A stretch of 64,000 bases of DNA from Candidatus Hydrothermarchaeum profundi (GTDB lineage: Archaea; Hydrothermarchaeota; Hydrothermarchaeia; Hydrothermarchaeales; Hydrothermarchaeaceae), in contig MTMF02000008.1 of assembly GCA_002011125.2 (NCBI GenBank), forward strand, positions 1 through 64,000, given 5' to 3'. Numbering within the stretch: position 1 is the stretch's first letter; each line of letters starts with the position of its first letter. Positions 1-64,000 of this stretch are shown piece by piece. Under the pieces are notes generated by a model, which was not told where the DNA came from, ran no database searches, and saw nothing but the letters and a program-made list of their open reading frames with translations. The position numbers were made by a program, and so were the translations under genes.

Positions 1-1139
1 GGAAGGAGATTCTTCAGATACATACTCGGGGCATGCCCCTGGCAGAAGACGTAGATTTAAATGTGCTCGCAGATGTAACACATGGCTTTGTAGGAGCAGA
101 CCTTGAATCTCTTTGCAAAGAAAGCGCAATGAATGCTTTGAGGAAAGTACTGCCGAAGATTGATTTAAAGGAAGAGACCATACCCTCGGAGATCCTTGAA
201 AATCTGCAAGTAAATAAGGATGATTTTATGGATGCTTTAAAAGTTGTTGAACCTTCCGCGTTGCGTGAAGTTTTTGTTGAGGTACCGAATGTAAGATGGG
301 ACGATGTAGGGGGTCTTAGAGAAATAAAGCAGGAGCTAAAAGAATCTGTGGAATGGCCATTAAAGCATCCAGAGGCGTTTACTAAAATGGGGATCAAGCC
401 TCCAAAAGGCTTGTTGATATTTGGTCCTCCTGGTTGTGGTAAGACTCTTTTAGCTAAGGCGGTGGCAAACGAGAGCGAGGCTAACTTTATATCCGTTAAG
501 GGACCGGAAATACTGAGCAAGTGGGTTGGAGAGAGTGAAAAGGCTATAAGGGAAATATTTAAGAAAGCACGGCAAGCAGCTCCTTGTGTTATTTTCTTTG
601 ATGAAATAGATTCTCTTGCTTCAATGAGGGGGATGGAAACGGGCAGCCGGGTTGGTGAAAGAGTTCTAAATCAGATGCTGACGGAATTGGATGGTCTGGA
701 GGAACTCTATAATGTCGTGGTAATTGCTGCTACAAATAGGCCTGATTTATTAGATCCTGCTTTGTTAAGGCCGGGTAGGTTTGATAAACTTATGCTGGTA
801 AAAATGCCTGATGCTGGGGCTAGACTGGAAATATTCAAGGTGCATACGAAAAATATGCCGCTTGACGAAAGCGTTGATCTTGAAAAACTGACTAAACAAA
901 CTGATGGTTATGTAGGTGCTGATATAGAAGCGCTTTGCAGAGAGGCTGCTATGGCGGCTATAAGGGAAGTTTTGCTTGAAGGTGGGGACCTTGATACTAA
1001 AAAGGTTACGTATGAGCACTTCCTTGAAGCGATGAAAAAGGTTAGACCAAGTGTGGATAAAGGAGTTGAAGAATCCTACGAGAGATTTTTGAAGAGATTT
1101 GAGACTAAAGAACTCGAAAAGTTGACGTACATGGGCTGA
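1..1139 (+). CDS. cdc48: CDC48/VCP-family AAA+ ATPase (C-terminal part; runs off the left edge)
   Basis: [21 protein letters not shown] linker, Walker A GPPGCGKT, Walker [30 protein letters not shown]. Confidence 0.95.
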
Positions 1140-1231
1140 TTTTATATTCTAGTTTAATCTGAATTAGTTAATATGAGCTTTAGCTCCATTATCACTTATC
1201 TTGTTCTATTTTCGGGTATTGGGGGGAATTA

Positions 1232-2959
1232 ATGTTATTTCCAGCTGAAATGATGAAATTATATGCTATTTTCCCTCGGGATTACCTAGATAGGGTAATG
1301 TTTAAACTCCAAGAAGTTGGGACGGTCGAATTTTTTGATGTAAAAGAAGATATACGGAATATGTTTGATACGGATAACTTACGATCTTCTTTGGAGAAAT
1401 TAAAAATAGATGGTGAGATCTCGCTATGTCCTCTTGAAAGCAGGCAAGATCTGATAGTTTCTGAGAAGGAGAGAGTTAAAAGTCTTCTTTCTGAGTTCAA
1501 GCCAGTAAGTAAAACATCTTTTCTCTCAGATCTATTAGGGCCGCCAGTAGTTCCAATATCAATAGTGAAAAAGCCTGGAGATAATCTTTTGGAGAAAATT
1601 AAGGCTGAAATAGATGAGATTGAAGATGCATATCGTACTTTACAGAAAAAAAGAACCGAATTAGATAGGAAAAAAGAGGATATAACTATAGTAATCGCGA
1701 GAGAAGCTAAACTCCGCTTATTAAAACTCATGGGCACCGTTAAAGATGCAGAGATAGCGCATCTGGAAAAATTAAAAAGAGAAGAAGTAGAGGTTTCCGC
1801 TAGACTTCAAAAATTGGATAGAAAAATAAGCCAGTTCAAAAAAGAAAATTATCATAAACTACTTGCCTTGAATGAGGAGTTGGAAAATTTATTAAGGAGA
1901 GCCAAAGCCATTTCCAATCTCGTTTCCACTCCACATGCGGTTATTTTAGGTGGGTGGGTACCAAAAAGTGATGTTGGAAAAACTATTCGGGCATTAGAAA
2001 AAGCGACTAATAATATGTTGGTAGTGGAAGTTCAAGAAGCATTACCCGAAGAAAATCCCCCCATAAAACTCCAAAATCCGAAGTTATTTGAGCCTTTTGA
2101 AATACTTATTGAGAGTTACGGTTTACCAAAATATCGTGAAATAGATCCAACTCCGCTTATTGGGCTTACATTCACAATATTGTTTGGCATAATGTTTGCA
2201 GATGTGGGGTATGGTCTTTTCTTGCTCTTATTAAGTATTGTATTGCTCTTAGAAATTAGAAGTTCTAGTAAGTTTCTCAGAAGCCTTAATTTAGTCTTGA
2301 TGTATGCTGCTATGTCCTCAATAGTATTTGGATTTATTCTCGGAGAGTTTTTTGGAGGCTTAATAAGAGTAGAACCTATGTGGAAGGAACCTTTGGGCAA
2401 CCTGGGACTTTTATTTTTACTATCTATGATACTGGGAGTTATTCATATCTCTATAAGCTTATTTTCAAGACTTTATGAAGAGCTTATTCAAGGAAAAAAG
2501 GGAGTATATCCGATTTCTCTTGTAATAATACTTTTTTCCAGCCTATTTATTCTAATCTTCCCAGAGCATTCTAGAGTTTTATTCTTACTTTTTTCTGGAG
2601 GTATAGTTGCACTCTCATGGATAAGAAAGTTTAAAGTTATTGAAGAGCTCATGGCGTTGTTTGCAAATATAATTTCTTATGCTCGGATTGCTGCATTATT
2701 GGTTCTTCATGTAATGGTCGCTAGAATATTAACTGCATTGATAACTTCATTGCCTTTTTCTTTCAGCAGCTTTATTCTTGGAGTACTTATATTCTTCGCA
2801 GGCACATTACTAATATTAGTATCAGGTACATTTTTGGTATTTGTTCATTCACTAAGGCTCCAGTGGCTAGAATTTTTTAAGAGATTCTATTCGGGAGGAG
2901 GAAAGAAGTTTGAGCCGTTATCCTTTGAAAGAAAATATATTTTTATGACGCAGTTATAG
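1232..2959 (+). CDS. atpI: A/V-type ATP synthase subunit I (a), standalone copy
   Basis: YGLPKYREIDPTP, FGIMFADVGYG, essential Arg in ISYARIAAL, HSLRLQWLEFFKRFYSGGGKKFEP; coiled-coil N-terminus and multi-TM C-terminus. Confidence 0.9.
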   Translation: MLFPAEMMKLYAIFPRDYLDRVMFKLQEVGTVEFFDVKEDIRNMFDTDNLRSSLEKLKIDGEISLCPLESRQDLIVSEKERVKSLLSEFKPVSKTSFLSDLLGPPVVPISIVKKPGDNLLEKIKAEIDEIEDAYRTLQKKRTELDRKKEDITIVIAREAKLRLLKLMGTVKDAEIAHLEKLKREEVEVSARLQKLDRKISQFKKENYHKLLALNEELENLLRRAKAISNLVSTPHAVILGGWVPKSDVGKTIRALEKATNNMLVVEVQEALPEENPPIKLQNPKLFEPFEILIESYGLPKYREIDPTPLIGLTFTILFGIMFADVGYGLFLLLLSIVLLLEIRSSSKFLRSLNLVLMYAAMSSIVFGFILGEFFGGLIRVEPMWKEPLGNLGLLFLLSMILGVIHISISLFSRLYEELIQGKKGVYPISLVIILFSSLFILIFPEHSRVLFLLFSGGIVALSWIRKFKVIEELMALFANIISYARIAALLVLHVMVARILTALITSLPFSFSSFILGVLIFFAGTLLILVSGTFLVFVHSLRLQWLEFFKRFYSGGGKKFEPLSFERKYIFMTQL

Positions 2960-3242
2960 TTTTTTGCATAGAACCGTGCCGGAAATCTTGATTATACAGC
3001 TAGGTTGAGTATCAGATTTTTAAAAAGCTGTGGATCGTATTCAAAAACTTTAGAGTTAAAGAAAAGATAAAGATGCCTCTGGATTATGTCAGATATTAAA
3101 CACTTTCTACAAGAGTCTGATAGATGATGTGTAGGAACCATGTTGAAAGTAAGGGATAAATGGTTAAGTTACTGATACCTTCTTTAGGTTATGATGGATA
3201 GCCCATAGATATAGAAACTTCCGAAATACCTCTGCTCTTTCA

Positions 3243-3563
3243 TTATTTTAAGCTTTTTAACCGCTCAGCCATTTGCCGAGATATTATGATCCGATCCCTA
3301 AAGCTCTGCAACGGGGTCACACTCACATCCATCAAGCCCCAGCCGGGAAGACTCATTAATAGTCGGTCTAACTCGTCATGGGATGCTGCATCTACGATAA
3401 ATGTAATAATCCTAGCTCCAGCTACAATACCCCCTGACAAGATTTTCTCGTCTGTATCAAGTTTCTCATGCATGGGAATAACTATTTGTTCTATGTGTTG
3501 AGCCAATTCCTGAGGAGAAGCTGAGGGACTTCCAAGAAGTTTCAAGGTTACAAGATACTGCGT
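3243..3563 (-). CDS. Muconolactone-isomerase-like / DUF3303-like small ferredoxin-fold protein; probable start at an ACG codon
   Basis: C-terminal DAASHDELDRLLMSLP...VSVTPL motif; RBS GGAGGTGA 5 nt upstream of in-frame ACG (3563-3561), giving (M)QYLVTLKL. Confidence 0.6.
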   Translation of the reverse strand, partial: TQYLVTLKLLGSPSASPQELAQHIEQIVIPMHEKLDTDEKILSGGIVAGARIITFIVDAASHDELDRLLMSLPGWGLMDVSVTPLQSFRDRIIISRQMAERLKSLK

Positions 3564-3600
3564 TTATATCACCTCCTTTATTATTTTTTATGCAAGAATA

Positions 3601-4092
3601 TTAAGAGATACTTCTAGTGATAGCAGTTAGCAACAGTATTAAGAACATCAATAATAGCGCAGCGAGGCCATCTAATTTTAGTGTTTTCTCCACTTTTTCT
3701 CGCTCTTCCGGCGATAACTCTCGTAATCTAGCTTGCTTTGGTATCAAGACTTCGTTATGGTATACCGCAAGTCCTATCAATGCTAATACAACCACATGTT
3801 TCAAAAGTAGCACTTGTGACCAAAGGCTTTCAAAGGTTAGGAGCCCTTCGTAGTTCTTATTCAGTACAGTCATGATACTACCAGAGATCAAGAACAAAAT
3901 TATGCTGGTATATCCTATCATCCTCCCCTTTTTTGACATCATACCCATCAATTTACCTGCCATTGGTGGTTCAAGGGTTTTCTGAACTGTTGGGATAAGT
4001 ACCAGCAGATAGATGAAAATACCACCCATCCATGCTACAGTAGCTATGAGATGTACGAATATCGAGATGATTAGAACTAAATTTACTGCCAT
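3601..4092 (-). CDS. CopD/DUF4149-like 4-TM membrane protein
   Basis: HLIATVAWMGG in TM1, LLLKHVVV in TM3, four hydrophobic segments. Confidence 0.6.
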   Translation of the reverse strand: MAVNLVLIISIFVHLIATVAWMGGIFIYLLVLIPTVQKTLEPPMAGKLMGMMSKKGRMIGYTSIILFLISGSIMTVLNKNYEGLLTFESLWSQVLLLKHVVVLALIGLAVYHNEVLIPKQARLRELSPEEREKVEKTLKLDGLAALLLMFLILLLTAITRSIS

Positions 4093-4417
4093 CTTAAATT
4101 ACCCCTTAATTTATTTTCGGCGAGTTCTCGCTGTGCTGTAACATACAAAGCATATGTAAATGAAGACTTTGAACTGCCCTCACGTAGTATTTGTGAGCAT
4201 GTAGATAGGCTCCGAGCACGATCTACCCTTTGACTAAAAGTCCCTCCTTGGGTCACAACTCCTCTAGTCAAACTTCTACTCATCTTTTTCTCACCTACCT
4301 TAAAAAATTTTGAAAAATCCTTTATTTTTCACACACTATAAGAAAATATTTAAGAAATATGTATTATATTATTGAACCATAGTATGAAATTGTATGAAGA
4401 AATAAGGCGCATAGTAA

Positions 4418-5476
4418 ATGAAGATAAGAAAGACCATTTCTTTAGAAGAGGAAGATTTTGATTCACTCGAGTTTCTTCTCAAAAAAAATGATGGCAATTT
4501 CTCAAAAGCTATTAGAGAACTCATACGAAACAATAGTAGTAAGAGAGATGTAATATCTCTTAAGAAACCTCTTTCTCCTAATGATCTAAAGGAAGAAAGA
4601 AAAGAGATTAGGAACTTATTGATCGAGAAAAAGCTGTTTTGTTCTGTACCTATGGACTTACTTGGATATTGGCTTAAACTTGTGGCAGGTATGATTCCGC
4701 CTTTAGGATATTATAGATTTTTATTTGATAGAATTTTTCCAGATTTCATCGGGGTGGAAAAGGTAGATATTAAGACGTATTCTGAGTACGTTAATACCTA
4801 CACATATCTGACAGGGAGCTGGGGTAGACAATCAATAACCTATGATGACCCTAAGAACCCAACGTGGGTTAAAATTCGCATCGAGATGAGCAGAGGTCAG
4901 GTAGAGCCTATTGCAGCATTAGCTACTTATATAGTGGCGCATGAGCCTCTGCGTTTGAAACCGGTTAAAGTGACTCGATCACCTACCTTTATTGATGTGG
5001 ACTGCGTTGTTGCAGAAAGTGAAGATGAGGCCTATAAGGGAGTTGTAGAACACTTCGGTTTTAATCAAGATATATATGAGGGCCTTCAGAGGGATCCGGA
5101 TTATTGGAGAGGGGTTTTTAAGATGGCGAAGCTATATGACAACTCTCTCGCTATCTTTGGCCTTCAAGATTTTCTAAAGATTCAAAAAGGGGAGAGTCAC
5201 GATAGCGCAATTTTGACAATTGAGAGGATTCTTGGAAGCGCCATCACTGAGGTACCATTGGAGAAACTTCTTGCGGCTATTGAAATGATTGGTAGAATAA
5301 ATGGGATGATTAAAAAAATCGATGTAGATGAGGAGAAAATAAAGATATATTTCACTTTCCATGACTCTAATTTTGCTCAGAGGATATCCTGTTGCACTCT
5401 TAATATCTTGGAAAATGCGGGACATAAGTTCACTCTCAAAAAAGTCTATGAGGACTGGTGTATTTTTACTAGGTAA
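4418..5476 (+). CDS. Hypothetical protein with N-terminal ribbon-helix-helix (CopG-like) domain
   Basis: MKIRKTISLEEEDFDSLEFLLKKNDGNFSKAIRELI fits an RHH pattern; long ORF. Confidence 0.55.
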   Translation: MKIRKTISLEEEDFDSLEFLLKKNDGNFSKAIRELIRNNSSKRDVISLKKPLSPNDLKEERKEIRNLLIEKKLFCSVPMDLLGYWLKLVAGMIPPLGYYRFLFDRIFPDFIGVEKVDIKTYSEYVNTYTYLTGSWGRQSITYDDPKNPTWVKIRIEMSRGQVEPIAALATYIVAHEPLRLKPVKVTRSPTFIDVDCVVAESEDEAYKGVVEHFGFNQDIYEGLQRDPDYWRGVFKMAKLYDNSLAIFGLQDFLKIQKGESHDSAILTIERILGSAITEVPLEKLLAAIEMIGRINGMIKKIDVDEEKIKIYFTFHDSNFAQRISCCTLNILENAGHKFTLKKVYEDWCIFTR

Positions 5477-5618
5477 GGTGATAAAAGGGCCAATTTAGGA
5501 CATTTTTTTGTTTAGATTAATCCATGAAGGTTCTTATAGGAGTTAATATAATCACTATCCCCTCCGTTATCTTTAGTTTCAAATCAATATTCCTCATAGA
5601 GGGATATTTTTCAGTGTT

Positions 5619-6046
5619 ATGGATAGAATATTAAACATGATCAAAAAAATCTTATTTCCAACGGATAGTTCGGTTTTCTCTGCGAGAGCGTCTAGGTTTG
5701 CTATTTCTCTTGCTGAACATTATAATGCCATGATAACAGCACTTCATGTGATTTGTGTAAAGCCATCAAAGCATTTACATGCGGAGAGCGTGAAGAGAAA
5801 GATGATAAAGGATGCAGAGCTGTGCTTCAAACATATTTTAGCTGAAGAAAGGGGAATAACTGTAGGTACGAGGGTATTGGTTTCTCATTCCATTAGTGAT
5901 GCTATTCTTGAGGAGGTTGAAGAAGGAGAATACGACATAATTGTTATGGGTTCAAAAGGTACCACAGGTCTTAAAAAATTCTTCTTGGAAGTGTTTGTGA
6001 AGCCGTTGCCAAACGAGCATTTTGTCCGGTCTTAATTGCAAGGTGA
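5619..6046 (+). pseudogene. Universal stress protein (UspA family) with a 1-nt frameshift near the C-terminus
   Basis: KKILFPTDSS and YDIIVMGSKGTTGL; the canonical tail ILLGSVCEAVAKRAFCPVLIAR* lies in the -1 frame after the A6 run at 5973-5978 and ends at TGA 6044-6046. Confidence 0.8.
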
Positions 6047-6091
6047 AACTTTTAAATACTAGATAACTTTAAAATACGCACTTGAGGAACG

Positions 6092-6352
6092 ATGGTGACG
6101 AAAATAATCGGAAAAAGTCTAATAGGGAGAAATGTTGTCAGTGATAGAGGGACTGTTATAGGGAAATTGATAGACCTGTCAATCGAAACCCTAGCAGGCA
6201 AGGTTATGATGCTCATAGTTAAACCTGATAAAAGCATAGATACAAAATATTTCCGACTAAACGAGAGAGGAGAAATCTTAATACCTTTTGCAGCTGTTAA
6301 AGCAGTAAAGGACGTGTTAATAATAAACGAAGGCGGGATACCGAGGGCATAA
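6092..6352 (+). CDS. PRC-barrel domain protein
   Basis: LIGRNVVSDRGTVIGKLIDLSIE...IPFAAVKAVKDVLII. Confidence 0.85.
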   Translation: MVTKIIGKSLIGRNVVSDRGTVIGKLIDLSIETLAGKVMMLIVKPDKSIDTKYFRLNERGEILIPFAAVKAVKDVLIINEGGIPRA

Positions 6353-6362
6353 ACGTAGTTTA

Positions 6363-8903
<2,541 letters not shown>

Positions 8904-9093
8904 GGTGTAATATTTTATTAAACAATATTTTTTAAATTCGATGGGTATACTTGGAGGAACATTAATACCAACTTATCTTTTCTCCTCAAGGCATGAAAGA
9001 GTACATTTAGATTGGCGTGAGGTTTGAATATGCAGGATAGCGTACATTTTTTAACTTTTTTCTTACTATAGAAAGATTTTTAATTCCAGTAGC

Positions 9094-9447
9094 ATGATTT
9101 TGATTTTCATGGAAAGAGAACAACGGAGAATAGAGCAGGTATTGGAGGTACTCGGATACGCAGTAGGTCTCACTATGGTACAGATGGTTGCACTATATTT
9201 ATTATTAGCGATAAAACTATTCCACCGAGATATCAATGTTTTTCTCCTTTATAGAGCATTTTTTGAAAAAGTTCTATTTATATTTGATAATTTATATTTT
9301 TTAATAATAGGAATAATGTATAGACTTTTCGGAGAGTCTTATTTACATGTAATCGGATTCAATAATGTCTTTAAGCTAACCTTTTTCACTATATTCCTCA
9401 TCAATATAGTGTATTTTAGTTACTCAAAACTTAGGTCAGAAAAATGA
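9094..9447 (+). CDS. Small membrane protein
   Basis: Hydrophobic ORF; ATGA overlap with the next gene. Confidence 0.5.
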   Translation: MILIFMEREQRRIEQVLEVLGYAVGLTMVQMVALYLLLAIKLFHRDINVFLLYRAFFEKVLFIFDNLYFLIIGIMYRLFGESYLHVIGFNNVFKLTFFTIFLINIVYFSYSKLRSEK

Positions 9448-10226
9448 AGGTTGTCGATATAAAAGAAGGTAGACTGTTAGGTATTAATTTTATTGATATT
9501 TTTGTCGTTGTAGTGGTAGCGTTTCTCCTATTTTCTTTTGGTTCAACAATCTTGTTTAAAGACCTAACATTTAGTGGAGATGAAATGTATAGTGCCATAA
9601 AAGAATTTGAGAAGCTTAATGAGAAAGGCTTCTTAGTTGAAGCAGTTGCTGAAGGAAAATGGATTGGAACAGAAGATGTTCTATTCAATAGTAGAGGTCT
9701 AATAGTAAGACCAACAAGAGGCGCGTTTGAATTTAAACTAAAGGATGGCAGGATACTTAAACTAGGTGGCTCTATGAGCTATCTAGAAGATATAGCTCTT
9801 GATAAGATAACTCTAATCCCTTTAGATAGGCATATTGCAAAGCTTAAAACTTCTCCCGGATACCAGTTCAAAAGCTACAATGAGATGATATCATACTTAA
9901 AGAACTTGAAGGAGAAGAATAATGCAGATCATCTTATAATAACTGCAGATTTCTCTTTTATTAATAGCGTAGAAACTCCTCAGGAACTTTATAATAAATT
10001 CAGGAGGAGGTATCTTATAAGGGATGTCGGGAAGGGCATTTCAACAGAGAATGCTGTTACATTACGTCTGGAATTAGCGGAGTTATCTGAGCTTGAAAAT
10101 ACTCATGTTAAATGCGATTCAATTGCTCTTGGAGAGGTGGTTATTTACCTAGGTTATGATACTGAAGAAAAACCCGAACAACCAACGGATTCAGGACCTG
10201 TAATCAGCTATGAGGACCTGTTATGA
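9444..10226 (+). CDS. Membrane-anchored hypothetical protein
   Basis: N-terminal INFIDIFVVVVVAFLLF anchor; translationally coupled within the glycan cluster. Confidence 0.55.
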   Translation: MKVVDIKEGRLLGINFIDIFVVVVVAFLLFSFGSTILFKDLTFSGDEMYSAIKEFEKLNEKGFLVEAVAEGKWIGTEDVLFNSRGLIVRPTRGAFEFKLKDGRILKLGGSMSYLEDIALDKITLIPLDRHIAKLKTSPGYQFKSYNEMISYLKNLKEKNNADHLIITADFSFINSVETPQELYNKFRRRYLIRDVGKGISTENAVTLRLELAELSELENTHVKCDSIALGEVVIYLGYDTEEKPEQPTDSGPVISYEDLL

Positions 10227-11524
10227 GTTCTCTATCCGTGAGAGTCATATCTAGAATAGAAGAGACTATTAAGAAAAATTTCCAAAAAAGCAAAACTAGA
10301 GAGTTATCTTTACTAATACTCTCCTTCTTAGAAAACTCTTTTATAAAATCTAAAGTCAGAAAAACTTCATTTCTTTTTGTCATGTTTTATCCAGGTAGAT
10401 TTTGGAGTAAGATAGATAAATTAAATAAGAGGTTCAATCTTGAGTTTTTTTTAGACCCATTCATATTGTTTCCTTTAGTCTATATAGGATTTGTTGGTAT
10501 AAGCACTTATAGACCATCCTTCTTAGCAACGTTCAGTATTCTAATAGGATTAATTTCGTTCATGTTTGGAGTAAAAATTGCGAGGAAATCTGAATTTGGA
10601 GTAACTGCTCTAGAAAATTATTCGTCTCGTTTGGCGATTAGTTTATTAGTCATAGGCGTGTTTGCTCTTGTTTTAGATATTGAAAGAGCTGGTGCAGTTC
10701 CTCTTTTCGAGCCTTTCGCAAAAAAGGGATTAAGTGTGAGTTATACTATGTTAGCGAGTTTGATTGTACCGGGTGGTATACTCGCGATATCAGTTATTGG
10801 AGTAAAGCTTAGAAATGGGGAAATAGGGTTAAGAGAAGCGAGGGTGTATGCGCTTTTAACGTTGCTAACCACTACTATGCTGATTTCTCTAGTGGGTTTT
10901 AGAACACAGATAATAGTCTCAATTCTAGGTTGTAGTATGGCGATGTACTTCTCAAGGATTTTAGGATGGATCGAAATCGTTAGTTTTTTTATGGTTTCAT
11001 TATTTGGTATTAGTTTCTTCGGATATTTGAGAGCAGTTGAAGAAGGAGCAGGGATAGGAATCTTAGAAGTACTTGGAAGAAGAGTGGGGCTCACATTAAG
11101 CATTTATGATACGCTAGTTAACCTCTATTGGCCATTCGGAGTAAATAGAGGGTCTGTAGCGTTAGCTACTTTTTCTTCATACTTTTCATTTATTCCTGGA
11201 CCGTCGTTAGGTCCAAGGACGATTGTTGCTAGAATGTTTGGCGTTTATGATATTTCAATGACTTCCACTTTATTTGGCACAGTAATGCTGGATTTTGGTA
11301 TTATAGGGATAATGGTATTTGCTTTGATTCTTGGCCTTATAATCGGGGCTGCCTATAAAGCAACTCTTCAAACCCATAGTGCTATTGCGATATCTATATT
11401 ATCCTTGCTATTTGCATATGTGCTAGTGGGAATAGAAACTGGGTTAGTTGATTTTAATGTTTTTATGTTCTTCTTTATAGGAGCTTTAATAATCCTAAAG
11501 TCAAGAATTCCTAGGCATTATTAG
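10223..11524 (+). CDS. Oligosaccharide repeat-unit polymerase family (Wzy-like, DUF70-type) membrane protein
   Basis: About 10 TMs; GAVPLF, GFRT, SMTSTLFGTVMLDFGIIG, GIETG motifs. Confidence 0.7.
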   Translation: MSSLSVRVISRIEETIKKNFQKSKTRELSLLILSFLENSFIKSKVRKTSFLFVMFYPGRFWSKIDKLNKRFNLEFFLDPFILFPLVYIGFVGISTYRPSFLATFSILIGLISFMFGVKIARKSEFGVTALENYSSRLAISLLVIGVFALVLDIERAGAVPLFEPFAKKGLSVSYTMLASLIVPGGILAISVIGVKLRNGEIGLREARVYALLTLLTTTMLISLVGFRTQIIVSILGCSMAMYFSRILGWIEIVSFFMVSLFGISFFGYLRAVEEGAGIGILEVLGRRVGLTLSIYDTLVNLYWPFGVNRGSVALATFSSYFSFIPGPSLGPRTIVARMFGVYDISMTSTLFGTVMLDFGIIGIMVFALILGLIIGAAYKATLQTHSAIAISILSLLFAYVLVGIETGLVDFNVFMFFFIGALIILKSRIPRHY

Positions 11525-12441
11525 CGTCTTTTACCTAAAATCCTTGCTTCAACTGCGAGTATGGGTATCTCAATTATTGGAGCTATAGCGATTACTGCAG
11601 CAGTAAGAGGCAGGCTTGGAAATGCACCAAGGGCTATTGCCAGGGCAATTGGAGAATTCCTGGCAGAAGTTGTGAAGTTTAATAGCACAGTTTCTTCGTA
11701 TCTTAATTTAAAAAGTCTTTGAACAATAATAGATAAAAAGTACATAGAAATGAAGTATATTAAAATTGGAGCGGCTATAACTATAATTTTGTCTATGTTA
11801 GCGATAAACATCGATTCCTGAGAGGCGAACATAACCGCAACTACGATGCCCAGGAAAAAAGTTTGGAGATCTGAAACCATCTGATTGAAGGATCTTTTAC
11901 CTAGGTGCCTCGAGATTAGTGCTAAAGAGAGAGGGATTAAAAAAAAGAGAGCAAGTGTTTTTAAAAATAGTATCAGATCTATTCGGATAGTATTCCCCAT
12001 AAAAAGCAGTAGATATAAGGGTAAAAGTACTATTTGTATGCTTAGGTTTATTGGAATTAAAATAGTACCTAAAGCTACGTCTCCTTTAGCCGAGCTTGTA
12101 AATGTAAGAAACCAATCGGTACATGGCATTACGAAATACATTAGGAGACCTAGGAGTATAGCGGGATCATTAACAAATCCTGAACTCAGTCGCCATGTAA
12201 ATACGGGTACTAAAATAAAGTTCACAGCAAGGCTTAATGTAATAAATCTGCTATTTTTTGAAGCTTCAATGATGCGTCTAAAAGGGATATTTAGCATCAC
12301 TCCGTAGAGCATTAAAATTAGTCCTACAGTTATTATAGTGTCGGCTTCATCATGGAAGGTATATCCTAAGGCACCAGAGATCAAACCGATTATTATGCTT
12401 AGAATTAAAATTAAAGGCTCATTAATTTGCATGCAGTGCAA
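11521..12441 (-). CDS. ACR3/SBF-family arsenite-resistance transporter
   Basis: NFILVP, MPCTDWFLTFT, ARNSPIALAIA, PIIEIP motifs; about 10 TMs. Confidence 0.75.
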   Translation of the reverse strand: MHCMQINEPLILILSIIIGLISGALGYTFHDEADTIITVGLILMLYGVMLNIPFRRIIEASKNSRFITLSLAVNFILVPVFTWRLSSGFVNDPAILLGLLMYFVMPCTDWFLTFTSSAKGDVALGTILIPINLSIQIVLLPLYLLLFMGNTIRIDLILFLKTLALFFLIPLSLALISRHLGKRSFNQMVSDLQTFFLGIVVAVMFASQESMFIANIDKIIVIAAPILIYFISMYFLSIIVQRLFKLRYEETVLLNFTTSARNSPIALAIALGAFPSLPLTAAVIAIAPIIEIPILAVEARILGKRR

Positions 12442-12609
12442 TCTATTAGGATTATATTTAAAGCTGACTTTTTACTAGAAACACTTTTCATGAAGACCGA
12501 GTTTTATTGTATAGATCGGAATGGCATCTGTGGCAAATACCCTCCTTAGACACATAGCAGGGCTTTCTCTTTCGGTAGATTTTTAATTACCTAGGTTAAC
12601 ACGAATAGC

Positions 12610-13617
12610 ATGAAGGTACTGCTAATAACCCAGTGGAAGCCTCGGAAGGGTGGTATAGTCACTCATGTGGACAATCTTATCAAAAATTCAAAAAATGATT
12701 TTATAATATTAACTTATGAAAAAACTATTGATCTTTCAGTTTTGAGAGCCTTTAGCTTTATTGTATATGGATTTTTTAGTGGTTTAAAAAAGAAATATGA
12801 TTTAATTCATGCTCATTACGCTTTTCCGCAAGGTTTCTTAGGAGTATTGCTAAAAAAAATATCTAGAAAACCTCTAATACTCACAATACATGGATCTGAT
12901 ATATTAGTTCTTAAAAAAAACCCATTTACAAAGGCTTTTGTAAAATATGTTTTAAAGAATTCTGATAAGATTATTGCGGTGAGCGAATACTTACGTAAAG
13001 AAGCCATAGAGATGGGCGTAAATGAAGATAAAATAATAGTTGTATACGGAGGAATCCCAAGAGCTATTAGACGAAAAAATGTAGAACCTGAGGATTCGAT
13101 ATGCTTTATCGGCAGCTTAGTGAAACAGAAAGGGGTTGATATCCTAATAAACGCTGTTAGAAAAGTAAAAAAGTCGAGGCCTAATGTGAAACTTTACATA
13201 GTGGGGGACGGGAAGGAGAGGAAAAAACTAGAGGCTTTATCTAAATATGATCCCGATATATATTTTACTGGAGAGGTAGGGGATTTGTCTGAAGTTTTAA
13301 GTAAATGCAAGGTGATGGTACTCCCATCTAGAGAAGAGGGATTTGGACTGGTACTTCTAGAGGCTATGGTTGCTGGCGTGCCTGTGGTTGCAACAAATGT
13401 TGGAGGGATCCCTGAAATAATAGAGGATGGAGTAAACGGGCTCTTAGTTGAGAGCGAGGACCCTGATGGACTTGCGAGGGCTATCTTGAAAGTGCTTGAT
13501 GATGAGAAGCTACGTGTGAAGTTGGTTGAGAATGGGAAAAAAATAGTGCAAAAATATAGCTGGGAGAGAATGGCTAATGAAATTGATAGGATATATGAGG
13601 AGTTTCTTGTTTCCTGA
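12610..13617 (+). CDS. GT4 family glycosyltransferase
   Basis: GGIVTHV, IHAHY, TIHGSD, KQKGVD, PSREEGFGLVLLEAM, ATNVGGIPE. Confidence 0.92.
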   Translation: MKVLLITQWKPRKGGIVTHVDNLIKNSKNDFIILTYEKTIDLSVLRAFSFIVYGFFSGLKKKYDLIHAHYAFPQGFLGVLLKKISRKPLILTIHGSDILVLKKNPFTKAFVKYVLKNSDKIIAVSEYLRKEAIEMGVNEDKIIVVYGGIPRAIRRKNVEPEDSICFIGSLVKQKGVDILINAVRKVKKSRPNVKLYIVGDGKERKKLEALSKYDPDIYFTGEVGDLSEVLSKCKVMVLPSREEGFGLVLLEAMVAGVPVVATNVGGIPEIIEDGVNGLLVESEDPDGLARAILKVLDDEKLRVKLVENGKKIVQKYSWERMANEIDRIYEEFLVS

Positions 13618-14755
13618 GATAGCTTTTCCATTTTTATATTTTCTTTTCCTTTTTTCGGCTTTTTTGTCTTATAATATTGAATCAACCAGCAGGTTTCTCT
13701 CTAGCCCGAGCATAATGAGCTATATTTTAAGTGTGCTTGGTATAACTATTTTTATTATTTCAGCGAGATTAGCTAGGAGAATTAAAATACCTAACTCAAA
13801 TCTATGGGTAATACCTCTCATACTCGGCGGCTTTGGCTATATCACTCTAGATCTAGCATTTTCGATGAATCCTGTGGTTAAAATTATGATCTCAGGGGGA
13901 TTTGCTATTTCACTCTGGTTTATATCAAAAAATATAGATAAAGTCGCCTTACTAACTTATGCATCGTTTTTTTTAGCTTTGGTTGCAACTCTTCTTATTC
14001 TCTCTAGAGGTGTTCCGATATTAAATCCAGTTTTTAGAGAAGAATCAGCGGTTACTCCTCTCAGAGCATTATTTCATGGGTTTGCTGTGTTCTCTGCCGC
14101 TCTATTATCAATACATCAAAATAGGAGATATATTTTAGGAGTCTTTTTTTTAGCTTTTTTGGGCATTATATCCGGGTTTAAATCAGATGCAATAGCCATT
14201 CTCATCTCAGCCACTATAGCAGGGATATTAGTAAGGGAAGTTAAAACGAGAGATATCCTAGCGGTCTTCGCGACGATTTTGTTTATATTAACTATAGTAA
14301 GTACTTACATAGCTAGAAGTTCCTATGGCGAGTGGAGTATCCATCCTATGTTATATATTTTTTATAGAATGGGTTTTACTTTCTCGGTGTTTGACAAGAT
14401 TGTTGCAATGAGTCTTCCTTTTGGTGTTACATTTGGAAAAGCTCTGTTAAGTCCCTCTCAAGAGATTATTAGTACTGTTGTATTAAACTATGATACTCCT
14501 CATATTATAACTTCTTCTCTCTTTGGTCCTGGGACTTTAGATTTCGGTATTTTAGGGTTAATATTAACTGCGTGCACTATTGGAGCTTTACTTGGAATTT
14601 TCCATGAGATGATCGAAAAACCTGTTCAGGCTTGCTTGTATTCCATTGCCTTAACGCACGCGTTTATTTTAGTAGAAGTAGGGCTACAACCAACAAGCTT
14701 TATATTCCTCTTCTCATTATTTTATTTGGCCATTGAAGCAAGAGAGAAAGAATAA
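13577..14755 (+). CDS. Second Wzy-like/DUF70-type repeat-unit polymerase membrane protein
   Basis: GVPIL, SGFKS, ITSSLFGPGTLDFGILG, LVEVG; paralogous motifs to 10223..11524. Confidence 0.65.
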   Translation: MKLIGYMRSFLFPEIAFPFLYFLFLFSAFLSYNIESTSRFLSSPSIMSYILSVLGITIFIISARLARRIKIPNSNLWVIPLILGGFGYITLDLAFSMNPVVKIMISGGFAISLWFISKNIDKVALLTYASFFLALVATLLILSRGVPILNPVFREESAVTPLRALFHGFAVFSAALLSIHQNRRYILGVFFLAFLGIISGFKSDAIAILISATIAGILVREVKTRDILAVFATILFILTIVSTYIARSSYGEWSIHPMLYIFYRMGFTFSVFDKIVAMSLPFGVTFGKALLSPSQEIISTVVLNYDTPHIITSSLFGPGTLDFGILGLILTACTIGALLGIFHEMIEKPVQACLYSIALTHAFILVEVGLQPTSFIFLFSLFYLAIEAREKE

Positions 14756-14761
14756 GTTTAT

Positions 14762-15862
14762 TTGAGAGGTGCTAAAATGCGACTTGACAGGTTTTGGGTC
14801 TCATTACTTTTAACGTTAGTAGTTTTACAATCTGTTACAATAAGTGCGTATAGGCTAACTTCAGAAGTGTCCCCAATAGAAGAATCTGGACCGCTTCAGT
14901 ATACCGTGCCCCCTACCTTAATTCCTAAAGAAACGCCTATCCCAACTACCACTACTCCACCAATCATGACTACCACGCCCCCTCCGCTAGCTGAGCCTTT
15001 ACAGCTTTTATGGAACTATGATACTGGGTGGGATGTGTATGGCGTAGACATATCCAGTAATGGAGAACTCATAGTCGCGGGCTCAAGGAACTACATTCTA
15101 TACCTCTTCAATAAAGATGGTGAAGTAATCTGGGAATTAGATATTGGTGCGCCTATTGATGATGTAGCTATATCTAGTGACGGAAATTACATTGTGGCTA
15201 CAAGTTATATTGTCCCAAAAGGAAAGTTATATCTCTTTGATGTTAAAGGAAACCAGCTCTGGAGTAAGGAGATAGCTAGCCCAATGAGGGGGGTTGACAT
15301 AACTGCTACTGGAGAGCTTATAGCAGTAGGAGCTGAAAATGGATATGTATACCTCTTTGATATAAAGGGAGAAGAAAAGTGGAAATTTAAGACCGATAAA
15401 AGCGCATATGGTGTTTGGGATGTTGCTTTTTCTCCAACAGAGGACTATATTGTCGCAGGGGTAGATGATATGAACATCTACGTCTTAGATATCAATGGTA
15501 ATCTATTATGGAAGAGGACTCCTGGAGAAAAAAGCTATATTTACGGAGTTGACGTAGCTGGAGGATATATTGGTGCAGCGGCTCAAAATTTGAATGTATA
15601 CCTCTATGATGAAAAAGGAAATAAGCTTTGGAGCTATAAAACCGAGTTCTCTAATTATGATGTAGCTATTTCCCCAGATAGCAGATTCATCGCAGTAGGC
15701 TCGTGGGATACTAATCTGTATTTGCTTGATAAAGAAGGGAATTTAATTATGAAATATGAGATAGGAGATTACGTTAATAGGGTATCTTTCTCTGGAGATG
15801 GAAGATACCTAGTAGTCGCTTCTGAGGATGATAACGTATACTTTTTCGAGCTTGGAGGTTGA
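14762..15862 (+). CDS. Secreted PQQ/WD40-like beta-propeller protein with Pro/Thr-rich linker
   Basis: Signal peptide; PIPTTTTPPIMTTTPPP linker; about seven repeats of V..VAIS.DG..I..GS.D..LYL.D..G...W. Confidence 0.8.
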   Translation: MRGAKMRLDRFWVSLLLTLVVLQSVTISAYRLTSEVSPIEESGPLQYTVPPTLIPKETPIPTTTTPPIMTTTPPPLAEPLQLLWNYDTGWDVYGVDISSNGELIVAGSRNYILYLFNKDGEVIWELDIGAPIDDVAISSDGNYIVATSYIVPKGKLYLFDVKGNQLWSKEIASPMRGVDITATGELIAVGAENGYVYLFDIKGEEKWKFKTDKSAYGVWDVAFSPTEDYIVAGVDDMNIYVLDINGNLLWKRTPGEKSYIYGVDVAGGYIGAAAQNLNVYLYDEKGNKLWSYKTEFSNYDVAISPDSRFIAVGSWDTNLYLLDKEGNLIMKYEIGDYVNRVSFSGDGRYLVVASEDDNVYFFELGG

Positions 15863-16793
15863 GTTTCTTTTAATAGTACCTCTGATACTCAGCTTTTTAG
15901 TCACTTTCTTGCTGACTCCTTTCTTATCTAAAGTACTCAGGGAAAGAGGAATAGTCGGGGTAGACCTTCACAAAGAAGAAAAACAGTATGTCCCAGAGAT
16001 GGTTGGAATAGCGATTCTCATCGGGTTTACATCATCAACTCTCGTAGCTTATTTAATCCTGAAAAGCCATAATATATCCCCCATAACTTTGGTAGCACTT
16101 CTCACGGGATTCCTCGGCATTATTGATGGGTTTAAAAAACTAACAGCACTACAAAAAATAGTTTTCCTCTCTTTAATTGGAGCAATTCTCATACCCTATT
16201 CTAATCTAGAGATATTAGGTTATGATGTTGGGGTCTTCTATCTTTTACTTGTTCCCATACTATTCATGTGCCTATCTAATTTTACTAACATGCTTGCTGG
16301 CTTTAATGGACTAGAAATCGGAACAGGAGCTATAGCGACAGCAGGGTTAGCTGTTATTTCATTCTTAGATGGTAAAGAATTAAGTTTTCTTATAAGTACA
16401 GGGTTACTCGGTTCTCTTATTGCCTTTTTATACTACAATAAGTATCCCGCTAAAGTATTCCCCGGGGATGTGGGTACTCTTATTATCGGTGCGGTATTAT
16501 TTTCATGTGCGGTTATAGATCAGCTTGATTTGATCGTGATAGGTGTACTTTTTTTTCCATATATTTTAGACGCTTGGTTAAAATACTTCTCAGCAGGAGT
16601 AATGACGCGAGAATCTCAGAGTCCTACTATAGTTAAAGAAGGAAAACTCTATATCCCAGAGAATAGTAATCTCTCACTTCCGAGGCTTATACTTAAAATT
16701 AAGCCTTTTACAGAGAAAGAAATAGTCTTGTGGATATGGCTAATAGAGGCAGTTTTTAGCGGACTAGCAATTTTGGTATCCTTCGCTTTTTAA
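15828..16793 (+). CDS. MraY/GPT-family polyprenyl-phosphate HexNAc-1-phosphate transferase (AglH-like)
   Basis: GVDLHK, VPEMVG, GIID, NFTNMLAGFNGLE, YNKYPAKVFPGDVGT. Confidence 0.85.
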   Translation: MITYTFSSLEVEFLLIVPLILSFLVTFLLTPFLSKVLRERGIVGVDLHKEEKQYVPEMVGIAILIGFTSSTLVAYLILKSHNISPITLVALLTGFLGIIDGFKKLTALQKIVFLSLIGAILIPYSNLEILGYDVGVFYLLLVPILFMCLSNFTNMLAGFNGLEIGTGAIATAGLAVISFLDGKELSFLISTGLLGSLIAFLYYNKYPAKVFPGDVGTLIIGAVLFSCAVIDQLDLIVIGVLFFPYILDAWLKYFSAGVMTRESQSPTIVKEGKLYIPENSNLSLPRLILKIKPFTEKEIVLWIWLIEAVFSGLAILVSFAF

Positions 16794-17206
16794 GATGGCT
16801 TCACAACTATCTCGCCGCTTGGGAGTACTCCCACCTCGAATTCAGTAAGCACTCTTCTACCTTTAATTTTATCGCCCGTTTTTTCTTTTAAAATACTAGA
16901 AAGATATGGAAAGCTATGCTTAACCCATATTCCCTTTTTATCTGCTGCTTTGTATATCTCCCTAACTGCATCATTTAGGTCGGTTTCTGGTTTTATGGCG
17001 ATCCATATCGCGGCATCTAGTGTCTTTACTAATTCCAAAGTATTTTTTGCTTTTTGAATATTCTTTAATGCACTTTTTTCAGTCGCAGATATGTTTGCCT
17101 TCGAAGTACCTAGCATTTTGGCTATTTCAACTTGGGAGTATCCTTGATTTCTGAGACGCAGTACCTCTACTTGACGTTCTGTTAAGATTATATTCTTTTT
17201 ATCCAT
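16790..17206 (-). CDS. tfx: Tfx-family DNA-binding protein
   Basis: LTERQVEVLRLRNQGYSQVEIAKMLGTSKANISATEKSALKNIQKAKNT followed by a Tfx-type C-terminal domain. Confidence 0.85.
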   Translation of the reverse strand: MDKKNIILTERQVEVLRLRNQGYSQVEIAKMLGTSKANISATEKSALKNIQKAKNTLELVKTLDAAIWIAIKPETDLNDAVREIYKAADKKGIWVKHSFPYLSSILKEKTGDKIKGRRVLTEFEVGVLPSGEIVVKPS

Positions 17207-17687
17207 TCTTGTACCCCTCTATGAGATCGGCAAGTTCTTTAATATCTTCAAATTTAAAGAGAGGGGCATCCGATTTTACAATGCCGTCACTAACCACTGC
17301 TATAAGGTTTTTTTTAGAGAACAACTTAAGGTCTTCTTCACTTTTTACTACCGCTATTTTGGGCGTATCAGCCTTGGTATAACCTTCAGTTAGTACAAAA
17401 TCTTCTGAATCTAAATATTCCGATACCAGGTTCTTCAGAAGATATTCCTTCTCTATATTTTTTGTGATCACAAGTCTGTCTGGTGAAGATATGATAACCG
17501 TGTCTGCCCCTGCAGCGAAATGCCTCCAAGTATCTTTCCCTGGCTCATCCATGGAAAAGCCATAGTGAATATGATGTTTTACGGTACCGATACGATATCC
17601 TCTGCTTTTAAGCTCAGCTATTAATCGTTCTATTAAAGTAGTCTTGCCAGATTTCTTTTTACCGACTATAGATATTATTGGGGGCAT
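17199..17687 (-). CDS. mobB: Molybdopterin-guanine dinucleotide biosynthesis protein B
   Basis: GKKKSGKTT P-loop, VKHH, DEPGKDTWRH, TEGY. Confidence 0.9.
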   Translation of the reverse strand: MPPIISIVGKKKSGKTTLIERLIAELKSRGYRIGTVKHHIHYGFSMDEPGKDTWRHFAAGADTVIISSPDRLVITKNIEKEYLLKNLVSEYLDSEDFVLTEGYTKADTPKIAVVKSEEDLKLFSKKNLIAVVSDGIVKSDAPLFKFEDIKELADLIEGYKNG

Positions 17688-17782
17688 ACTCTTCTTTTAA
17701 ATTTTTATAGCTAAAAGCTTTTTTCTAAACTTTTTTTAAGCGCTCTTTAATATCTCCCTACTCTAAAAAACTAATCAATTAT

Positions 17783-18373
17783 CTATGTTGCGATAACTTG
17801 GTAGTATTCGTTATTCACACAACTTTTGCAAATTTTTGTCCCATTTTCTCTGACTACAAGTGCTAAAGGAATTAAGTCCCCACAATAATCGCACTTTACT
17901 ATTTCAGAGTTTTCGAACTCTTGCGTCAGTGAGATTTTTACTTTCTTAATGTCCAGATATTCTTCATTTAACTCTAATAGTTGATAGCTCAATTCTTTCT
18001 CTTCATCTCTGGTAAGCTTCCTTTCTCTCATCATCCATCTCTTCATCAGGCTGGATAACCTATAGGCATCTTCCTTTAGTCCAACCCGTATCCCTACCTT
18101 CGTGTCCACCCTTGCTACCGTTATTGCAAGTTTACCATAATTCTTCACAATAGCGTTTCCATGGCCAAGAGTACATCCAGTAACAGCTTGAGCACCGTCA
18201 GCTAGACATCTAGCAGTTTCTGCTATGAGTATAGCTTTTTTGTTTCCTCTATTTATTCCTAATTTTTCCATAGCTATGCTACTCATCCTAACTCCCAGAG
18301 CGAGTCCAGGAGCGAGATGGCCATGCAGTTTAACCGCAAGTTCTAATGCTTCATCCTCGAGCATCATTAACAT
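17783..18373 (-). CDS. fmdE: FmdE-family protein with C-terminal Zn finger
   Basis: HGHLAPGLALG, CLADGAQAVTGCTLG, YGKLA, CDYC...CKSC. Confidence 0.85.
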   Translation of the reverse strand: MLMMLEDEALELAVKLHGHLAPGLALGVRMSSIAMEKLGINRGNKKAILIAETARCLADGAQAVTGCTLGHGNAIVKNYGKLAITVARVDTKVGIRVGLKEDAYRLSSLMKRWMMRERKLTRDEEKELSYQLLELNEEYLDIKKVKISLTQEFENSEIVKCDYCGDLIPLALVVRENGTKICKSCVNNEYYQVIAT

Positions 18374-18382
18374 ATTCCTCCT

Positions 18383-19582
18383 TTAAAACAAGTTTACCTC
18401 AATAACCTCTCCTTTCTCAATATTCCTTTCAGTAATTACATATCCATCGGCGACTGTAGCTCTGAGAGAAGATGCTATGGTTGAAACATTGTAAAAATCG
18501 TCTGAGCGCATGAATTGCATATGTGAATTCTGGAACCCTATCGGAATCGCCTTCTCGTCATTAACTTGTACGAATACAATATTAGCAAAGCCTTCAGTAG
18601 CCATTTTTATGTTTTCAGTAATTCTCAGTTTTTTTACAGGTCTTGCCGCATCTCCTAAGAAGTACTTCTGAAGATTAAGTTCGGCAGCCACAAAAGCACC
18701 GGTAGGTTTACCTGGAAGAGCAAAAATTGGTGTACTCTCAATTATTCCAACAGCTAAAGGTTTACCTGGTCTAGTTCTTACTCTATAAAAAATCAGAGTG
18801 CCGAGTTCCATTATAGCTTTGAGTACATAGTCTCTATTACCTACGGATACTCCGCCACTTGTAATAATCACGTCATATTTGCTTGCTTCCAAAAGTTTTT
18901 CAGTTAGTTTTTTTAGATCGTCTGGTACAGTTCCTAAGAATAGTGGATCGCATCCCCACTCCTTTAAGCAGGCCATTATCATAGGGGCATTTGTGTCTAT
19001 AATCATATTATTGTGAACTTCGTCCCCGGTTGATATGACTGCAACGTTGGGTTTCTTATACACTTTGACTTTACTTACTCCAGCTCCATAAAGTATTCCT
19101 ATCTCTTGCGGGCGTATCTGTGTTTTTTTTCTGAGAATTATCTCCCCTCTACGATAATTACTTCCGGCTTTCACTACTTTAGTCCACTTTTCTACGGGTT
19201 TGCCGTAAAGATTTTCTCCTTTAACTTCTGAATCCTCCAACTTCAAGACACAGTCGGCACCGTCGGGGAGATATGCACCTGTAGCTATACTGACAGCTTC
19301 TCCAGCTCTTAGTCTCGGAATATCCTTTTTTTCTGTACCAGCATAAACAGAGCCAACAATCTTTAATGGATAACTTTTAGAGTCTTCATGGCGAATTGCA
19401 AAACCATCATAAGAGGCCATGTGATAAGGCGGAGAATTTTCTTCTGACACTACATCCTCAGCTAATTCCCTATTGAGAGATTTTTCAACTGTCACAAATT
19501 CAGAATCACGGTTGTAGTAATATTTTTCTCTTAGTTCTGCGATTAAAGATTGAGACTCTTGTAAGGTAATTAACTCCTTCAT
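18383..19582 (-). CDS. moeA: Molybdopterin molybdenumtransferase
   Basis: ASYDGFA, IATGAYLPDGADCV, STGDE, DTNAPM, TSGGVSVG, RPGKP, LPGKP. Confidence 0.9.
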   Translation of the reverse strand: MKELITLQESQSLIAELREKYYYNRDSEFVTVEKSLNRELAEDVVSEENSPPYHMASYDGFAIRHEDSKSYPLKIVGSVYAGTEKKDIPRLRAGEAVSIATGAYLPDGADCVLKLEDSEVKGENLYGKPVEKWTKVVKAGSNYRRGEIILRKKTQIRPQEIGILYGAGVSKVKVYKKPNVAVISTGDEVHNNMIIDTNAPMIMACLKEWGCDPLFLGTVPDDLKKLTEKLLEASKYDVIITSGGVSVGNRDYVLKAIMELGTLIFYRVRTRPGKPLAVGIIESTPIFALPGKPTGAFVAAELNLQKYFLGDAARPVKKLRITENIKMATEGFANIVFVQVNDEKAIPIGFQNSHMQFMRSDDFYNVSTIASSLRATVADGYVITERNIEKGEVIEVNLF

Positions 19583-19645
19583 TTTTTTTTCTATATTGAT
19601 TTTACTAAATCAAATACTTTTATTTGATTTTGTGATAAAATCAAA

Positions 19646-19681
19646 TATAAATACTTTTTTTTGAAAAAAAATTTCAAATAA
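19646..19681 (-). promoter_or_regulatory. Promoter of the moeA operon: palindrome TTTGAAA-N5-TTTCAAA directly upstream of BRE (AAAAAAG) and TATA (TATTTATA)
   Basis: 19651-19681 matches 24201-24231 at 29/31 nt; about 65 nt upstream of the moeA ATG. Confidence 0.65.
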
Positions 19682-19898
19682 GTGTGAATGACTTATGTAA
19701 TTTTTTTTTAAATAGCTCTTAATTTTCGTTTCATGGTTAAGTAAGTAGATCAAGTGAATGAAAAATCTCACATTGAAAAAGGTGTTTAGAAATGTATTAA
19801 CCACATAACTTTTTGAACTACAATTTAAAGTTTTTTATTAAAATTTTCTTAATTTACGTATATTTATACGGAATCTAATATTTTAGAAAAAAAAGTTA

Positions 19899-20138
19899 TT
19901 ACTTAATATCTTCAACGTTAAAATATACCAGCTGGAAATCTATCACACAATTCCACTTTTCTATTTTTTTTGAAATACTTTCTAAATCTTCTGTTGTTTT
20001 TGCTTCTAATACGATAGCTATACCTTTACTACCCACCCCTTTGATCTCTACTCCTTTTAATTTTTTCAGAAGACTTTTAACTTTTTTTTCTTCCCTAGGC
20101 ATAGGCACTACAACAGCTCCAGCAATTGGCAAGTTCAT
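19899..20138 (-). CDS. napD: NapD signal-peptide chaperone
   Basis: 79 aa directly downstream of napA; IAGAVV...GVEI...KGIAIVLEA...VIDFQLVYF ferredoxin-like pattern. Confidence 0.8.
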   Translation of the reverse strand: MNLPIAGAVVVPMPREEKKVKSLLKKLKGVEIKGVGSKGIAIVLEAKTTEDLESISKKIEKWNCVIDFQLVYFNVEDIK

Positions 20139-20190
20139 ACCTCATTTTTTTTACCAACAACTAATTGATGTCTTTAACATTATCCTATTT

Positions 20191-20226
20191 TCATAAAAAA
20201 ATGAACCTCCTTCTAATAGAGGAGGT
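20191..20226 (-). terminator. Hairpin plus T-tract between napA and napD
   Basis: ACCTCCT(20205-11)/AGGAGGT(20220-26) stem followed on the minus strand by a T7 run. Confidence 0.4.
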
Positions 20227-20239
20227 AAAATTACCAGTT

Positions 20240-22630
20240 TTATGCCCTTTCGACTTTGCACTTACATACCTTATAATTTGGTTCTCCAGCTTTGGACCAG
20301 CTTTTAGGATCGTCTACTGTAAGGTCGTTTATAAGTTTGTTTTCGTCGAACCATGGCACAAATACCATGCCCGGTTGGGCTCTATCAGTAATCCAGGCAG
20401 ACAAAACAATACTCCCTCTAGGAGAAGTTATTCTAACATTTTGTCCGTTTTTTATACCAAGTCTATCAGCGTCTTGAGGAGAAATCTCCACATATGCTTC
20501 GGGGTTAAGTTCACGCAACAATCTGACCCGCATCGTCATAGTTCCAGTGTGCCAATGTTCTATAACCCTCCCAGTGTTCAATACATATGGGTACTCTTTA
20601 TCTGGCATTTCAAAATCGACTTCTGCGTTTACAGCCCTGATTAAAGCTTTTCCCTTTGGTTCTCCGTGTAAAGGATTGGTACCGTAATAATTTACAGGTC
20701 CTTCAAGCTTCTTATCTTCGAGGTGTTGATCATACAAAGTAACATATCCCGTCGAATATTTTTTGGTTGTTTTTCCAAATACTTTCTTAGCATATTCTTT
20801 TGAGATAAATCTCTTATTTGAACCTCTATTATCAAAGTCTGTTGATGGACAGGGCCATTGTACGCCCCCTGCATGGGCCTTTAATTTTTCTCTTGTAGCT
20901 CCCCAGAGATCCACATCGGTGCCTTTAGTGCATCTCCTATACTCGTTCCAAGCTTCTTCTTCTGTTTCAAAGCCTAAATCCTTCCTACCAAGCTTTTTAG
21001 CTATCCTTTTTGCTACTTCTTTTATCTGCCAGAAATCTGGCTTAGCCTCACCTGGGGGGTCAATCAGCTTGGGGATGAATTGACTTCTTCTATCTGTCTG
21101 GCCCATGACACCTTCTTTCTCTACCCACATTGCTGATGGCAGTATTGCTGTGGCTACTTCAGTTGTTCTATCCGGATATATGTCGCTTACCACGGTAAAG
21201 GCCTTACGCATTGCTTCGCGATAGCGATCTGCGTTGGGAAGACTTTGTGCAGGGTTTGTAGTATTGATCCAGATAGCTTTTATATCCCCCTTCTCTAATC
21301 TCATAAACATATTCACTGCGGGACCGGTAGGTTTAGTGGGTAGCTGTTCCACTGGATACCCCCATATTTCTGCAATCTGTCTTCGATGTTCTTCATTAGC
21401 TAATAATCTATGGCCGGGCAACAGATGAGTTAGTCCTCCTTGCTCCCTTGTTCCTCCGCATGCATTAGGTTGCCCAGTCAATGATAAAGAATCGCATCCT
21501 GGCTTACCAATTTTACCAGTAATTAGGTGCAAATTATGGACTTGGCAGTTCAGTTGTACTCCCTTCGTTCTTTGATTTAGACCCATTGTCCATAAGCTAA
21601 CAGTAGAATATCCTTTTCTTGCAAACCAACTAGCAGCTAGCCTTATATCTTCTGCTTTAACACCAGTTATGCTTTCAACTTTTTCAGGAGTATAGTCTTT
21701 TAAAAATTCTTTAAATTCTTCAAGATTCATAAGTTCTCCAGAGCTACCCAACTCTTTCTTAAAAGTGCAGTATTTCAAATGCTCGTGGTCTACCAAGTCT
21801 TCATCTATTATCACTTGCGCCATGGCATTTAATAGATACATATCAGTTCCAGATTTAAATTGTAGATGTAAATCTGCATATCTAGCGGTTGGAGTATACC
21901 TAGGGTCTGCAACTATAACTTTAACTCTATCTGGATATGCGCTTTTCCTGTCAATAACACGTCTAAAAAGCATTGGATGTTGTTCAGCCATATTTGCGCC
22001 GATGATAAAGAAACAGTCTGCCAAATCGAGATCATCATAGCTACCTGCTGGTTCATCTGTTCCGAATGTATTGAGATAGCCTCCTACAGCGCTTGCCATA
22101 CATAGTCTTGGGTTTCCCTCAACATTTGCAGTACCGATTATACCTTTAAAAAGCTTATTCGCTGCGTAGGCTTCCTCTGTAGTATTTTGGCCCGATCCAT
22201 ACCATGCCACACTATCTGGACCGAATTTTTTAATATTATCGACAAAGGTATCTGCTATTAGGTCCAGAGCTTCTTCCCAGCTTACCTCCTTGAAACTGCC
22301 GTCTTCTTGCCGGATCAGGGGCTTAGTCAATCTTTTTTTTCCTCCCCCACCATAAAGTATCTCTGGCAGTTTGTATCCTTTCATACAAAGCCTACCAAAG
22401 TTTACCGGACTATCTGCGTCACCTTTTACTGCAACTACCTTGCCGTCTTTAATGCCGACTAATACAGTACAACCTGTGCCGCAGAACCGGCATTGTGATC
22501 GTCCAAATTTCAGTTCACTTTCTTTAGCGAATACGGGTTTCACAGCTAGACCTGCATAGGTCATAGCAATAGCAGTTGCTGATGCTTTTATGAACTCTCT
22601 CCTACTCAGTTTCATTGACATTTTATTCAC
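20240..22630 (-). CDS. napA: Periplasmic-type nitrate reductase catalytic subunit (monomeric Desulfovibrio-like NapA)
   Basis: Tat motif SRREFIK; [4Fe-4S] CRFCGTGC...GRLC; Mo ligand region GNPRLCMASAVGGY; SLTGQPNACGG; TGRVIEHWHTGTMT; likely ATG start at 22621. Confidence 0.92.
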   Translation of the reverse strand: MNKMSMKLSRREFIKASATAIAMTYAGLAVKPVFAKESELKFGRSQCRFCGTGCTVLVGIKDGKVVAVKGDADSPVNFGRLCMKGYKLPEILYGGGGKKRLTKPLIRQEDGSFKEVSWEEALDLIADTFVDNIKKFGPDSVAWYGSGQNTTEEAYAANKLFKGIIGTANVEGNPRLCMASAVGGYLNTFGTDEPAGSYDDLDLADCFFIIGANMAEQHPMLFRRVIDRKSAYPDRVKVIVADPRYTPTARYADLHLQFKSGTDMYLLNAMAQVIIDEDLVDHEHLKYCTFKKELGSSGELMNLEEFKEFLKDYTPEKVESITGVKAEDIRLAASWFARKGYSTVSLWTMGLNQRTKGVQLNCQVHNLHLITGKIGKPGCDSLSLTGQPNACGGTREQGGLTHLLPGHRLLANEEHRRQIAEIWGYPVEQLPTKPTGPAVNMFMRLEKGDIKAIWINTTNPAQSLPNADRYREAMRKAFTVVSDIYPDRTTEVATAILPSAMWVEKEGVMGQTDRRSQFIPKLIDPPGEAKPDFWQIKEVAKRIAKKLGRKDLGFETEEEAWNEYRRCTKGTDVDLWGATREKLKAHAGGVQWPCPSTDFDNRGSNKRFISKEYAKKVFGKTTKKYSTGYVTLYDQHLEDKKLEGPVNYYGTNPLHGEPKGKALIRAVNAEVDFEMPDKEYPYVLNTGRVIEHWHTGTMTMRVRLLRELNPEAYVEISPQDADRLGIKNGQNVRITSPRGSIVLSAWITDRAQPGMVFVPWFDENKLINDLTVDDPKSWSKAGEPNYKVCKCKVERA

Positions 22631-24099
22631 CTCTTCTTTGTAGCAGTGTAACCAGCTACTGCTAGCGCTGTAATTGCAACTAGTCCAACTAGTATTAAAG
22701 CGCTCTTTGATATACTTTCCTTCTCAAGTTCTTTGATTTTTCTAGCTTGCGTTAACCAATCCTGCATTATATTTAGCTTGTCTAACAGTGCATCAACAGC
22801 ACCATTCCAGTGAGTCCAGTCAGGACCCATCATACTTGCTCCCATTCTCCACCGTCTACCATCATGGTGCCAGATATAGTAGTGCATAACTTCCGGTATC
22901 TCGTCAATAGGATTATCAGCGCTGATTAGTCCCTCTTGATAAGCTTCTTGCAGTAAATCATCTACGTAAAAAAACACCTTGTTATAGTCATTAACTACTC
23001 TATCAAATTCTATAAAGTATTTATCAGTCCATTGTTTGCTGTGGCACTCCTTGCATATCTTTTTCATTTTAGCTCTTCCTTGCTCGGCTTTTTCAGGATC
23101 GGGAATTCTCTCAAGTACAAGATCTACTTCATCAGGTCCCTTCCATTGAGGAACAGATATTTTTGGTTGAAGTTCCCAGTAGAGCCTCTCACCGACGTCA
23201 TGAGTACTTTCAACAGCTCCTCCGAAACCTGACATGTGGCATGTTGCACATGTAGGAGCAATTATATCTTCAGGTCCCCACTGTCCCGGAGGCACATTCC
23301 AATTCCAGTTATCTCCTGATGATTCATATATATTCCCATGCTTTGATTCTTCGTATATCTCTATTTGAGGATGATCTGGCCCCATATGGCATTGACCGCA
23401 GGTATATGGTTTCCTTGCCTGAGCAATACTAAATTCATGCCGAGTATGACATGAAGTACAGGAACCTAAGCTCCCATCGGGATTTACCCTCCCTATACCT
23501 ACATTTGGCCAACCTTCTAGTTCTCCTTCCTCTCCTGCGATTACAAAACTTCCATGGCATTGGATACAACCAAGAACTATGTTATTGTGATCGTACTCTG
23601 GGTTATCTAATAAGCCGGCATTTTTTAGTGCCCCGCTGTCAGGGTAGAGAGGGGATAACGTGCGTTTAGCTATTTCTACGGGATTAAATTTTTTAGCAGT
23701 TTCTTGGCTTAAAGGATCAAGCCCCTCTTTTTTTGCTTTAATGTAATAAGGTTTAAGTGGGCCCATAAACGCTGCCCATGCATGTTTGCTCTTCCAAAAT
23801 TCTTTTGTCTGCTTTGTGTGGCATCCTTCGCAATATTTGGGCGAGGGTATAGCTGTAATAAAATACCCATTGTGATCGTAACCAGATGGGTCGTCCTCCT
23901 TTGCCTCATGGCAAACATAACACTTAACTCCAACTTCGCTGTGTTTACTGTTTTCCCATTGTTTTACAATTCCAGGCGTAATAGTATCGTGGCAACTTAT
24001 ACATGGAGCTCCGGGAGTAATTGCATATACTTCCATATCCTCTGAAAATATCATTAGTGCTAGGAAAACCCCCAAAAGTAGTAAATATGATTTTTTCAT
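22627..24099 (-). CDS. Octaheme hydroxylamine-oxidoreductase-family cytochrome c (reductive epsilon-Hao/OCC-like) with C-terminal membrane anchor
   Basis: Signal peptide; 8 CxxCH (CISCH, CYVCH, CEGCH, CIQCH, CTSCH, CGQCH, CATCH, CKECH); GPDHPQIEIYEESKHG; WHHDGRRWRMGASMMGPDWTHWNG; C-terminal TM. Confidence 0.9.
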   Translation of the reverse strand: MKKSYLLLLGVFLALMIFSEDMEVYAITPGAPCISCHDTITPGIVKQWENSKHSEVGVKCYVCHEAKEDDPSGYDHNGYFITAIPSPKYCEGCHTKQTKEFWKSKHAWAAFMGPLKPYYIKAKKEGLDPLSQETAKKFNPVEIAKRTLSPLYPDSGALKNAGLLDNPEYDHNNIVLGCIQCHGSFVIAGEEGELEGWPNVGIGRVNPDGSLGSCTSCHTRHEFSIAQARKPYTCGQCHMGPDHPQIEIYEESKHGNIYESSGDNWNWNVPPGQWGPEDIIAPTCATCHMSGFGGAVESTHDVGERLYWELQPKISVPQWKGPDEVDLVLERIPDPEKAEQGRAKMKKICKECHSKQWTDKYFIEFDRVVNDYNKVFFYVDDLLQEAYQEGLISADNPIDEIPEVMHYYIWHHDGRRWRMGASMMGPDWTHWNGAVDALLDKLNIMQDWLTQARKIKELEKESISKSALILVGLVAITALAVAGYTATKKR

Positions 24100-24195
24100 A
24101 TTCCTCTCACCTCCCTATAGTAAATCGACTATTATCCCTCTAATTAAATTTGAGTTTTTCATACTTTTACCATTATAAGTCAATCTTTTAAGTAA

Positions 24196-24231
24196 TATTT
24201 ATACTTTTTTTTGAAATTAAATTTCAAATAA
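24196..24231 (-). promoter_or_regulatory. Promoter of hao-napAD: palindrome TTTGAAA-N5-TTTCAAA plus BRE plus TATAAATA
   Basis: Minus strand reads TATTTGAAATTTAATTTCAAAAAAAAGTATAAATA about 100 nt before the hao ATG; near-identical to 19651-19681. Confidence 0.65.
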
Positions 24232-24298
24232 ATAAATTATTTTTTAAAAAAAGTTTTAACTAGGATAAAATTCTATATAACACTCTTTTTATAGTTTT

Positions 24299-24955
24299 TT
24301 ATTTATCCTTTTTCCAAATCCGCAATGTTTCAATAGCTTTTTCACCGTTTTCCGTAAGAAAATATCTCTTATCTTTTCCTTGGTCTATCATATTTTCAGA
24401 TTTTAATACTCTAAGATGAAAGCTAAGTTTTGTAGGGTCTTCTACCCCTAACTCTTCTTTTATATCAGTAAAACGTAGCTTCCCCTTATTAAACAATAGT
24501 TCTCCGATATTTCTGCGAAGCGGATTAGAAAAAGATTTTACTATAGAGCGTCCTAAAGAGATAGCCGAGAGATCACGAGCCATCTCTTGTTGTTTAGCAA
24601 ATTTTGATTCTTCTATTGCCCTCTTTATCGTAACTTGAACTTCATTTAGTTTAAATGGCTTAGATATGTAATCACTAGCACCACTTTTTATAGCCTCAAC
24701 TGCACTTTCAATGGTGGCAAAGGCTGTGATAACGATTACCGGCACCCATGGTCTTTGCCTTTTCACTTCTCTTAATACTTCTAATCCGTTTAACCCAGGC
24801 ATCACAAGATCAGTTAGTACCACATCGACTCCCTCAATATTCTCTAATCCCTCTTTTCCATTTGAAGCCGTTATTACCTCATATCCCTCGCTGATGAACA
24901 TCTCTTTCAAACCTTCTCTCATCTTCTGGTCGTCTTCGATTATTAGTATGTTCAT
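24299..24955 (-). CDS. Response regulator, REC plus winged-HTH (ArsR-like) output domain
   Basis: IEDD, VLTDLVMPG, ITAF, ISKPF; C-terminal SNPLRRNI...FTDIKEELGVEDPTKLSFHLRVLK...YFLTENG. Confidence 0.9.
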   Translation of the reverse strand: MNILIIEDDQKMREGLKEMFISEGYEVITASNGKEGLENIEGVDVVLTDLVMPGLNGLEVLREVKRQRPWVPVIVITAFATIESAVEAIKSGASDYISKPFKLNEVQVTIKRAIEESKFAKQQEMARDLSAISLGRSIVKSFSNPLRRNIGELLFNKGKLRFTDIKEELGVEDPTKLSFHLRVLKSENMIDQGKDKRYFLTENGEKAIETLRIWKKDK

Positions 24956-27504
24956 ATTGGCAACTCCACGGTTACAATAGTGCCCTTACCAACTTCACTT
25001 TCAACATTGATTTTGCCTCCATGTCTCTCTATTATTCCATAGCAAATAGATAGACCTAAACCCGTGCCCTTACCTACTTCTTTGGTAGTGAAAAAGGGGT
25101 CAAAAATTTTGGGCAAATGTTCTTTAGGGATACCTATACCTTCATCAGATATTTTTATTTCCACTCTATTTTTCTTTTTTCTAGTAGATATTGTTATCTT
25201 TCCTCCATTCGGCATAGCTTGTATAGCATTAGTTATAATATTCATAAAAACTTGTTGTATTTGTATTGGGTCAGCTTTAATTTTGGGAAGGGCTTCATCA
25301 AACTTTTTAATCATTTCAATTCTTGGGTATTGATGCCCGATTATCTCCAAGACCCTTGTTATCTCACGATTGACATCTACTGCTGTTACTTCTGGCTCAC
25401 TTTGCCTTGAGAACTCCAACAATGAATTCACAATCTTCGCAGCTACATCAACCTGTTCTTCGATTATTTTAAGTTTCTTTATATCAGGTTTTCCTTTCTT
25501 AAATTCCTCTAATAACATTTGGGCATACATGGAAATATTGGCTAGAGGATTATTTATCTCATGGGCTACCCCTGCTGCAAGTTGCCCTACGGTTGCAAGT
25601 TTATCAGATTGTAAAAGCTGTTTCTCAAGCTTTGCTCTCTCTTTTTGGGCTGTGATATCTCTAACCACACAGACGAGTGCTTTTAATTTTTCATTTTCAT
25701 CTAGCAATTGTCTTATACTGATATACCCTGGAAAAGTTTTACCGCTTTTTTTTAATCCTTCTATTTCCCCATCATATTTTCCGCTTTCAATTGCTTTTTT
25801 AATGTAGCTAATTGCTTGTTTTCTATTAGGAAATAAGATCTGAATATTTTGTCCCAATATCTCATTTACTTTCCATTCAAAAATGGCCTCCGCAGCTTTA
25901 TTCCAAGACTGAAGTTCACAAGCGAGATCAATAGAAATTATAGCTTCATCTACGTTTTCAACTAAGCTTCTAAATCTTTCTTCGGATTCTTTTAGAGCTC
26001 TTGTTCTCTCTTCAACTTTTTGTTCTAACTTTTCGGAGTATTCTCTCAACGCTTGCTCTAATCTAGCTTTTTCTATGGCTAGACCTGCCTGAGCTCCAAA
26101 ATTTGCAAGTTTTTGGGAGTCTTTTATAGACAGCTTTTCTTTGCTTCCTATTCCAATTACTCCTACAACCTTATCTCCAGCAAGAAGAGGCACTCCTATT
26201 CCGGATTTCATTCCCGATAGCCTAGCGATCAATGGAGCTAGTTTTAAGATTTTCTTGTCCTTAGTGTTGCTCTTAACAACTTCTATAATATTCTCAGTTA
26301 TAATTGGCTTCTTTTTACTTATAATTTGATAGAACAAGCTACCTTTAAATAAAGGCACTCTGTATCCTACTCCCTGTAGTCCAGTAAGTTCTTCTAACTT
26401 TTTTGCTACTTTGGAATCTGCAGAATAACTCTTGCATATGAGCGAATTTTCTTTCTCATCTAACAAATAAATAGCCGCAGAATCATAGCCATAAACAGAG
26501 GTTATGCCTTTTGTTATAGAATCTAAAATTTCTTCTAACTTTGCCCCTGAGTTGAGTAAGTTATTAATTTTTTGTAATAGTCTGAGTTCTCGCTCTGACC
26601 TCTGTATCTCGGCTGTTCTGTTCCTTACTTTTTCCTCGAGATTAGCATAAGACTCTTTTAGCCGCTGTGACATTCGATTAAATGATCTTGCAAGGTCACC
26701 TATTTCATCCCCTGTGTTTACATCTATATTAATGTCATAATTACCCTTGCTTATTTTATGAGTAGCGTTTTTAAGCTTCCCGATAGGCTTTAATATAATA
26801 TTCCGTAGCGAGAGGTAAAGTATAGATTCAACTAATATAATTATAACCAGCGCGGAAATAAAGAGGAATTGTTTGTTAGTGGATAGGGCCACAAATGCAT
26901 CATCCATGGGCATAAAAATACTTATGCCTCCCCTAACGTCACCTACTTTGTAACCTTGCTTAGCATGGCATTGAAGGCAAGATTCTTCTATATAGAGGGG
27001 AGCCATATACCGATAAACCCAAGTGCCATTTACTACCTCTATCTGAGTAGCCTCTTTTTTTCCTTTTTCGAATTCTAATAGCGCCTTTTTTTCAAATTCA
27101 TCTGGGGCATTGGCAGGATTAATCAACTTCAAACTTGTTATGTGAAACTTATAAAGCCCCTCCTCTTCAGCGTACTGGGATAATTCTCTTGTTACTAATG
27201 CAGGATTTCTTTTTGTAAAAATTTTATCTCCTACTCTTATTTCAGGATTTTTAAGATATGGATTGGATTCTACTCCTGGTTTTTTTTCTACAAATACTCC
27301 ACCCTGATCCGCTATCCAGCTTCTCGTTAGAACTATTTGCTTGAACAAAATCTTTGCCTGTTTATCTACTTCACTAATTATCTGTGTTTCTTGTTTCTCA
27401 GAGACCCAGTAAAAGATTGAGGCTATTGCAATAGCTGTAACTAAGCCTATTGCTAGCATTACTTTTATTCCAAGCTTCATTAATGTCCCTACCAAATTAT
27501 TCAC
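24952..27504 (-). CDS. Sensor histidine kinase: TM, heme-c sensor domain (DUF3365/Tll0287-like), TM, HAMP, GAF, PAS, HisKA, HATPase
   Basis: NPANAPDEFEK and YRYMAPLYIEESCLQCH...GDVRGGIS in the extracytoplasmic domain; AHEINNPL; FDPFFTTKEVGKGTGLGL. Confidence 0.9.
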   Translation of the reverse strand: MNNLVGTLMKLGIKVMLAIGLVTAIAIASIFYWVSEKQETQIISEVDKQAKILFKQIVLTRSWIADQGGVFVEKKPGVESNPYLKNPEIRVGDKIFTKRNPALVTRELSQYAEEEGLYKFHITSLKLINPANAPDEFEKKALLEFEKGKKEATQIEVVNGTWVYRYMAPLYIEESCLQCHAKQGYKVGDVRGGISIFMPMDDAFVALSTNKQFLFISALVIIILVESILYLSLRNIILKPIGKLKNATHKISKGNYDINIDVNTGDEIGDLARSFNRMSQRLKESYANLEEKVRNRTAEIQRSERELRLLQKINNLLNSGAKLEEILDSITKGITSVYGYDSAAIYLLDEKENSLICKSYSADSKVAKKLEELTGLQGVGYRVPLFKGSLFYQIISKKKPIITENIIEVVKSNTKDKKILKLAPLIARLSGMKSGIGVPLLAGDKVVGVIGIGSKEKLSIKDSQKLANFGAQAGLAIEKARLEQALREYSEKLEQKVEERTRALKESEERFRSLVENVDEAIISIDLACELQSWNKAAEAIFEWKVNEILGQNIQILFPNRKQAISYIKKAIESGKYDGEIEGLKKSGKTFPGYISIRQLLDENEKLKALVCVVRDITAQKERAKLEKQLLQSDKLATVGQLAAGVAHEINNPLANISMYAQMLLEEFKKGKPDIKKLKIIEEQVDVAAKIVNSLLEFSRQSEPEVTAVDVNREITRVLEIIGHQYPRIEMIKKFDEALPKIKADPIQIQQVFMNIITNAIQAMPNGGKITISTRKKKNRVEIKISDEGIGIPKEHLPKIFDPFFTTKEVGKGTGLGLSICYGIIERHGGKINVESEVGKGTIVTVELPI

Positions 27505-28202
27505 TAATCTTTATCTGAAGAAATTTTTTCCAGATATAGAAGGAGTTTTATTATTTCACTACCTTCTTTCGTGAGGGAATATATTTTATTCTCGTCTTGC
27601 TTTACTAATTTTATTGATTTAAGAGTACGCAAATGGAAGCTTAATTTAGTCGGGTCCTCTATCTCAAGTCTTCTTAGGATTTCTGTAAAGCTGTAGTTCC
27701 TAGCGGCTAGGAGTTCCAAAGTATTTCTACGTATTGGGTTGGCGAGAGTTTTAAGGATTGAACCCTTACTAATGTCGACCTTTGTTATCTCGTGGTCAAT
27801 CTCTTGTTGAATAGTTTTGCTTTTTTTCTCAAATGCTGTTTCTTTAAGAGCCCTTTCAATTGCTTTTTGAACTCTTGACAGCTCAAATGGTTTATATATA
27901 TAGTCGCTGGCCCCACTTTTCATAGCTTCTACGGCACTATTCACAGTTGGATATGCTGTTATCATAATCACCTTGGTATTAGAGTCGAGTTTTTTTATCT
28001 CTTTTAAAACTTGAAGTCCATTTATACCTGGCATAACAAGATCTGTTAGGACTATGTCAAAGGATTTTTGTTCAATCATTTTGAGAGCCTCTTTCCCAGA
28101 GCTAGCAGTAAAAACTTCATATTTATCTTGCAATGCGTAAGCAAGCCCCTCACATATTAAGGGGTCGTCATCTACTATCAGTATTTTCTCGCTCATGTTC
28201 AC
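27504..28202 (-). CDS. Response regulator, REC plus winged-HTH; paralog of 24299..24955
   Basis: VDDD, VLTDLVMPG, ITAY, IYKPF; ANPIRRN...EDPTKLSFHLRTLK...YSLTKEG. Confidence 0.9.
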   Translation of the reverse strand: MNMSEKILIVDDDPLICEGLAYALQDKYEVFTASSGKEALKMIEQKSFDIVLTDLVMPGINGLQVLKEIKKLDSNTKVIMITAYPTVNSAVEAMKSGASDYIYKPFELSRVQKAIERALKETAFEKKSKTIQQEIDHEITKVDISKGSILKTLANPIRRNTLELLAARNYSFTEILRRLEIEDPTKLSFHLRTLKSIKLVKQDENKIYSLTKEGSEIIKLLLYLEKISSDKD

Positions 28203-30963
28203 TTAGCGCAGGGAGTTGTATAGTGAAAGTAGTTCCTTTTCCGATTTCACTTTTAACATTTATTGTACCATTATGTTTTTGGATTATCCCATATGTTATA
28301 AATAATCCTAAACCCGTTCCTTCTCCCACTTCTTTAGTTGTGAAAAATGGATCAAATATTTTAGATAAATTTTCATCCGGTATTCCGTGGCCAGTATCCG
28401 AAATTTTTATCTCCACAGAGTTGTTATTATTACAAGTAGATATTGTAATACAACCTCCATTTTCCATAGCGTCCATAGCATTTGTGAGCATGTTTACAAA
28501 GACCTGTTGCAACTGGCTTTCATCTCCTCTTATTTTGAGCAATGTATCTTCTAACTCTAACTTCACTTTAATGTTCTTCCTACGAAACTGCGGAGTCATA
28601 AAATCCACGGCTCTTGATAGTATTTCGTTTAACTGAGTTGGCACAAAATTTTCTGGATGGTGATAAGAAAACTCTAAAAGATTTTTTACTATTCTAGCTG
28701 CAATGTCTGTCTGACTTTTGATAATATTAAGCATCTTTTTATTCTCGCCTCTGGCTTTTTGTCTCATGATCTGAGAATATAAAGAAATATTAGTTAGTGG
28801 ATTGTTTATTTCATGAGCAAATCCCGCTGCAAGTCTACCGATTGAAGCAAGTTTTTCTGACTGCATCATTTGCTCTTCCATTTTCTTTTTTTGTGTGACG
28901 ATTTTTACAGTTTCTACCACAGCCTTTAACTTTCCATCTTCACTTGCTATGGGATATGTACTTATCAACAGATATTCTTTCAGCTTGTCATGATATGTCT
29001 CTCTTATAAACGATTTTCCTGATGCTAAGGTTCGTCCAGCTGGACACTCATTGCAGGGGGAATCATTTTCCATCAATATTTTGTAGCATTTATTACCCAC
29101 TATTTTGTGGCCGAAGATCTGCTCTGTGACCTTATTTGTTCTAATTATATTATACTCAAGATCCCTAATGAAAATCATGTCTGTTATAGAATTAAAGACA
29201 GAGTCTAGAAATTCTTTCGACTCCTTAAGTTCTCTAGTTCTCTCCTGGACCCTCTCTTCCAATATTTCATAAATCCTCGCTCTTTCTACAGCTAAACCTG
29301 CTTGCCTTGCAAAATTAAGTAGTCTCTCCAAATCTTTTTCTGTAAGTTTTTTACGACTTCCTACACCTATTACACCAACAATCTTATCCTCAGCGAGTAG
29401 GGGTACTCCTATCCCATATTTTATCCCTGAGAGTCTAACTATCGGTCTAGCTAATATTTGTAGACTAGGTTTATTACTATGATCTTTTACTAAGGTGATG
29501 ATATCCTGGGTTATTACTGGCTTTTTTGTTTTAATAAGCTTGGTTAATATACTCCCCTCAAATAAGGGAATTTTGTATCCTAAAGCCTTTTTTCCACAGA
29601 GTTTCTCTACCTTTTCAACCAATTTAGAGTCAGCTGAATAGCTTCTGCAAATTAGATGATTTTTTTCCTCGTCCAATAGGTGAATAGCAGAAATGTCATA
29701 ACCAAAGTCATGAGTAAGTCCATTGGCTATCGTATCGAGAATTAAATCGAGTTTTATCCCTGCATTAAGTAAATTGTTGACTTTTTGGAGGAGCAATAGT
29801 TCCCGGGTTCTCTCATCTACGATATTTTCAAGTTGAGTATAGCTATGCTTAAGCTTGACTGCCATATCCTTAAATGAAGTAGCGAGTTCGCCTATCTCAT
29901 CCTTACTTTCAAATCTTTTACTATCAATCTTAACATCAAAGATCCCCTCTCTAATCTTTCTACTTGCATCCGCTAACATTGAAATTGGTCTAGATATTTC
30001 TTTAGCGGCGATGATAGCTATTGTAAATGCTATGAGCATACCAAGTAACGTCACAAGAGCTATTGCCTTTATATTATTAGCTTTTAATATCTCGAAGTGC
30101 TCTTTTGGCACTCCAACAAAAAGGGCACCTATTACTTCTCCTTTATTATTTATTATTGGTTCAACAGCTGTTTTGTAAAACTGGTCTCCAATTTTTTGGT
30201 CTCCACTAAATCTTTCTTTTAAAGAAATGGTTTTTAATATAGATTCAGAAATTTTGGCTCCAAATTCAAGTTGTCCGCTTTCCCCCTGTATGTTAGTCGA
30301 AATAACCTTTTCTTCTTGTATAATGGACACTTTGAGTCCCGGAATTTTGTTTTCAAGAGTGTGCGGTATAAATGTGTCTCCATTTAATAGGTCTCCAGTT
30401 ATGATGGCACCAACAACTTCATCGCCCATTATTACTGGTGTTACTACAAATAGTACCATGCCCTCGTCATTAGCCAATGATTGAGTTACCCCGTTCTCGA
30501 GTAGTACTTTTTTTGGCAGTAACTCAGTAGATATTATGGCCTCTTTGTGTTTTAGGGCTTTCTCAATTAGCCCATTCAACTTTAAATAGTCGCCAGATTT
30601 ATTGTTTCCAAGTCTTTTGATAACTTTTCCTTCTGAGTCAACAACAGCCCAAATATCAACGTAGGGCCTGTATACTTTCCATCTTTTCATCAGTTCCAAA
30701 AGAGCTTCTTCATTTTTTTGATAAACAGCAGTTTGTATTTCATTCTCTGACGCTGCTTGCAACATTCCATATTTCATCTGATCTCCTCTAACAAAATACT
30801 GGATCCAAGCAGCTTTCAAGTTTTGATTAATAGCTTCTTGTGCGCTTTTTTCCATGCTAGTGTTTATCATGTGAGTCGTGACTATTGCGAGGATACTCAT
30901 CGGTACTATAATAACTATTAGGTAAGAACAAATTAGTTTTACACTTATTTTCATTTTAATCAA
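28168..30963 (-). CDS. Sensor histidine kinase: TM, Cache-type domain, TM, HAMP, GAF, PAS, HisKA, HATPase
   Basis: Two TMs flanking a ~270-aa domain ending EPIINNKGEVIGALFVG; HAMP KDEIGELA; AHEINNPL; FDPFFTTKEVGEGTGLGL. Confidence 0.9.
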   Translation of the reverse strand: MIKMKISVKLICSYLIVIIVPMSILAIVTTHMINTSMEKSAQEAINQNLKAAWIQYFVRGDQMKYGMLQAASENEIQTAVYQKNEEALLELMKRWKVYRPYVDIWAVVDSEGKVIKRLGNNKSGDYLKLNGLIEKALKHKEAIISTELLPKKVLLENGVTQSLANDEGMVLFVVTPVIMGDEVVGAIITGDLLNGDTFIPHTLENKIPGLKVSIIQEEKVISTNIQGESGQLEFGAKISESILKTISLKERFSGDQKIGDQFYKTAVEPIINNKGEVIGALFVGVPKEHFEILKANNIKAIALVTLLGMLIAFTIAIIAAKEISRPISMLADASRKIREGIFDVKIDSKRFESKDEIGELATSFKDMAVKLKHSYTQLENIVDERTRELLLLQKVNNLLNAGIKLDLILDTIANGLTHDFGYDISAIHLLDEEKNHLICRSYSADSKLVEKVEKLCGKKALGYKIPLFEGSILTKLIKTKKPVITQDIITLVKDHSNKPSLQILARPIVRLSGIKYGIGVPLLAEDKIVGVIGVGSRKKLTEKDLERLLNFARQAGLAVERARIYEILEERVQERTRELKESKEFLDSVFNSITDMIFIRDLEYNIIRTNKVTEQIFGHKIVGNKCYKILMENDSPCNECPAGRTLASGKSFIRETYHDKLKEYLLISTYPIASEDGKLKAVVETVKIVTQKKKMEEQMMQSEKLASIGRLAAGFAHEINNPLTNISLYSQIMRQKARGENKKMLNIIKSQTDIAARIVKNLLEFSYHHPENFVPTQLNEILSRAVDFMTPQFRRKNIKVKLELEDTLLKIRGDESQLQQVFVNMLTNAMDAMENGGCITISTCNNNNSVEIKISDTGHGIPDENLSKIFDPFFTTKEVGEGTGLGLFITYGIIQKHNGTINVKSEIGKGTTFTIQLPALSEHERENTDSR

Positions 30964-31086
30964 ATCTGTAGTTATAACTATATATTCTATTTTTGTAAGA
31001 TAAAGAGGGATTTTCTATCCAAAGTTTGATCTCATATTTATCAAAACATATAAAATATGATTTGTAAAATCTGGTAATAGACGAAG

Positions 31087-32013
31087 ATGATCATTATGTT
31101 CAAAGGTGCTCAAATGAACTTTTCTTCAGCGGTTTTAAAAGTATTATTGATTTTAGTACCCTTAGAACTTTTTTTTTATAGAACCTTCACGAGGATAGGC
31201 ATATTTATCCCGAAGAGTAATGAAATATTTACGATATATTCTATTTTTTCTGAATTTGGATATATTGTTTATAATTTTCTTCTGGTGTCGGTGTTAATAA
31301 TGCTGATAGCCTTAGCTTATTCTTTATTAAAAGAGAAGGGAACGTCAGAAGTCTTGATCGGAATATCAATCTTTGCTCTAGTTTTAGAGAATATTTTTAT
31401 GCTTTTTTTTACTGCACAGTCACTAACTCTTTTATTTTATCTTACATCTAGCATTATTATCATTCTTTTAGGTTTTAAGGGTGTCAAAATCCTAAAAAAG
31501 GGAGAAATTATTTTTATCATATTGCTTACTATTTCCTTCTTATTATATCGCTATTATGTTATTTCTCATAGTATATACGGACTTCTAGAAATACCCTCTC
31601 TGCCAATTTTCTCGATAACAGCTCTCTCCCTGGGTGAATTGTCCCTTCCATTAAGTGTATTTCCTCTATTTTTTTCTCTTGTTCTTAAGCAAGGAAAGGA
31701 TCTCTCAAAAAATATAAGTATAGTCATTATAGCATTAGTGGTTGTAACGGGATTTGTTTTATTTTCTCTAAAATTGCCTTCTATGAGCTCAATTTTCACA
31801 ATTTGGACACTGGGATATTCCTTAGCATATCCTTTGCCGGTATATGCTATTGCATTTTTGTTTTTTTTAATAGTGATTTTGAAGTGTGTTAGAGAAAATA
31901 AATTAGATATTGCAACAGGATTGCTGCTCATTTTTGCGTCTGGCTATGCGCATACCCTTACTTATCAACACTTTCTCGCAATACTAGGACTTTTATTATT
32001 TATTAAGAATTGA
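31087..32013 (+). CDS. Polytopic membrane protein of unknown function
   Basis: About 9-10 hydrophobic segments; lies between the TCS cluster and the Rieske gene. Confidence 0.65.
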   Translation: MIIMFKGAQMNFSSAVLKVLLILVPLELFFYRTFTRIGIFIPKSNEIFTIYSIFSEFGYIVYNFLLVSVLIMLIALAYSLLKEKGTSEVLIGISIFALVLENIFMLFFTAQSLTLLFYLTSSIIIILLGFKGVKILKKGEIIFIILLTISFLLYRYYVISHSIYGLLEIPSLPIFSITALSLGELSLPLSVFPLFFSLVLKQGKDLSKNISIVIIALVVVTGFVLFSLKLPSMSSIFTIWTLGYSLAYPLPVYAIAFLFFLIVILKCVRENKLDIATGLLLIFASGYAHTLTYQHFLAILGLLLFIKN

Positions 32014-32043
32014 ATTTATTTTCAACAAATTAGTGCATCATTT

Positions 32044-32076
32044 TTTGGAATTTTTTACAAAAAAAAGCTTTTATAT
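32044..32076 (+). promoter_or_regulatory. Promoter of the Rieske-cytb-nxr operon: degenerate palindrome plus BRE plus TATA
   Basis: TTTGGAATTTTTTACAAAAAAAAGCTTTTATAT about 33 nt before ATG 32109; resembles the moeA element TTTGAAATTTTTTTTCAAAAAAAAGTATTTATAT but is 1 nt shorter. Confidence 0.5.
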
Positions 32077-32108
32077 TTTGATTGATCGAAAAAAAGCAGT
32101 GAATATCC

Positions 32109-32642
32109 ATGGATGATGAAATAGCGCATAAATCAGACAGGATGTCGGTCTCTAGAAGGAATTTCCTGAGAACTATTGGCTGGGGAAGTATAGTTGCCTT
32201 CTTGAGCGGTTCCCTTTTGGCTGTTGTGAGATATTTATTTCCAAAGGTTTCTTATGAGCCTTCTCCCTCTTTTAAAGTGCAGACACCTGAAGATTATGAG
32301 ATTGGGACAGTAGTTGTTGATAAACCTCACAAGGTTTTCATAGTACGTGAAGAAAATATAATATACGCTCTTATTGCGGTTTGTACCCATCTTGGATGTA
32401 CGCCCCGATGGTTTCCGGATGAAGGAATTTTCAAATGCCCTTGCCATGGAAGCAGATTTTATAAGAATGGTATTAATTTCTATGGTCCTGCGCCTAGACC
32501 ATTAGACAGGGCTTTCATTACGTTAGCTCCCGATGGCAGGATTTTGATAGATACGAGTAAAAAATTTAGTTCTGATGGCAGATCTTATGGTGAGGGATAT
32601 TTAGGAGACTGGAAAGACCCTAGATCGTATTTAGAAGTGTGA
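32109..32642 (+). CDS. Rieske [2Fe-2S] subunit of a Rieske/cytochrome b complex
   Basis: Tat motif SRRNFL plus TM; CTHLGC and CPCHGS boxes; GPAPRPL. Confidence 0.95.
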
Positions 32643-32643
32643 T

Positions 32644-33366
32644 GTGATCTTTATGGGCTGGATTAAAAAAATAAAAGAAAGCAGGGTGTGGAAATCCTAT
32701 TTTAGGGAAGAGTATGATGACACTTCTCGTGGAAGGACAAGAAGGATCCTCAGTAATGTTTGGTTCCACATACATCCTGCAAAAATTTCAAAAAAAGCTA
32801 TAAATCCGTCATATACTCTTTGTCTTGGGGGAATTTCATTTCTTTTATTTATTATTCTTACAGTAAGCGGTATCCTTTTGATGTTTTATTACGTCCCAGA
32901 TGTTAATAGAGCTTACGATGACATGCTTGATTTAGAGACAGTGGTGCCATTTGGTATTCCTTTAAGAAACATACACAGGTGGGCTGCCCATGGGATGATC
33001 ATAGCAGTTGTTGGCCATATGTGCCGAGTATTCTTTACTGGAGCTTATAAGCCTCCGAGAGAGTTTAATTGGGTTGTTGGAGTTTCTCTTTTATTACTTA
33101 CACTTCTATTGAGTTTTACTGGATATTTACTCCCCTGGGATCAATTGGCTTATTGGGCTATTACCGTTGGAACAAATATAGCCTCTTATGCACCTGTTGT
33201 GGGGCCAAAAATTAGATTTCTCCTTCTTGGGGGAAATACAGTAGGACAAAACGCTTTAATCCGTTTCTATGTGCTTCATGTAATCCTTCTACCTACGCTA
33301 ATGATGTTGCTTATGATTCTCCATTTTTGGAGAGTGCGAAAAGATGGCTTTTCTAGGGGACTATAA
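32644..33366 (+). CDS. Cytochrome b6-like subunit (N-terminal half of split cytochrome b)
   Basis: YTLCLGG (heme ci Cys position), HRWAAH with His pair spaced 13, [16 protein letters not shown], second His pair spaced 14 ([16 protein letters not shown]). Confidence 0.92.
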
Positions 33367-33378
33367 GGAGGAAGATTA

Positions 33379-33831
33379 ATGGATAAAGAGGAAAAGACAG
33401 AGGCAAGGGTGCATACCTGGCCGCATTTAATGGCTAGGGAATTTATAGTAGCTCTGGCGTTAACTGTTTTCCTAATGGGCATATCGCTTGTCTTTAATGC
33501 TCCATTAGAAGAACATGCTAATCCTGAGATTACACCTAATCCTGCTAAAGCTCCTTGGTATTTCTTGGGCGTACAAGAACTGGTTTCATATGACGCATTT
33601 TTAGGTGGTGTGCTAATTCCGACACTGATTGTTTTAGCATTATTTGCTACGCCCTATATTGATAAAAATCCAAGGGGAGTTGGAATATGGTTTTCAAGAG
33701 AGAGAAAACTCGCTATACTCCTCTTTGCATTGTTGGTGATAATCTGGACGATATTAATAATAATTGGGGTTTATTTCAGAGGTCCGGAGTGGAGATGGTT
33801 CTGGCCGTGGGAATCTTGGGAGATCACATGA
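33379..33831 (+). CDS. Cytochrome b6f subunit IV-like (C-terminal half of split cytochrome b)
   Basis: TWPHL, TPNPAKAPWYF (PEWY-equivalent Qo motif), PYID; 3 TMs. Confidence 0.88.
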   Translation: MDKEEKTEARVHTWPHLMAREFIVALALTVFLMGISLVFNAPLEEHANPEITPNPAKAPWYFLGVQELVSYDAFLGGVLIPTLIVLALFATPYIDKNPRGVGIWFSRERKLAILLFALLVIIWTILIIIGVYFRGPEWRWFWPWESWEIT

Positions 33832-33840
33832 GGTGAAAAA

Positions 33841-34857
33841 ATGAGGATGCTTACATTATTTGTTGTTCTCAGTATGGGATTACTTGCCGTCTTTGCAATC
33901 GGTGTTTATAAAGAAGTATCTCCTGAGTGGAAAAAATATCAAATTGAATATTATGAGGAGCTTAAAAGTGACCTGGAGTCTAAATATAATAATGTTATAG
34001 ATCCTGGCGAAAAAGAAAGACTTAGAATGCAGTTAGAAGCTCTTAAAGAAGAAAAAATTGGGGTAAAACAGATTCTATTGCGTAATAGAGAAGTAGATCG
34101 TTGTCCAACATGTCATATAGATCTAAATACGCTTGCGAATAAGCATCCTACTTCAAAGCATTTTCCTTTTGATATTTATGGTTGCACTGTATGTCATGGT
34201 GGTGAGGGCAGAGCCCTAGATGAAGAGGAAGCCCATAAAGGAATATATGCGACAAAGGCTGATATGTGGTGGCGTTTGAGGGATTCAGAAACTATCTTTA
34301 ACTTTTGGAAGCAACTTGCAATTCTGACTCCTCCTCAAGAGATAGGTAGACAGAAAGAAAAGGAAATGCTTGACTTCCGTGAGTTCACAATTACTGGAGA
34401 AAAAGCTAAGTATTATGGTACGGAGAGCTGTTTGAAATGTCATAAGGATCTTGCTAGCAATCATATTGAAAGATGGGGGAAAACTAAGTTTAAAACGATG
34501 GAAATAGTGAAAAACTCTATTGATTTTATTGAAGGGGATCAAAGTTACAAGGAGCAATGCTATCGGTGTCATACGACTGGCTATGACGAAGATACAGGAA
34601 ATTATAAAGAGGAAGGAGTAAGGTGCGAAGCTTGCCATGGTCCTGGAGAAGTATATTACTATTTGATGAATATAGGCAAATATCGAGAAGCCTCTGAGAT
34701 CGCTATGATAGGGGTAGACTATAATGTGTGTTTTAATTGTCATACTGCTAGGCGACATGAAATGCGGTTTGGAGTCTTTGAAAAAGGTGACTATCAGGGC
34801 GACTGGTATTGGCATGGGTATGATACTATTAATGAAAATAGACAGGAGGAAGATTAA
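33841..34857 (+). CDS. Membrane-anchored hexaheme cytochrome c (diheme plus c554-like tetraheme module)
   Basis: N-terminal TM; 6 CxxCH (CPTCH, CTVCH, CLKCH, CYRCH, CEACH, CFNCH); EGVRCEACHGPG; TAATG overlap with nxrB. Confidence 0.88.
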   Translation: MRMLTLFVVLSMGLLAVFAIGVYKEVSPEWKKYQIEYYEELKSDLESKYNNVIDPGEKERLRMQLEALKEEKIGVKQILLRNREVDRCPTCHIDLNTLANKHPTSKHFPFDIYGCTVCHGGEGRALDEEEAHKGIYATKADMWWRLRDSETIFNFWKQLAILTPPQEIGRQKEKEMLDFREFTITGEKAKYYGTESCLKCHKDLASNHIERWGKTKFKTMEIVKNSIDFIEGDQSYKEQCYRCHTTGYDEDTGNYKEEGVRCEACHGPGEVYYYLMNIGKYREASEIAMIGVDYNVCFNCHTARRHEMRFGVFEKGDYQGDWYWHGYDTINENRQEED

Positions 34858-36173
34858 TGCCTGAGGTATACAATTGGCAACTCGGGAGGAAAATGAAGTT
34901 TCCTTTTCAGGAAGCTTATCCAAAAAAACAATTTGCATTTGTTTTCAATCTTAACCGTTGTATAGCTTGTCAGACTTGTACAATGGCATGCAAATCTACT
35001 TGGACCTTCAGCAAGGGTCAAGAGTTTATGTGGTGGAATAATGTTGAAACAAAGCCTTATGGGGGTTACCCACAGCACTGGGATATAAAACTCCTTAAAA
35101 TGCTTGATGAGTCTCATAAGAAAATGGGAAGAAAGCCTATTTGGAAAAGTGAGATGGAGAAGGGTACTGCCCGGCCTTATGGAGTTTATGAAGGTTTGAC
35201 TATATTTGAAGCTCTCCCGGGGGAATCCACACCGATGGGTTTTACTCCTAGCGAAGTAGCATTGGGTTACTTACCTGGCGATAAAGAATGGCGGTTCCCA
35301 AATATTTTTGAAGATTCTCCTTATGGGCCACTAGGAAAAAGAAATGCATTCGTGCATTCGAAGGGTACCTCTTTGCCTGAGCATGAGCACTGGTTTTTCT
35401 ACCTTCCACGCTTATGTAATCATTGTACTTATCCTGCTTGTCTTGCTGCCTGCCCACGCAAAGCGATCTACAAGCGGGAGGAGGACGGTATTGTTCTGAT
35501 TGACCAAAAACGTTGTAGAGGATATAAAAAATGCGTTGAAGCATGTCCTTATAAAAAACCAATGTTCCGGTCTGCGACTAGGGTAAGTGAGAAATGTATC
35601 GCATGCTATCCTAGGATTGAAGGGAAAGATCCATTGAGTAATGGAAAACCAATGGAAACTAGGTGCATGACCGCATGCGTAGGTAAGATCCGAATTCAGG
35701 GGCTTGTTGATATAGATTCTAATGGGGTTTGGAAAAAAGATCCCCAAAATCCTATTTATTTCTTAGTGCATGTTGAGAAGGTTGCGCTACCCCTTTATCC
35801 TCAATTTGGTACTCTTCCCAATGGATATTATATCCCCCCCAGGTGGGTGCCTAGGAAGTATCTCTATCAAATGTTCGGTCCCGGTGTAGATGAAGCGATA
35901 GAAAGGTATACGGCTCCTTCTAGGGATCTTCTAGGTTTGTTGCAACTTTTCAGAACTACTCAAAAAATCATATTCAAATTTGAGGTACAAAAAACTGGGG
36001 AAAAAATCTATGAAACAACAATCAATGGCAAAAAATGGGCGATGTATAATGACAGGGTTATCGGTTATGATAAAGACGGAGAAATAGTCGTCGATACAAA
36101 GGTTCTAGAGCCTATTTTTGAAAGAAAACAGAAGGATCAGTTTGGTTATTATAAGCATTATAATTCAATTTAA
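34857..36173 (+). CDS. nxrB: Nitrite oxidoreductase/nitrate reductase beta (Fe-S) subunit, anammox/Nitrospira type
   Basis: MPEVYNWQLGRKM, QFAFVFNLNRCIACQTCTMACKSTW, MWWNNVETKPYGG, CNHCTYPACLAACPRKAIYKR, EKCIACYPRIEG, METRCMTACVG, C-terminus KHYNSI. Confidence 0.93.
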   Translation: MPEVYNWQLGRKMKFPFQEAYPKKQFAFVFNLNRCIACQTCTMACKSTWTFSKGQEFMWWNNVETKPYGGYPQHWDIKLLKMLDESHKKMGRKPIWKSEMEKGTARPYGVYEGLTIFEALPGESTPMGFTPSEVALGYLPGDKEWRFPNIFEDSPYGPLGKRNAFVHSKGTSLPEHEHWFFYLPRLCNHCTYPACLAACPRKAIYKREEDGIVLIDQKRCRGYKKCVEACPYKKPMFRSATRVSEKCIACYPRIEGKDPLSNGKPMETRCMTACVGKIRIQGLVDIDSNGVWKKDPQNPIYFLVHVEKVALPLYPQFGTLPNGYYIPPRWVPRKYLYQMFGPGVDEAIERYTAPSRDLLGLLQLFRTTQKIIFKFEVQKTGEKIYETTINGKKWAMYNDRVIGYDKDGEIVVDTKVLEPIFERKQKDQFGYYKHYNSI

Positions 36174-36182
36174 GGTGGTAAG

Positions 36183-36908
36183 ATGGATATAGTATCAATT
36201 AAGGCATTGGCTCGGAGTGTTATATATAAGCATCTTTCCTTATCTTTTCTTTATCCTGATTTAGAGTTTTATGAATTATTAAAAAATAGGATGTTTATAA
36301 AACGAATTCGGGATGCTTCTACGCTTTTAAAAAACGGAAAAGAATTAGAAAAGGGACTGAGGATGTTAGAAGAAAATGTTAAAAACCTAACATTTACATC
36401 GTTACAAGCTGAGCATCGTGTGATTTTCAGTAATATACCCTCAAATGAGTGTCCCCCTTACGAAGCCGAATACGGGACAGCTCACATTCACCAGAAAACA
36501 AAAGAGTTAGCTGATGTTTCAGGATTCTACAAGGCTTTCGGTTTAAACCCTTCAAATAAAATAGGGGAGCGATTTGATCATATTTCAGTAGAGTTTGAAT
36601 ATATGCATTTCTTAACATATGGAGAAGCTTATGCTCGAGATAAGAATGATGCAAATATGGTGGAAATTTATGTTTCGACACAGAGAAAATTTGTAGAAGA
36701 GCACATTGGAAAATGGGTGCCTGTGTTTTTGAGGTTGCTAAAAAAGAAAGCCAGAAAAGGATTTTACAATGCGCTCGTTGTGTTTGCATCTGATTTTGTA
36801 TCTTATGAAATTTCACTATTAGGTGTCAATCCAGAGGAAGTTGGTAAGCCTGAGATTTCGTCATTAGCTATGGAAGATGAATGTTTTTCGTGCGGGTCTT
36901 GTGGGTGA
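36183..36908 (+). CDS. TorD/DmsD/NarJ-family molybdoenzyme maturation chaperone (NxrD-like)
   Basis: CPPYEAEY, LADVSGFYKAFG, ERFDHISVEFEYMHFL, FVEEHIGKW. Confidence 0.9.
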   Translation: MDIVSIKALARSVIYKHLSLSFLYPDLEFYELLKNRMFIKRIRDASTLLKNGKELEKGLRMLEENVKNLTFTSLQAEHRVIFSNIPSNECPPYEAEYGTAHIHQKTKELADVSGFYKAFGLNPSNKIGERFDHISVEFEYMHFLTYGEAYARDKNDANMVEIYVSTQRKFVEEHIGKWVPVFLRLLKKKARKGFYNALVVFASDFVSYEISLLGVNPEEVGKPEISSLAMEDECFSCGSCG

Positions 36909-36913
36909 TAAAG

Positions 36914-37825
36914 ATGGAGATAAAATATGACTCTAGGCTTGTGGAGAATGTTGTAGTAGAAATAATTCGTCGAAAGGAAAAAGAGGGAGATTATGAACTT
37001 AGTGAATATTATCATCGAATCGCGGACCAAATTTACGATGCTCCAAAAAAAGATAGAGAAGATGAATTTAAAAAACTTCATCTAAGCATTTTCATGCGAT
37101 TAGGCTTAAATGAGGTTATAAACGAAGTAGTTGGAGAATTTCCGCAGTTGAGCAAAATAGATGAAATGGTGATATTGGAGGCTAATACCACAGAGGAAGC
37201 AGATTTACTAGTTAGTGAGAAAGGACAAAAAAGAATAGTAATAAAACTTCCTCCAGAAGGATTTCTCAGTTCACATCTTCTTTCTAGGTTTATGCGTCAT
37301 GAACTTATGCATATATCGGATATCCTTGATGAGGAGTTCGGTTATAAAAAAGAAAAATTTTCTAATTCTTTAGCAAATGAAATCGTGATTAAAGAGAAAT
37401 ATAAGTTACTCTGGGATATTTATGTAGACTCTCGTTTAATCTCATGTGGAAAAGAAACGATAGCTGATAAAAGTTTACGATATAAGGAATTCAATAAGAT
37501 TTTTCAAAAAATTCCAGAGGAGTACAGAGAAAGAGTCTTTAACTCTCTTTGGAATTCTAAGAAGTTAACTCATAATGAAATCTTAAGTTTATCGAAAGAA
37601 CCGCGGAAACTCCTTGAAAGGTCTGGTATAAGTTCCAAGGGAATTCTCTTAAGAGGTACACCATGTCCCCTCTGCGGATTTCCCACATATAATTGGTTTG
37701 AAAATCTAAGCGAATTTCGAGATGTTATAGCTGCTATAAAAGAAGACTTTCCGGAGTGGGACCAGGATGATGGAGCTTGTGATAGATGCGTGGAATTGTA
37801 TAGTTTGCAAGTTAGGGGGTTCTAA
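36914..37825 (+). CDS. Hypothetical protein with HExxH motif and C-terminal Cys4 cluster
   Basis: MRHELMHISD; LWDIYVDSRL; CPLCGFPT...CDRC; located between the chaperone and nxrA. Confidence 0.7.
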   Translation: MEIKYDSRLVENVVVEIIRRKEKEGDYELSEYYHRIADQIYDAPKKDREDEFKKLHLSIFMRLGLNEVINEVVGEFPQLSKIDEMVILEANTTEEADLLVSEKGQKRIVIKLPPEGFLSSHLLSRFMRHELMHISDILDEEFGYKKEKFSNSLANEIVIKEKYKLLWDIYVDSRLISCGKETIADKSLRYKEFNKIFQKIPEEYRERVFNSLWNSKKLTHNEILSLSKEPRKLLERSGISSKGILLRGTPCPLCGFPTYNWFENLSEFRDVIAAIKEDFPEWDQDDGACDRCVELYSLQVRGF

Positions 37826-37848
37826 AGTTGAAAAAGGAGGCTAAAGAA

Positions 37849-40800
37849 ATGGCATTAACTAGAAGAAAATTTTTAAAGATGAGTGTAGCAACCGCTGCAG
37901 CAGCTATGGGATTAGGGAAAAAAGGGCTATCTTTAACCATTCTTGAACCTGTACGGGTTGATAATCCATTAGAGTCTTATCCAGATAGAAACTGGGAGAA
38001 AGTTTACCTTGATCAATATAAATATGATTCTACCTTCACCTACATATGTTCTCCAAATGACACTCATGCTTGCAGAGTTAAAGCCTTCGTTAGAAATGGA
38101 GTGATAGTGAGGGTAGAGCAAAACTATGACGTGCAGAAATATAAGGATCTATATGGAAATCAAGCAACAGTGCATTGGAATCCTAGAATGTGTCTCAAAG
38201 GATACACATTTCACCGCAAGGTATATGGGCCCTATCGCCTTAAAAAGCCCTTGATAAGGAAAGGGTGGAAGGAGTGGGCGGACGATGGTTTTCCTGAACT
38301 TACTCCAGAGAATAAGAAAAAATATAAATTTGATTCTAGGGGAACTGATGAACTTCTTCAGATAGACTGGGAAAGCGCATTTGAATATGCAGCTAGGGGG
38401 ATCATAGCCATAGCAAAGAGATACAGCGGGGAAGAAGGAGCTAAAAAATTATTAGCTCAAGGATATGCACCAGAAATGGTAAAGGAGATGGGGGGGGCTG
38501 GAACTAGGACTATAAAATGTCGTGGAGGAATGGGTCTTTTAGGCGCCATAGGAAAATACGGGATGTATAGGTTTTCCAACATGTTGGCATTACTGGATTC
38601 TCATATTCGGGGCGTCGGTCCAGATGAAGCCAAAGGCGGACGCAATTGGGATAATTATACATGGCATGGTGATCAGGCTCCTGGTCATCCGTGGGTACAT
38701 GGTTTGCAGACAAGTGAATGTGATTTCAATGACTTGAGAAATTCAAAGCTTCACATAGCTGTTGGTAAAAACCTAGTAGAAAATAAAATGCCTGAATCTC
38801 ATTTCTTCATAGAACTAATCGAACGAGGTGCCAAGGTCGTTGTTATATCACCGGACTATTGTGCTCCTAATACAAAAGCAGATTATTGGATACCAGTGAG
38901 ACCTAATTCAGACACGGCTTTATTCTTAGGGATTACTAAAATATTGATGGATAACAAGTGGTATGATGAAAAATTTGTTAAAAAATTCACTGACTTCCCG
39001 TTGCTTGTTAGAACTGATACACTAAAGAGGCTGAGAGCTGACGAGGTATTTCCAAATTATGTGAACCAAGATATTTCCAATGGCGTAATGATGAGGGTCA
39101 TGGGGTTAACAAAGGAACAAAGGGATAAAATAGGAGATAGAGTGATATGGGACAAAAATACTAATGGACTCAAAGCCATATCCCCTGAGGACGTGGGTAA
39201 AAAACTTGAAGAGAAAAACATCGATCCTGACTTAGAGTGGAAGGGCAAGGTAAAACTCGTTGATGGATCTGAAGTAGAAGTAATGACTCTCTGGGAGATG
39301 TACAAAGTTCATTTAAGAGACTATGATATCGATACAGTAGCTGAAATAACACAAGCCCCAAAAGATCTAATTATGAAATTAGCAAAGGACATTGCTACAA
39401 TTAAGCCTGTGGCTATACATGTTGGTGAAGGAATAAATCATTGGTTCCATGCAACAGAGGTCAATAGAGCTACATATCTCCCTCTTATGTTAACAGGTAA
39501 TATAGGAATCCATGGTGCAGGAAGTCATACTTGGGCAGGAAATTACAAGGCAGCTTTATGGCAGGGAAGTTCATGGTCTGGTCCTGGATTTCTTGGTTGG
39601 ATTAAAGAAGATCCGTTTAATCCTAACTTAGATCCTAATGCAAAGGCAAAGGACTTAAAAATAAGGGGCACCGTCAAGGGAGAGGCAATTGCTTATTGGA
39701 ACCATGGCGACACACCTCTGGTAGTAGAGACACCGAAATATGGTAGGAAAGTGTTTACAGGCAAAACAGCTATGCCTACGCCAACAAAGGTTATCTGGAC
39801 TACAAATGTCAATTTGTTAAACAACGCAAAACACGCCTATGACATGCTTTTCAATGTAAATAATAATGTTGAGCTTATAATGCAAAATGAGATTATAATG
39901 ACCTCTAGTGTAGAATACGGAGATATAACTTTTCCAGCTAACTCTTGGGTTGAATCACAGGCATATGAGGTACATGTAAGTTGTTCTAATCCTTTTCTAC
40001 AAATTTGGAAAGGAGGAATAAAGCCCCTCTATGATTCTAAGGACGATGTCAGAATATTAGCAGAGGTAGCTAGGGCAATTGGCCGAGAACTTAATGACAA
40101 GCGCTTCGAAGATTACTGGAAGTTTGCACTAGAGGGGAGGGAAGAGGTATATATAAATCGCTTACTTGACGGTTCTGCAACAACCCATGGATATACAGTG
40201 GAGGATATCATAGCAGGAAAATATGGAGAGCCTGGAGCAGCTTTAATGTTATTTAGGACTTATCCTAGAGTTGCATTTTATGAACAAATTCATGATAGCT
40301 GGCCATTTTACACGGATACAGGAAGGCTACATGCCTACTCAGATATCCCAGAAGCAATTGAATATGGAGAAAATTTTGTGGTACATAGAGAAGGACCAGA
40401 AGCAACCCCATATCAACCAAATGTAATAGTAAGCAATAACCCCTATATTCGTCCTGATGATTACGGCTTGCCTGACGATGCTAAACACTGGGATGAGCGC
40501 ACAGTGTTGAATAAAAAGATGCCATGGAGTAAAGTAAAAAACACAAAGAACTTCCTCTGGGAAAAAGGCTATAAATTTTATTGCATTACCCCCAAGACTC
40601 GACATCGTGTGCATTCTTCGTGGAGTGATGTTGACTGGCATATGATATGGGATTCTAACTTTGGGGATCCTTATAGGATGGATAAACGAACTCCTGGTGT
40701 TGGCGAACATCAGATCCATATTAATCCTATTGCTGCTAGGGACTTGGGATTAAATGATGGAGACTATGTTTATGTGGACGCTAATCCAGCGGACCGACCA

Positions 40801-41295
40801 TATCGTGGTGCTAAAAGCAATGACCCAAGATATAGGGTGGCGAGAGCCATGCTCAGAGTTAAGTATAACCCTGCGTTTCCTTATCACTTTACAATGATGA
40901 AGCATGGAGCTTTTATAGCTACCGAAAAAAGCGTGGATGCTCATGAAACTCGCAGCGATGGACGTGCCTTATCCAAGGGCACTGGATATCAGGCAAACTT
41001 CAGATATGGTAGCCATCAAAGTATTACTCGCGACTGGTCAATGCCGATGCATCAGACCGATTCTCTTTTCCATAAAAAGAAGGCCGTTATGGGTTTCATG
41101 TTTGGTAGCGAGTCTGATAATCACGCTATAAATACAGTTCCAAAAGAGACCTTAGTGAAAATATCTAAAGCAGAAGACGGAGGTCTAGGTGGAATAGGAA
41201 TCTGGGAACCAGCTACTACAGGTTTTTCTCCAGCTAATGAGAGTGAGTTTATGAAAAAATACTTGAGGGGGGATCTAATAAATGTTAAGAGGTGA
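37849..41295 (+). CDS. nxrA: Nitrite oxidoreductase/nitrate reductase alpha (Mo-bisPGD) subunit, Tat-exported anammox/Nitrospira type
   Basis: RBS AAGGAGG; Tat motif TRRKFLK; NPLESYPDRNWEKVY; FS0 motif CSPNDTHAC-x39-C; Mo-ligand Asp in YTWHGDQAPGHP; TPKTRHRVHS; WSMPMHQTDSLFHK; NTVPKETLV. Confidence 0.93.
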   Translation: MALTRRKFLKMSVATAAAAMGLGKKGLSLTILEPVRVDNPLESYPDRNWEKVYLDQYKYDSTFTYICSPNDTHACRVKAFVRNGVIVRVEQNYDVQKYKDLYGNQATVHWNPRMCLKGYTFHRKVYGPYRLKKPLIRKGWKEWADDGFPELTPENKKKYKFDSRGTDELLQIDWESAFEYAARGIIAIAKRYSGEEGAKKLLAQGYAPEMVKEMGGAGTRTIKCRGGMGLLGAIGKYGMYRFSNMLALLDSHIRGVGPDEAKGGRNWDNYTWHGDQAPGHPWVHGLQTSECDFNDLRNSKLHIAVGKNLVENKMPESHFFIELIERGAKVVVISPDYCAPNTKADYWIPVRPNSDTALFLGITKILMDNKWYDEKFVKKFTDFPLLVRTDTLKRLRADEVFPNYVNQDISNGVMMRVMGLTKEQRDKIGDRVIWDKNTNGLKAISPEDVGKKLEEKNIDPDLEWKGKVKLVDGSEVEVMTLWEMYKVHLRDYDIDTVAEITQAPKDLIMKLAKDIATIKPVAIHVGEGINHWFHATEVNRATYLPLMLTGNIGIHGAGSHTWAGNYKAALWQGSSWSGPGFLGWIKEDPFNPNLDPNAKAKDLKIRGTVKGEAIAYWNHGDTPLVVETPKYGRKVFTGKTAMPTPTKVIWTTNVNLLNNAKHAYDMLFNVNNNVELIMQNEIIMTSSVEYGDITFPANSWVESQAYEVHVSCSNPFLQIWKGGIKPLYDSKDDVRILAEVARAIGRELNDKRFEDYWKFALEGREEVYINRLLDGSATTHGYTVEDIIAGKYGEPGAALMLFRTYPRVAFYEQIHDSWPFYTDTGRLHAYSDIPEAIEYGENFVVHREGPEATPYQPNVIVSNNPYIRPDDYGLPDDAKHWDERTVLNKKMPWSKVKNTKNFLWEKGYKFYCITPKTRHRVHSSWSDVDWHMIWDSNFGDPYRMDKRTPGVGEHQIHINPIAARDLGLNDGDYVYVDANPADRPYRGAKSNDPRYRVARAMLRVKYNPAFPYHFTMMKHGAFIATEKSVDAHETRSDGRALSKGTGYQANFRYGSHQSITRDWSMPMHQTDSLFHKKKAVMGFMFGSESDNHAINTVPKETLVKISKAEDGGLGGIGIWEPATTGFSPANESEFMKKYLRGDLINVKR

Positions 41296-41299
41296 ACTC

Positions 41300-42253
41300 A
41301 TGAATCGCAAGGGTATTTTAGCTTTTGGAGTCGTCTTTCTTATATCATTAACTTTAACATTTTTAAATATCAAAATTGCAAATTCTCAGGGAATTATACT
41401 TGAAGCTAAATATGTCGAGCATATCTCTATCGATAATATTAATGATCCAGTCTGGGATGAAGCAGTGCCTGTAATAGTGCCTCTTAGTGCTCAGTCGAGA
41501 ATAACAGCTCCGCGGGGAGGTGGAGCAATTAAATCCCTAACTGCTAGAGCACTTCATGATGGAGAGGCGATATATCTTAAACTCACTTGGAAAGATGATA
41601 CTGAAGATGTAAGCTTTTTGAGACAAGAAGATTTCAGAGATTCTGTCGCGGTTCAATTTCCAGTGAAATTAGATAATGGAAAGTTACCTTCTGTGTGTAT
41701 GGGACAACTTGGAGCAGCTGGCAACATATGGCATTGGAAGGCAGATTGGAACGAGGAATACTTAAATGGGTTCAAAGATATTGATAATGTGTATCCAAAT
41801 ATGATGGTGAATTTTTATCCAAGAGAAGAAGAGGAGATATTCTATCCTGCAAAATCTGTCGGAAATCTTTATTCTGTAGATAAACGGACAACCCCTGTTG
41901 AAAATCTAATTTCTACTGAATACGGTACAATAACTCCCTCAGCTGAACAGAATGTAATAGGAAAGGGAGAGTGGAAAAATGGAGAATGGACTGTTGTTAT
42001 GAGTCGATCCTTTACGACACCTTACGAAAGCGATGCACAATTTGGAGTGGGAAAGAGAACAGCTATCTCCTTTGCAGCATGGGACGGCTCTGCTGGGGAA
42101 AGAGATGGCTTGAAGTCTACGTCTACATGGATAGACCTTGAGATATCTGAACCCCTACCACAAAAATCTCCTTTGGATACGATAGTCGTATTTACACTAT
42201 TTGCAGCGATTGTGATTTTTGTTGTATTTATAATAATTAGAACTGTTACATGA
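41300..42253 (+). CDS. nxrC: Heme b gamma subunit (EbdC/NxrC family) with N- and C-terminal hydrophobic anchors
   Basis: ARALHDGEAIYLKLTWKD, FRDSVAVQFP, candidate Met ligand in VCMGQ, NIWHWKADW, FAAWDGSAGERDGLK (candidate Lys ligand); C-terminal TM. Confidence 0.82.
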   Translation: MNRKGILAFGVVFLISLTLTFLNIKIANSQGIILEAKYVEHISIDNINDPVWDEAVPVIVPLSAQSRITAPRGGGAIKSLTARALHDGEAIYLKLTWKDDTEDVSFLRQEDFRDSVAVQFPVKLDNGKLPSVCMGQLGAAGNIWHWKADWNEEYLNGFKDIDNVYPNMMVNFYPREEEEIFYPAKSVGNLYSVDKRTTPVENLISTEYGTITPSAEQNVIGKGEWKNGEWTVVMSRSFTTPYESDAQFGVGKRTAISFAAWDGSAGERDGLKSTSTWIDLEISEPLPQKSPLDTIVVFTLFAAIVIFVVFIIIRTVT

Positions 42254-42262
42254 GGAAGGAAC

Positions 42263-42505
42263 ATGGTTGATGAAAAAAGTGTAGCTGAAATTTTACATAA
42301 GGAGTTCTCAGGGATAGTGGATGAAGATAAGATAAATAAAATTGCTAAGCAAATTGTTGAGTTAGAAGAAGAATGGGAAGAACTTAAGATAGTTGATAAA
42401 GAAATGGGCTGGCGGTTTTCAGTTCAATGCCCAGATATATGTTATCTTGGAGAAAAAGCTAAGGAGGGTGATGTGTTTAAAATTTTAAGAAAAAAGAGAA
42501 AGTAA
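42263..42505 (+). CDS. Small hypothetical protein in the nxr operon
   Basis: RBS-like GAGGAAGG; 80 aa with CPDIC. Confidence 0.6.
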   Translation: MVDEKSVAEILHKEFSGIVDEDKINKIAKQIVELEEEWEELKIVDKEMGWRFSVQCPDICYLGEKAKEGDVFKILRKKRK

Positions 42506-42547
42506 AATATTCTCCTCTTATTTCAAAGGTAGGAACTCTGCAGGGGT

Positions 42548-43315
42548 GTGATAAAGATATATTTAAGCCGTTCATGTGTTACATTATTTATTGTTGGCAT
42601 TGTTATTAGTGCCATATTTGGGTATTCTGTAAGTTATAGTGAGGTCTCTTCTATAAAACAAGAGATGGAAAAAGTGAAAGCTGAAAATAGAGAACTCGAA
42701 GCAAGGATACAGGCCGGATTCAGAGTTTTTTCGGAGTTAGAGAGAATGTCGTATACCCTCAGCCAGATAAGAGTGGCTCTTTTATTGGGTGACTATGAAG
42801 TAGCTACTTTTAGGGCTAATCAATTTAAGGAATCTGCGACAGGACTTTCTAAATATTTAAAACCTGAATATACTACTACCCTGGAGGAGCTAGTAGATGG
42901 GTTAATTGTTGCTATAGAGGAGGGAAATGAAGAAGCAATTGAGGAGAGATCTAGAGCTCTCTTTCTCCTAGTGCAAATATTAGAGTCAGAATTTGGTGTT
43001 AGAGAAGACGTAGAGTTAATAGGGGAGATAGATATCAAGAATAATATGAGAAGGATGAATCATGAACTTGCTAGAATACTCTCTGCTTTGGATGAGGATA
43101 ACTATAACATGACAAAAGAGGCGTTTAATGATTTCAAAAAAATATATATGGCTTTATCTGAAACAACTCCTGAAGCATGGGATCCTTATTTTAGAACTGA
43201 TATTGTATTTGAAATTGAAAAAAGCATTATAGAAAAAGACAAAAATAATTCATTAGAAGCTCTTAATAAACTTTCAGAAAAGAGTTGTGATAAGTGTCAT
43301 ACAAAATATCGTTGA
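42548..43315 (+). CDS. Membrane-anchored helical-bundle monoheme cytochrome c (class II type)
   Basis: N-terminal TM and coiled coil; two helical-bundle repeats; single CDKCH four residues from the C-terminus. Confidence 0.75.
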   Translation: MIKIYLSRSCVTLFIVGIVISAIFGYSVSYSEVSSIKQEMEKVKAENRELEARIQAGFRVFSELERMSYTLSQIRVALLLGDYEVATFRANQFKESATGLSKYLKPEYTTTLEELVDGLIVAIEEGNEEAIEERSRALFLLVQILESEFGVREDVELIGEIDIKNNMRRMNHELARILSALDEDNYNMTKEAFNDFKKIYMALSETTPEAWDPYFRTDIVFEIEKSIIEKDKNNSLEALNKLSEKSCDKCHTKYR

Positions 43316-43344
43316 CTCATATTCCTTGGCATAAATGATAAAAA

Positions 43345-43908
43345 GTGATGGAAATTAAGGCGACAGAGCAATTAAAAGAAGAACATAAGGTTATTAAACT
43401 GATGTTGCAGGTTTTAATAAAGATTTGTGAAAAACTAGAGTCGGGTGAAAAGGTTCCTATAGAACACCTTAATAAAATAGTGGATTTTATTAGAACATTT
43501 GCGGATAAATGTCATCATGGAAAGGAAGAAGACCTCCTTTTTCCGGCAATGGAAAAATCCGGCGTGCCTAGAGAGGAGGGTCCGATTGGCGTAATGTTGG
43601 CGGAGCATGATAATGGGCGGAAATATGTTAAGAATATGGATGAGGCTATTTCTAGATATGGGAGAGGGGATAATACTGCGATACCTGACATAATAGCGAA
43701 TGCAGAGGGATACATCAATCTTCTAGCTCAGCACATTGAGAAGGAAGACAATATACTTTACAAATTAGCAGATATGCATCTCCCCATGGAGAGGCAGGAA
43801 GAATTACTCAAAGAATTCGAAAAAATTGAGCGGGAAAGAATTGGTATTGGGAAGCATGAGGAATTTCACGAATTAATACATCAATTAAGGGATATATACT
43901 TACAATAA
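43345..43908 (+). CDS. Hemerythrin/HHE domain protein
   Basis: LKEEH, FADKCHHGKEEDLLFP, MLAEHDNGR, QHIEKEDNILY. Confidence 0.9.
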   Translation: MMEIKATEQLKEEHKVIKLMLQVLIKICEKLESGEKVPIEHLNKIVDFIRTFADKCHHGKEEDLLFPAMEKSGVPREEGPIGVMLAEHDNGRKYVKNMDEAISRYGRGDNTAIPDIIANAEGYINLLAQHIEKEDNILYKLADMHLPMERQEELLKEFEKIERERIGIGKHEEFHELIHQLRDIYLQ

Positions 43909-43956
43909 CTTTTAAGATTATATTTTAAGTAGTTAATAATATGTATTATCACCGAC

Positions 43957-44298
43957 ATGTCGGTTAACACACACAAAGGAATCGAGTTGGGCATGCTTCA
44001 AATGCAGATTTTATGGCTTTTATGGCGGGAGCCCACTCATGGTTATGAGTTAATGAAAAGACTTGATAAAATAAAGAATAGCAAAGTAGAGCAGGGGACT
44101 CTTTATCCAGCGCTTCAAAAATTGGAAGAGAATAATCTTATAAGAGTTAAAAGGGTAGGGGAGCGGGGTAAAAAGATATACGAACTCACTAGCAGGGGGG
44201 AGGAGATTATGATAAAAACATGTGAAGAATTCTCAAAAACTTTTTCGGGGATTTTTAGTGATTTTGTATGTAAAACATGTAAAACAGAGGTGAGATAA
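43957..44298 (+). CDS. PadR-family transcriptional regulator with C-terminal CxxC
   Basis: PTHGYEL, GTLYPALQKLE, KIYELTSRG; FVCKTCK tail; TAATG overlap with iscS. Confidence 0.88.
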   Translation: MSVNTHKGIELGMLQMQILWLLWREPTHGYELMKRLDKIKNSKVEQGTLYPALQKLEENNLIRVKRVGERGKKIYELTSRGEEIMIKTCEEFSKTFSGIFSDFVCKTCKTEVR

Positions 44299-45503
44299 TG
44301 AGGAGAGTGTATATGGATCATGCGGCGACTACACCTGTAGACCCCCGAGTTATGGAAGCAATGAAACCTTTTTTCTCAGAGAAATATGGTAACCCGTCTT
44401 CACTTTATAGTTTTGCTCAGGAAGCAAAAAAAGCGATGGAGGAGGCGAGAGAAAAGATAGCTGACCTAATTAACTCATCTTCCTCTGAAGTTATATTCAC
44501 ATCCGGTGGCACAGAGTCGGACAACTTGGCTATAAAAGGGGTTGCTTTTGCTAACAAGAAAAAGGGTAAACATATAATAACTTCATCTATAGAGCATCAC
44601 GCAGTGCTCCATCCATGTGAGTGGCTTGAAAAAATGGGTTTTGAGGTAACATATTTACCAGTTGACAATAAAGGCTTTGTTTCTGTAGATAAGTTGGAAG
44701 AGGAGATTCGCAACGATACGATCTTAATTTCAATTATGCATGCTAATAATGAAATCGGAACTATTGAACCTATAGAAGAGATAGGGAAAATAGCGAAGGA
44801 AAGAGGCATATACTTCCATACCGATGCAGTTCAAACTGTAGGAAAAATACCTGTAGACGTAGAAAAAATGAATGTAGATTTATTGACTATCTCAGGTCAT
44901 AAAATGTATGGACCAAAAGGGGTTGGGGCTCTTTATGTTCGCAAAGGCACAAAAATAACTCCTTTAATACACGGAGGGGGCCATGAACGGAATCTTAGAT
45001 CAGGTACTGAGAATGTTTCTGGTATAGTAGGATTCGGAAAGGCGGCAGAACTCGCTGCTCGAGAAATGGATAAAGAAGCAAAGAGGCTGGTAAAGCTGAG
45101 GGATAGGTTAATTGAGGGCGCCTTAAAGATCGAGAACTCTTGGTTAAATGGACCAAGGAAAAGAAGGTTGCCGAATAATGTTAACATAGGCTTTAAATTC
45201 ATAGAAGGTGAATCTTTAATTTTAGAACTCGACTTTAGCGGCATTTACGCCAATACTGGAAGTGCTTGTTCCTCAAAGTCTCTTAAACCAAGCCATGTTC
45301 TAACTGCTATTGGGTTAAGACCCGAGGAAACCCACGGGTCACTACGATTTACTCTTGGTAAACAAAATTCAGATGAAGATGTGGACTATGTATTAGAAGT
45401 ACTGCCTAATGTAGTTGAGAGATTAAGAAGAATATCCCCGTTTAAAAAAGATTTTGGGGAATATGAGGAGGCTTTAGCAAAGGAACAGTCTCATAAACAC
45501 TAG
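44298..45503 (+). CDS. iscS: Cysteine desulfurase (group I)
   Basis: YMDHAATT, FTSGGTESDN, HTDAVQ, SGHKMYGPKG (PLP Lys), RSGTEN, TGSACSS. Confidence 0.95.
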   Translation: MRRVYMDHAATTPVDPRVMEAMKPFFSEKYGNPSSLYSFAQEAKKAMEEAREKIADLINSSSSEVIFTSGGTESDNLAIKGVAFANKKKGKHIITSSIEHHAVLHPCEWLEKMGFEVTYLPVDNKGFVSVDKLEEEIRNDTILISIMHANNEIGTIEPIEEIGKIAKERGIYFHTDAVQTVGKIPVDVEKMNVDLLTISGHKMYGPKGVGALYVRKGTKITPLIHGGGHERNLRSGTENVSGIVGFGKAAELAAREMDKEAKRLVKLRDRLIEGALKIENSWLNGPRKRRLPNNVNIGFKFIEGESLILELDFSGIYANTGSACSSKSLKPSHVLTAIGLRPEETHGSLRFTLGKQNSDEDVDYVLEVLPNVVERLRRISPFKKDFGEYEEALAKEQSHKH

Positions 45504-45513
45504 GAGGAAACAT

Positions 45514-45909
45514 ATGTATAGCGACAAGTTAATAGACCATTTTCGAAATCCTAGGAACATGGGTAGAATGGAAAACCCTGATGGTATTGGAAAGGTAGGA
45601 AACCCCGTATGTGGGGATGTAATGTATCTATATATTAAGATAAAGGACAATAAGATAGACGATATCAAATTCGAGACCTTCGGATGTGCAGCGGCTATAG
45701 GTACAAGTAGTGTAATAACAGAGATGGCTAAAGGGAAAACCTTGGACGAGGCTTTAAAGATAACTAAAAAAGATGTAGTTGATGCGGTTGGAGGATTACC
45801 ACCTATCAAGATGCATTGTTCGGTATTAGCTGCTGATGCTTTACGTGCGGCAATTGAAGATTATCGTAAGAAAAAAGGTAGTGGGAATGATAAGCCAAAA
45901 GATAGTTAA
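45514..45909 (+). CDS. iscU: Fe-S cluster scaffold IscU/NifU-N
   Basis: HFRNPRNMG, GNPVCGD, FGCAAAI, LPPIKMHCS. Confidence 0.95.
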   Translation: MYSDKLIDHFRNPRNMGRMENPDGIGKVGNPVCGDVMYLYIKIKDNKIDDIKFETFGCAAAIGTSSVITEMAKGKTLDEALKITKKDVVDAVGGLPPIKMHCSVLAADALRAAIEDYRKKKGSGNDKPKDS

Positions 45910-46261
45910 AATTCTAAAAAATCCAAAGCATATGGGAAAAATAGAAAGCCCAGATGGGGTTGGGAAAGTGACTCTTGGTGAACCTCATTGTGAGGATGAG
46001 GTATGGTTTTATATTAAAGTAAAGGATGATAAGATAGTGGACGCAAAATTCGAAGCATTTGCATGTGCGCCAGCTTTAGTTACAAGTAATATCGCGGCAG
46101 AGCTTGCTTTAGGCAAAACAATAGGCGAAGCTAAAAAACTTAGTAAGATGGATGTGTCGTCCTACTTAGGAGGGATTCCTCAGATAGAGAGAAAATGTGC
46201 CGACTTAGGAACTGATGCGCTTAAAGCTGCTATTAACGATTATCTTAAAAGAGGACAGTAA
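45887..46261 (+). CDS. Divergent second IscU-like scaffold
   Basis: NPKHMG, EPHCED, FACAPA, IPQIERKCA; three Cys kept, His and LPP motif lost. Confidence 0.8.
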   Translation: MISQKIVKILKNPKHMGKIESPDGVGKVTLGEPHCEDEVWFYIKVKDDKIVDAKFEAFACAPALVTSNIAAELALGKTIGEAKKLSKMDVSSYLGGIPQIERKCADLGTDALKAAINDYLKRGQ

Positions 46262-46467
46262 GATATAGGTCTTTAACTCCATAATTTTTGAAAATCTTAA
46301 AAGTGATCGACGGACGAAGTCAGGTTTAGGCATATTATTTAGTTGTTTTTGATATTTTATTTTGTATGAATACCTAGTTTATTATTTTCTCGGTTTTCTG
46401 TAACCGGAAGCTATAAATGAGTACGAAATTAGTTTAATGCACTTAATTAATTAAATTGGTGAAATAA

Positions 46468-46674
46468 ATGAATATGTCTCCAAGCCCTCGGCGAGAACCT
46501 ACAACTACGATAACGGTCAGCGTTACAACTGCTGAGAAAATCCGAAAGTTAGTTGGTGAGATGCAATTAAGGACAGGTAAAAGTGTAACCCAAAGGATGG
46601 TCATTGAAGCAGCTTTGGAGGCATATATTGAAAAATTAAGGGAGGATAAAAAAGATGATGTTTGGAAACTTTAG
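46468..46674 (+). CDS. Small hypothetical protein (possible RHH-like)
   Basis: TTTITVS strand then two helices; RBS GGTGA. Confidence 0.45.
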   Translation: MNMSPSPRREPTTTITVSVTTAEKIRKLVGEMQLRTGKSVTQRMVIEAALEAYIEKLREDKKDDVWKL

Positions 46675-47011
46675 TTTTTGGAATTTGTTCCACCGTACCC
46701 CTAATTCACCTGAATTTGAGAGGTGGCATGAGGGGTCTTTAGGTGTTTGGGATATAAGTAGAATGCCTTCTAGAGATCTCGAAACTCTAAGCCGAACTTT
46801 AAATTATAAGCTGAAGGAGAAGCGATCAGAGTTTAAAAAGCTGGCAAAAAAAGCTAACATAAAAATAGACGAGAACGCAATTCACAGAGAAATCCAGGAA
46901 ATATTAGATATGGATTCCGAATCCTTAGACGCTTTACAGAGGGAATTAGAAAGAAAATTAAGGAAAAAAAGAGCCGAATTTAACCAACTTGTAGGGGGAT
47001 ATTGGGGGTAA
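46655..47011 (+). CDS. Hypothetical protein with internal helical repeat
   Basis: LETLSRTLNYKLKEKRSEF versus LDALQRELERKLRKKRAEF. Confidence 0.5.
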   Translation: MMFGNFSFWNLFHRTPNSPEFERWHEGSLGVWDISRMPSRDLETLSRTLNYKLKEKRSEFKKLAKKANIKIDENAIHREIQEILDMDSESLDALQRELERKLRKKRAEFNQLVGGYWG

Positions 47012-47016
47012 GTTTT

Positions 47017-47511
47017 TTATATCTCCTTAATCCCCATTTTCGACTTTACCAAGACTTTTCCATTTTCCGTGAAAAAAGTTACTGATCTTCCATAGTCTCC
47101 TCCGATATCAGTTGCTATTATCTTGATTCCTTCATTTTTAAGCGCTTTTGTAACTGCGTTAGTATTTCTTACTCCAATATCAAATATCGGGTCGTTTGTT
47201 CCGTTATTATAGAACATCGTAGCGCCTCCTGCAATCTTTGCTACAATTCTTCTTTTCAAAGCTCCTTGTTCTATCATTTCATCAAGTGTAACACCGATTG
47301 CAGTATCAGCGAACTTTGATGGTTTGAATTTTTTCGTCTTTGATATAGAACTATCCGGTAACATAACATGAATTAAACCCCCTAATTTAATGGCTGAGTC
47401 ATAAAGACACACACCAACACAAGATCCTAGGCCAATAGCTGTAAGTATACGTGGGCAAGATGCTACTTTATAATCTCCAATTCCAACTGTTTCAATTAAT
47501 GATGTGGACAT
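47017..47511 (-). CDS. cheD: Chemoreceptor glutamine deamidase
   Basis: GLGSCVGVCLYD, HVMLP, KFAD, AKIAGGATMF, IGVRN, DIGGDYGR. Confidence 0.95.
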   Translation of the reverse strand: MSTSLIETVGIGDYKVASCPRILTAIGLGSCVGVCLYDSAIKLGGLIHVMLPDSSISKTKKFKPSKFADTAIGVTLDEMIEQGALKRRIVAKIAGGATMFYNNGTNDPIFDIGVRNTNAVTKALKNEGIKIIATDIGGDYGRSVTFFTENGKVLVKSKMGIKEI

Positions 47512-47599
47512 CTACTCCTCTTCTCTATTAATATATTAAGAGATTTTGAAATTTTTATGTATAAGGGAAATAATCTATATACGAGTATATATTAAAGCT

Positions 47600-48250
47600 T
47601 CAATCTCCTTCCATACCGAGCGCTTTTAATATTTCAGAAAATGCCTCTGAATCGAAGAAAGCGATAAAGTTACCCATAGCAGATTTTGATTCCATTATGA
47701 ACTCAGTTTCAATAACAAGAGCGTTTTCGACTCTTTGTGCCAAGTCCACCTGTAGTACTTCAATTATCGCACCGGCCATGTCATAAGTGATGTGTGGTAT
47801 GGAAGGTAAGAGATTCATACCCGTAAATGTGCTTAATGCAGTTAAATAAGAGCTAGCCAAAATATTTCCTAATTCCTGCAGTGCTGATTTTTTTTCTTCG
47901 GTAATAAAGTCAGGGTCGTTTTCTTTTCCAAGTAGGGTATTCGATAAAAACAGTGCTTGTTCCTTAGAAAAAGTAATTAAAAGGTTTCCATTAATATTGC
48001 CCAATATTTTAAAATAAGCGCCCACTATGATATCTTCTGGGTCACCTATCAATTTCGATAGTTCTTCTATAGGAGCTACATAGGCTCTAGGTACACGTAT
48101 TTTAACGTTCTTCATTACCATCTGAGAAAGAGCACTAGAAGCATTGCCAGCTCCAATATTCCCTACTTCTCTAAGAGCATCTAACTGTTTTTCGCTCAAC
48201 TCCTCTATCTTCAATTTATTCCACCTCGCTTGTAAGGGAAGCCGTATCAA
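47600..48250 (-). CDS. cheC: CheY-P phosphatase
   Basis: DALREVGNIGAGNA and SALQELGNILA repeated motifs; DMAGA. Confidence 0.93.
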   Translation of the reverse strand: MIRLPLQARWNKLKIEELSEKQLDALREVGNIGAGNASSALSQMVMKNVKIRVPRAYVAPIEELSKLIGDPEDIIVGAYFKILGNINGNLLITFSKEQALFLSNTLLGKENDPDFITEEKKSALQELGNILASSYLTALSTFTGMNLLPSIPHITYDMAGAIIEVLQVDLAQRVENALVIETEFIMESKSAMGNFIAFFDSEAFSEILKALGMEGD

Positions 48251-50078
48251 TTATCAGGGCCACTCTTCCATCCCCTAAGATTGTGGCTCCCGAGAAACCT
48301 TTTGTTTCACTGAACATTTCTCCTAATGACTTAATAACTATATCTTGCTGTGATATTAGTTCATCAACGATAAGACCCGCTTTCTTATCTCCTTTCTCCA
48401 CTACTACCACCGAATAACTGTCTTTAGATTCCTTCTCAGTATATTTTTCAAGCTTAGTTAAAGGAATCACTTCGTCGTAGATCTTTATTACCGGCCGATT
48501 TCTTATTGTCTTAACGTCACTTTTCTTAACACTAACTATTCTGTCTACATTAAGTAAGGGTATTGCATAGATTTCTCCATTTATTCCAACTAATAAAGCC
48601 TGTATTATAGCCATAGTTAAGGGTAGCTTCAATATGACTCTAGTTCCAACATCAACGGTTGACTGTATTTCTACGCTTCCTCCTATTCTCTCGATTTTTG
48701 CCTTAACTACATCCATTCCAACTCCTCTGCCAGAAATATCCGTCACCTTCTCGGCTGTACTAAACCCCGGCCTGAAAAGTAGGTTAAGAGCTTCTTTTTC
48801 ATCTAATTTAGAAGCCTCTTCTTCAGTAATTATTTTCTTTTTTACCGCTGATTCTTTAACTTTATCTATGTTTATTCCCTTGCCATCGTCCTCAACGTAG
48901 ATTTCTACATGGTCTTTCTCTCTAACCGCTTTTACCTTGAGCTTTCCAGTTCTACTTTTTCCTTTTTTCTCTCTTGTATCAGGGTCCTCGATACCATGAT
49001 CTATTGCATTTCTAATAAGGTGAATCATTGGCTCGTCAATTTCATCTAGAATTGTTCTATCAACTTCAATCTCTTTCCCCTCAATTTCGAAGTCTACTTC
49101 TTTTCCTCTTTTTCGTGCTATATCCCTAACTGTCCTAGGGAACCTATTGAAAATCTTTTCCATAGGAACCATTCTCAATTGCATCACTTCATACTGTAAA
49201 TCTCCAAGGAGCCGATCATATATTGCTATAGGGCCCTCTAGTTCTTTTAAATTGTATTTCCTTACTACTTCTTTTATAGTTGCTTTATTGATGATTAATT
49301 CTCCTACGAGATTTACCATCGTATCAAGACGTTCAATATTAACTCTTAAACTCTGGGTAGCTACTTTGGCTTTGGGCGTGGCACCTTTCGCTGATATAGT
49401 TTCTTTTTTAACTAATTCTTCCTCTGTTAAAACTTCAACTTTTGATACTTCAGGCGTAGTTTCAATAATTTTGGCTATTTTTTCTTTCTCTGCGTCAGTG
49501 GATAGCGATATCCTCATTTCAAATCCAGAATTCTCGCTCTCGAATTCATCGATTCTTGGTTTTATATCTAGAACTTCTCCCACTTTTTTCAAATTATTGA
49601 CAACAATAAATGCTCTAACAGACTTTAACTGACATTTCTCGCTTAAATGAACGATTACTCTGTATTTTTTTAATGGTTTTTTCTCTGTAGACGATTTAGT
49701 ACCTCCCCTGTACCCTTCTAACTTTTCTATTACAGATGAGATATCAATATCCACTTCTCCCCCAGAGGAAATTTTATCGAGAAATTCTTCAAGGAGATCT
49801 AATCCCTCAAATAGAATATCCACAATATCCGATCTGGCCTCTATTTTCCTTTTGCGTATTTCATCTAGAAGGTCTTCTATCTTATGGGTTAATATCTGTA
49901 TTTTTTCAAAACCCATCGTAGCAGCCATACCTTTCAAGGTATGCATAGAGCGAAAGATCTCATTAATAACCTCTATATTCGAAGGGTTTTCCTCCAGAGC
50001 TACGATGTGATTATTTAGGTTATCTAGATGCTCACGAGATTCATTAATAAAGAGGTCCAGATACTCCTCATTCACCAT
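48216..50078 (-). CDS. cheA: Chemotaxis histidine kinase
   Basis: FRSMHTLKG Hpt, P2, HLIRNAIDHGIE, GFSTAEKVTDISGRGVGMDVV, CheW domain. Confidence 0.97.
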   Translation of the reverse strand: MVNEEYLDLFINESREHLDNLNNHIVALEENPSNIEVINEIFRSMHTLKGMAATMGFEKIQILTHKIEDLLDEIRKRKIEARSDIVDILFEGLDLLEEFLDKISSGGEVDIDISSVIEKLEGYRGGTKSSTEKKPLKKYRVIVHLSEKCQLKSVRAFIVVNNLKKVGEVLDIKPRIDEFESENSGFEMRISLSTDAEKEKIAKIIETTPEVSKVEVLTEEELVKKETISAKGATPKAKVATQSLRVNIERLDTMVNLVGELIINKATIKEVVRKYNLKELEGPIAIYDRLLGDLQYEVMQLRMVPMEKIFNRFPRTVRDIARKRGKEVDFEIEGKEIEVDRTILDEIDEPMIHLIRNAIDHGIEDPDTREKKGKSRTGKLKVKAVREKDHVEIYVEDDGKGINIDKVKESAVKKKIITEEEASKLDEKEALNLLFRPGFSTAEKVTDISGRGVGMDVVKAKIERIGGSVEIQSTVDVGTRVILKLPLTMAIIQALLVGINGEIYAIPLLNVDRIVSVKKSDVKTIRNRPVIKIYDEVIPLTKLEKYTEKESKDSYSVVVVEKGDKKAGLIVDELISQQDIVIKSLGEMFSETKGFSGATILGDGRVALIIDTASLTSEVE

Positions 50079-50088
50079 CTTTCTGGCC

Positions 50089-51168
50089 TCATGTTAAGAA
50101 ACTTAACATAGTATCAGATATTTTATCTAAGGGAACAACTTTATCCACAGCACCCATCTCAATCGCAGCTTTTGGCATGCCAAATATTACACAGGATGAT
50201 GGATCCTCAGCGATAGTCTTCCCATTTTTTTCCTTAATGGCTAGCATACCTCTAGCGCCATCTATCCCCATCCCAGTCAACAGTACTCCCATAGAATCAG
50301 GGCCATACACCTCAGCCACCGAGGTCATTGTAACGTCTACAGAGGGTCTAACCTTATTCACCTTGGGAGTTTTTGCCAGTCTAATAATACCCCTCTGAAG
50401 GAGGCTGGCATCTTTTTTCTCCACAGTCATGTGATAGTCGCTAGGGGCGACAAAGATCCTTCCGGGTTTAATTTCATCTCCATCTATGGCTTCCTTAACA
50501 GGCAATTCACATACTTCATTTAGTCTCTCAGAAAAAGACTTGGTGAAACCGACGGGCATATGTTGAACTATTAAAAAGCAGGCAGGTACATCTTTTGGAA
50601 TCCTGGAAAGAACCTTCATTACAGCTTTTGGGCCTCCAGTTGAGGCTCCTATCGTTATAACTTTGAATTGTTGAGTGACGAATCTAGGTCCTCGGGTCAC
50701 ATAACTCTTTTTTGATGGCATATACTGTAAACGCTTGACATCCACAGTAGCAGCCATCCTTATTTTGTCGATTAATTCTCCTTGGGTTTCTTCATCAAGT
50801 AAAGTAGCTGTCTTGCCTCCTGTTTTCGATACGAAATCAACTGCCCCAAGTTCAAGGGCTCTGACTACTATATCCGCCTCTCTCTTATCCATAGCACTGA
50901 GCATTACAACAGGAGTAGGAAACTTATTCATAATATGGGCAAGAGTTTCTAGCCCGTCCATCTTAGGCATTTCAATGTCAAGTGTAATGACATCCGGTTT
51001 TAATTCGCTAATTTTTTTTAAGGCATCTTCTCCATCCCTAGCTGTACCCACTACTTCTATGGAGGGGTCCGCTTGGATGGTGTCTGAAATAACTTGCCTC
51101 ATAAATGTAGAATCATCTACAACCAGCACTTTTATTTTTGACAAGTTATACACCTTATGGAGCTTCAA
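50089..51168 (-). CDS. cheB: Protein-glutamate methylesterase
   Basis: REC domain; GASTGGP, VQHMP, RPSVD, LTGMGIDGA, FGMPK. Confidence 0.97.
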   Translation of the reverse strand: MKLHKVYNLSKIKVLVVDDSTFMRQVISDTIQADPSIEVVGTARDGEDALKKISELKPDVITLDIEMPKMDGLETLAHIMNKFPTPVVMLSAMDKREADIVVRALELGAVDFVSKTGGKTATLLDEETQGELIDKIRMAATVDVKRLQYMPSKKSYVTRGPRFVTQQFKVITIGASTGGPKAVMKVLSRIPKDVPACFLIVQHMPVGFTKSFSERLNEVCELPVKEAIDGDEIKPGRIFVAPSDYHMTVEKKDASLLQRGIIRLAKTPKVNKVRPSVDVTMTSVAEVYGPDSMGVLLTGMGIDGARGMLAIKEKNGKTIAEDPSSCVIFGMPKAAIEMGAVDKVVPLDKISDTMLSFLT

Positions 51169-51520
51169 GCACTTTTTTAATAGTCTCCATGACCATTACG
51201 GGCTGAAAGGGTTTTACAATATAGTCCCTTGCTCCCGCCTGTAGAGCATCAATCACCATTTGTTGCTGTCCCAGGGCACTACACATTACAATCTTTGCAC
51301 TCGGGTCCTCTGAAATAATCTTTTTAGTAGTTTCTATTCCATCCATACCCGGCATTACAATATCCATAGTTACCAAGTCTGGATGTAGGGCTTTATATTT
51401 TAATATAGCTTCCTCACCACTCCCAGCTTCTCCCACTACTTCATGTCCATTCTTTGTCAAAATATCCTTTAGCATGTTTCTCATGAACGCAGCATCGTCG
51501 ACAATCAAAATTCTAGCCAT
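51155..51520 (-). CDS. cheY: Chemotaxis response regulator
   Basis: VDDAAFMR, TMDIVMP, CSALGQ, IVKPF. Confidence 0.95.
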   Translation of the reverse strand: MARILIVDDAAFMRNMLKDILTKNGHEVVGEAGSGEEAILKYKALHPDLVTMDIVMPGMDGIETTKKIISEDPSAKIVMCSALGQQQMVIDALQAGARDYIVKPFQPVMVMETIKKVLEAP

Positions 51521-51528
51521 TCTATCAC

Positions 51529-52002
51529 CTACTGGATTTCCTTAACTTTTGCAACCTCTTTTGGAGTTAATATTTTTGCTAGGTCTAGGAGAATAATTAG
51601 TCTATCTCCGTATTTCCCAACTCCTTTCAAATATTCAGCCTCTATCTCTGTAGAAATTGATGGAGTCGGATCTATATCCTTCACATTCATCCTTAAGACC
51701 TCTGATACTGAATCGACGATCATGCCTACTACTGTGTTTTCTACTTCTACTATTATTATTCGAGATGATATATCCTCGCCAGACTCCCCTTTAAGGCCAA
51801 GTCTCTTCTTTAAGTCTAATACCGCTGTTATTTGCCCTCGCAGATTTATTACACCCTCTAAAAAAGAAGGTGCTTTAGGTATTCTAGTTATCCTTGTCTT
51901 TTTAATAATCTCTTTCACTTGATTAATCTCAACACCGTACTCCTCCTCATTTAATTTGAAAACCACTAGCTGGATCTCTTCTCCCGTATCCCCATCCATC
52001 AT
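51529..52002 (-). CDS. cheW: Chemotaxis coupling protein
   Basis: QLVVFKL, GVINLRGQI, VGMIVDSVSEV. Confidence 0.95.
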   Translation of the reverse strand: MMDGDTGEEIQLVVFKLNEEEYGVEINQVKEIIKKTRITRIPKAPSFLEGVINLRGQITAVLDLKKRLGLKGESGEDISSRIIIVEVENTVVGMIVDSVSEVLRMNVKDIDPTPSISTEIEAEYLKGVGKYGDRLIILLDLAKILTPKEVAKVKEIQ

Positions 52003-53861
52003 TATGCCTCTTTTTCTATCTTAAATTTCCCAACTAACTCGTCAAGTTTAGAAGCTAAGTTAGCTAGTTCTTGAGCGGCCGCGGTCATCTCTTCTACACT
52101 AGCAGTTTGTTCTTCTGCCGCTGCACTACACTCTTCTGATCCTGCGGCTGCTTCCTCGGCCCCTGCCGCTATATCGTCGATAGCTCTAACTACTTTTTCC
52201 GAAGCCATACTCTGTTCTTCAGTAGCGGCGGATATCTCACCTACACGGCTTGTAAGTTCTTCCACAGAGTTTAATATATTCTCTAGGGCCCCTAGTGCCC
52301 TATTCACAACGTCGGCAGCTTCATCTACTTCCCTAGAACTCATATCCATAAATTTCACCGATTCTTCAACGTCCGTCTGGATTTCTCTTATAATCATTCT
52401 TATTTGTTCTGCCGCTTTTCCAGAACCTTCAGCAAGTTTTCTTACTTCCTCTGCTACAACAGCAAACCCCCTCCCATGTTCACCTGCTCTCGCCGCCTCA
52501 ATAGCTGCATTCAAGGCAAGTAAGTTTGTTTGTTCTGCAATATTTGTTATAAGGTCAACGATCTCTACTATTTTCTTGGATCTTTCTCCTAACTCTCTTA
52601 CAGCCGTAGCCGTTTGGTTAACTACTTCTGTGGTTTCTCTCATTTTCTTTATAGCTTGTTTAGCGGCTTCTCCACCTTCTTTCGCATTGGAGTTAGCTTC
52701 TTCAGCAACTTCGGCAGCTGCTTGTGCTCCCTTGGCAATGCTTTGGGCCATTTCTGCGATCTTTTTCATTTCTCTTGAGGCCAGATTCATTTGATTGACT
52801 TGGTCTTGTGCTCCCTGAGCAATTTGCTGGACGCTGGAGGAGATTTCTTGGGCCGAGGCATTCACTTCAGTGCCTGTAGTTGCTAAGTTTTGGGAAGTTG
52901 TTGCAACCGTTTTGGCGGCTGCTTTTACTTCTGCTATTAGGTTTCTCAAACTGGCCACCATAGTGTTGAATCCATTTATCAATTTTCCGATAGCATCGTC
53001 TCTTTCAGCAGTTATCTCGTGGGTAAGGTCTCCTTCTGCTGCATATGTGACAACAGGCAATAAGCGGTTAACTTGCGTTTCGAGATAATTTTTAGTATCT
53101 TCTATCTCCTTTTCTTTCTCCTTTATTTCACGAAGATCTGTGGCAAGCTTTATTACTCCAACACAGTTTCCGCTAGCATCTTTAAGAGGAGAAGTGCTAA
53201 TCTTCACAGGAATCTTTTCGCCATTTTTAGATTTTAATAAGACCTCCCGGGTAAGAGTTTCCGCCTCGCCTCTAATGACCTTAAAAGAAGAGCAGTTCGG
53301 CGTATGGCATGCTGATTCCATCCCGTCATATTCTGTGAATTCGTAGCAATGTTTTCCTATGATTTCCTGTGGAGTAAATCCAAGCAGCTTAGTAGCTGCA
53401 GGGTTCCAGTGGGTTACCACGAGGTCTTTATTTGTTATGTATAGCGCCTCTCCTACGCCCTGCACTATAGAGTTTGTGCTTTCAAGTGAATCAAGAAGTG
53501 ACCACACCATTTTTTTAGTGGCATCAGCTAGAATACCTATTTCATCCGATGATTCTTCGACTTGGATCTCATAGTTTAGATTTCCATTAGCTATCTCCCT
53601 GGCAGCGTTAGTTAGTTGTATTATCTGTCTTGCGATATTTCTTGAAAAGATATAGGCAAGTATTATAACGGCTACTAACCCACCGATATTCAGAAATATG
53701 AAGAGGTCTTTCAGAAATCCGCTTGGGACGAATGTGAATGTAAGGAAGCCAACCAATAAAACAGGAGGTAAAGCTAATACCAAGAATCCTAGAATCAGCT
53801 TGTTTTTGAGTTTCATATTTATAAAAAATTTTTTATAAATTTTCCATGTAATGTCTTCCAT
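52002..53861 (-). CDS. Methyl-accepting chemotaxis protein (2TM hairpin, HAMP, PAS, HAMP, MA)
   Basis: [38 protein letters not shown]; [14 protein letters not shown] with CY...ACHTPNC. Confidence 0.95.
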
Positions 53862-54022
53862 ACTATCCTCTCCTAATTAGCCCTTCGTATTTATACCTCT
53901 ATTTAATGTTTTCCAAAAAAAAGACGATTTTTCTTCAGATTTCATATCCTCTCTCCTAATTTCCCTTCAGGTCCTCCTATTGTATTTTGTTTATATTTTT
54001 GATAATTTATTATATAAATTTC

Positions 54023-54316
54023 TTAAGGTAAAACCCCCAGCCCCAGGATACCCCAAAGGATTACGAGAGCACCGGCAATTCGTATAACTGTCTCAGCCAT
54101 TCCTTTACCGATAAATATAAGCAGTAACCCTACTATTAGGGGTATTATAGTATTTTCATTAGCTATTTCGTGAGTAGAGAAGTATTTCACTCCTCCATAA
54201 CCAACAAAACCAAGGCCAACCAATTTTACAAGAAATCCTACTATCCGAGAGGCTATAAAAATTAAAGCGATTCCTATAATTATCTTGATAATTGAAGATT
54301 CAATAAGGACAACCAT
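54023..54316 (-). CDS. Small membrane protein
   Basis: Hydrophobic Gly/Ile-rich 97-aa ORF. Confidence 0.55.
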   Translation of the reverse strand: MVVLIESSIIKIIIGIALIFIASRIVGFLVKLVGLGFVGYGGVKYFSTHEIANENTIIPLIVGLLLIFIGKGMAETVIRIAGALVILWGILGLGVLP

Positions 54317-54365
54317 TTTAGTAGGGAATATTTATTAAGGTGTATAAAAATACCTTTCGGTCTGT

Positions 54366-55121
54366 ATGATTAAAGGAGTATTCTATATCGAAGCTCAAGG
54401 GAATAATGAGCGGCTTGTGAGAGATTCTATAAAATCCCTAGCAGAAAAGATTCGAAGAGACAAAGATATCAAAGTTGAAAAAGAGGACTTTGGTGAAGTC
54501 ATTGAAGATAACGGAAATTTTTCATCAACTCTAGAAGTTGAGCTTGAGTTCTCTAGCTTCCAGGCATATGTTATTGCCTCTATAAATTATGGGCCGTCAG
54601 CGATTGAAATTTATGAGCCTGAAAATCTTAAATTAAGCTCAAAGGAATTCTTAAAAGCAGTGGGGGAAGTAATTAGAATTTGTAAGACTTTTTACGATAA
54701 ATATAAAGTTAGATTCGAATTTTCAGGAACAGAAGTAAAGGAAGTAGGGCTTACTGATGACGAAATCGAGGAACTAATTGATCAAGGTGGCATAAGAGCG
54801 AAAATTGTTGTAGAAGGAACGGGTAAAAATAGGAGAGAAGCAATTAGGCGCTTTTTAGCCTCGCTTCCTGAGGATGTAGCTGTAAATAAGGTTAAAAGTA
54901 AAAAAGTTGAAAGTGAAACACCCTTCAGCGGTGTTATAGGTATAGATGCTATACTCTATAGCCCTACAACTCTTTTTGATATAGCTGTTAAGTATACTCC
55001 CGTACTAATAAATATAATTGAACCCAGCGAGGTAAAGTTAAGTATACTGGATATTCAAGACATAGGCGTTGAGCTAGCAGGTGTATTTTTTGAGATAGCT
55101 TTCAATCTAGCGAAACCATAA
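54366..55121 (+). CDS. Archaeal-type hypothetical protein with tandem duplicated domain
   Basis: INYGPSAIEIYEPENLKLS versus VKYTPVLINIIEPSEVKLS repeat. Confidence 0.65.
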   Translation: MIKGVFYIEAQGNNERLVRDSIKSLAEKIRRDKDIKVEKEDFGEVIEDNGNFSSTLEVELEFSSFQAYVIASINYGPSAIEIYEPENLKLSSKEFLKAVGEVIRICKTFYDKYKVRFEFSGTEVKEVGLTDDEIEELIDQGGIRAKIVVEGTGKNRREAIRRFLASLPEDVAVNKVKSKKVESETPFSGVIGIDAILYSPTTLFDIAVKYTPVLINIIEPSEVKLSILDIQDIGVELAGVFFEIAFNLAKP

Positions 55122-55131
55122 TAACTCTGGT

Positions 55132-55761
55132 ATGAATTTTTTTAAGCTTATGAGGTTTGACCTTCATATTCACAGCAGATATTCAAAAGACAGCAATCTC
55201 CATCCCAAGGTGATTTTGAACACAGCTAAGTTAAGAGGATTAGATGGCATTGCAGTAACGGATCACAATACGATAAAGGGAGGAGTAGAAGCAAGTAAAA
55301 TAGCGGAAAATATTGAAGTAATAGTAGGCGCTGAAATAAAGACAAATAAGGGCGAGATAATAGGATATTTTTTAAACGAGGAGATAAAATCTAGGAGCTT
55401 CTGGGAGGTAATTGACGAGATGAGATCTCAAGGTGCAATGATCAGCATACCTCACCCCTTCGATTTTTTTAGAATAAACAGATTAAGATTTAACGAAGAA
55501 ATGCTTAAAGCGGTGGATGCTATTGAAGTAATAAATTCCAGATGTGTTTTTGATAAGTTTAACAGAAAAGCATTAGAACTTGCAGAGAAATATGGCCTAA
55601 GAAAGACCGCTGGAAGTGATGCTCATAGCGTAGATGAAATAGGGGCGTCTGGAGTAGTGGCAGATTCCATAAATGATATAATTGAAGGTAGAATAAGTTT
55701 TTTTGGGGGCAGGACCTCTGCTATGGATCTCATATTTACCCGGATTAAAAAAAATAAATGA
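55132..55761 (+). CDS. PHP-domain metal-dependent phosphoesterase
   Basis: DLHIHSRYS, AVTDHN, GAEI, PHPF, AGSDAH. Confidence 0.9.
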   Translation: MNFFKLMRFDLHIHSRYSKDSNLHPKVILNTAKLRGLDGIAVTDHNTIKGGVEASKIAENIEVIVGAEIKTNKGEIIGYFLNEEIKSRSFWEVIDEMRSQGAMISIPHPFDFFRINRLRFNEEMLKAVDAIEVINSRCVFDKFNRKALELAEKYGLRKTAGSDAHSVDEIGASGVVADSINDIIEGRISFFGGRTSAMDLIFTRIKKNK

Positions 55762-55773
55762 GAGGAAAAAAAT

Positions 55774-56439
55774 ATGGAAGAAAAGAGAAAAGCCGCGGTA
55801 TCAGCAGTTGGTTTAGTAAAAGATGGAGATATAGTAGGTTTAGGCACAGGGTCTACGGCCAGATATGCCATCTTGGAGTTAGGTAAAAAGATCGAGAAGG
55901 AGGAATTGGATATCCTAGGGATACCTACATCAAAAGCTACGGAAGCACTAGCTAAAAAGTGTGGTATTCCATTAACAACCCTCCAAGAATATGAAGTTAT
56001 AGATATAGATATTGACGGGGCTGATCAGGTTGACAGCGATTTAAATTTAATAAAAGGTGGGGGTGGAGCGCATACACGGGAAAAAATCGTGGCATCATGC
56101 TCAAAGAGGTTGGTAATAATAGTCGATGACAGTAAGCTTGTTAAAAAATTGAACATTCCTGTACCAGTAGAGGTACTGCCTTTTTCTTGGAAACCTACGG
56201 CATCTAAAATAAAAGAACTCGGAGCCAACCCAATTATTCGTCAGACTGATGATAATAGAGAATATATTACTGACAACAAAAACTTTATACTCGATTGCGA
56301 TTTTGGATTAATTAAGGACCCAAGAAAGTTGGAAAAGGAGCTCAACGAGGTTATAGGAGTGATTGAAAACGGCATTTTCGCTGGCTTTACTTGTGAAGTC
56401 CATGTAGGGTCCAAAAAAGGAGTGAACATATTAAAATAA
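55774..56439 (+). CDS. rpiA: Ribose-5-phosphate isomerase A
   Basis: GLGTGSTA, DGADQVD, IKGGGGAHTREKI, VPVEV, TDNKN. Confidence 0.96.
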   Translation: MEEKRKAAVSAVGLVKDGDIVGLGTGSTARYAILELGKKIEKEELDILGIPTSKATEALAKKCGIPLTTLQEYEVIDIDIDGADQVDSDLNLIKGGGGAHTREKIVASCSKRLVIIVDDSKLVKKLNIPVPVEVLPFSWKPTASKIKELGANPIIRQTDDNREYITDNKNFILDCDFGLIKDPRKLEKELNEVIGVIENGIFAGFTCEVHVGSKKGVNILK

Positions 56440-56533
56440 GCCGGGGTAACTCAGCCTGGTTAGAGTGCCACGCTCATAGGGATTTCAGGCCTGGGAAACG
56501 TGGAAGCCGCGGGTTCGAAGCCCGTCCCCGGCA
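56440..56533 (+). tRNA. tRNA-Met(CAT), elongator type, with a 19-nt intron at 37/38 (56479-56497)
   Basis: Acceptor GCCGGGG/CCCCGGC; D-arm ACTC/GAGT; anticodon stem CCACG/CGTGG with CT-CAT-A; BHB motif (CTCA/TGGG helix, TAG and AAA bulges); T-arm GCGGG-TTCGAAG-CCCGT; CCA not encoded. Confidence 0.92.
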
Positions 56534-56745
56534 CTCCTTAGTCATCATATCAAAAATCTACATAGGAGAGTTTGCATCTAAGCTTTTAGGTAATATTCTC
56601 TGCATCTTAAGCGTGTTTTTTCAATTTCAGATCTATGTACTAAGAACCTGTTAATATAAAAGCATAGAAGGGAACAAATAATCATAAATATGGGAGAAGC
56701 TTGATTATCTAATCAGGAGGCAATAATCTGACAGACAACAAAAAA

Positions 56746-59247
56746 GTGAGTGGTAGGATTATACCGTCAGCTACTACAGGTGTTCCAGAAGGGGTAGCAG
56801 GTGCGGTACATATCGAACTGCCCATAGTCAACTTGGAATGTGTCACATGCGTGGCTACGATAGAGAAGTCTCTAAAGAGATTACCTGGCGTAATCGAATG
56901 TAAAGTCAATTTCGTAAACCAGAAGGCATTTGTGGTATATGATCCCGCGAGTATAAATCTAACAGACATAGTAAAAAATATTGAAGCTCTAAGCTATAAG
57001 GTGGGAGGCGCGGAAGTAAGAATTATCATCAAAGATATGAAATGTGCCTCGTGTGTAACTAGAATAGAAGGCGTTTTAAACAGGACAGCGGGTGTGATTT
57101 CGGCAGTAGTAAACCCGGCTACAGGAGAGGCGCTCATACACTATCTCCCAGAAATTACCAATATAAAAAATCTTACCCAAGCAATCGAAACCGTTGGGTA
57201 TCAGACAGTGACTATGCCGAAGGAGGAGCCGGTTGATAGAGAGGCAGAGGCACATGAGAAGGAATATAAAAGCCTCATGAGAAAATTCTACTTTGCTGGC
57301 GTAATTTCTGTTCCCGTCATGATCATAGGCTACCCGAAATTTTTCCCTGTATTAAAAGACATGAACATTGAAATGTTGAGACTTTTATGGGGTATAACAG
57401 GTATTGCCGCATTTTTTGTGCTTTTTTATTCTGGGAACCATTTTTTTAGAGGTGCATGGGGCGCATTTAAGCACCGGGCTGCCGATATGAATACCCTAAT
57501 TGCGATAGGAACAGGTACGGCATGGGTTTACTCTTCCGTTACTATCCTATTCCCAGACATATTTCCCGAAGGGACATCTGAACCTTTTTATGATGTAGTC
57601 GCGGTGGTAATCGCGCTTGTAGTGCTCGGTCAAGCGTTGGAGATAAAGGCAAAGGGCAGGACATCTGAGGCAATCAAGAAGCTCATGGGTATGCAGGCCA
57701 AGACCGCTAGGGTGATAAGAGACGGCCAAGAGGTGGATATTCCGATAGAAGAAGTACTGGTAGGTGATACTATTATTGTGAGACCTGGGGAGAAGATCCC
57801 TGTGGATGGAAATGTGGTTGAGGGCAACTCATCAGTAGATGAGTCAATGATTACAGGTGAGCCCATACCGGTTGAGAAAAGAGAAGGTGACGAGGTTATA
57901 GGAGGCACTATCAATAAAACTGGTTCATTTAAGTTTATAGCTAAAAAAGTGGGAAAGGATACCGCTCTTGCCCAGATAATTAAAATGGTTCAGGATGCTC
58001 AGGGGTCTAAGGCCCCTATCGCAAGGATGGCTGACAGAATATCCTCCTATTTTGTCCCGACAGTTATGATAATCTCCGTCGTCACATTTCTGGTATGGTA
58101 CAATTTTGGTCCTCCCCCGGCTTTGGTTTTTGCGCTTGTGACCGCCGTGACTGTCCTGATTATTGCATGTCCATGTGCACTTGGTCTGGCAACACCGATG
58201 TCGCTTATGATCGGCATTGGTAAAGGCGCGGAGAATGGTATACTCATAAGGAATGGTGAAGCACTGGAGAAAGCACAGGCACTGGATGCAATTGTTCTTG
58301 ATAAGACTGGTACCATTACCTTGGGGAAACCATCCCTTACGGATGTGATCACTCTGGAAGGCTTCAGTGAGGAGGATGTGCTCATGAATGCCGCCGCCGT
58401 TGAGAAAGGTTCAGAACATCCTTTAGGAGAGGCTATAATCGAGGGAGCAAAAGAGAGGGGTATTAGCATTCCTGACTCCAATAAATTTAAAGCCATTCCA
58501 GGGCATGGAGTTCAAGCAGAGGTAATGGGAAAGATAGTGGTACTTGGGAACAAAAAGCTCATGCTCCAGAAGGGAGGTGTTTTATCGCATCTTGAGGAAG
58601 AATCCAAAAAACTTGCAGAAGGTGGCAAGACACCGATGTATCTCATGATAGATGGCAAAGTTGCTGGAATAATTGCCGTCGCCGATACCATCAAAGAGGA
58701 TTCTGTAGGTGCGGTTAAGATTATGAAAGAACTTGGGCTTGAGGTGGTCATGCTTACAGGAGACAATGAGCGTACTGCAAAAGCTATCGCCCGCCAGGTT
58801 GGGATTGAGCGCGTGCTGGCAGAGGTGTTGCCTGAAGATAAAGCTCGTCAGATCCAGCTCTTACAGGCAGAGGGGAAGACTGTCGCAATGGTCGGTGATG
58901 GGATAAATGATGCTCCGGCACTCGCCCAGGCAGATGTAGGCATGGCAATTGGTACAGGTACTGATGTTGCTATAGAGGCATCAGACATTACGTTTATCAA
59001 GGGGAGCCTTAAAAGTGTTTCAACTGCCATCCAAATCTCAAAAGCTACCATGAAAAATATCCGTGAGAATCTCTTTGGTGCATTCTTTTATAACAGTATG
59101 GGGATACCCATAGCGGCAGGGGTTTTATACCCCTTTACCGGCGTGCTGTTATCCCCTCTCATTGCAGGTGCTGCTATGGCCTTCTCGTCTGTCACTGTCG
59201 TTACTAATGCCAATAGGCTTAGGGCATTTAAACCTAAGGAGGCGTGA
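56746..59247 (+). CDS. copA: Cu(I)-translocating P1B-1 ATPase
   Basis: Two HMA domains (CVTC, CASC), TGE, CPC, DKTGT, HP, GDGIND, YN and MAFSS transmembrane signatures. Confidence 0.95.
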
Positions 59248-59248
59248 G

Positions 59249-59617
59249 ATGTCCGCGGTTATCGTAAATCTAGTAGGGATAGGACTCATAATATTCATTA
59301 TATGGTTTTTCTGGTTCCCTAAAAAAGAAGGGGTTAAAGCTACTTTGACCGGTGATGTCCAAGAGGTACAAGTAACTGTCAAAGGAGGCTATAGTCCGGA
59401 TGTTATTGTGGTAAGGGCTGGAAAACCTGTGAGACTGAATTTTCTACGTCAGGAGTCTTCTTCGTGTACAGAGATGGTGGTTTTCGGTGATTTTAACAAG
59501 TCTGCAAAGTTACCGGAGGGAGAAGTTGTTCCTGTAGAATTTACTCCAGAAAAACCCGGTGAGTACGAGTTTCACTGCCAGATGGGTATGATAAGAGGGA
59601 AATTGATAGTAGAATGA
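59249..59617 (+). CDS. Membrane-anchored cupredoxin copper chaperone (CupA-like)
   Basis: N-terminal TM; GGYSPD, SSCTE, FHCQMGMIRG; starts 1 nt after the copA stop. Confidence 0.85.
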   Translation: MSAVIVNLVGIGLIIFIIWFFWFPKKEGVKATLTGDVQEVQVTVKGGYSPDVIVVRAGKPVRLNFLRQESSSCTEMVVFGDFNKSAKLPEGEVVPVEFTPEKPGEYEFHCQMGMIRGKLIVE

Positions 59618-59918
59618 ATATTCCTGTAACCAAAGGCTTCTTTTAGCTTATGCCTTCGCAACTTATCGCAGTAGTTTTCGGCATTCATCTTTGCAATGCC
59701 GCCATTCTTTGCTCCGTCTATAAGAGTCTTGCTCAGGTCTCTCTAGGTATCAGGTTGGTAGTTTCGTCTCTTGGAAAAAAGGAAATATGAATTTTTTCTT
59801 CATATCTTAAAGCCAGTCTAATTCAAAAGCCCTCCTTTTACAGCGCATTCTATAAGCCGTAGATAAACTAAACTAAAAAAGCTATTAAAGGGGAATTCCT
59901 CATTTTAATAGAGGAAGG

Positions 59919-60734
59919 TTACGCTTTTTTCTTAAAAGGTGTAGGTCTCCATTCAGCTGCTTTTCTTTCACTGTTTTCTTTCCCTACCGGGCAGGAATCG
60001 TGGCAGATAGTGCATTCCGTTAGTGCTCTTTTATCTACTATTCTAAAATACTTCATCGCTTCCTCAGACGGTTTATCAAAAAGTTCTTGAGGGACGATGC
60101 AACGATCAAAATTAACTTTTTTGCCTGGTTCAACTCCGTAGGAATACCCTGGGATTATCGCTTGAGTGGGACATGCCTTAATGCAAATCTCACAGTCTTT
60201 ACAGAGGTCGCCTTCCCCGCCATGTGTAAACTTCCATGGCTCGTCAGGTTCTAGCTTGGCGGTTGTTAATATCCCTACCCATCGTTGGCGGGGACCATAC
60301 TTTGGTGTTAATACCAGAGTCATTTTACCTATGAATCCCAATCCTGCAAGGGTTGCCGCCGCTTTTAGGTGGATCCCCGCATTTGTGGGTACAGCATCAT
60401 AGCCTTTGTCCCACAACCATTTGCAAACTCTCCAGGCACGGGCCTCTACGATTTCATAATACATGTTGTAATAGACACTCCCTTCGACTATATCAAAAGG
60501 TATCTTGTCTGGTGGGATAGCAGAAGCCACTACAGTATTCATTGCTCTGTCCCAAACATGAAATCCTAAGACGATTACGGATTTAACTCCCGGCATAAAT
60601 TCTGATGGTTTTGATAAGCCTCTGTGTGGTGGAAACGGGACTTTCTCCAGCTCTTCTAGGTCAGGAACTCCAAAAAACTCAAACTCATTCTCAAATGCTA
60701 CTTTTCTTAACTCCTCCTTTAAATTAGAAGCCAT
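59919..60734 (-). CDS. Epoxyqueuosine reductase (QueG)/reductive-dehalogenase-like 2x[4Fe-4S] protein
   Basis: VKSVIVLG, HLKAAATLAGLGFIGK, TPKYGPRQR, CKDCEICIKACP, RC...CTICHDSCP. Confidence 0.75.
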   Translation of the reverse strand: MASNLKEELRKVAFENEFEFFGVPDLEELEKVPFPPHRGLSKPSEFMPGVKSVIVLGFHVWDRAMNTVVASAIPPDKIPFDIVEGSVYYNMYYEIVEARAWRVCKWLWDKGYDAVPTNAGIHLKAAATLAGLGFIGKMTLVLTPKYGPRQRWVGILTTAKLEPDEPWKFTHGGEGDLCKDCEICIKACPTQAIIPGYSYGVEPGKKVNFDRCIVPQELFDKPSEEAMKYFRIVDKRALTECTICHDSCPVGKENSERKAAEWRPTPFKKKA

Positions 60735-60978
60735 ATACCAACTTTAATTAGGCTGTGATATTTAAAATTTTCTATTTTAAACCATCTTAAATATACTCTC
60801 TTTTGAAAAAAAGAGTTAATATTAAATATATTATACGTATAGTATCTTAATAAGAATGTAAAATCAAAAAATAAGAAAAATAAATTAAACTTTTCAGACA
60901 TAATCCTACATGTTTTAATGAGCACCTTAAAAAATAATTCATAATTTTCTCCAAAATTATGCTTTCATATGAAACTAA

Positions 60979-61887
60979 AGCTGTGTAAATTTTGTCAGTA
61001 ATGTCGCAAAGAAAATAAAAATTAAATTACCTGATATAGGCACGCCAGCTAGACCTTGGAAATTTGGAGAAAATATTAAAAAATCAGGGAAGGGAATAAA
61101 GAATACCAACAAAAATAAGAGTAGAGATACTGACCCAGAAACTGGAAAATTAATTAGTGGGATAGTTGAACAAAATGATATTAAAATTTCGAGGATCAGA
61201 AACCTAGAGAGTTATTGTGAGATTGGAACATATGCTAGAGTTCAGATAGAACATCTGCCTGACAATGTTATTAGTTTAGTAGACAACCAGAGAATAAATA
61301 TAATTTTAGAGTCACCGGACATTGGAGAGCAAACACTAGGAGTTGAATTAACAAATTCTGAAATTTCTAGTATTAAGGATAAAATAAATAACCCGACATT
61401 AACTGTTTCAACTAGCTATGGTGTCCTGAGGGATATTAGTGAAGCAAGTGATCCTAAGGCAGCATTTCTACTCGCCTTGAGATCTGGGGATATCAAGATA
61501 ACATCAAAGAACCCAAAATTTAAATTCGCAAATTTTATTTCTCGTATATATCAAAAAAACCCATATAAAAGCTATAATATCAACAAAGGAAGTAGTAAAG
61601 AAATAATTTTCAACGGAGCGAGAGCAACGCTAACCATTACTGTCCATAGGATTAGAGTTGTGTCGATACCAAAGGATAACACATTGCGGGTTATTAATAG
61701 ATATGGCACAGTCAGAGGGTATATGCCTAACTCAGGCCTGAGGATTATAAATCGTTGGCATAATCTCTATTCTAGAACAGCAGGAATTTATAGGCATCCT
61801 TCAACTTATTATAGAGGCTGGAGTACTCGAGTAACTTCGTATACTTCTTATAGATATACGCCCCCCCAGACATTTCACGGTTTATAA
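60979..61887 (+). pseudogene. 5'-truncated ORF remnant (~300 open codons with no start codon until 61477)
   Basis: The 61477 ORF frame stays open back to TAA at 60976-60978; SCVNFVSNVA...LPD start, then an SCP2-like segment PTLTVSTS...ASDPKAAFLLALRSGDIKI. Confidence 0.55.
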
Positions 61888-61906
61888 TCCTGCTAGAAAT
61901 CCTAGA

Positions 61907-62224
61907 ATGTTCTTTTACGGTAGTACTTACACCCCAATAAACACTGGTTTGGATAATTCTGTGGTAGATGTCGCTTTCGAGAGAACTTTAGTTGGTGTCG
62001 ACGTAGATTTAGGATATGATATTGAAAAGGTAGCTTATTATACGATGGGGGCAGTAGCAAGTATTGCTCCTGAAACCCCTGAGATTATTGTACAGGTATT
62101 TAATAATGGCACTTTAATTGCAGAGTTTGAAGTTCAAACACAAGCTGTTTTAGACTTAACCGAGGGACTAATCTCAGAGCAAGAGTTCATAGATAAAATT
62201 GACAAAAAAGTACAACGGGAGTGA
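61907..62224 (+). CDS. Hypothetical protein
   Basis: 105-aa acidic ORF with plausible composition. Confidence 0.45.
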   Translation: MFFYGSTYTPINTGLDNSVVDVAFERTLVGVDVDLGYDIEKVAYYTMGAVASIAPETPEIIVQVFNNGTLIAEFEVQTQAVLDLTEGLISEQEFIDKIDKKVQRE

Positions 62225-62274
62225 AAACATTTTGAATAAAATTTTATGTTGCTCTCTTTCAATATTACTTTCCT

Positions 62275-63279
62275 ATGAATAAATATGCCGATGGATTAAG
62301 TTTTAGTATAGAGTTTATTCCAAGTGAAGACTATCTCAAGACGATATACCACGGTGTATTAGCAGAGAAATCAGGATTTGATTGCATCTGGGTTACCCAT
62401 CACTTCAATAACTTGGATGTTTATATAGTTTTAACCACTATAGCTAACTACACTAACAGGATTCTACTCGGGCCGGGGGTCACAAATCCCTATCTCTATC
62501 ATCCAGTATTAAATGCTTCCACCGTCTTATCTTTGGATAAAATATCGGGCGGCAGAGCGGTTTTTGGAATTGGAGCTGGCGATAAAACTACTTTAGATTC
62601 TGCAGGCATTGAGAGGAAGAATCCTGTGGAAACTATTGAAGAGAGCATAGAAATAATTAGAGGGTTATTGAGAGGAGAAAGAGTAAATTACAATGGTAGA
62701 ATATATAAAATACCTGGTGTTGCTCTAAACATTAAGGCTGATAGGGAGATCCCTGTATACGTTGGTGCTCAAGGTCCTAGGATGCTTGAGATGGCTGGTA
62801 GGGTATCTGACGGAGTTTTAGTGAATGCGTCTCATGAAAAGGACTTAGAATTTGCAATAAGGCAGATAAATAAAGGAAAGGGAGAAAGGCGCCGTAAGAT
62901 AGATGTATCTGCTTTTACTTGTTTCTCGGTGGACTCGGATCCAAAAAAGGCGAAAAAAGCAGCGCGGCCTATGGTGGCATTCATCGTTGCAGGATCTCAT
63001 CGTTCAATATTAGAGAGACATAATATCCCCAGGGAGGAGATAGATACTATAAAAGGATTCCTAACTGAAGGAAAATATAAAAAGGCCTTTGAATCAGTAA
63101 CCGATCACATGATGGATTCTTTTTGTATTTATGGCACTCCTAAAGAATGTCTTCAAAAGATAGAAGAACTTGAAAAGCTTGGCGTTTCTCAAATTGTGAT
63201 AGGCTCACCAATAGGGCCCGATAAAGAAAAGTCAATTAAATTGATTAGAGATAAAATCATGCCTGCGGTGAGGATTTAA
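62275..63279 (+). CDS. mer: F420-dependent methylenetetrahydromethanopterin reductase (Mer or close paralog)
   Basis: FSIEFIP, GPGVTNPY, GIGAGDK, YVGAQGPRML, DGVLVNAS, FIVAGS, GSPIGPDKEKSIKL. Confidence 0.85.
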   Translation: MNKYADGLSFSIEFIPSEDYLKTIYHGVLAEKSGFDCIWVTHHFNNLDVYIVLTTIANYTNRILLGPGVTNPYLYHPVLNASTVLSLDKISGGRAVFGIGAGDKTTLDSAGIERKNPVETIEESIEIIRGLLRGERVNYNGRIYKIPGVALNIKADREIPVYVGAQGPRMLEMAGRVSDGVLVNASHEKDLEFAIRQINKGKGERRRKIDVSAFTCFSVDSDPKKAKKAARPMVAFIVAGSHRSILERHNIPREEIDTIKGFLTEGKYKKAFESVTDHMMDSFCIYGTPKECLQKIEELEKLGVSQIVIGSPIGPDKEKSIKLIRDKIMPAVRI

Positions 63280-63691
63280 TTGTATCTGTTATATTTTCTT
63301 CGAAAAGTATACTCTCAAACCCAGAAGCCCCTCCGCCTCTTTTCTTTTTATAATAACCTATTAATGCGCCTATTACCGTAGTAATACCTAGAAGTGGAGG
63401 GCTAGAAACCAAGACTCCTATTAGCAGAGCACCTGCTAGATCTCCATTAAAGATTCTCAAAATCATTATTGATTGGGCAATAACCAACATAATTCCAAAA
63501 CCTAAGCCTAATAGTGAATTAACTATGTATGTTCGGTCAAATAAATCTGGACAAGTAATGCTTAATGGAGCGAGTGCTATTAGAATAAATACAAAGAAAC
63601 TGCTCGCAGTGGTTAAAGCGATAGTCATTAAAGCCGTGTAGAATAACAAAATTCTCCCAATGAGATGTATATCACCTGAGGGATAATCCAA
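63257..63691 (-). CDS. Membrane protein of unknown function
   Basis: 3-4 hydrophobic segments; RBS AGGAGG upstream. Confidence 0.5.
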   Translation of the reverse strand: MDYPSGDIHLIGRILLFYTALMTIALTTASSFFVFILIALAPLSITCPDLFDRTYIVNSLLGLGFGIMLVIAQSIMILRIFNGDLAGALLIGVLVSSPPLLGITTVIGALIGYYKKKRGGGASGFESILFEENITDTIKSSPQA

Positions 63692-63947
63692 AATTTTTTA
63701 GAACCTCCTTTATGCCTATTTTGGACCAGTTCAACTCGCTACTCCCACAAAATATCCTATTATTCAAATATTCGAGGTCTTCCCTTATCATTTGTGAGGA
63801 CAGACCTTTAGCTCTAAGTTCATCAACTGTCTTTATGATCTTTCTAGAGGCATTTATCTGATAGAGAATCTTCTCTTTTTCATCTTGGGTTAGTATCCCG
63901 TAGTTTTCTTTTATACTTGCTAATTTCATAGCAGATCTATACGTCAA
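63672..63947 (-). CDS. Hypothetical protein (may extend toward the right edge)
   Basis: ORF overlapping the start of 63257..63691. Confidence 0.35.
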   Translation of the reverse strand: MTYRSAMKLASIKENYGILTQDEKEKILYQINASRKIIKTVDELRAKGLSSQMIREDLEYLNNRIFCGSSELNWSKIGIKEVLKNFGLSLR

Positions 63948-64000
63948 CTCAACTATCTCGCTCCGTTTGAGGTATTGGGTTTCATAGCTTAGAAGGTCTC

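Follow-up and report, generated by a model that had tools for sequence, protein, structure and literature searches.

Positions 16790 to 46261 of the 64,000-nt stretch of Hydrothermarchaeota DNA analysed here (the window) hold two evolutionarily separable units lying side by side, not one self-contained island. This gives an archaeon two adjacent gene sets predicted for outward nitrate respiration, one of them made of parts of the anammox and nitrite-oxidiser type. We consider it likely, if well short of certain, that both units serve nitrate respiration outside the cell, with the NXR of the right unit reducing nitrate by way of a Rieske/cytochrome b-hexahaem complex. In a comparison of 38 genomes of the phylum, NxrA was found in 3 of the 37 genomes other than the host's and a Nap-type NapA in 7 (plus 1 weak match); the two arms occurred together in the host genome only.

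Pfam and NCBIfam searches recovered all of the genes named in the preliminary description, at or near the positions assigned to them. The left unit comprises the following genes, together with the sensor kinase HK1 and the regulator RR1 described below.

16790-17206, minus strand: tfx, Tfx-type DNA-binding protein (Pfam TFX_C)
17199-17687, minus strand: mobB (Pfam MobB)
17783-18373, minus strand: fmdE (Pfam FmdE)
18383-19582, minus strand: moeA (Pfam MoeA_N/MoCF_biosynth)
19899-20138, minus strand: napD, NapA-specific Tat chaperone (Pfam NapD, 45.8 bits; cut-off 28)
20240-22630, minus strand: napA, with Fe4S4, Molybdopterin and Molydop_binding domains and the Tat motif SRREFI
22627-24099, minus strand: octahaem HAO, with 8 CxxCH motifs (PF13447, 100.7 bits), a signal peptide and a C-terminal TM helix at 461-487

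The first four genes form a predicted operon (moeA-fmdE-mobB-tfx, 16790-19582, minus strand) whose products would insert molybdenum and form bis-MGD, with Tfx as a DNA-binding protein. NapA is predicted to be the Tat-exported catalytic subunit of a periplasmic-type nitrate reductase of the monomeric class. NapG, NapB and NapC were not found in the host genome, NapH-like matches were weak, and the NapG of one relative (G026) used as a query returned nothing. Among PDB entries, the octahaem protein was closest to IhOCC (4qo5, 188 bits), against 95 bits for 6h5l and 84 bits for N. europaea HAO, and it is a candidate nitrite reductase. Passages of PMC9250108 describe IhOCC as a nitrite-reducing octahaem enzyme that lacks P460 and cite Kuenenia HAOr for the conversion of nitrite to NO. 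Elsewhere in the host genome, NrfA and NirS gave no match, nothing for NirK exceeded its cut-off and the sole match to the Prismane family was a 791-aa frame. Parts of the left unit co-recur in family-f2 relatives; in two relatives (G030 and G034), napA-napD-hao is followed by mobB (57% identity), tfx (55-57%) and fmdE (51%).

The right unit comprises the second kinase and regulator (HK2 and RR2, below) and the following genes on the opposite strand.

31087-32013, plus strand: membrane protein with 8 hydrophobic segments (8-TM), the first rightward gene
32109-32642, plus strand: Rieske protein (Pfam Rieske; NCBIfam PetC-like, 78 bits), Tat motif SRRNFL
32644-33366, plus strand: cytochrome b6-like protein (Pfam Cytochrome_B; NCBIfam ExtP)
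33379-33831, plus strand: subunit-IV-like protein (Pfam Cytochrom_B_C)
33841-34857, plus strand: membrane-anchored hexahaem cytochrome c, 6 CxxCH motifs, N-terminal TM helix
34857-36173, plus strand: nxrB, 601 bits to Kuenenia NXR (7b04 chain A)
36183-36908, plus strand: NarJ/TorD-like chaperone (PF02613, TIGR03482)
36881-37825, plus strand: 314-aa protein with HExxH and a Zn-ribbon
37828-41295, plus strand: nxrA, 1904 bits over the full length to Kuenenia NxrA (7b04_B), Tat motif TRRKFL
41282-42253, plus strand: nxrC, EB_dh haem b subunit, 112 bits to 7b04 chain C, C-terminal TM helix at 295-323
42263-43315, plus strand: 80-aa ORF and 255-aa protein, both with no family match
42548-43315, plus strand: the 255-aa protein, membrane-anchored and helical, CxxCH at residue 247
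43345-43908, plus strand: hemerythrin-like di-iron protein (Pfam)
43957-44298, plus strand: padR (Pfam)
44298-45503, plus strand: iscS (Pfam)
up to 46261, plus strand: two iscU genes (Pfam)

From the Rieske gene to the second iscU, successive genes overlap or are separated by at most 48 bp. The 8-TM protein had no Pfam or NCBIfam match and its atlas leads were all under 0.9; it has homologues next to nxr genes, one in G002 at 34% identity and others at 4 of 50 NxrA loci, all Chloroflexota. The cytochrome b shares 60-70% identity with bacterial b6 proteins but at most 52% with those of phylum relatives. A total of 105 hexahaem relatives were found, 104 of them beyond the window's own, and those that are named are nearly all from anammox organisms; they have the spacing of the six haem motifs and the N-terminal TM helix in common, and the Kuenenia member is 47% identical to the host protein.

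In line with the preliminary description, a hemerythrin, a NarJ-like chaperone and two proteins without an assigned family recur beside bacterial nxrA. Homologues of the 314-aa protein lie next to nxrA at 15 of 50 loci and in G002, G007 and G022, and a Phycisphaera MAG (L029) has the hemerythrin (40% identity) between nxrA and nxrB. Matches of the hemerythrin to YtfE/RIC/DnrN were weak (24-30 bits, all under the cut-offs). The hemerythrin-PadR-IscS-IscU set probably provides Fe-S cluster supply or repair under N-oxide stress. The 255-aa protein was absent from the 37 other phylum genomes searched; a paralogue in the host genome (C9:722735-723523) has 47-48% identity and the same C-terminal motif.

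The composition of the right unit differs among relatives. In two of the three other genomes with NxrA (G002 and G007), nxrC-nxrA directly follows a protein resembling cytochrome bd subunit I (68-72 bits) and two monohaem cytochromes c, whereas the host (G000) has no bd-family match and its Rieske/b-hexahaem set fills that slot. Cytochrome b was found in these same two genomes on contigs separate from nxrA. The Rieske/b-NXR fusion was confined to the host among the 38 genomes; beyond the phylum, one bacterial locus (Verrucomicrobiia, L013) carries Rieske, cytochrome b and subunit IV some 5 kb ahead of nxrCAB.

Between the two arms lie two two-component systems, and two copies of a 31-nt box precede leftward operons.

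24299-24955, minus strand: RR1, receiver with archaeal wHTH (DUF7347; Pfam)
24952-27504, minus strand: HK1, extracytoplasmic Tll0287-like domain, HAMP, GAF, PAS and kinase core
27504-28202, minus strand: RR2, receiver with DUF7347 wHTH (Pfam)
28168-30963, minus strand: HK2, dCache/sCache_3, HAMP, GAF, PAS and kinase core (Pfam)
19651-19681, unstranded: box copy 1, palindrome TTTGAAA-N5-TTTCAAA, 78-96 bp upstream of the moeA start
24201-24231, unstranded: box copy 2, 111-129 bp upstream of the octahaem start

The Tll0287-like domain of HK1 contains one CxxCH (residue 176, between TM 4-23 and TM 204-225) and is predicted to be a haem-c sensor. The nap-linked kinase of G026 has a sensor domain of the same type with an identical CxxCH context, and at all four genus-g18 loci having an upstream flank, a kinase (seen by its C-terminus) and a regulator stand immediately upstream of napA. 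The closest homologues of HK2 and RR2 (64% and 62% identity) are in G007 (L033), next to the cluster of bd-like protein, cytochromes c and nxrC-nxrA; the kinase there has 557 aa and is without the Cache part present in HK2. HK2 and RR2 are the probable regulators of the NXR operon. The pairing of regulators is weak, since RR1 (47%) and RR2 (46%) hardly differ in their similarity to regulators linked to nap in relatives.

Beyond box copy 1, in the direction of transcription, come an A-run and the TATA-like GTATTTATAT; copy 2 likewise precedes an A-run and the TATA-like GTATAAATAT. The 2.19-Mb genome has exactly two copies of the palindrome, both of them in the window, where 0.01 matches were expected from shuffles; the 31-nt box (29 specified bases), a pattern derived from its own two copies, gave 2 matches against 0.00 expected. 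It stands before the hao-napAD and moeA operons and nowhere else in the genome, with none upstream of the NXR operon, and the pattern was found at none of 79 loci of other genomes. The hao-napAD and Mo-cofactor operons have this operator-like box in common, and RR1 or Tfx probably regulates both.

Both units are predicted to act at the outer face of the membrane, based on the TM anchors of NxrC, hexahaem and octahaem and the Tat motifs of NapA, Rieske and NxrA, the three Tat substrates already noted in the preliminary description. Its count of 16 CxxCH motifs in four proteins also held (octahaem 8, hexahaem 6, the HK1 sensor domain 1 and the C-terminus of the 255-aa protein 1), although two of the four, having a single motif, are not classical multihaem cytochromes. 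The reported lack of a NarK-type transporter was confirmed: no protein of the locus has an MFS/NarK domain, and the best NarK match in the whole genome reached 51 bits, under the cut-off (311.7).

In the right unit, a b6f-like Rieske/cytochrome b6/subunit-IV complex would oxidise menaquinol, with the anammox-type hexahaem as its c-type subunit. Electrons would pass from the hexahaem to the membrane-anchored haem-b NxrC, then to NxrB and the exported Mo subunit NxrA, which would turn nitrate into nitrite on the outside. The Q-cycle would conserve energy, so that a nitrate/nitrite transporter would be unneeded. The octahaem protein most likely reduces nitrite, to ammonium like IhOCC or to NO like Kuenenia HAOr; in the latter case the NO would pass to a cNOR encoded elsewhere in the genome. 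Given the missing NapG, NapB and NapC, NapA and the octahaem are probably fed by the Rieske/b-hexahaem route as well. We infer this electron path from operon position and analogy, as the Rieske/b-NXR fusion occurs in one phylum genome and cytochrome b is unlinked in G002 and G007. For the analogy, passages of PMC12954380 and PMC12053348 present Kuenenia Kuste4569-4574 as a b6f-like complex that includes a hexahaem and an HAO-like octahaem proposed to reduce nitrite.

One alternative, close to the preliminary description, is a single, self-contained and laterally acquired island that forms one N-oxide regulon, with the work divided between Nap (high affinity) and NXR (energy conservation). All parts are indeed adjacent on a single contig, with the sensors between the arms, Mo-cofactor and Fe-S genes at the flanks and both Mo enzymes facing outward, and without NapG, NapB and NapC both enzymes may need the one Rieske/b-hexahaem set. 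However, the arms never occurred together in the other 37 genomes and the box is missing before the NXR operon, so a single island or regulon is unsupported. The Mo-cofactor genes and a sensor pair do travel with the Nap unit. Nor does the locus appear mobile: its G+C (0.33-0.42, genome about 0.39) does not deviate, there was no tRNA within 16790-46261 (the window's only match is about 10 kb beyond) and no integrase or transposase family among the proteins scanned. In a FastTree phylogeny, NxrA grouped with other Hydrothermarchaeota NxrA (local support 97; P0002-P0004 are 80% identical to it), which argues against recent import. Self-containment fails too: two TatC genes, the Ccm genes (cytochrome c maturation) and NorB all lie outside the locus. 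We therefore regard a single island as unlikely. The suggested link to mer is unsupported; the gene is real but lies 16 kb off, past a chemotaxis operon, and just 3 of 36 relatives were found to have it.

Because enzymes of the NXR type can run either way, the direction of catalysis cannot be read from sequence. In the host genome, no O2 reductase and no cytochrome bd were found; the only haem-copper oxidase (COX1 family) is the cNOR subunit NorB (392 bits to 3o0r_B), and the genome also has dsrAB and an anaerobic ribonucleotide reductase. As no O2 reductase was found, the NXR is most likely nitrate-reducing, and the suggestion that the two Mo enzymes run in opposite directions loses ground. 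An oxidative NXR, converting nitrite to nitrate with nitrite reduction by the octahaem (dismutation) or another acceptor, appears improbable. In its favour, all three NXR subunits find their nearest match in Kuenenia's nitrite-oxidising enzyme, an octahaem of nitrite-reducing type and an anammox-type hexahaem are co-encoded, and relatives have the bd-like protein, of a kind that accompanies NXR in nitrite oxidisers. Against this, a Rieske/b complex in the operon fits quinol oxidation, downhill to nitrate, while passing electrons from nitrite to quinone would cost energy. In passages of PMC7327174 and PMC4683180, moreover, an NXR-type enzyme is the nitrate reductase of Methanoperedens.

More doubtful still is a role for either or both Mo enzymes with an oxyanion such as selenate, chlorate, perchlorate or arsenate in place of nitrate or nitrite. 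The cytochrome b just passes the ExtP model of a selenite/tellurite reduction operon (292.3 bits, cut-off 290), but this label denotes a quinol-oxidising module, not a Mo enzyme. Among the anammox relatives of the hexahaem, one bears the source label 'perchlorate reductase subunit gamma', and both catalytic subunits fall under NCBIfam cut-offs: NapA scored 657 bits against 904 for the NapA equivalog, and NxrA 331, far under 985, for the type-II DMSO reductase subfamily. The full-length match of NxrA to its Kuenenia counterpart nevertheless far exceeds those to perchlorate reductase (4ydd, 195 bits) and ethylbenzene dehydrogenase (132 bits), and the best matches of NapA, which has NapD beside it, were all NapA (D. 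desulfuricans 2jio, 680 bits). The two enzymes had been called unrelated; they do belong to distant branches, but have the Pfam Molybdopterin domain in common.

The host, an uncultured deep-sea archaeon, is represented by a 2.19-Mb MAG that is 97.65% complete, so absences from it fall short of proof; no mcrA was found in it. The locus itself is genuine and contiguous. An assembly or binning chimera, which the occurrence of both arms in one of 38 genomes might suggest, is highly improbable, because in Logan's independent assembly of run X1, which may be the source sample, a single 49,361-nt contig spans 16500-36400 with 0 differences, in run X2, which is independent and belongs to another study, each of the 30 bins is matched at 95% identity or higher, with 26 of 28 pieces at 99% or more (24129-29152 being bridged by no single piece among the matches listed), and G+C and strand skew run unbroken across the region.

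The catalytic subunit encoded in the right arm, NxrA (1155 aa), carries the Tat motif TRRKFL and a TAT_signal_seq domain. Residues 8-1153 aligned end to end with residues 1-1146 of Kuenenia NxrA (7b04_B) at 1904 bits, and the next-best solved matches were perchlorate reductase (195 bits) and E. coli NarG (92 bits). NxrB matched 7b04_A (601 bits), while NxrC matched 7b04_C (112 bits) and PF09459 (122 bits). The Kuenenia enzyme (PDB 7B04), a periplasmic NXR like those of Nitrospira, Nitrospina and anammox bacteria, is the best solved relative of all three subunits. The full-length NxrA match places the enzyme in the periplasmic NXR type, as does the presence, next to a Tat-type NxrA, of genes for NxrB and for an NxrC that is a haem b protein of the EB_dh type. 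These Tat and haem b features and a NarJ/TorD-type chaperone are shared with the Kuenenia and Nitrospira enzymes; here, however, NxrC has a C-terminal TM helix, which would anchor the enzyme on the outer face, and the genes of a Rieske/b complex lie in the enzyme's own operon. The host differs as well, being an archaeon in whose genome (G000) no O2 reductase, and no cytochrome bd, was found. As this genome context speaks against physiological nitrite oxidation, the enzyme was classed as NXR-type by descent, and, in contrast to Kuenenia and Nitrospira, nitrate reduction is its likely role.

In a FastTree phylogeny of 55 NxrA proteins, the G000 protein clustered with three NxrA proteins (P0002-P0004, 80% identical), and this cluster was sister to the other Hydrothermarchaeota proteins (local support 97; FastTree support carries less weight than that from a full likelihood analysis). 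The Hydrothermarchaeota proteins were nested in a bacterial radiation. Within the phylum, represented in the collection by 38 species genomes, NxrA was carried by 3 of the 37 genomes other than G000 (G002, G007 and G022).

For these uncultured crustal and sediment archaea, the consulted sections of PMC6775978 and PMC6759336 list the nitrate genes merely as 'nap' and 'nar', and record napADGH and narGHIJ for a subset of MAGs, with Nor and without NirS or NirK. The relatives of family f2 indeed have napA, napG-like, napH-like and napD genes. The Nar reported in those sections is cytoplasmic and membrane-bound, whereas the G000 enzyme is of the Tat-exported NXR type. In at least one Hydrothermarchaeota lineage, 'nar' stands for an outward-facing NXR-type enzyme. 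As far as the main text of the two papers was accessible, it mentions neither a Rieske/b-hexahaem fusion, an HAO-like partner or a shared promoter box, nor the co-occurrence of both systems. Of the literature found on nitrite oxidoreductase, two papers examined cite the phylum in reference lists only, and supplementary tables could hold a prior description.

Directly 5' of the NXR genes, in the same tightly spaced string, are genes for a Tat-exported Rieske protein (PF00355), a split cytochrome b consisting of a b6-like protein (PF00033/PF13631) and a subunit-IV-like protein (PF00032), and, as the c-type subunit, a hexahaem cytochrome anchored by an N-terminal TM helix. This set in one operon corresponds to a b6f-like complex. 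A match to ExtP (292.3 bits) was barely above its cut-off of 290. The cytochrome b was 60-70% identical to bacterial b6 proteins whereas its identity to the cytochromes b of other members of the phylum did not exceed 52%. With the hexahaem protein as query, 105 proteins were retrieved, including the query itself, nearly all of the named ones from anammox bacteria, with a common spacing of the six motifs and the N-terminal helix. A Kuenenia protein of 363 aa (P0125) whose 6 haem motifs have the same spacing showed 47% identity to it. A metagenome scan yielded one weak locus (30% identity over 143 residues).

According to the available parts of PMC12954380 and PMC12053348, companions of PMC12953480, the b6f-like Rieske/b complex of Kuenenia includes a hexahaem protein (kuste4573) and an HAO-like octahaem. 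Compared with that complex (Kuste4569-4574), as described there, the G000 set likewise comprises Rieske, subunit-IV-like and four-helix b6-like cytochrome b proteins; its c-type subunit is again a hexahaem rather than cytochrome f, and an HAO-like octahaem is again associated. Unlike in Kuenenia, no NAD(P) oxidoreductase subunit is encoded at the locus, and the octahaem gene sits in the divergent nap operon rather than in the Rieske/b operon; its product is also nearer IhOCC than Kuenenia HAOr. Parts thought typical of anammox bacteria are present in an archaeon.

In G002 and G007, the NXR genes follow a different module:

L079 1-2975 (G002): a protein resembling subunit I of cytochrome bd, plus two monohaem cytochromes c, immediately 5' of nxrC-nxrA
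L033 2626-5573 (G007): the same set, directly 5' of nxrC-nxrA

The bd-like protein has 585-589 aa, and the order continues as nxrC-nxrA-nxrB-narJ and the gene for a homologue of the 314-aa protein described below. As the bd family gave no match in G000, the quinol-side module has been exchanged: it is a bd-like protein with two cytochromes c in these two relatives and Rieske/b6 with an anammox-type hexahaem in G000.

Comparable arrangements are known from other archaea. Haloarchaeal nar clusters also encode a Rieske/b complex (PMC4683180, in the part consulted), and the NXR-like 'Nar' of Methanoperedens is thought to be fed through a Rieske/b complex with multihaem cytochromes (PMC7327174 and PMC4683180, likewise in part). 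From the same portions of these papers, the haloarchaeal, Methanoperedens and G000 enzymes are all outward-facing with a Tat signal and have in common an Orf7/EB_dh-type haem b subunit and NarJ. In Methanoperedens, however, the Rieske/b genes are at a separate locus, the nar operon includes HCO-II and NapH-like genes, and nitrite passes to NrfA (PMC4683180, PMC7327174, as excerpted). In G000, a cupredoxin-NapH-like fusion is encoded elsewhere (C9:724880-726904, on another contig), and NrfA was not found. The architecture therefore combines known themes, namely the haloarchaeal Rieske/b complex, the Methanoperedens NXR-like Nar, the Kuenenia Rieske/b complex and the nap and nar genes of the phylum. 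Possibly new are an NXR-type enzyme whose archaeal operon also encodes an anammox-type hexahaem, the swap of modules on the quinol side, an HAO-NapA operon without NapGH and the shared 31-nt box.

To the accessory genes of the right arm, a screen of 50 loci around NxrA homologues, mostly bacterial, was applied. The genes recovered were nxrB (39 loci), the chaperone (39), nxrC (42), the gene for the 314-aa protein (15), that for the 8-TM protein (4) and mobB (7); the Rieske/b set was present in one locus (Verrucomicrobiia), and hemerythrin with an HAO-like gene in one other (Phycisphaera). The recurrence of these genes near nxrA supports their functional link to NXR. One uncharacterised member is:

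window 36881-37825 (+): 314-aa protein without a Pfam or NCBIfam family; HExxH motif of the RHELMH type, four-Cys ribbon at the C-terminus

Homologues of ~300 aa were present at L006, L007, L013, L020, L022, L023, L025, L028, L030, L031, L037, L041, L042, L079 and L080, and a profile search gave 1128 cluster representatives (50% identity), 887 of them at E <= 1e-10. HExxH was present in the window's protein and in 10 of 13 homologues checked from bacterial loci. The AF2 model (pLDDT 93.2) had no Foldseek match at E <= 0.001. With VIA-align, zincin-type metallohydrolases were common among the 50 rows listed, the best Z being 5.5, and values below 8 may reflect merely a common arrangement. A zincin-like nature is offered as a lead, mainly on the basis of the HExxH motif. 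An unnamed family of ~1100 cluster representatives, putatively zincin-like with a Zn-ribbon, accompanies nxr in many bacterial phyla.

For the 255-aa helical membrane protein, the C-terminal CxxCH suggested a possible cytochrome c of class II (c'-like); the model of the protein, built from 2 sequences, was mediocre (pLDDT 73.6), Foldseek returned generic helical bundles only, and a sequence search of the PDB gave nothing meaningful. Hemerythrin, PadR, IscS and IscU probably function in supplying or repairing Fe-S clusters. The 255-aa protein has a paralogue with a C-terminal CxxCH at C9:722735-726904 (L096, L101) beside small CuA-type cupredoxins, and the cupredoxin-NapH-like fusion (~675 aa) adjoins it. 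This region is reminiscent of the Methanoperedens nar operon with its HCO-II and NapH genes (Table 1 of PMC4683180, a source seen in part).

In the left arm, NapA has a Tat motif, the Fe4S4-Molybdopterin-Molydop_binding architecture and an adjacent NapD, as expected of a Nap-type enzyme. It scored 680 bits against D. desulfuricans NapA, and its six best solved matches were all NapA. Since it fell below the NCBIfam equivalog cut-offs (657.2 versus 904 for NF010055; 626.6 versus 930.55 for TIGR01706), it is called NapA-like, of a divergent monomeric class. No dedicated redox partner (NapB, NapC or NapGH) is encoded at the locus. The nap clusters of family-f2 relatives include napG-like and napH-like genes; with tblastn, NapG of one of them (G026) found nothing in G000 and its NapH found one match at 26% identity, the napH-like matches in G000 being weak. 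Nap-type NapA at 74-77% identity was present in 7 other genomes of the phylum, each belonging to family f2, and there was one additional weak match.

The octahaem gene precedes napA in one operon, and napD follows napA; the arrangement in G030 and G034 is napA-napD-hao-mobB-tfx, fmdE being opposite. The product, with 8 CxxCH motifs and a PF13447 score of 100.7 bits (cut-off 21.9), belongs to the HAO/IhOCC family. Its solved matches were 4qo5, 6h5l, 1fgj and 6hif, led by IhOCC (188 bits) and then Kuenenia HAOr (95 bits). Four stretches across residues 31-432 aligned with IhOCC, while alignments with N. europaea HAO were confined to residues 212-391. In the part of PMC9250108 consulted, IhOCC and Kuenenia HAOr are nitrite reducers without P460. 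The G000 protein and IhOCC of Ignicoccus hospitalis (PDB 4QO5), its best solved match, are both archaeal HAO-family octahaems, but the G000 gene is joined in an operon with napA-napD.

The preliminary description had presented both arms as one self-contained nitrogen-oxide respiration island under common control. All of the genes that it named are present, its counts are correct (16 CxxCH motifs spread over 4 proteins, and three Tat motifs), and the absence of a NarK-type transporter was borne out (none in the region and none over the cut-off genome-wide). One of the CxxCH motifs is in the sensor domain of HK1, and another, at the far C-terminus of the 255-aa protein, is not that of a classical cytochrome. 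The picture of a single island did not extend to relatives, as none of the 37 other phylum genomes had both NxrA and a Nap-type NapA, and the region is not self-contained, two TatC genes, the Ccm genes and NorB being encoded elsewhere in G000. Nor does it have the marks of a mobile genomic island: its G+C content (0.33-0.42) brackets the genome value of ~0.39, neither flank has a tRNA (ARAGORN, Rfam), and no integrase or transposase was detected among the window proteins scanned. At the Rfam gathering threshold, the region showed no riboswitch or other RNA family, just a tRNA at 56440-56533 (+), which scored 52 bits, has 94 nt, possibly contains an intron and was unreported by ARAGORN.

The contig (C8) is 135 kb long, and the genome totals 2.19 Mb in 19 contigs (97.65% complete, 1.46% contaminated). 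Both arms were spanned by one 49-kb contig of sequencing run X1, possibly the source sample, and all 30 bins were covered by the independent run X2. Archaeal-type families in the window include TFX_C, a TrmB-type regulator and DUF7347, and they indicate an archaeal host. Identity to relatives was 69-82% for AtpA, 74-77% for NapA and 67-72% for NxrA, values that fail to separate vertical descent with losses from within-phylum transfer.

A box of 31 nt with 29 specified bases, including the palindrome TTTGAAA-N5-TTTCAAA, occurs exactly twice in the genome, 5' of hao-napAD and 5' of moeA-fmdE-mobB-tfx, and each copy immediately precedes an A-run and a TATA-like element. The box was defined by pattern search, MAFFT having put the two promoter regions out of register. 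Its absence from the NXR side goes against the proposal of one regulon. The inverted repeats that precede the NXR operon and G026 napA are AT-rich and not shared, so that no operator could be proposed for the NXR side. HK1 has an extracytoplasmic Tll0287-like domain with CxxCH, a domain type also present in the nap-linked kinase of G026; a kinase and regulator lie 5' of napA in all 4 loci of genus g18 that have the upstream flank. The closest homologues of HK2/RR2 adjoin the NXR cluster of G007. In neither kinase was a NarX/NarQ-type periplasmic sensor module recognised, Pfam giving Tll0287-like for HK1 and dCache_3/sCache_3 for HK2. The locus thus supplies a candidate archaeal operator and candidate regulators.

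Elsewhere in G000, NirS, full NosZ and mcrA were not found, and NirK was below the cut-off. The sole haem-copper enzyme is a cNOR-type NorB (392 bits to 3o0r_B), and the remaining Mo enzymes are similar to formate dehydrogenase and to reductases of the Psr/DMSO type:

C9:122310-126103 (L056): NorB and a c-type cytochrome, directly beside dsrAB
C9:263347-272567 (L094): FDH-like Mo enzyme with FDH3-beta-like, NrfD-like and HdrA-like proteins, a TorD-like chaperone and both TatC genes

The neighbour of NorB is a membrane protein of 415 aa in which segments resembling COX1 fragments are repeated; in G026, a homologue of it comes after the HAO-like gene.

From these components, electrons would pass from quinol to the Rieske/b6 complex, energy being conserved by a Q-cycle, and then through the hexahaem, NxrC and NxrB to NxrA, with nitrate reduced outside the cell. 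NapA and the octahaem would draw on the same cytochrome c route, and the nitrite formed might be converted to ammonium or to NO, the latter being passed to cNOR. With a Q-cycle complex wired into its own operon, NXR would have a concrete route of energy conservation without a nitrate transporter. The two arms could instead run in opposite directions, NXR oxidising nitrite and the IhOCC-like octahaem reducing it, with the hexahaem and Rieske/b complex coupling them in growth by nitrite dismutation. This is highly improbable; nitrite dismutation is predicted thermodynamically but is not known from any organism. Short of dismutation, this would be the first archaeal anammox-style network of Rieske/b, hexahaem, octahaem and NXR.

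Several other genes of the window were recorded. G000 has two copies of mer, 67% identical (window 62275-63279 (+) and C9:167996-168961), and the gene occurred in just 3 of 36 relatives at 46-47% identity. A divergent second copy of V-type ATPase subunit I (window 1232-2959 (+)) was 30% identical to the copy at C9:185759, with counterparts of 38-44% identity in some relatives only. Owing to patchy distribution or paralogy, both genes are poor calibrators of inheritance. QueA is a bacterial queuosine enzyme; its gene is paired with a TGT-family gene at window 6818-8903 (-), the two matching PF02547 (399 bits) and PF01702 (487 bits), respectively.

What the first reader, a model, noticed from the sequence alone, without database searches (positions are those of the whole stretch)
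34857..42253. Anammox/Nitrospira-type nitrite oxidoreductase (nxrB-chaperone-X-nxrA-nxrC) in an archaeal genome
Seen: a ~1150-aa Tat-exported Mo-bisPGD subunit with FS0 motif CSPNDTHAC-x39-C and YTWHGDQAPGHP; a beta subunit starting MPEVYNWQLGRKM and ending KHYNSI; a TorD-type chaperone; an EbdC-like heme b subunit. The flanking genes are archaeal (cdc48, tfx, mer, intron tRNA). Knowledge, from my recall of the families: these signatures belong to the outward-facing NXR clade of Nitrospira, Nitrospina and anammox bacteria. Canonical NarG and archaeal pNarG have a His-led FS0 motif instead. The all-Cys CIACQTCTMAC cluster (Nitrospira has Asp at the last position) and the DQAPGHP and KHYNSI motifs look anammox-like. 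Inference: a horizontally exchanged NXR-clade enzyme, probably working as a respiratory nitrate reductase. It is also a candidate for archaeal nitrite oxidation, which has not been demonstrated in archaea to my knowledge, and it bears on the origin of NXR.
Basis: partly seen in the sequence, partly recalled or inferred. Interest (0 to 1): 0.92.

Follow-up and report, generated by a model that had tools for sequence, protein, structure and literature searches.

The report
Bacterial-type nitrite oxidoreductase operon in archaeon
An uncultured anaerobic archaeon of the Hydrothermarchaeota carries a complete, horizontally acquired operon for the outward-facing molybdenum enzyme best known from nitrite-oxidising and anammox bacteria, and it most likely uses that enzyme to respire nitrate.

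Summary
Window 34857-42253 encodes NxrB, a TorD-type chaperone, a conserved unknown protein X, a Tat-exported NxrA and a haem-b NxrC. NxrA scores 1903.7 bits against the solved Kuenenia NXR-A and only about 92 bits against E. coli NarG. All cofactor ligands named in the Kuenenia structure paper are present.

The unit is larger than reported. Genes for a Rieske protein, a split cytochrome b and a hexahaem cytochrome c lie directly upstream, 1-12 nt apart or overlapping.

The host is an archaeon. It sits in the same order as two MAGs titled Hydrothermarchaeota. Composition, an independent re-assembly and a second study's contigs argue against a chimera.

Only 4 of 38 genomes of the phylum carry such an enzyme. 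The window's copy belongs to a different clade, with a different gene order, from the other three (AU p = 2e-64).

No O2 reductase was found. A NapA-like enzyme, an HAO-like octahaem protein, cNOR, hydrogenase, CODH and menaquinone genes are present. The best reading is therefore quinol-dependent nitrate reduction, not nitrite oxidation. The motifs called "anammox-like" occur across the whole clade. This is a new member of a known kind.

The parts
31087..32013 (+). Polytopic membrane protein 'TM308' (308 aa) with no family. It may be an NXR-associated membrane subunit, but its membership of the unit is uncertain.
   Evidence: No Pfam family. It ends 95 nt upstream of the Rieske gene. Relatives of 24-34% identity lie at the end of NXR operons in 5 of 52 loci: Chloroflexota L003, L006, L039 and L045, and G002 (L067).
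32109..32642 (+). Rieske [2Fe-2S] protein with a twin-arginine N-terminus (SRRNFLR).
   Evidence: PF00355, E 2.7e-09; N-terminus read.
32644..33366 (+). Cytochrome b6-like N-terminal half of cytochrome b (240 aa).
   Evidence: PF00033, E 7.5e-44. The closest relatives besides the window's own record (P0391) are 58-70% identical, and every one that a source names is bacterial. The best match in the own phylum is 52%.
33379..33831 (+). Subunit-IV/petD-like C-terminal half of cytochrome b (150 aa).
   Evidence: PF00032, E 9.4e-06.
33841..34857 (+). Hexahaem c-type cytochrome (338 aa) with an N-terminal membrane or signal helix.
   Evidence: Six CxxCH motifs; PF13435 and other multihaem families. 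Found in 1 of 38 genomes of the phylum, the window's own. The one JGI metagenome contig found is only 30% identical.
34857..36173 (+). NxrB, the iron-sulfur subunit.
   Evidence: 601.3 bits to Kuenenia NXR-B 7b04_A over residues 3-426, versus 185 bits to E. coli NarH; PF13247.
36183..36908 (+). TorD/NarJ-type assembly chaperone.
   Evidence: PF02613, E 2.1e-20; TIGR03482, 87.5 bits, which is below its cut-off of 152.3.
36881..37825 (+). Protein X, a conserved NXR-operon protein of unknown function. The likely start is Met12, at base 36914.
   Evidence: No Pfam or NCBIfam family. 245 relatives at E<=0.001, among them proteins named from Nitrospira and Nitrospinaceae. Adjacent to nxr genes in 17 of 52 loci. 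Glu130, His133, Asp136 and four Cys are invariant in 120 sequences.
37828..41295 (+). NxrA, the Tat-exported Mo-bisMGD catalytic subunit. The likely start is the ATG at 37849.
   Evidence: 1903.7 bits to Kuenenia NXR-A 7b04_B over residues 8-1153. Numbered from the TTG start, the FS0 ligands are C74, D78, C82 and C122, the substrate Asn is N77 and the Mo ligand is D282. These correspond to Kuenenia C67, D71, C75, C115, N70 and D275 (PMC8387239 passages).
41282..42253 (+). NxrC, a haem-b subunit with a signal peptide and a C-terminal transmembrane helix.
   Evidence: PF09459, E 5e-35; 112.2 bits to Kuenenia NXR-C 7b04_C. Met140 and Lys278 align with the Kuenenia haem ligands Met155 and Lys305 (PMC8387239). 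The hydrophobic C-terminus was read.
42263..42505 (+). Small acidic ORF (80 aa) of unknown function. Membership of the unit is uncertain.
   Evidence: No Pfam family. It starts 9 nt after nxrC.
42548..43315 (+). Helical monohaem c-type cytochrome (255 aa) with an N-terminal helix and a C-terminal CDKCH motif. It is a possible extra electron carrier.
   Evidence: A single CxxCH, at residue 247 of 255. The model is all-helical but of low confidence, pLDDT 63.9. Cytochrome c' chains appear only as non-significant leads. There is no sequence match to any PDB chain at a meaningful E-value.

Best explanation
The region 32109-42253, and perhaps 31087-43315, is one horizontally acquired, bacterial-type respiratory operon in a Hydrothermarchaeota archaeon. 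It encodes an outward-facing, membrane-tethered NXR-type molybdoenzyme (NxrABC, plus a chaperone and protein X) together with its own quinol-oxidising module: a Rieske protein, a split cytochrome b and a hexahaem cytochrome c.

Proposed mechanism, which is inferred and not shown. Menaquinol, produced by oxidation of H2, CO or organic substrates, is oxidised by the Rieske/cytochrome b complex. Electrons then pass through the hexahaem cytochrome c to the haem b of NxrC, along the FeS chain of NxrB and FS0 of NxrA, to the molybdenum site, where nitrate is reduced to nitrite outside the cytoplasmic membrane. Energy is conserved at the Rieske/cytochrome b step.

Shown here: the family and cofactor ligands of each protein, the export signals, the tight operon structure, the archaeal host, and the foreign phylogenetic affinity. 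Inferred: the direction of catalysis, the electron path and the quinone used.
For: Enzyme identity. NxrA, NxrB and NxrC score 1903.7, 601.3 and 112.2 bits against the Kuenenia NXR chains. The FS0 Cys/Asp ligands, Asn, Mo-Asp and the NxrC Met/Lys haem ligands are all conserved (PMC8387239 passages).

Orientation. Tat motifs are present on NxrA and Rieske; NxrC has a signal peptide and a C-terminal helix.

One unit. Neighbouring genes from Rieske to nxrC overlap by up to 28 nt or lie at most 23 nt apart.

Host. G022 and G007, whose NxrA matches fall at the same contig positions as in L001 and L028 (both titled Hydrothermarchaeota), are of the same order as G000. A flanking Tgt gene has relatives in 35 of 38 genomes of the phylum, at 63-67% identity within the family. 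A tRNA with an intron lies on the contig.

Not a chimera. The GC3 of the operon genes lies between the 5th and 65th percentile of the genome's genes, and their codon-usage distance between the 14th and 91st percentile of genes of similar length. Tetranucleotide r is 0.950, against a 5th percentile of 0.910 for 48 windows of the main contig. One Logan contig of 49,361 bases spans 27000-46999 with 0 differences. In a second study, 23 contigs of 99% identity or more cover all 30 bins.

Foreign origin. After the window's own record (P0001) and three unnamed proteins at 79-80%, the other 116 of the 120 listed NxrA relatives are 67-73% identical, and every one that carries a source's name is bacterial. 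NXR occurs in 4 of 38 genomes of the phylum. The four archaeal copies are not one clade (delta lnL 398, p-AU 2e-64). Cytochrome b is closer to bacterial proteins (58-70%) than to those of the phylum (at most 52%).

Direction. The 97.65%-complete genome has no cytochrome bd, and its only full COX1-family hit is a cNOR NorB (391.6 bits to 3o0r_B). It does have CODH, NiFe hydrogenase and futalosine-pathway genes. The same island carries a NapA-like enzyme, an octahaem HAO-like protein nearest to the chain 4qo5, MoeA, MobB and two sensor kinase/regulator pairs.

Precedent. Rieske/cytochrome b wired to outward-facing nitrate reductases is described for haloarchaea and Methanoperedens (PMC4683180 passages; the Haloferax locus). 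One Verrucomicrobiia locus, L008, has Rieske and cytochrome b next to NXR genes.
Against: Sequence cannot give the direction. The Kuenenia enzyme catalyses both reactions (PMC8387239 abstract and passages). The window's enzyme keeps the Met/Lys haem ligation, which that paper links to a high potential, and the Asp-ligated FS0; both features are shared with true nitrite oxidisers. A Rieske/cytochrome b complex could also run in reverse. The genome already has a NapA-like enzyme, so a second nitrate reductase looks redundant. No NrfA, NirS or clear NirK was found. The NosZ search had a silent control and is therefore uninformative. No expression data exist. The electron path through the hexahaem cytochrome is inferred from gene order alone. 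Published work on the phylum notes that nitrate is scarce in at least one of its habitats (PMC6775978 passages). The hosts of the closest relatives, P0002-P0004, are unknown, so the donor cannot be named.
Confidence: 0.66

Rival explanations
1. The enzyme works physiologically as a nitrite oxidase in an anaerobe. One version resembles anammox bacteria: it supplies electrons, through reverse flow in the Rieske/cytochrome b complex, for CO2 fixation. Another is a nitrite dismutation in which electrons from nitrite oxidation go to NO reduction by cNOR.
For: The enzyme sits in the core NXR clade with all Kuenenia ligands conserved, including Asp-ligated FS0 and the Met/Lys haem b. NXR is bidirectional (PMC8387239). 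The genome holds a cNOR and an HAO-like octahaem protein that could handle nitrite or NO. The possibility of nitrite-oxidising archaea has been raised in print, though for the sister clade (PMC6050957 passages).
Against: No O2 reductase was found, nor hydrazine synthase, NirS or clear NirK. The organism has low-potential donors (hydrogenase, CODH), which make nitrate a useful acceptor. Many non-nitrifying bacteria carry equally similar enzymes.
Confidence: 0.12
2. The enzyme runs in both directions depending on conditions and serves mainly in nitrite detoxification or redox balancing, without being a main energy-conserving step.
For: Bidirectionality of the solved homologue (PMC8387239). A second, NapA-like nitrate reductase lies in the same island. 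Hemerythrin and PadR-type regulator genes lie just downstream.
Against: A dedicated Rieske/cytochrome b/hexahaem module co-encoded with the enzyme is costly for a mere detoxifier. Two sensor kinase/regulator pairs lie beside it.
Confidence: 0.1
3. The enzyme acts on a substrate other than nitrate or nitrite, such as chlorate, selenate or an unknown oxyanion, as other type II DMSO reductases do.
For: NCBIfam places NxrA only at subfamily level and below the cut-off (TIGR03479, 330.9 bits against a cut-off of 984.75). Some close cytochrome b relatives are named after a selenite/tellurite operon.
Against: The substrate-coordinating Asn and the Mo-Asp are conserved, with about 1900 bits to an enzyme assayed with nitrite and nitrate (PMC8387239). 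Thechlorate-type locus L064, which has a neighbouring chlorite dismutase, branches far away.
Confidence: 0.05
4. The operon is bacterial DNA joined to, or binned with, an archaeal genome by error.
For: Every gene from Rieske to NxrC has its closest named relatives in bacteria.
Against: The operon lies inside a 135-kb contig between genes typical of the phylum, and its composition fits the genome. A separate assembler's 49-kb contig spans it with no differences, and a second study holds the same sequence piecewise, including pieces across both ends of the nxr genes. Its GC of 0.35-0.41 matches the host.
Confidence: 0.03

Closest known systems
Kuenenia stuttgartiensis NXR-ABC (PDB 7B04; PMC8387239)
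   Same: The match runs the full length in all three subunits (1903.7, 601.3 and 112.2 bits). The FS0 3Cys/1Asp ligands, substrate Asn, Mo-Asp and NxrC Met/Lys haem ligands are the same. NxrA has a Tat signal.
   Different: The host is an archaeon without an anammoxosome or hydrazine synthase. NxrC carries a C-terminal membrane helix. No sequence match to NXR-T was found. The gene order is B-chaperone-X-A-C with a Rieske/cytochrome b module upstream. Kuenenia is not a specially close relative.
NXR-like operons of non-nitrifying bacteria (Chloroflexota, Verrucomicrobiota, Planctomycetota, Acidobacteriota, NC10 and others)
   Same: NxrA is 58-74% identical over each locus's best aligned segment. 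The accessory genes are the same: a chaperone in 41 and X in 17 of 52 loci. L008 (Verrucomicrobiia) also has Rieske, cytochrome b and subunit IV directly upstream.
   Different: The host domain differs. The gene order B-chaperone-X-A-C was not seen in the 52 loci; L021 has B-chaperone-A-C. The hexahaem cytochrome was found in none of them.
Haloarchaeal pNar (NarGH with Rieske NarB, cytochrome b NarC and an EB_dh-like Orf7), for example the Haloferax larsenii plasmid locus L063
   Same: It is an outward-facing archaeal nitrate reductase encoded with a Rieske protein, a cytochrome b and an EB_dh-type haem-b protein (PMC4683180 passages). It shares the proposed logic of quinol to Rieske/cytochrome b to enzyme.
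   Different: The catalytic subunit is only about 27% identical and has the His-led FS0 motif. It branches outside the NXR clade.
Methanoperedens nitrate reductase with a separate Rieske/cytochrome b and pentahaem cluster (PMC4683180, PMC7327174)
   Same: An archaeon with a laterally acquired, Tat-exported Nar/Nxr-type enzyme, an Orf7-like haem b, and electrons proposed to arrive through Rieske/cytochrome b and multihaem c.
   Different: In Methanoperedens the two modules lie in separate clusters, and the catalytic subunit is described as grouping with 'cytoplasmic NxrA' (PMC7327174 passage). I had no Methanoperedens sequence, so the relationship was not tested here.
The Nitrotoga / Hydrogenobaculum / Caldiarchaeum sister clade of periplasmic NXR/NAR (PMC6050957)
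   Same: It is the published basis for the idea of archaeal nitrite oxidation. It contains archaeal members and is outward-facing.
   Different: The paper describes it as a distinct sister lineage, and PMC8387239 puts it at about 40% identity to Kuenenia NxrA. The window's enzyme is in the core lineage. The 38-46%-identical rows in my trees (P0123, P0125, Natronococcus L062) form the neighbouring clade, but I cannot show that they are that sister clade.

Membership tests
Periplasmic NXR lineage (Nitrospira/Nitrospina/anammox type) of type II DMSO reductases | Full-length similarity of the alpha subunit to a characterised member, far above that to NarG. | tested here: met
   1903.7 bits to 7b04_B over residues 8-1153. 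The next best PDB families score 195 bits (chain 4ydd_A, deposited as a DMSO reductase family type II enzyme), 132 bits (EbdA) and 92 bits (E. coli NarG).
Periplasmic NXR lineage (Nitrospira/Nitrospina/anammox type) of type II DMSO reductases | FS0 coordinated by 3 Cys and 1 Asp (C-x3-D-x3-C...C), with Cys in the place of the NarG His. | tested here: met
   C74, D78, C82 and C122. NarG and pNarG rows show H-x3-C-x3-C in the same columns. The ligands are named in passages of PMC8387239.
Periplasmic NXR lineage (Nitrospira/Nitrospina/anammox type) of type II DMSO reductases | Mo-ligand Asp and substrate-coordinating Asn. | tested here: met
   D282 in YTWHGDQAPGHP and N77 align with Kuenenia D275 and N70.
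Periplasmic NXR lineage (Nitrospira/Nitrospina/anammox type) of type II DMSO reductases | Export of the alpha subunit by the Tat pathway (outward orientation). | tested here: met
   TRRKFLK; TIGR01409 at 21.2 bits against a cut-off of 16.7. Export itself was not shown.
Periplasmic NXR lineage (Nitrospira/Nitrospina/anammox type) of type II DMSO reductases | Placement inside the clade on a tree rooted with NarG. | tested here: met
   FastTree with 178 rows and IQ-TREE with 57 rows: the window plus P0002-P0004 form a group with support 100, nested among rows of 63-80% identity, including Nitrospinota loci. No named Nitrospira, Nitrospina isolate or anammox sequence could be placed in the trees.
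Periplasmic NXR lineage (Nitrospira/Nitrospina/anammox type) of type II DMSO reductases | Beta subunit with an FeS chain, and a gamma subunit of EB_dh type with Met/Lys-ligated haem b. | tested here: met
   601.3 bits to 7b04_A. In NxrC, M140 and K278 align with Kuenenia M155 and K305.
Periplasmic NXR lineage (Nitrospira/Nitrospina/anammox type) of type II DMSO reductases | Nitrite-oxidising activity in vivo. | not testable with these tools
   No culture, no enzyme, and no RNA run listed.
Nitrite-oxidising organism (aerobic NOB-type physiology) | A terminal O2 reductase to accept the electrons from nitrite. | tested here: not met
   No PF01654 hit. The PF00115 hits are a cNOR-type NorB (391.6 bits to 3o0r_B) and an odd 415-aa neighbour with partial repeats. 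Genome completeness is 97.65%.
Canonical cytoplasmic NarGHI | His-led FS0 motif, no Tat signal, close similarity to NarG. | tested here: not met
   92 bits to E. coli NarG; TIGR01580 at 129.5 bits against a cut-off of 1084; Cys/Asp motif and a Tat signal. I did not search for NarI.
Archaeal pNar (haloarchaeal type) | Catalytic subunit of the pNarG clade. | tested here: not met
   About 27% identity to Haloferax larsenii pNarG, which branches outside the NXR clade and has the His-led motif.
Archaeal pNar (haloarchaeal type) | Rieske and cytochrome b genes in the same cluster as the reductase. | tested here: met
   Window 32109-33831 lies directly upstream of nxrB. The same arrangement occurs in L063. 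This is likeness of design, not of descent: the window's cytochrome b is nearest to bacterial proteins.

The most novel reading that the evidence does not exclude
An anaerobic archaeon uses a core-clade NXR in the oxidative direction. Nitrite would be the electron donor, with electrons going to NO reduction (cNOR) in a nitrite dismutation, or being pushed uphill through the co-encoded Rieske/cytochrome b complex to feed Wood-Ljungdahl carbon fixation. That would be the first nitrite-oxidising archaeon, and an oxygen-independent one.
Probability: 0.07. Interest if true: 0.92.

Novelty: new member of a known kind. Interest (0 to 1): 0.55.

Why it matters
First, it puts the core periplasmic NXR lineage, known from Nitrospira, Nitrospina, anammox bacteria and many uncultured bacteria, into the Archaea. 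The copy is about as similar to the solved Kuenenia enzyme as bacterial members of the clade are.

Second, it suggests that at least some of the 'nar' genes reported for Hydrothermarchaeota are outward-facing NXR-type enzymes. Here the enzyme is encoded next to a Rieske/cytochrome b complex. That changes the expected bioenergetics: energy would be conserved by a Q-cycle, not by a NarI redox loop, and nitrate would not need to be imported.

Third, the phylum holds two unrelated versions of the operon. This shows how mobile the module is.

Fourth, it is a warning for surveys. nxrA and nxrB hits in subsurface and hydrothermal metagenomes may come from anaerobic archaea that probably reduce nitrate.

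Fifth, two recurrent but unnamed operon partners, protein X and TM308, are candidates for missing NXR maturation or anchoring factors.

Tried and rejected
Methanoperedens hypothesis. My first guess was an ANME-2d genome. I dropped it because no mcrA was found in the 97.65%-complete genome.

Anammox-like metabolism. No hydrazine synthase alpha was found. The HAO-like protein is nearest to the chain 4qo5, deposited as a hypothetical multihaem protein, and not to hydrazine dehydrogenase.

I did not use the look-up of encoding contigs, because its description says it is closed. Two short Kuenenia motifs found no match among the stored proteins. The donor lineage therefore stays unknown.

NXR-T idea for the 255-aa cytochrome. 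There was no PDB sequence match. The single-sequence model is poor (pLDDT 63.9). Foldseek gave no match at E<=0.001, only cytochrome c' chains as leads. The best Atlas score was 0.86. It remains a lead only.

Hexahaem cytochrome elsewhere. The scan of JGI metagenome contigs gave one locus of 30% identity, and the phylum scan found only the window's own copy.

NosZ. The control genomes did not respond, so the blank says nothing.

RNA evidence. No RNA holder was listed.

Figure S5 and Table S10 of PMC6775978 (nitrate reductase tree and gene list) may already show the NXR affinity of Hydrothermarchaeota 'nar' genes, and I could not see them.

Literature searches. Searches found no paper stating that Hydrothermarchaeota carry a core-clade NXR. 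For PMC10839748 and PMC10203281 the phylum name occurs only in the reference lists.

Rows left out of the trees. These were 12 fragmentary loci with under 800 aligned residues (L029, L036, L040-L044, L046-L050) and the duplicates L001, L028, L051 and L055. The two halves of the G007 gene were not joined; only the 845-aa piece was used.

Full report
WHAT IS THERE. On the + strand, window 32109-42253 holds nine tightly packed genes:
- a Rieske protein (32109-32642);
- a cytochrome b6-like protein (32644-33366);
- a subunit-IV-like protein (33379-33831);
- a hexahaem cytochrome c (33841-34857);
- NxrB (34857-36173);
- a TorD/NarJ-type chaperone (36183-36908);
- protein X (36881-37825);
- NxrA (37828-41295, probably starting at the ATG at 37849);
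- NxrC (41282-42253).
Neighbouring genes overlap by up to 28 nt or lie at most 23 nt apart. A polytopic membrane protein lies upstream (31087-32013). An 80-aa ORF and a helical monohaem cytochrome c (42548-43315) lie downstream and may belong to the unit. It missed the upstream quinol-oxidising module.

WHICH ENZYME. NxrA matches the solved Kuenenia stuttgartiensis NXR-A along its whole length: 1903.7 bits over residues 8-1153. The next PDB families score 195 bits (chain 4ydd_A, deposited as a DMSO reductase family type II enzyme), 132 bits (ethylbenzene dehydrogenase) and 92 bits (E. coli NarG). NxrB scores 601.3 bits and NxrC 112.2 bits against the Kuenenia B and C chains.

Passages of the structure paper (PMC8387239) name the FS0 ligands C67, D71, C75 and C115, the substrate Asn70, the Mo ligand Asp275 and the NxrC haem ligands Met155 and Lys305. 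The window has C74, D78, C82, C122, N77 and D282 (numbered from the TTG start) and, in NxrC, M140 and K278 in the aligned positions. In the same alignment, Ralstonia and Thermus NarG and Haloferax pNarG carry the His-led H-x3-C-x3-C motif.

No NCBIfam model reaches its cut-off; for example TIGR03479 scores 330.9 bits against a cut-off of 984.75. The source names shown for relatives are correspondingly generic.

NxrA and Rieske carry twin-arginine motifs. NxrC has a signal peptide and a C-terminal hydrophobic helix. The hexahaem protein has an N-terminal helix. All of this indicates an enzyme facing outward and tethered to the membrane.

WHOSE GENOME. The window is the first 64 kb of a 135-kb contig. 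The assembly is 2.19 Mb in 19 contigs, with one contig of 1.92 Mb, 97.65% completeness and 1.46% contamination.

Two loci titled 'Candidatus Hydrothermarchaeota archaeon' (L001, L028) have the same match coordinates as the handles G022 and G007, which are of the same order as the window's genome. I take the phylum name from that.

The contig carries a CDC48 fragment, Mer, an A/V-type ATPase subunit I and a tRNA(CAU) with a 21-nt intron just after the anticodon. A flanking Tgt gene has relatives in 35 of 38 genomes of the phylum. Identity falls with distance: 63-67% in the same family and 51-57% in the same class. This marks the contig as native to the phylum.

NOT A CHIMERA. The GC3 of the operon genes lies between the 5th and 65th percentile of 1073 genome ORFs, and their codon-usage distance between the 14th and 91st percentile of ORFs of similar length; the shortest gene had no ORFs of similar length to compare. 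The operon's tetranucleotide correlation with the main contig is 0.950; for 48 windows of that contig the median is 0.975 and the 5th percentile 0.910. The whole 135-kb contig correlates at 0.996.

In run X1, which may be the source of this DNA, one Logan contig of 49,361 bases covers 27000-46999 with no differences. In run X2, from another study, 23 contigs of 99% identity or more cover all 30 bins, and some pieces cross both ends of the nxr genes. These are contigs, not reads, so read-level proof is still missing.

FOREIGN ORIGIN, MORE THAN ONCE. Of the 120 best NxrA relatives, one is the window's own protein, three unnamed proteins are 79-80% identical and the rest are 67-73% identical. Every one that a source names is bacterial. 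Of 50 loci from species genomes, 48 have bacterial titles and 2 have Hydrothermarchaeota titles.

In the phylum, 4 of 38 species genomes (3 of 21 genera) have the enzyme, counting the window's genome.

I built a FastTree of 178 rows and an IQ-TREE (LG+G4) of 57 rows. In both, the window groups with P0002-P0004 (support 100). The copies of G002 (same family), G022 and G007 fall in another clade, together with an Anaerolineae-named protein. Forcing the four archaeal rows together costs 398 log-likelihood units (p-AU 2e-64). I defined the group by taxonomy, but I ran the test after seeing the tree.

Gene order differs as well. The window has B-chaperone-X-A-C; the other three have C-A-B-chaperone-X.

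The cytochrome b next to the operon is 58-70% identical to its closest relatives in the protein database, and every one that a source names is bacterial (Armatimonadetes, Chloroflexi, a Nitrospinae MAG). It is at most 52% identical to any cytochrome b of the phylum. The hexahaem cytochrome is found in no other genome of the phylum and has no close relative among the JGI contigs scanned. The unit therefore looks like a composite of bacterial modules that has had time to take on the host's composition.

NOT SPECIFICALLY ANAMMOX-LIKE. The NxrB N-terminus and CIACQTCTMAC are conserved across the NXR-clade rows of the alignment; the HYNSI end recurs only in the Nitrospinota locus L011, and the other rows vary. 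YTWHGDQAPG is conserved across the NXR-clade rows of the alignment; the next residue is H or Q. Kuenenia NXR-A scores 1903.7 bits against the window's NxrA, 1894.1 against P0002 and 1856 against P0086, so it is about equally distant from each.

WHICH DIRECTION. The genome has no mcrA, no cytochrome bd, no NrfA, no NirS and no hydrazine synthase. TIGR02376 (NirK) gives only a 19-bit hit. The one full haem-copper family member is a cNOR-type NorB (391.6 bits to 3o0r_B) next to a c-type cytochrome.

CODH/prismane, a NiFe hydrogenase and two futalosine-pathway genes are present. The same 30-kb island holds MobB, an FmdE-like protein, MoeA, a Tat-exported NapA-like enzyme, a membrane-anchored octahaem HAO-like protein whose nearest solved relative is the chain 4qo5, and two sensor kinase/response regulator pairs.

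An anaerobe with low-potential donors, menaquinone genes and no O2 reductase has an obvious use for nitrate as an acceptor. It has no obvious sink for electrons taken from nitrite. I therefore read the enzyme as a quinol-dependent nitrate reductase fed by its own Rieske/cytochrome b/hexahaem module.

This design is already proposed for haloarchaeal pNar and for Methanoperedens (PMC4683180 passages; the Haloferax locus). It occurs next to NXR genes in one Verrucomicrobiia locus out of the 52 loci examined.

Against this reading: the Kuenenia enzyme works both ways (PMC8387239), sequence does not fix the direction, a NapA-like enzyme is already present, and there are no expression data.

WHAT IS KNOWN. 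Hydrothermarchaeota have been reported to carry nap and 'cytoplasmic membrane-bound' narGHIJ genes (PMC6775978 and PMC6759336, passages). In the passages I read, neither paper mentions an NXR affinity, and the supplements were closed.

The possibility of nitrite-oxidising archaea was raised in 2018 from a sister clade that contains the Nitrotoga NXR and sequences from Caldiarchaeum and a crenarchaeon (PMC6050957, abstract and passages). A review mentions NXR homologues in Halobacteria and Nitrososphaerales (PMC12806544, passage). A 2025 study places Halobacteriota in a wider clade around the anammox NXR (PMC12758564, passage).

My searches found no statement that an archaeon carries a core-clade NXR. 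I rate the finding as a new member of a known kind. It is solid and useful for NXR evolution and for reading nxr marker genes, but it is not a new mechanism.

Noticed in passing
window 17199-24099 (- strand): A second nitrogen-oxide module. It comprises MobB (17199-17687), an FmdE-like protein (17783-18373), MoeA (18383-19582), a Tat-exported NapA-like enzyme (20240-22630; 657 bits to NapA, below the cut-off of 904) and, overlapping its start by 4 nt, an octahaem HAO-like protein with a signal peptide and a C-terminal anchor (22627-24099; best PDB match 4qo5, 188 bits). This is a possible route from nitrate through nitrite to ammonium.
   Followed up: partly
window 36881-37825 (+): Protein X belongs to an unnamed family. 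It has 245 relatives at E<=0.001, including proteins named from Nitrospira and Nitrospinaceae, and lies beside nxr genes in 17 of 52 loci. Glu130, His133, Asp136 and two CxxC pairs are invariant, and it has no signal peptide. It is a candidate cytoplasmic maturation factor for NXR.
   Followed up: partly
window 31087-32013 (+); L003, L006, L039, L045, L067: A polytopic membrane protein with no Pfam family recurs at the end of NXR operons in four Chloroflexota loci and in G002 (24-34% identity). It is a possible membrane partner of NXR.
   Followed up: partly
window 42548-43315 (+): A 255-aa helical protein with a single CxxCH eight residues from its C-terminus. This recalls four-helix-bundle c-type cytochromes. 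The fold model is poor and no significant structural or sequence match was found, so a likeness to Kuenenia NXR-T is only an idea.
   Followed up: partly
window 6818-8903 (- strand) and 59919-60734 (-): Bacterial-type queuosine genes in an archaeon: Tgt (472 bits, over its cut-off), QueA (408 bits) and a weak QueG/RDH-like protein. Tgt has relatives in 35 of 38 genomes of the phylum, so it is a trait of the phylum and not contamination.
   Followed up: partly
G000 contig C9 122412-123533 (L059 1399-2646, -): Next to norB lies a 415-aa ORF with three partial matches to the same C-terminal part of the haem-copper oxidase family (COX1 positions about 274-403). It is unexplained.
   Followed up: no
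L062 (Natronococcus occultus SP4 plasmid 2) 5995-11300: A haloarchaeal plasmid carries an NxrA-like ORF (38% identity, with no gene listed in the PLSDB table), an NxrB-like gene and a TorD-like gene, with a cbb3-type oxidase gene nearby. In my trees it falls in the clade next to the core NXR lineage.
   Followed up: no
L008 (Verrucomicrobiia MAG): This is the only one of 52 loci with Rieske, cytochrome b and subunit IV genes directly upstream of NxrC-A-B-chaperone-X. It is a bacterial precedent for the window's linkage of the two modules.
   Followed up: no
window 62275-63279 and G000 C9 167996-168961: The genome has two Mer paralogues that are 67% identical. The best Mer match in other genomes of the phylum is only 47%.
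   Followed up: no
window 56440-56533 (+): A tRNA(CAU) with a 21-nt intron at the canonical position. Rfam finds it (52.1 bits), but ARAGORN as run here missed it.
   Followed up: yes
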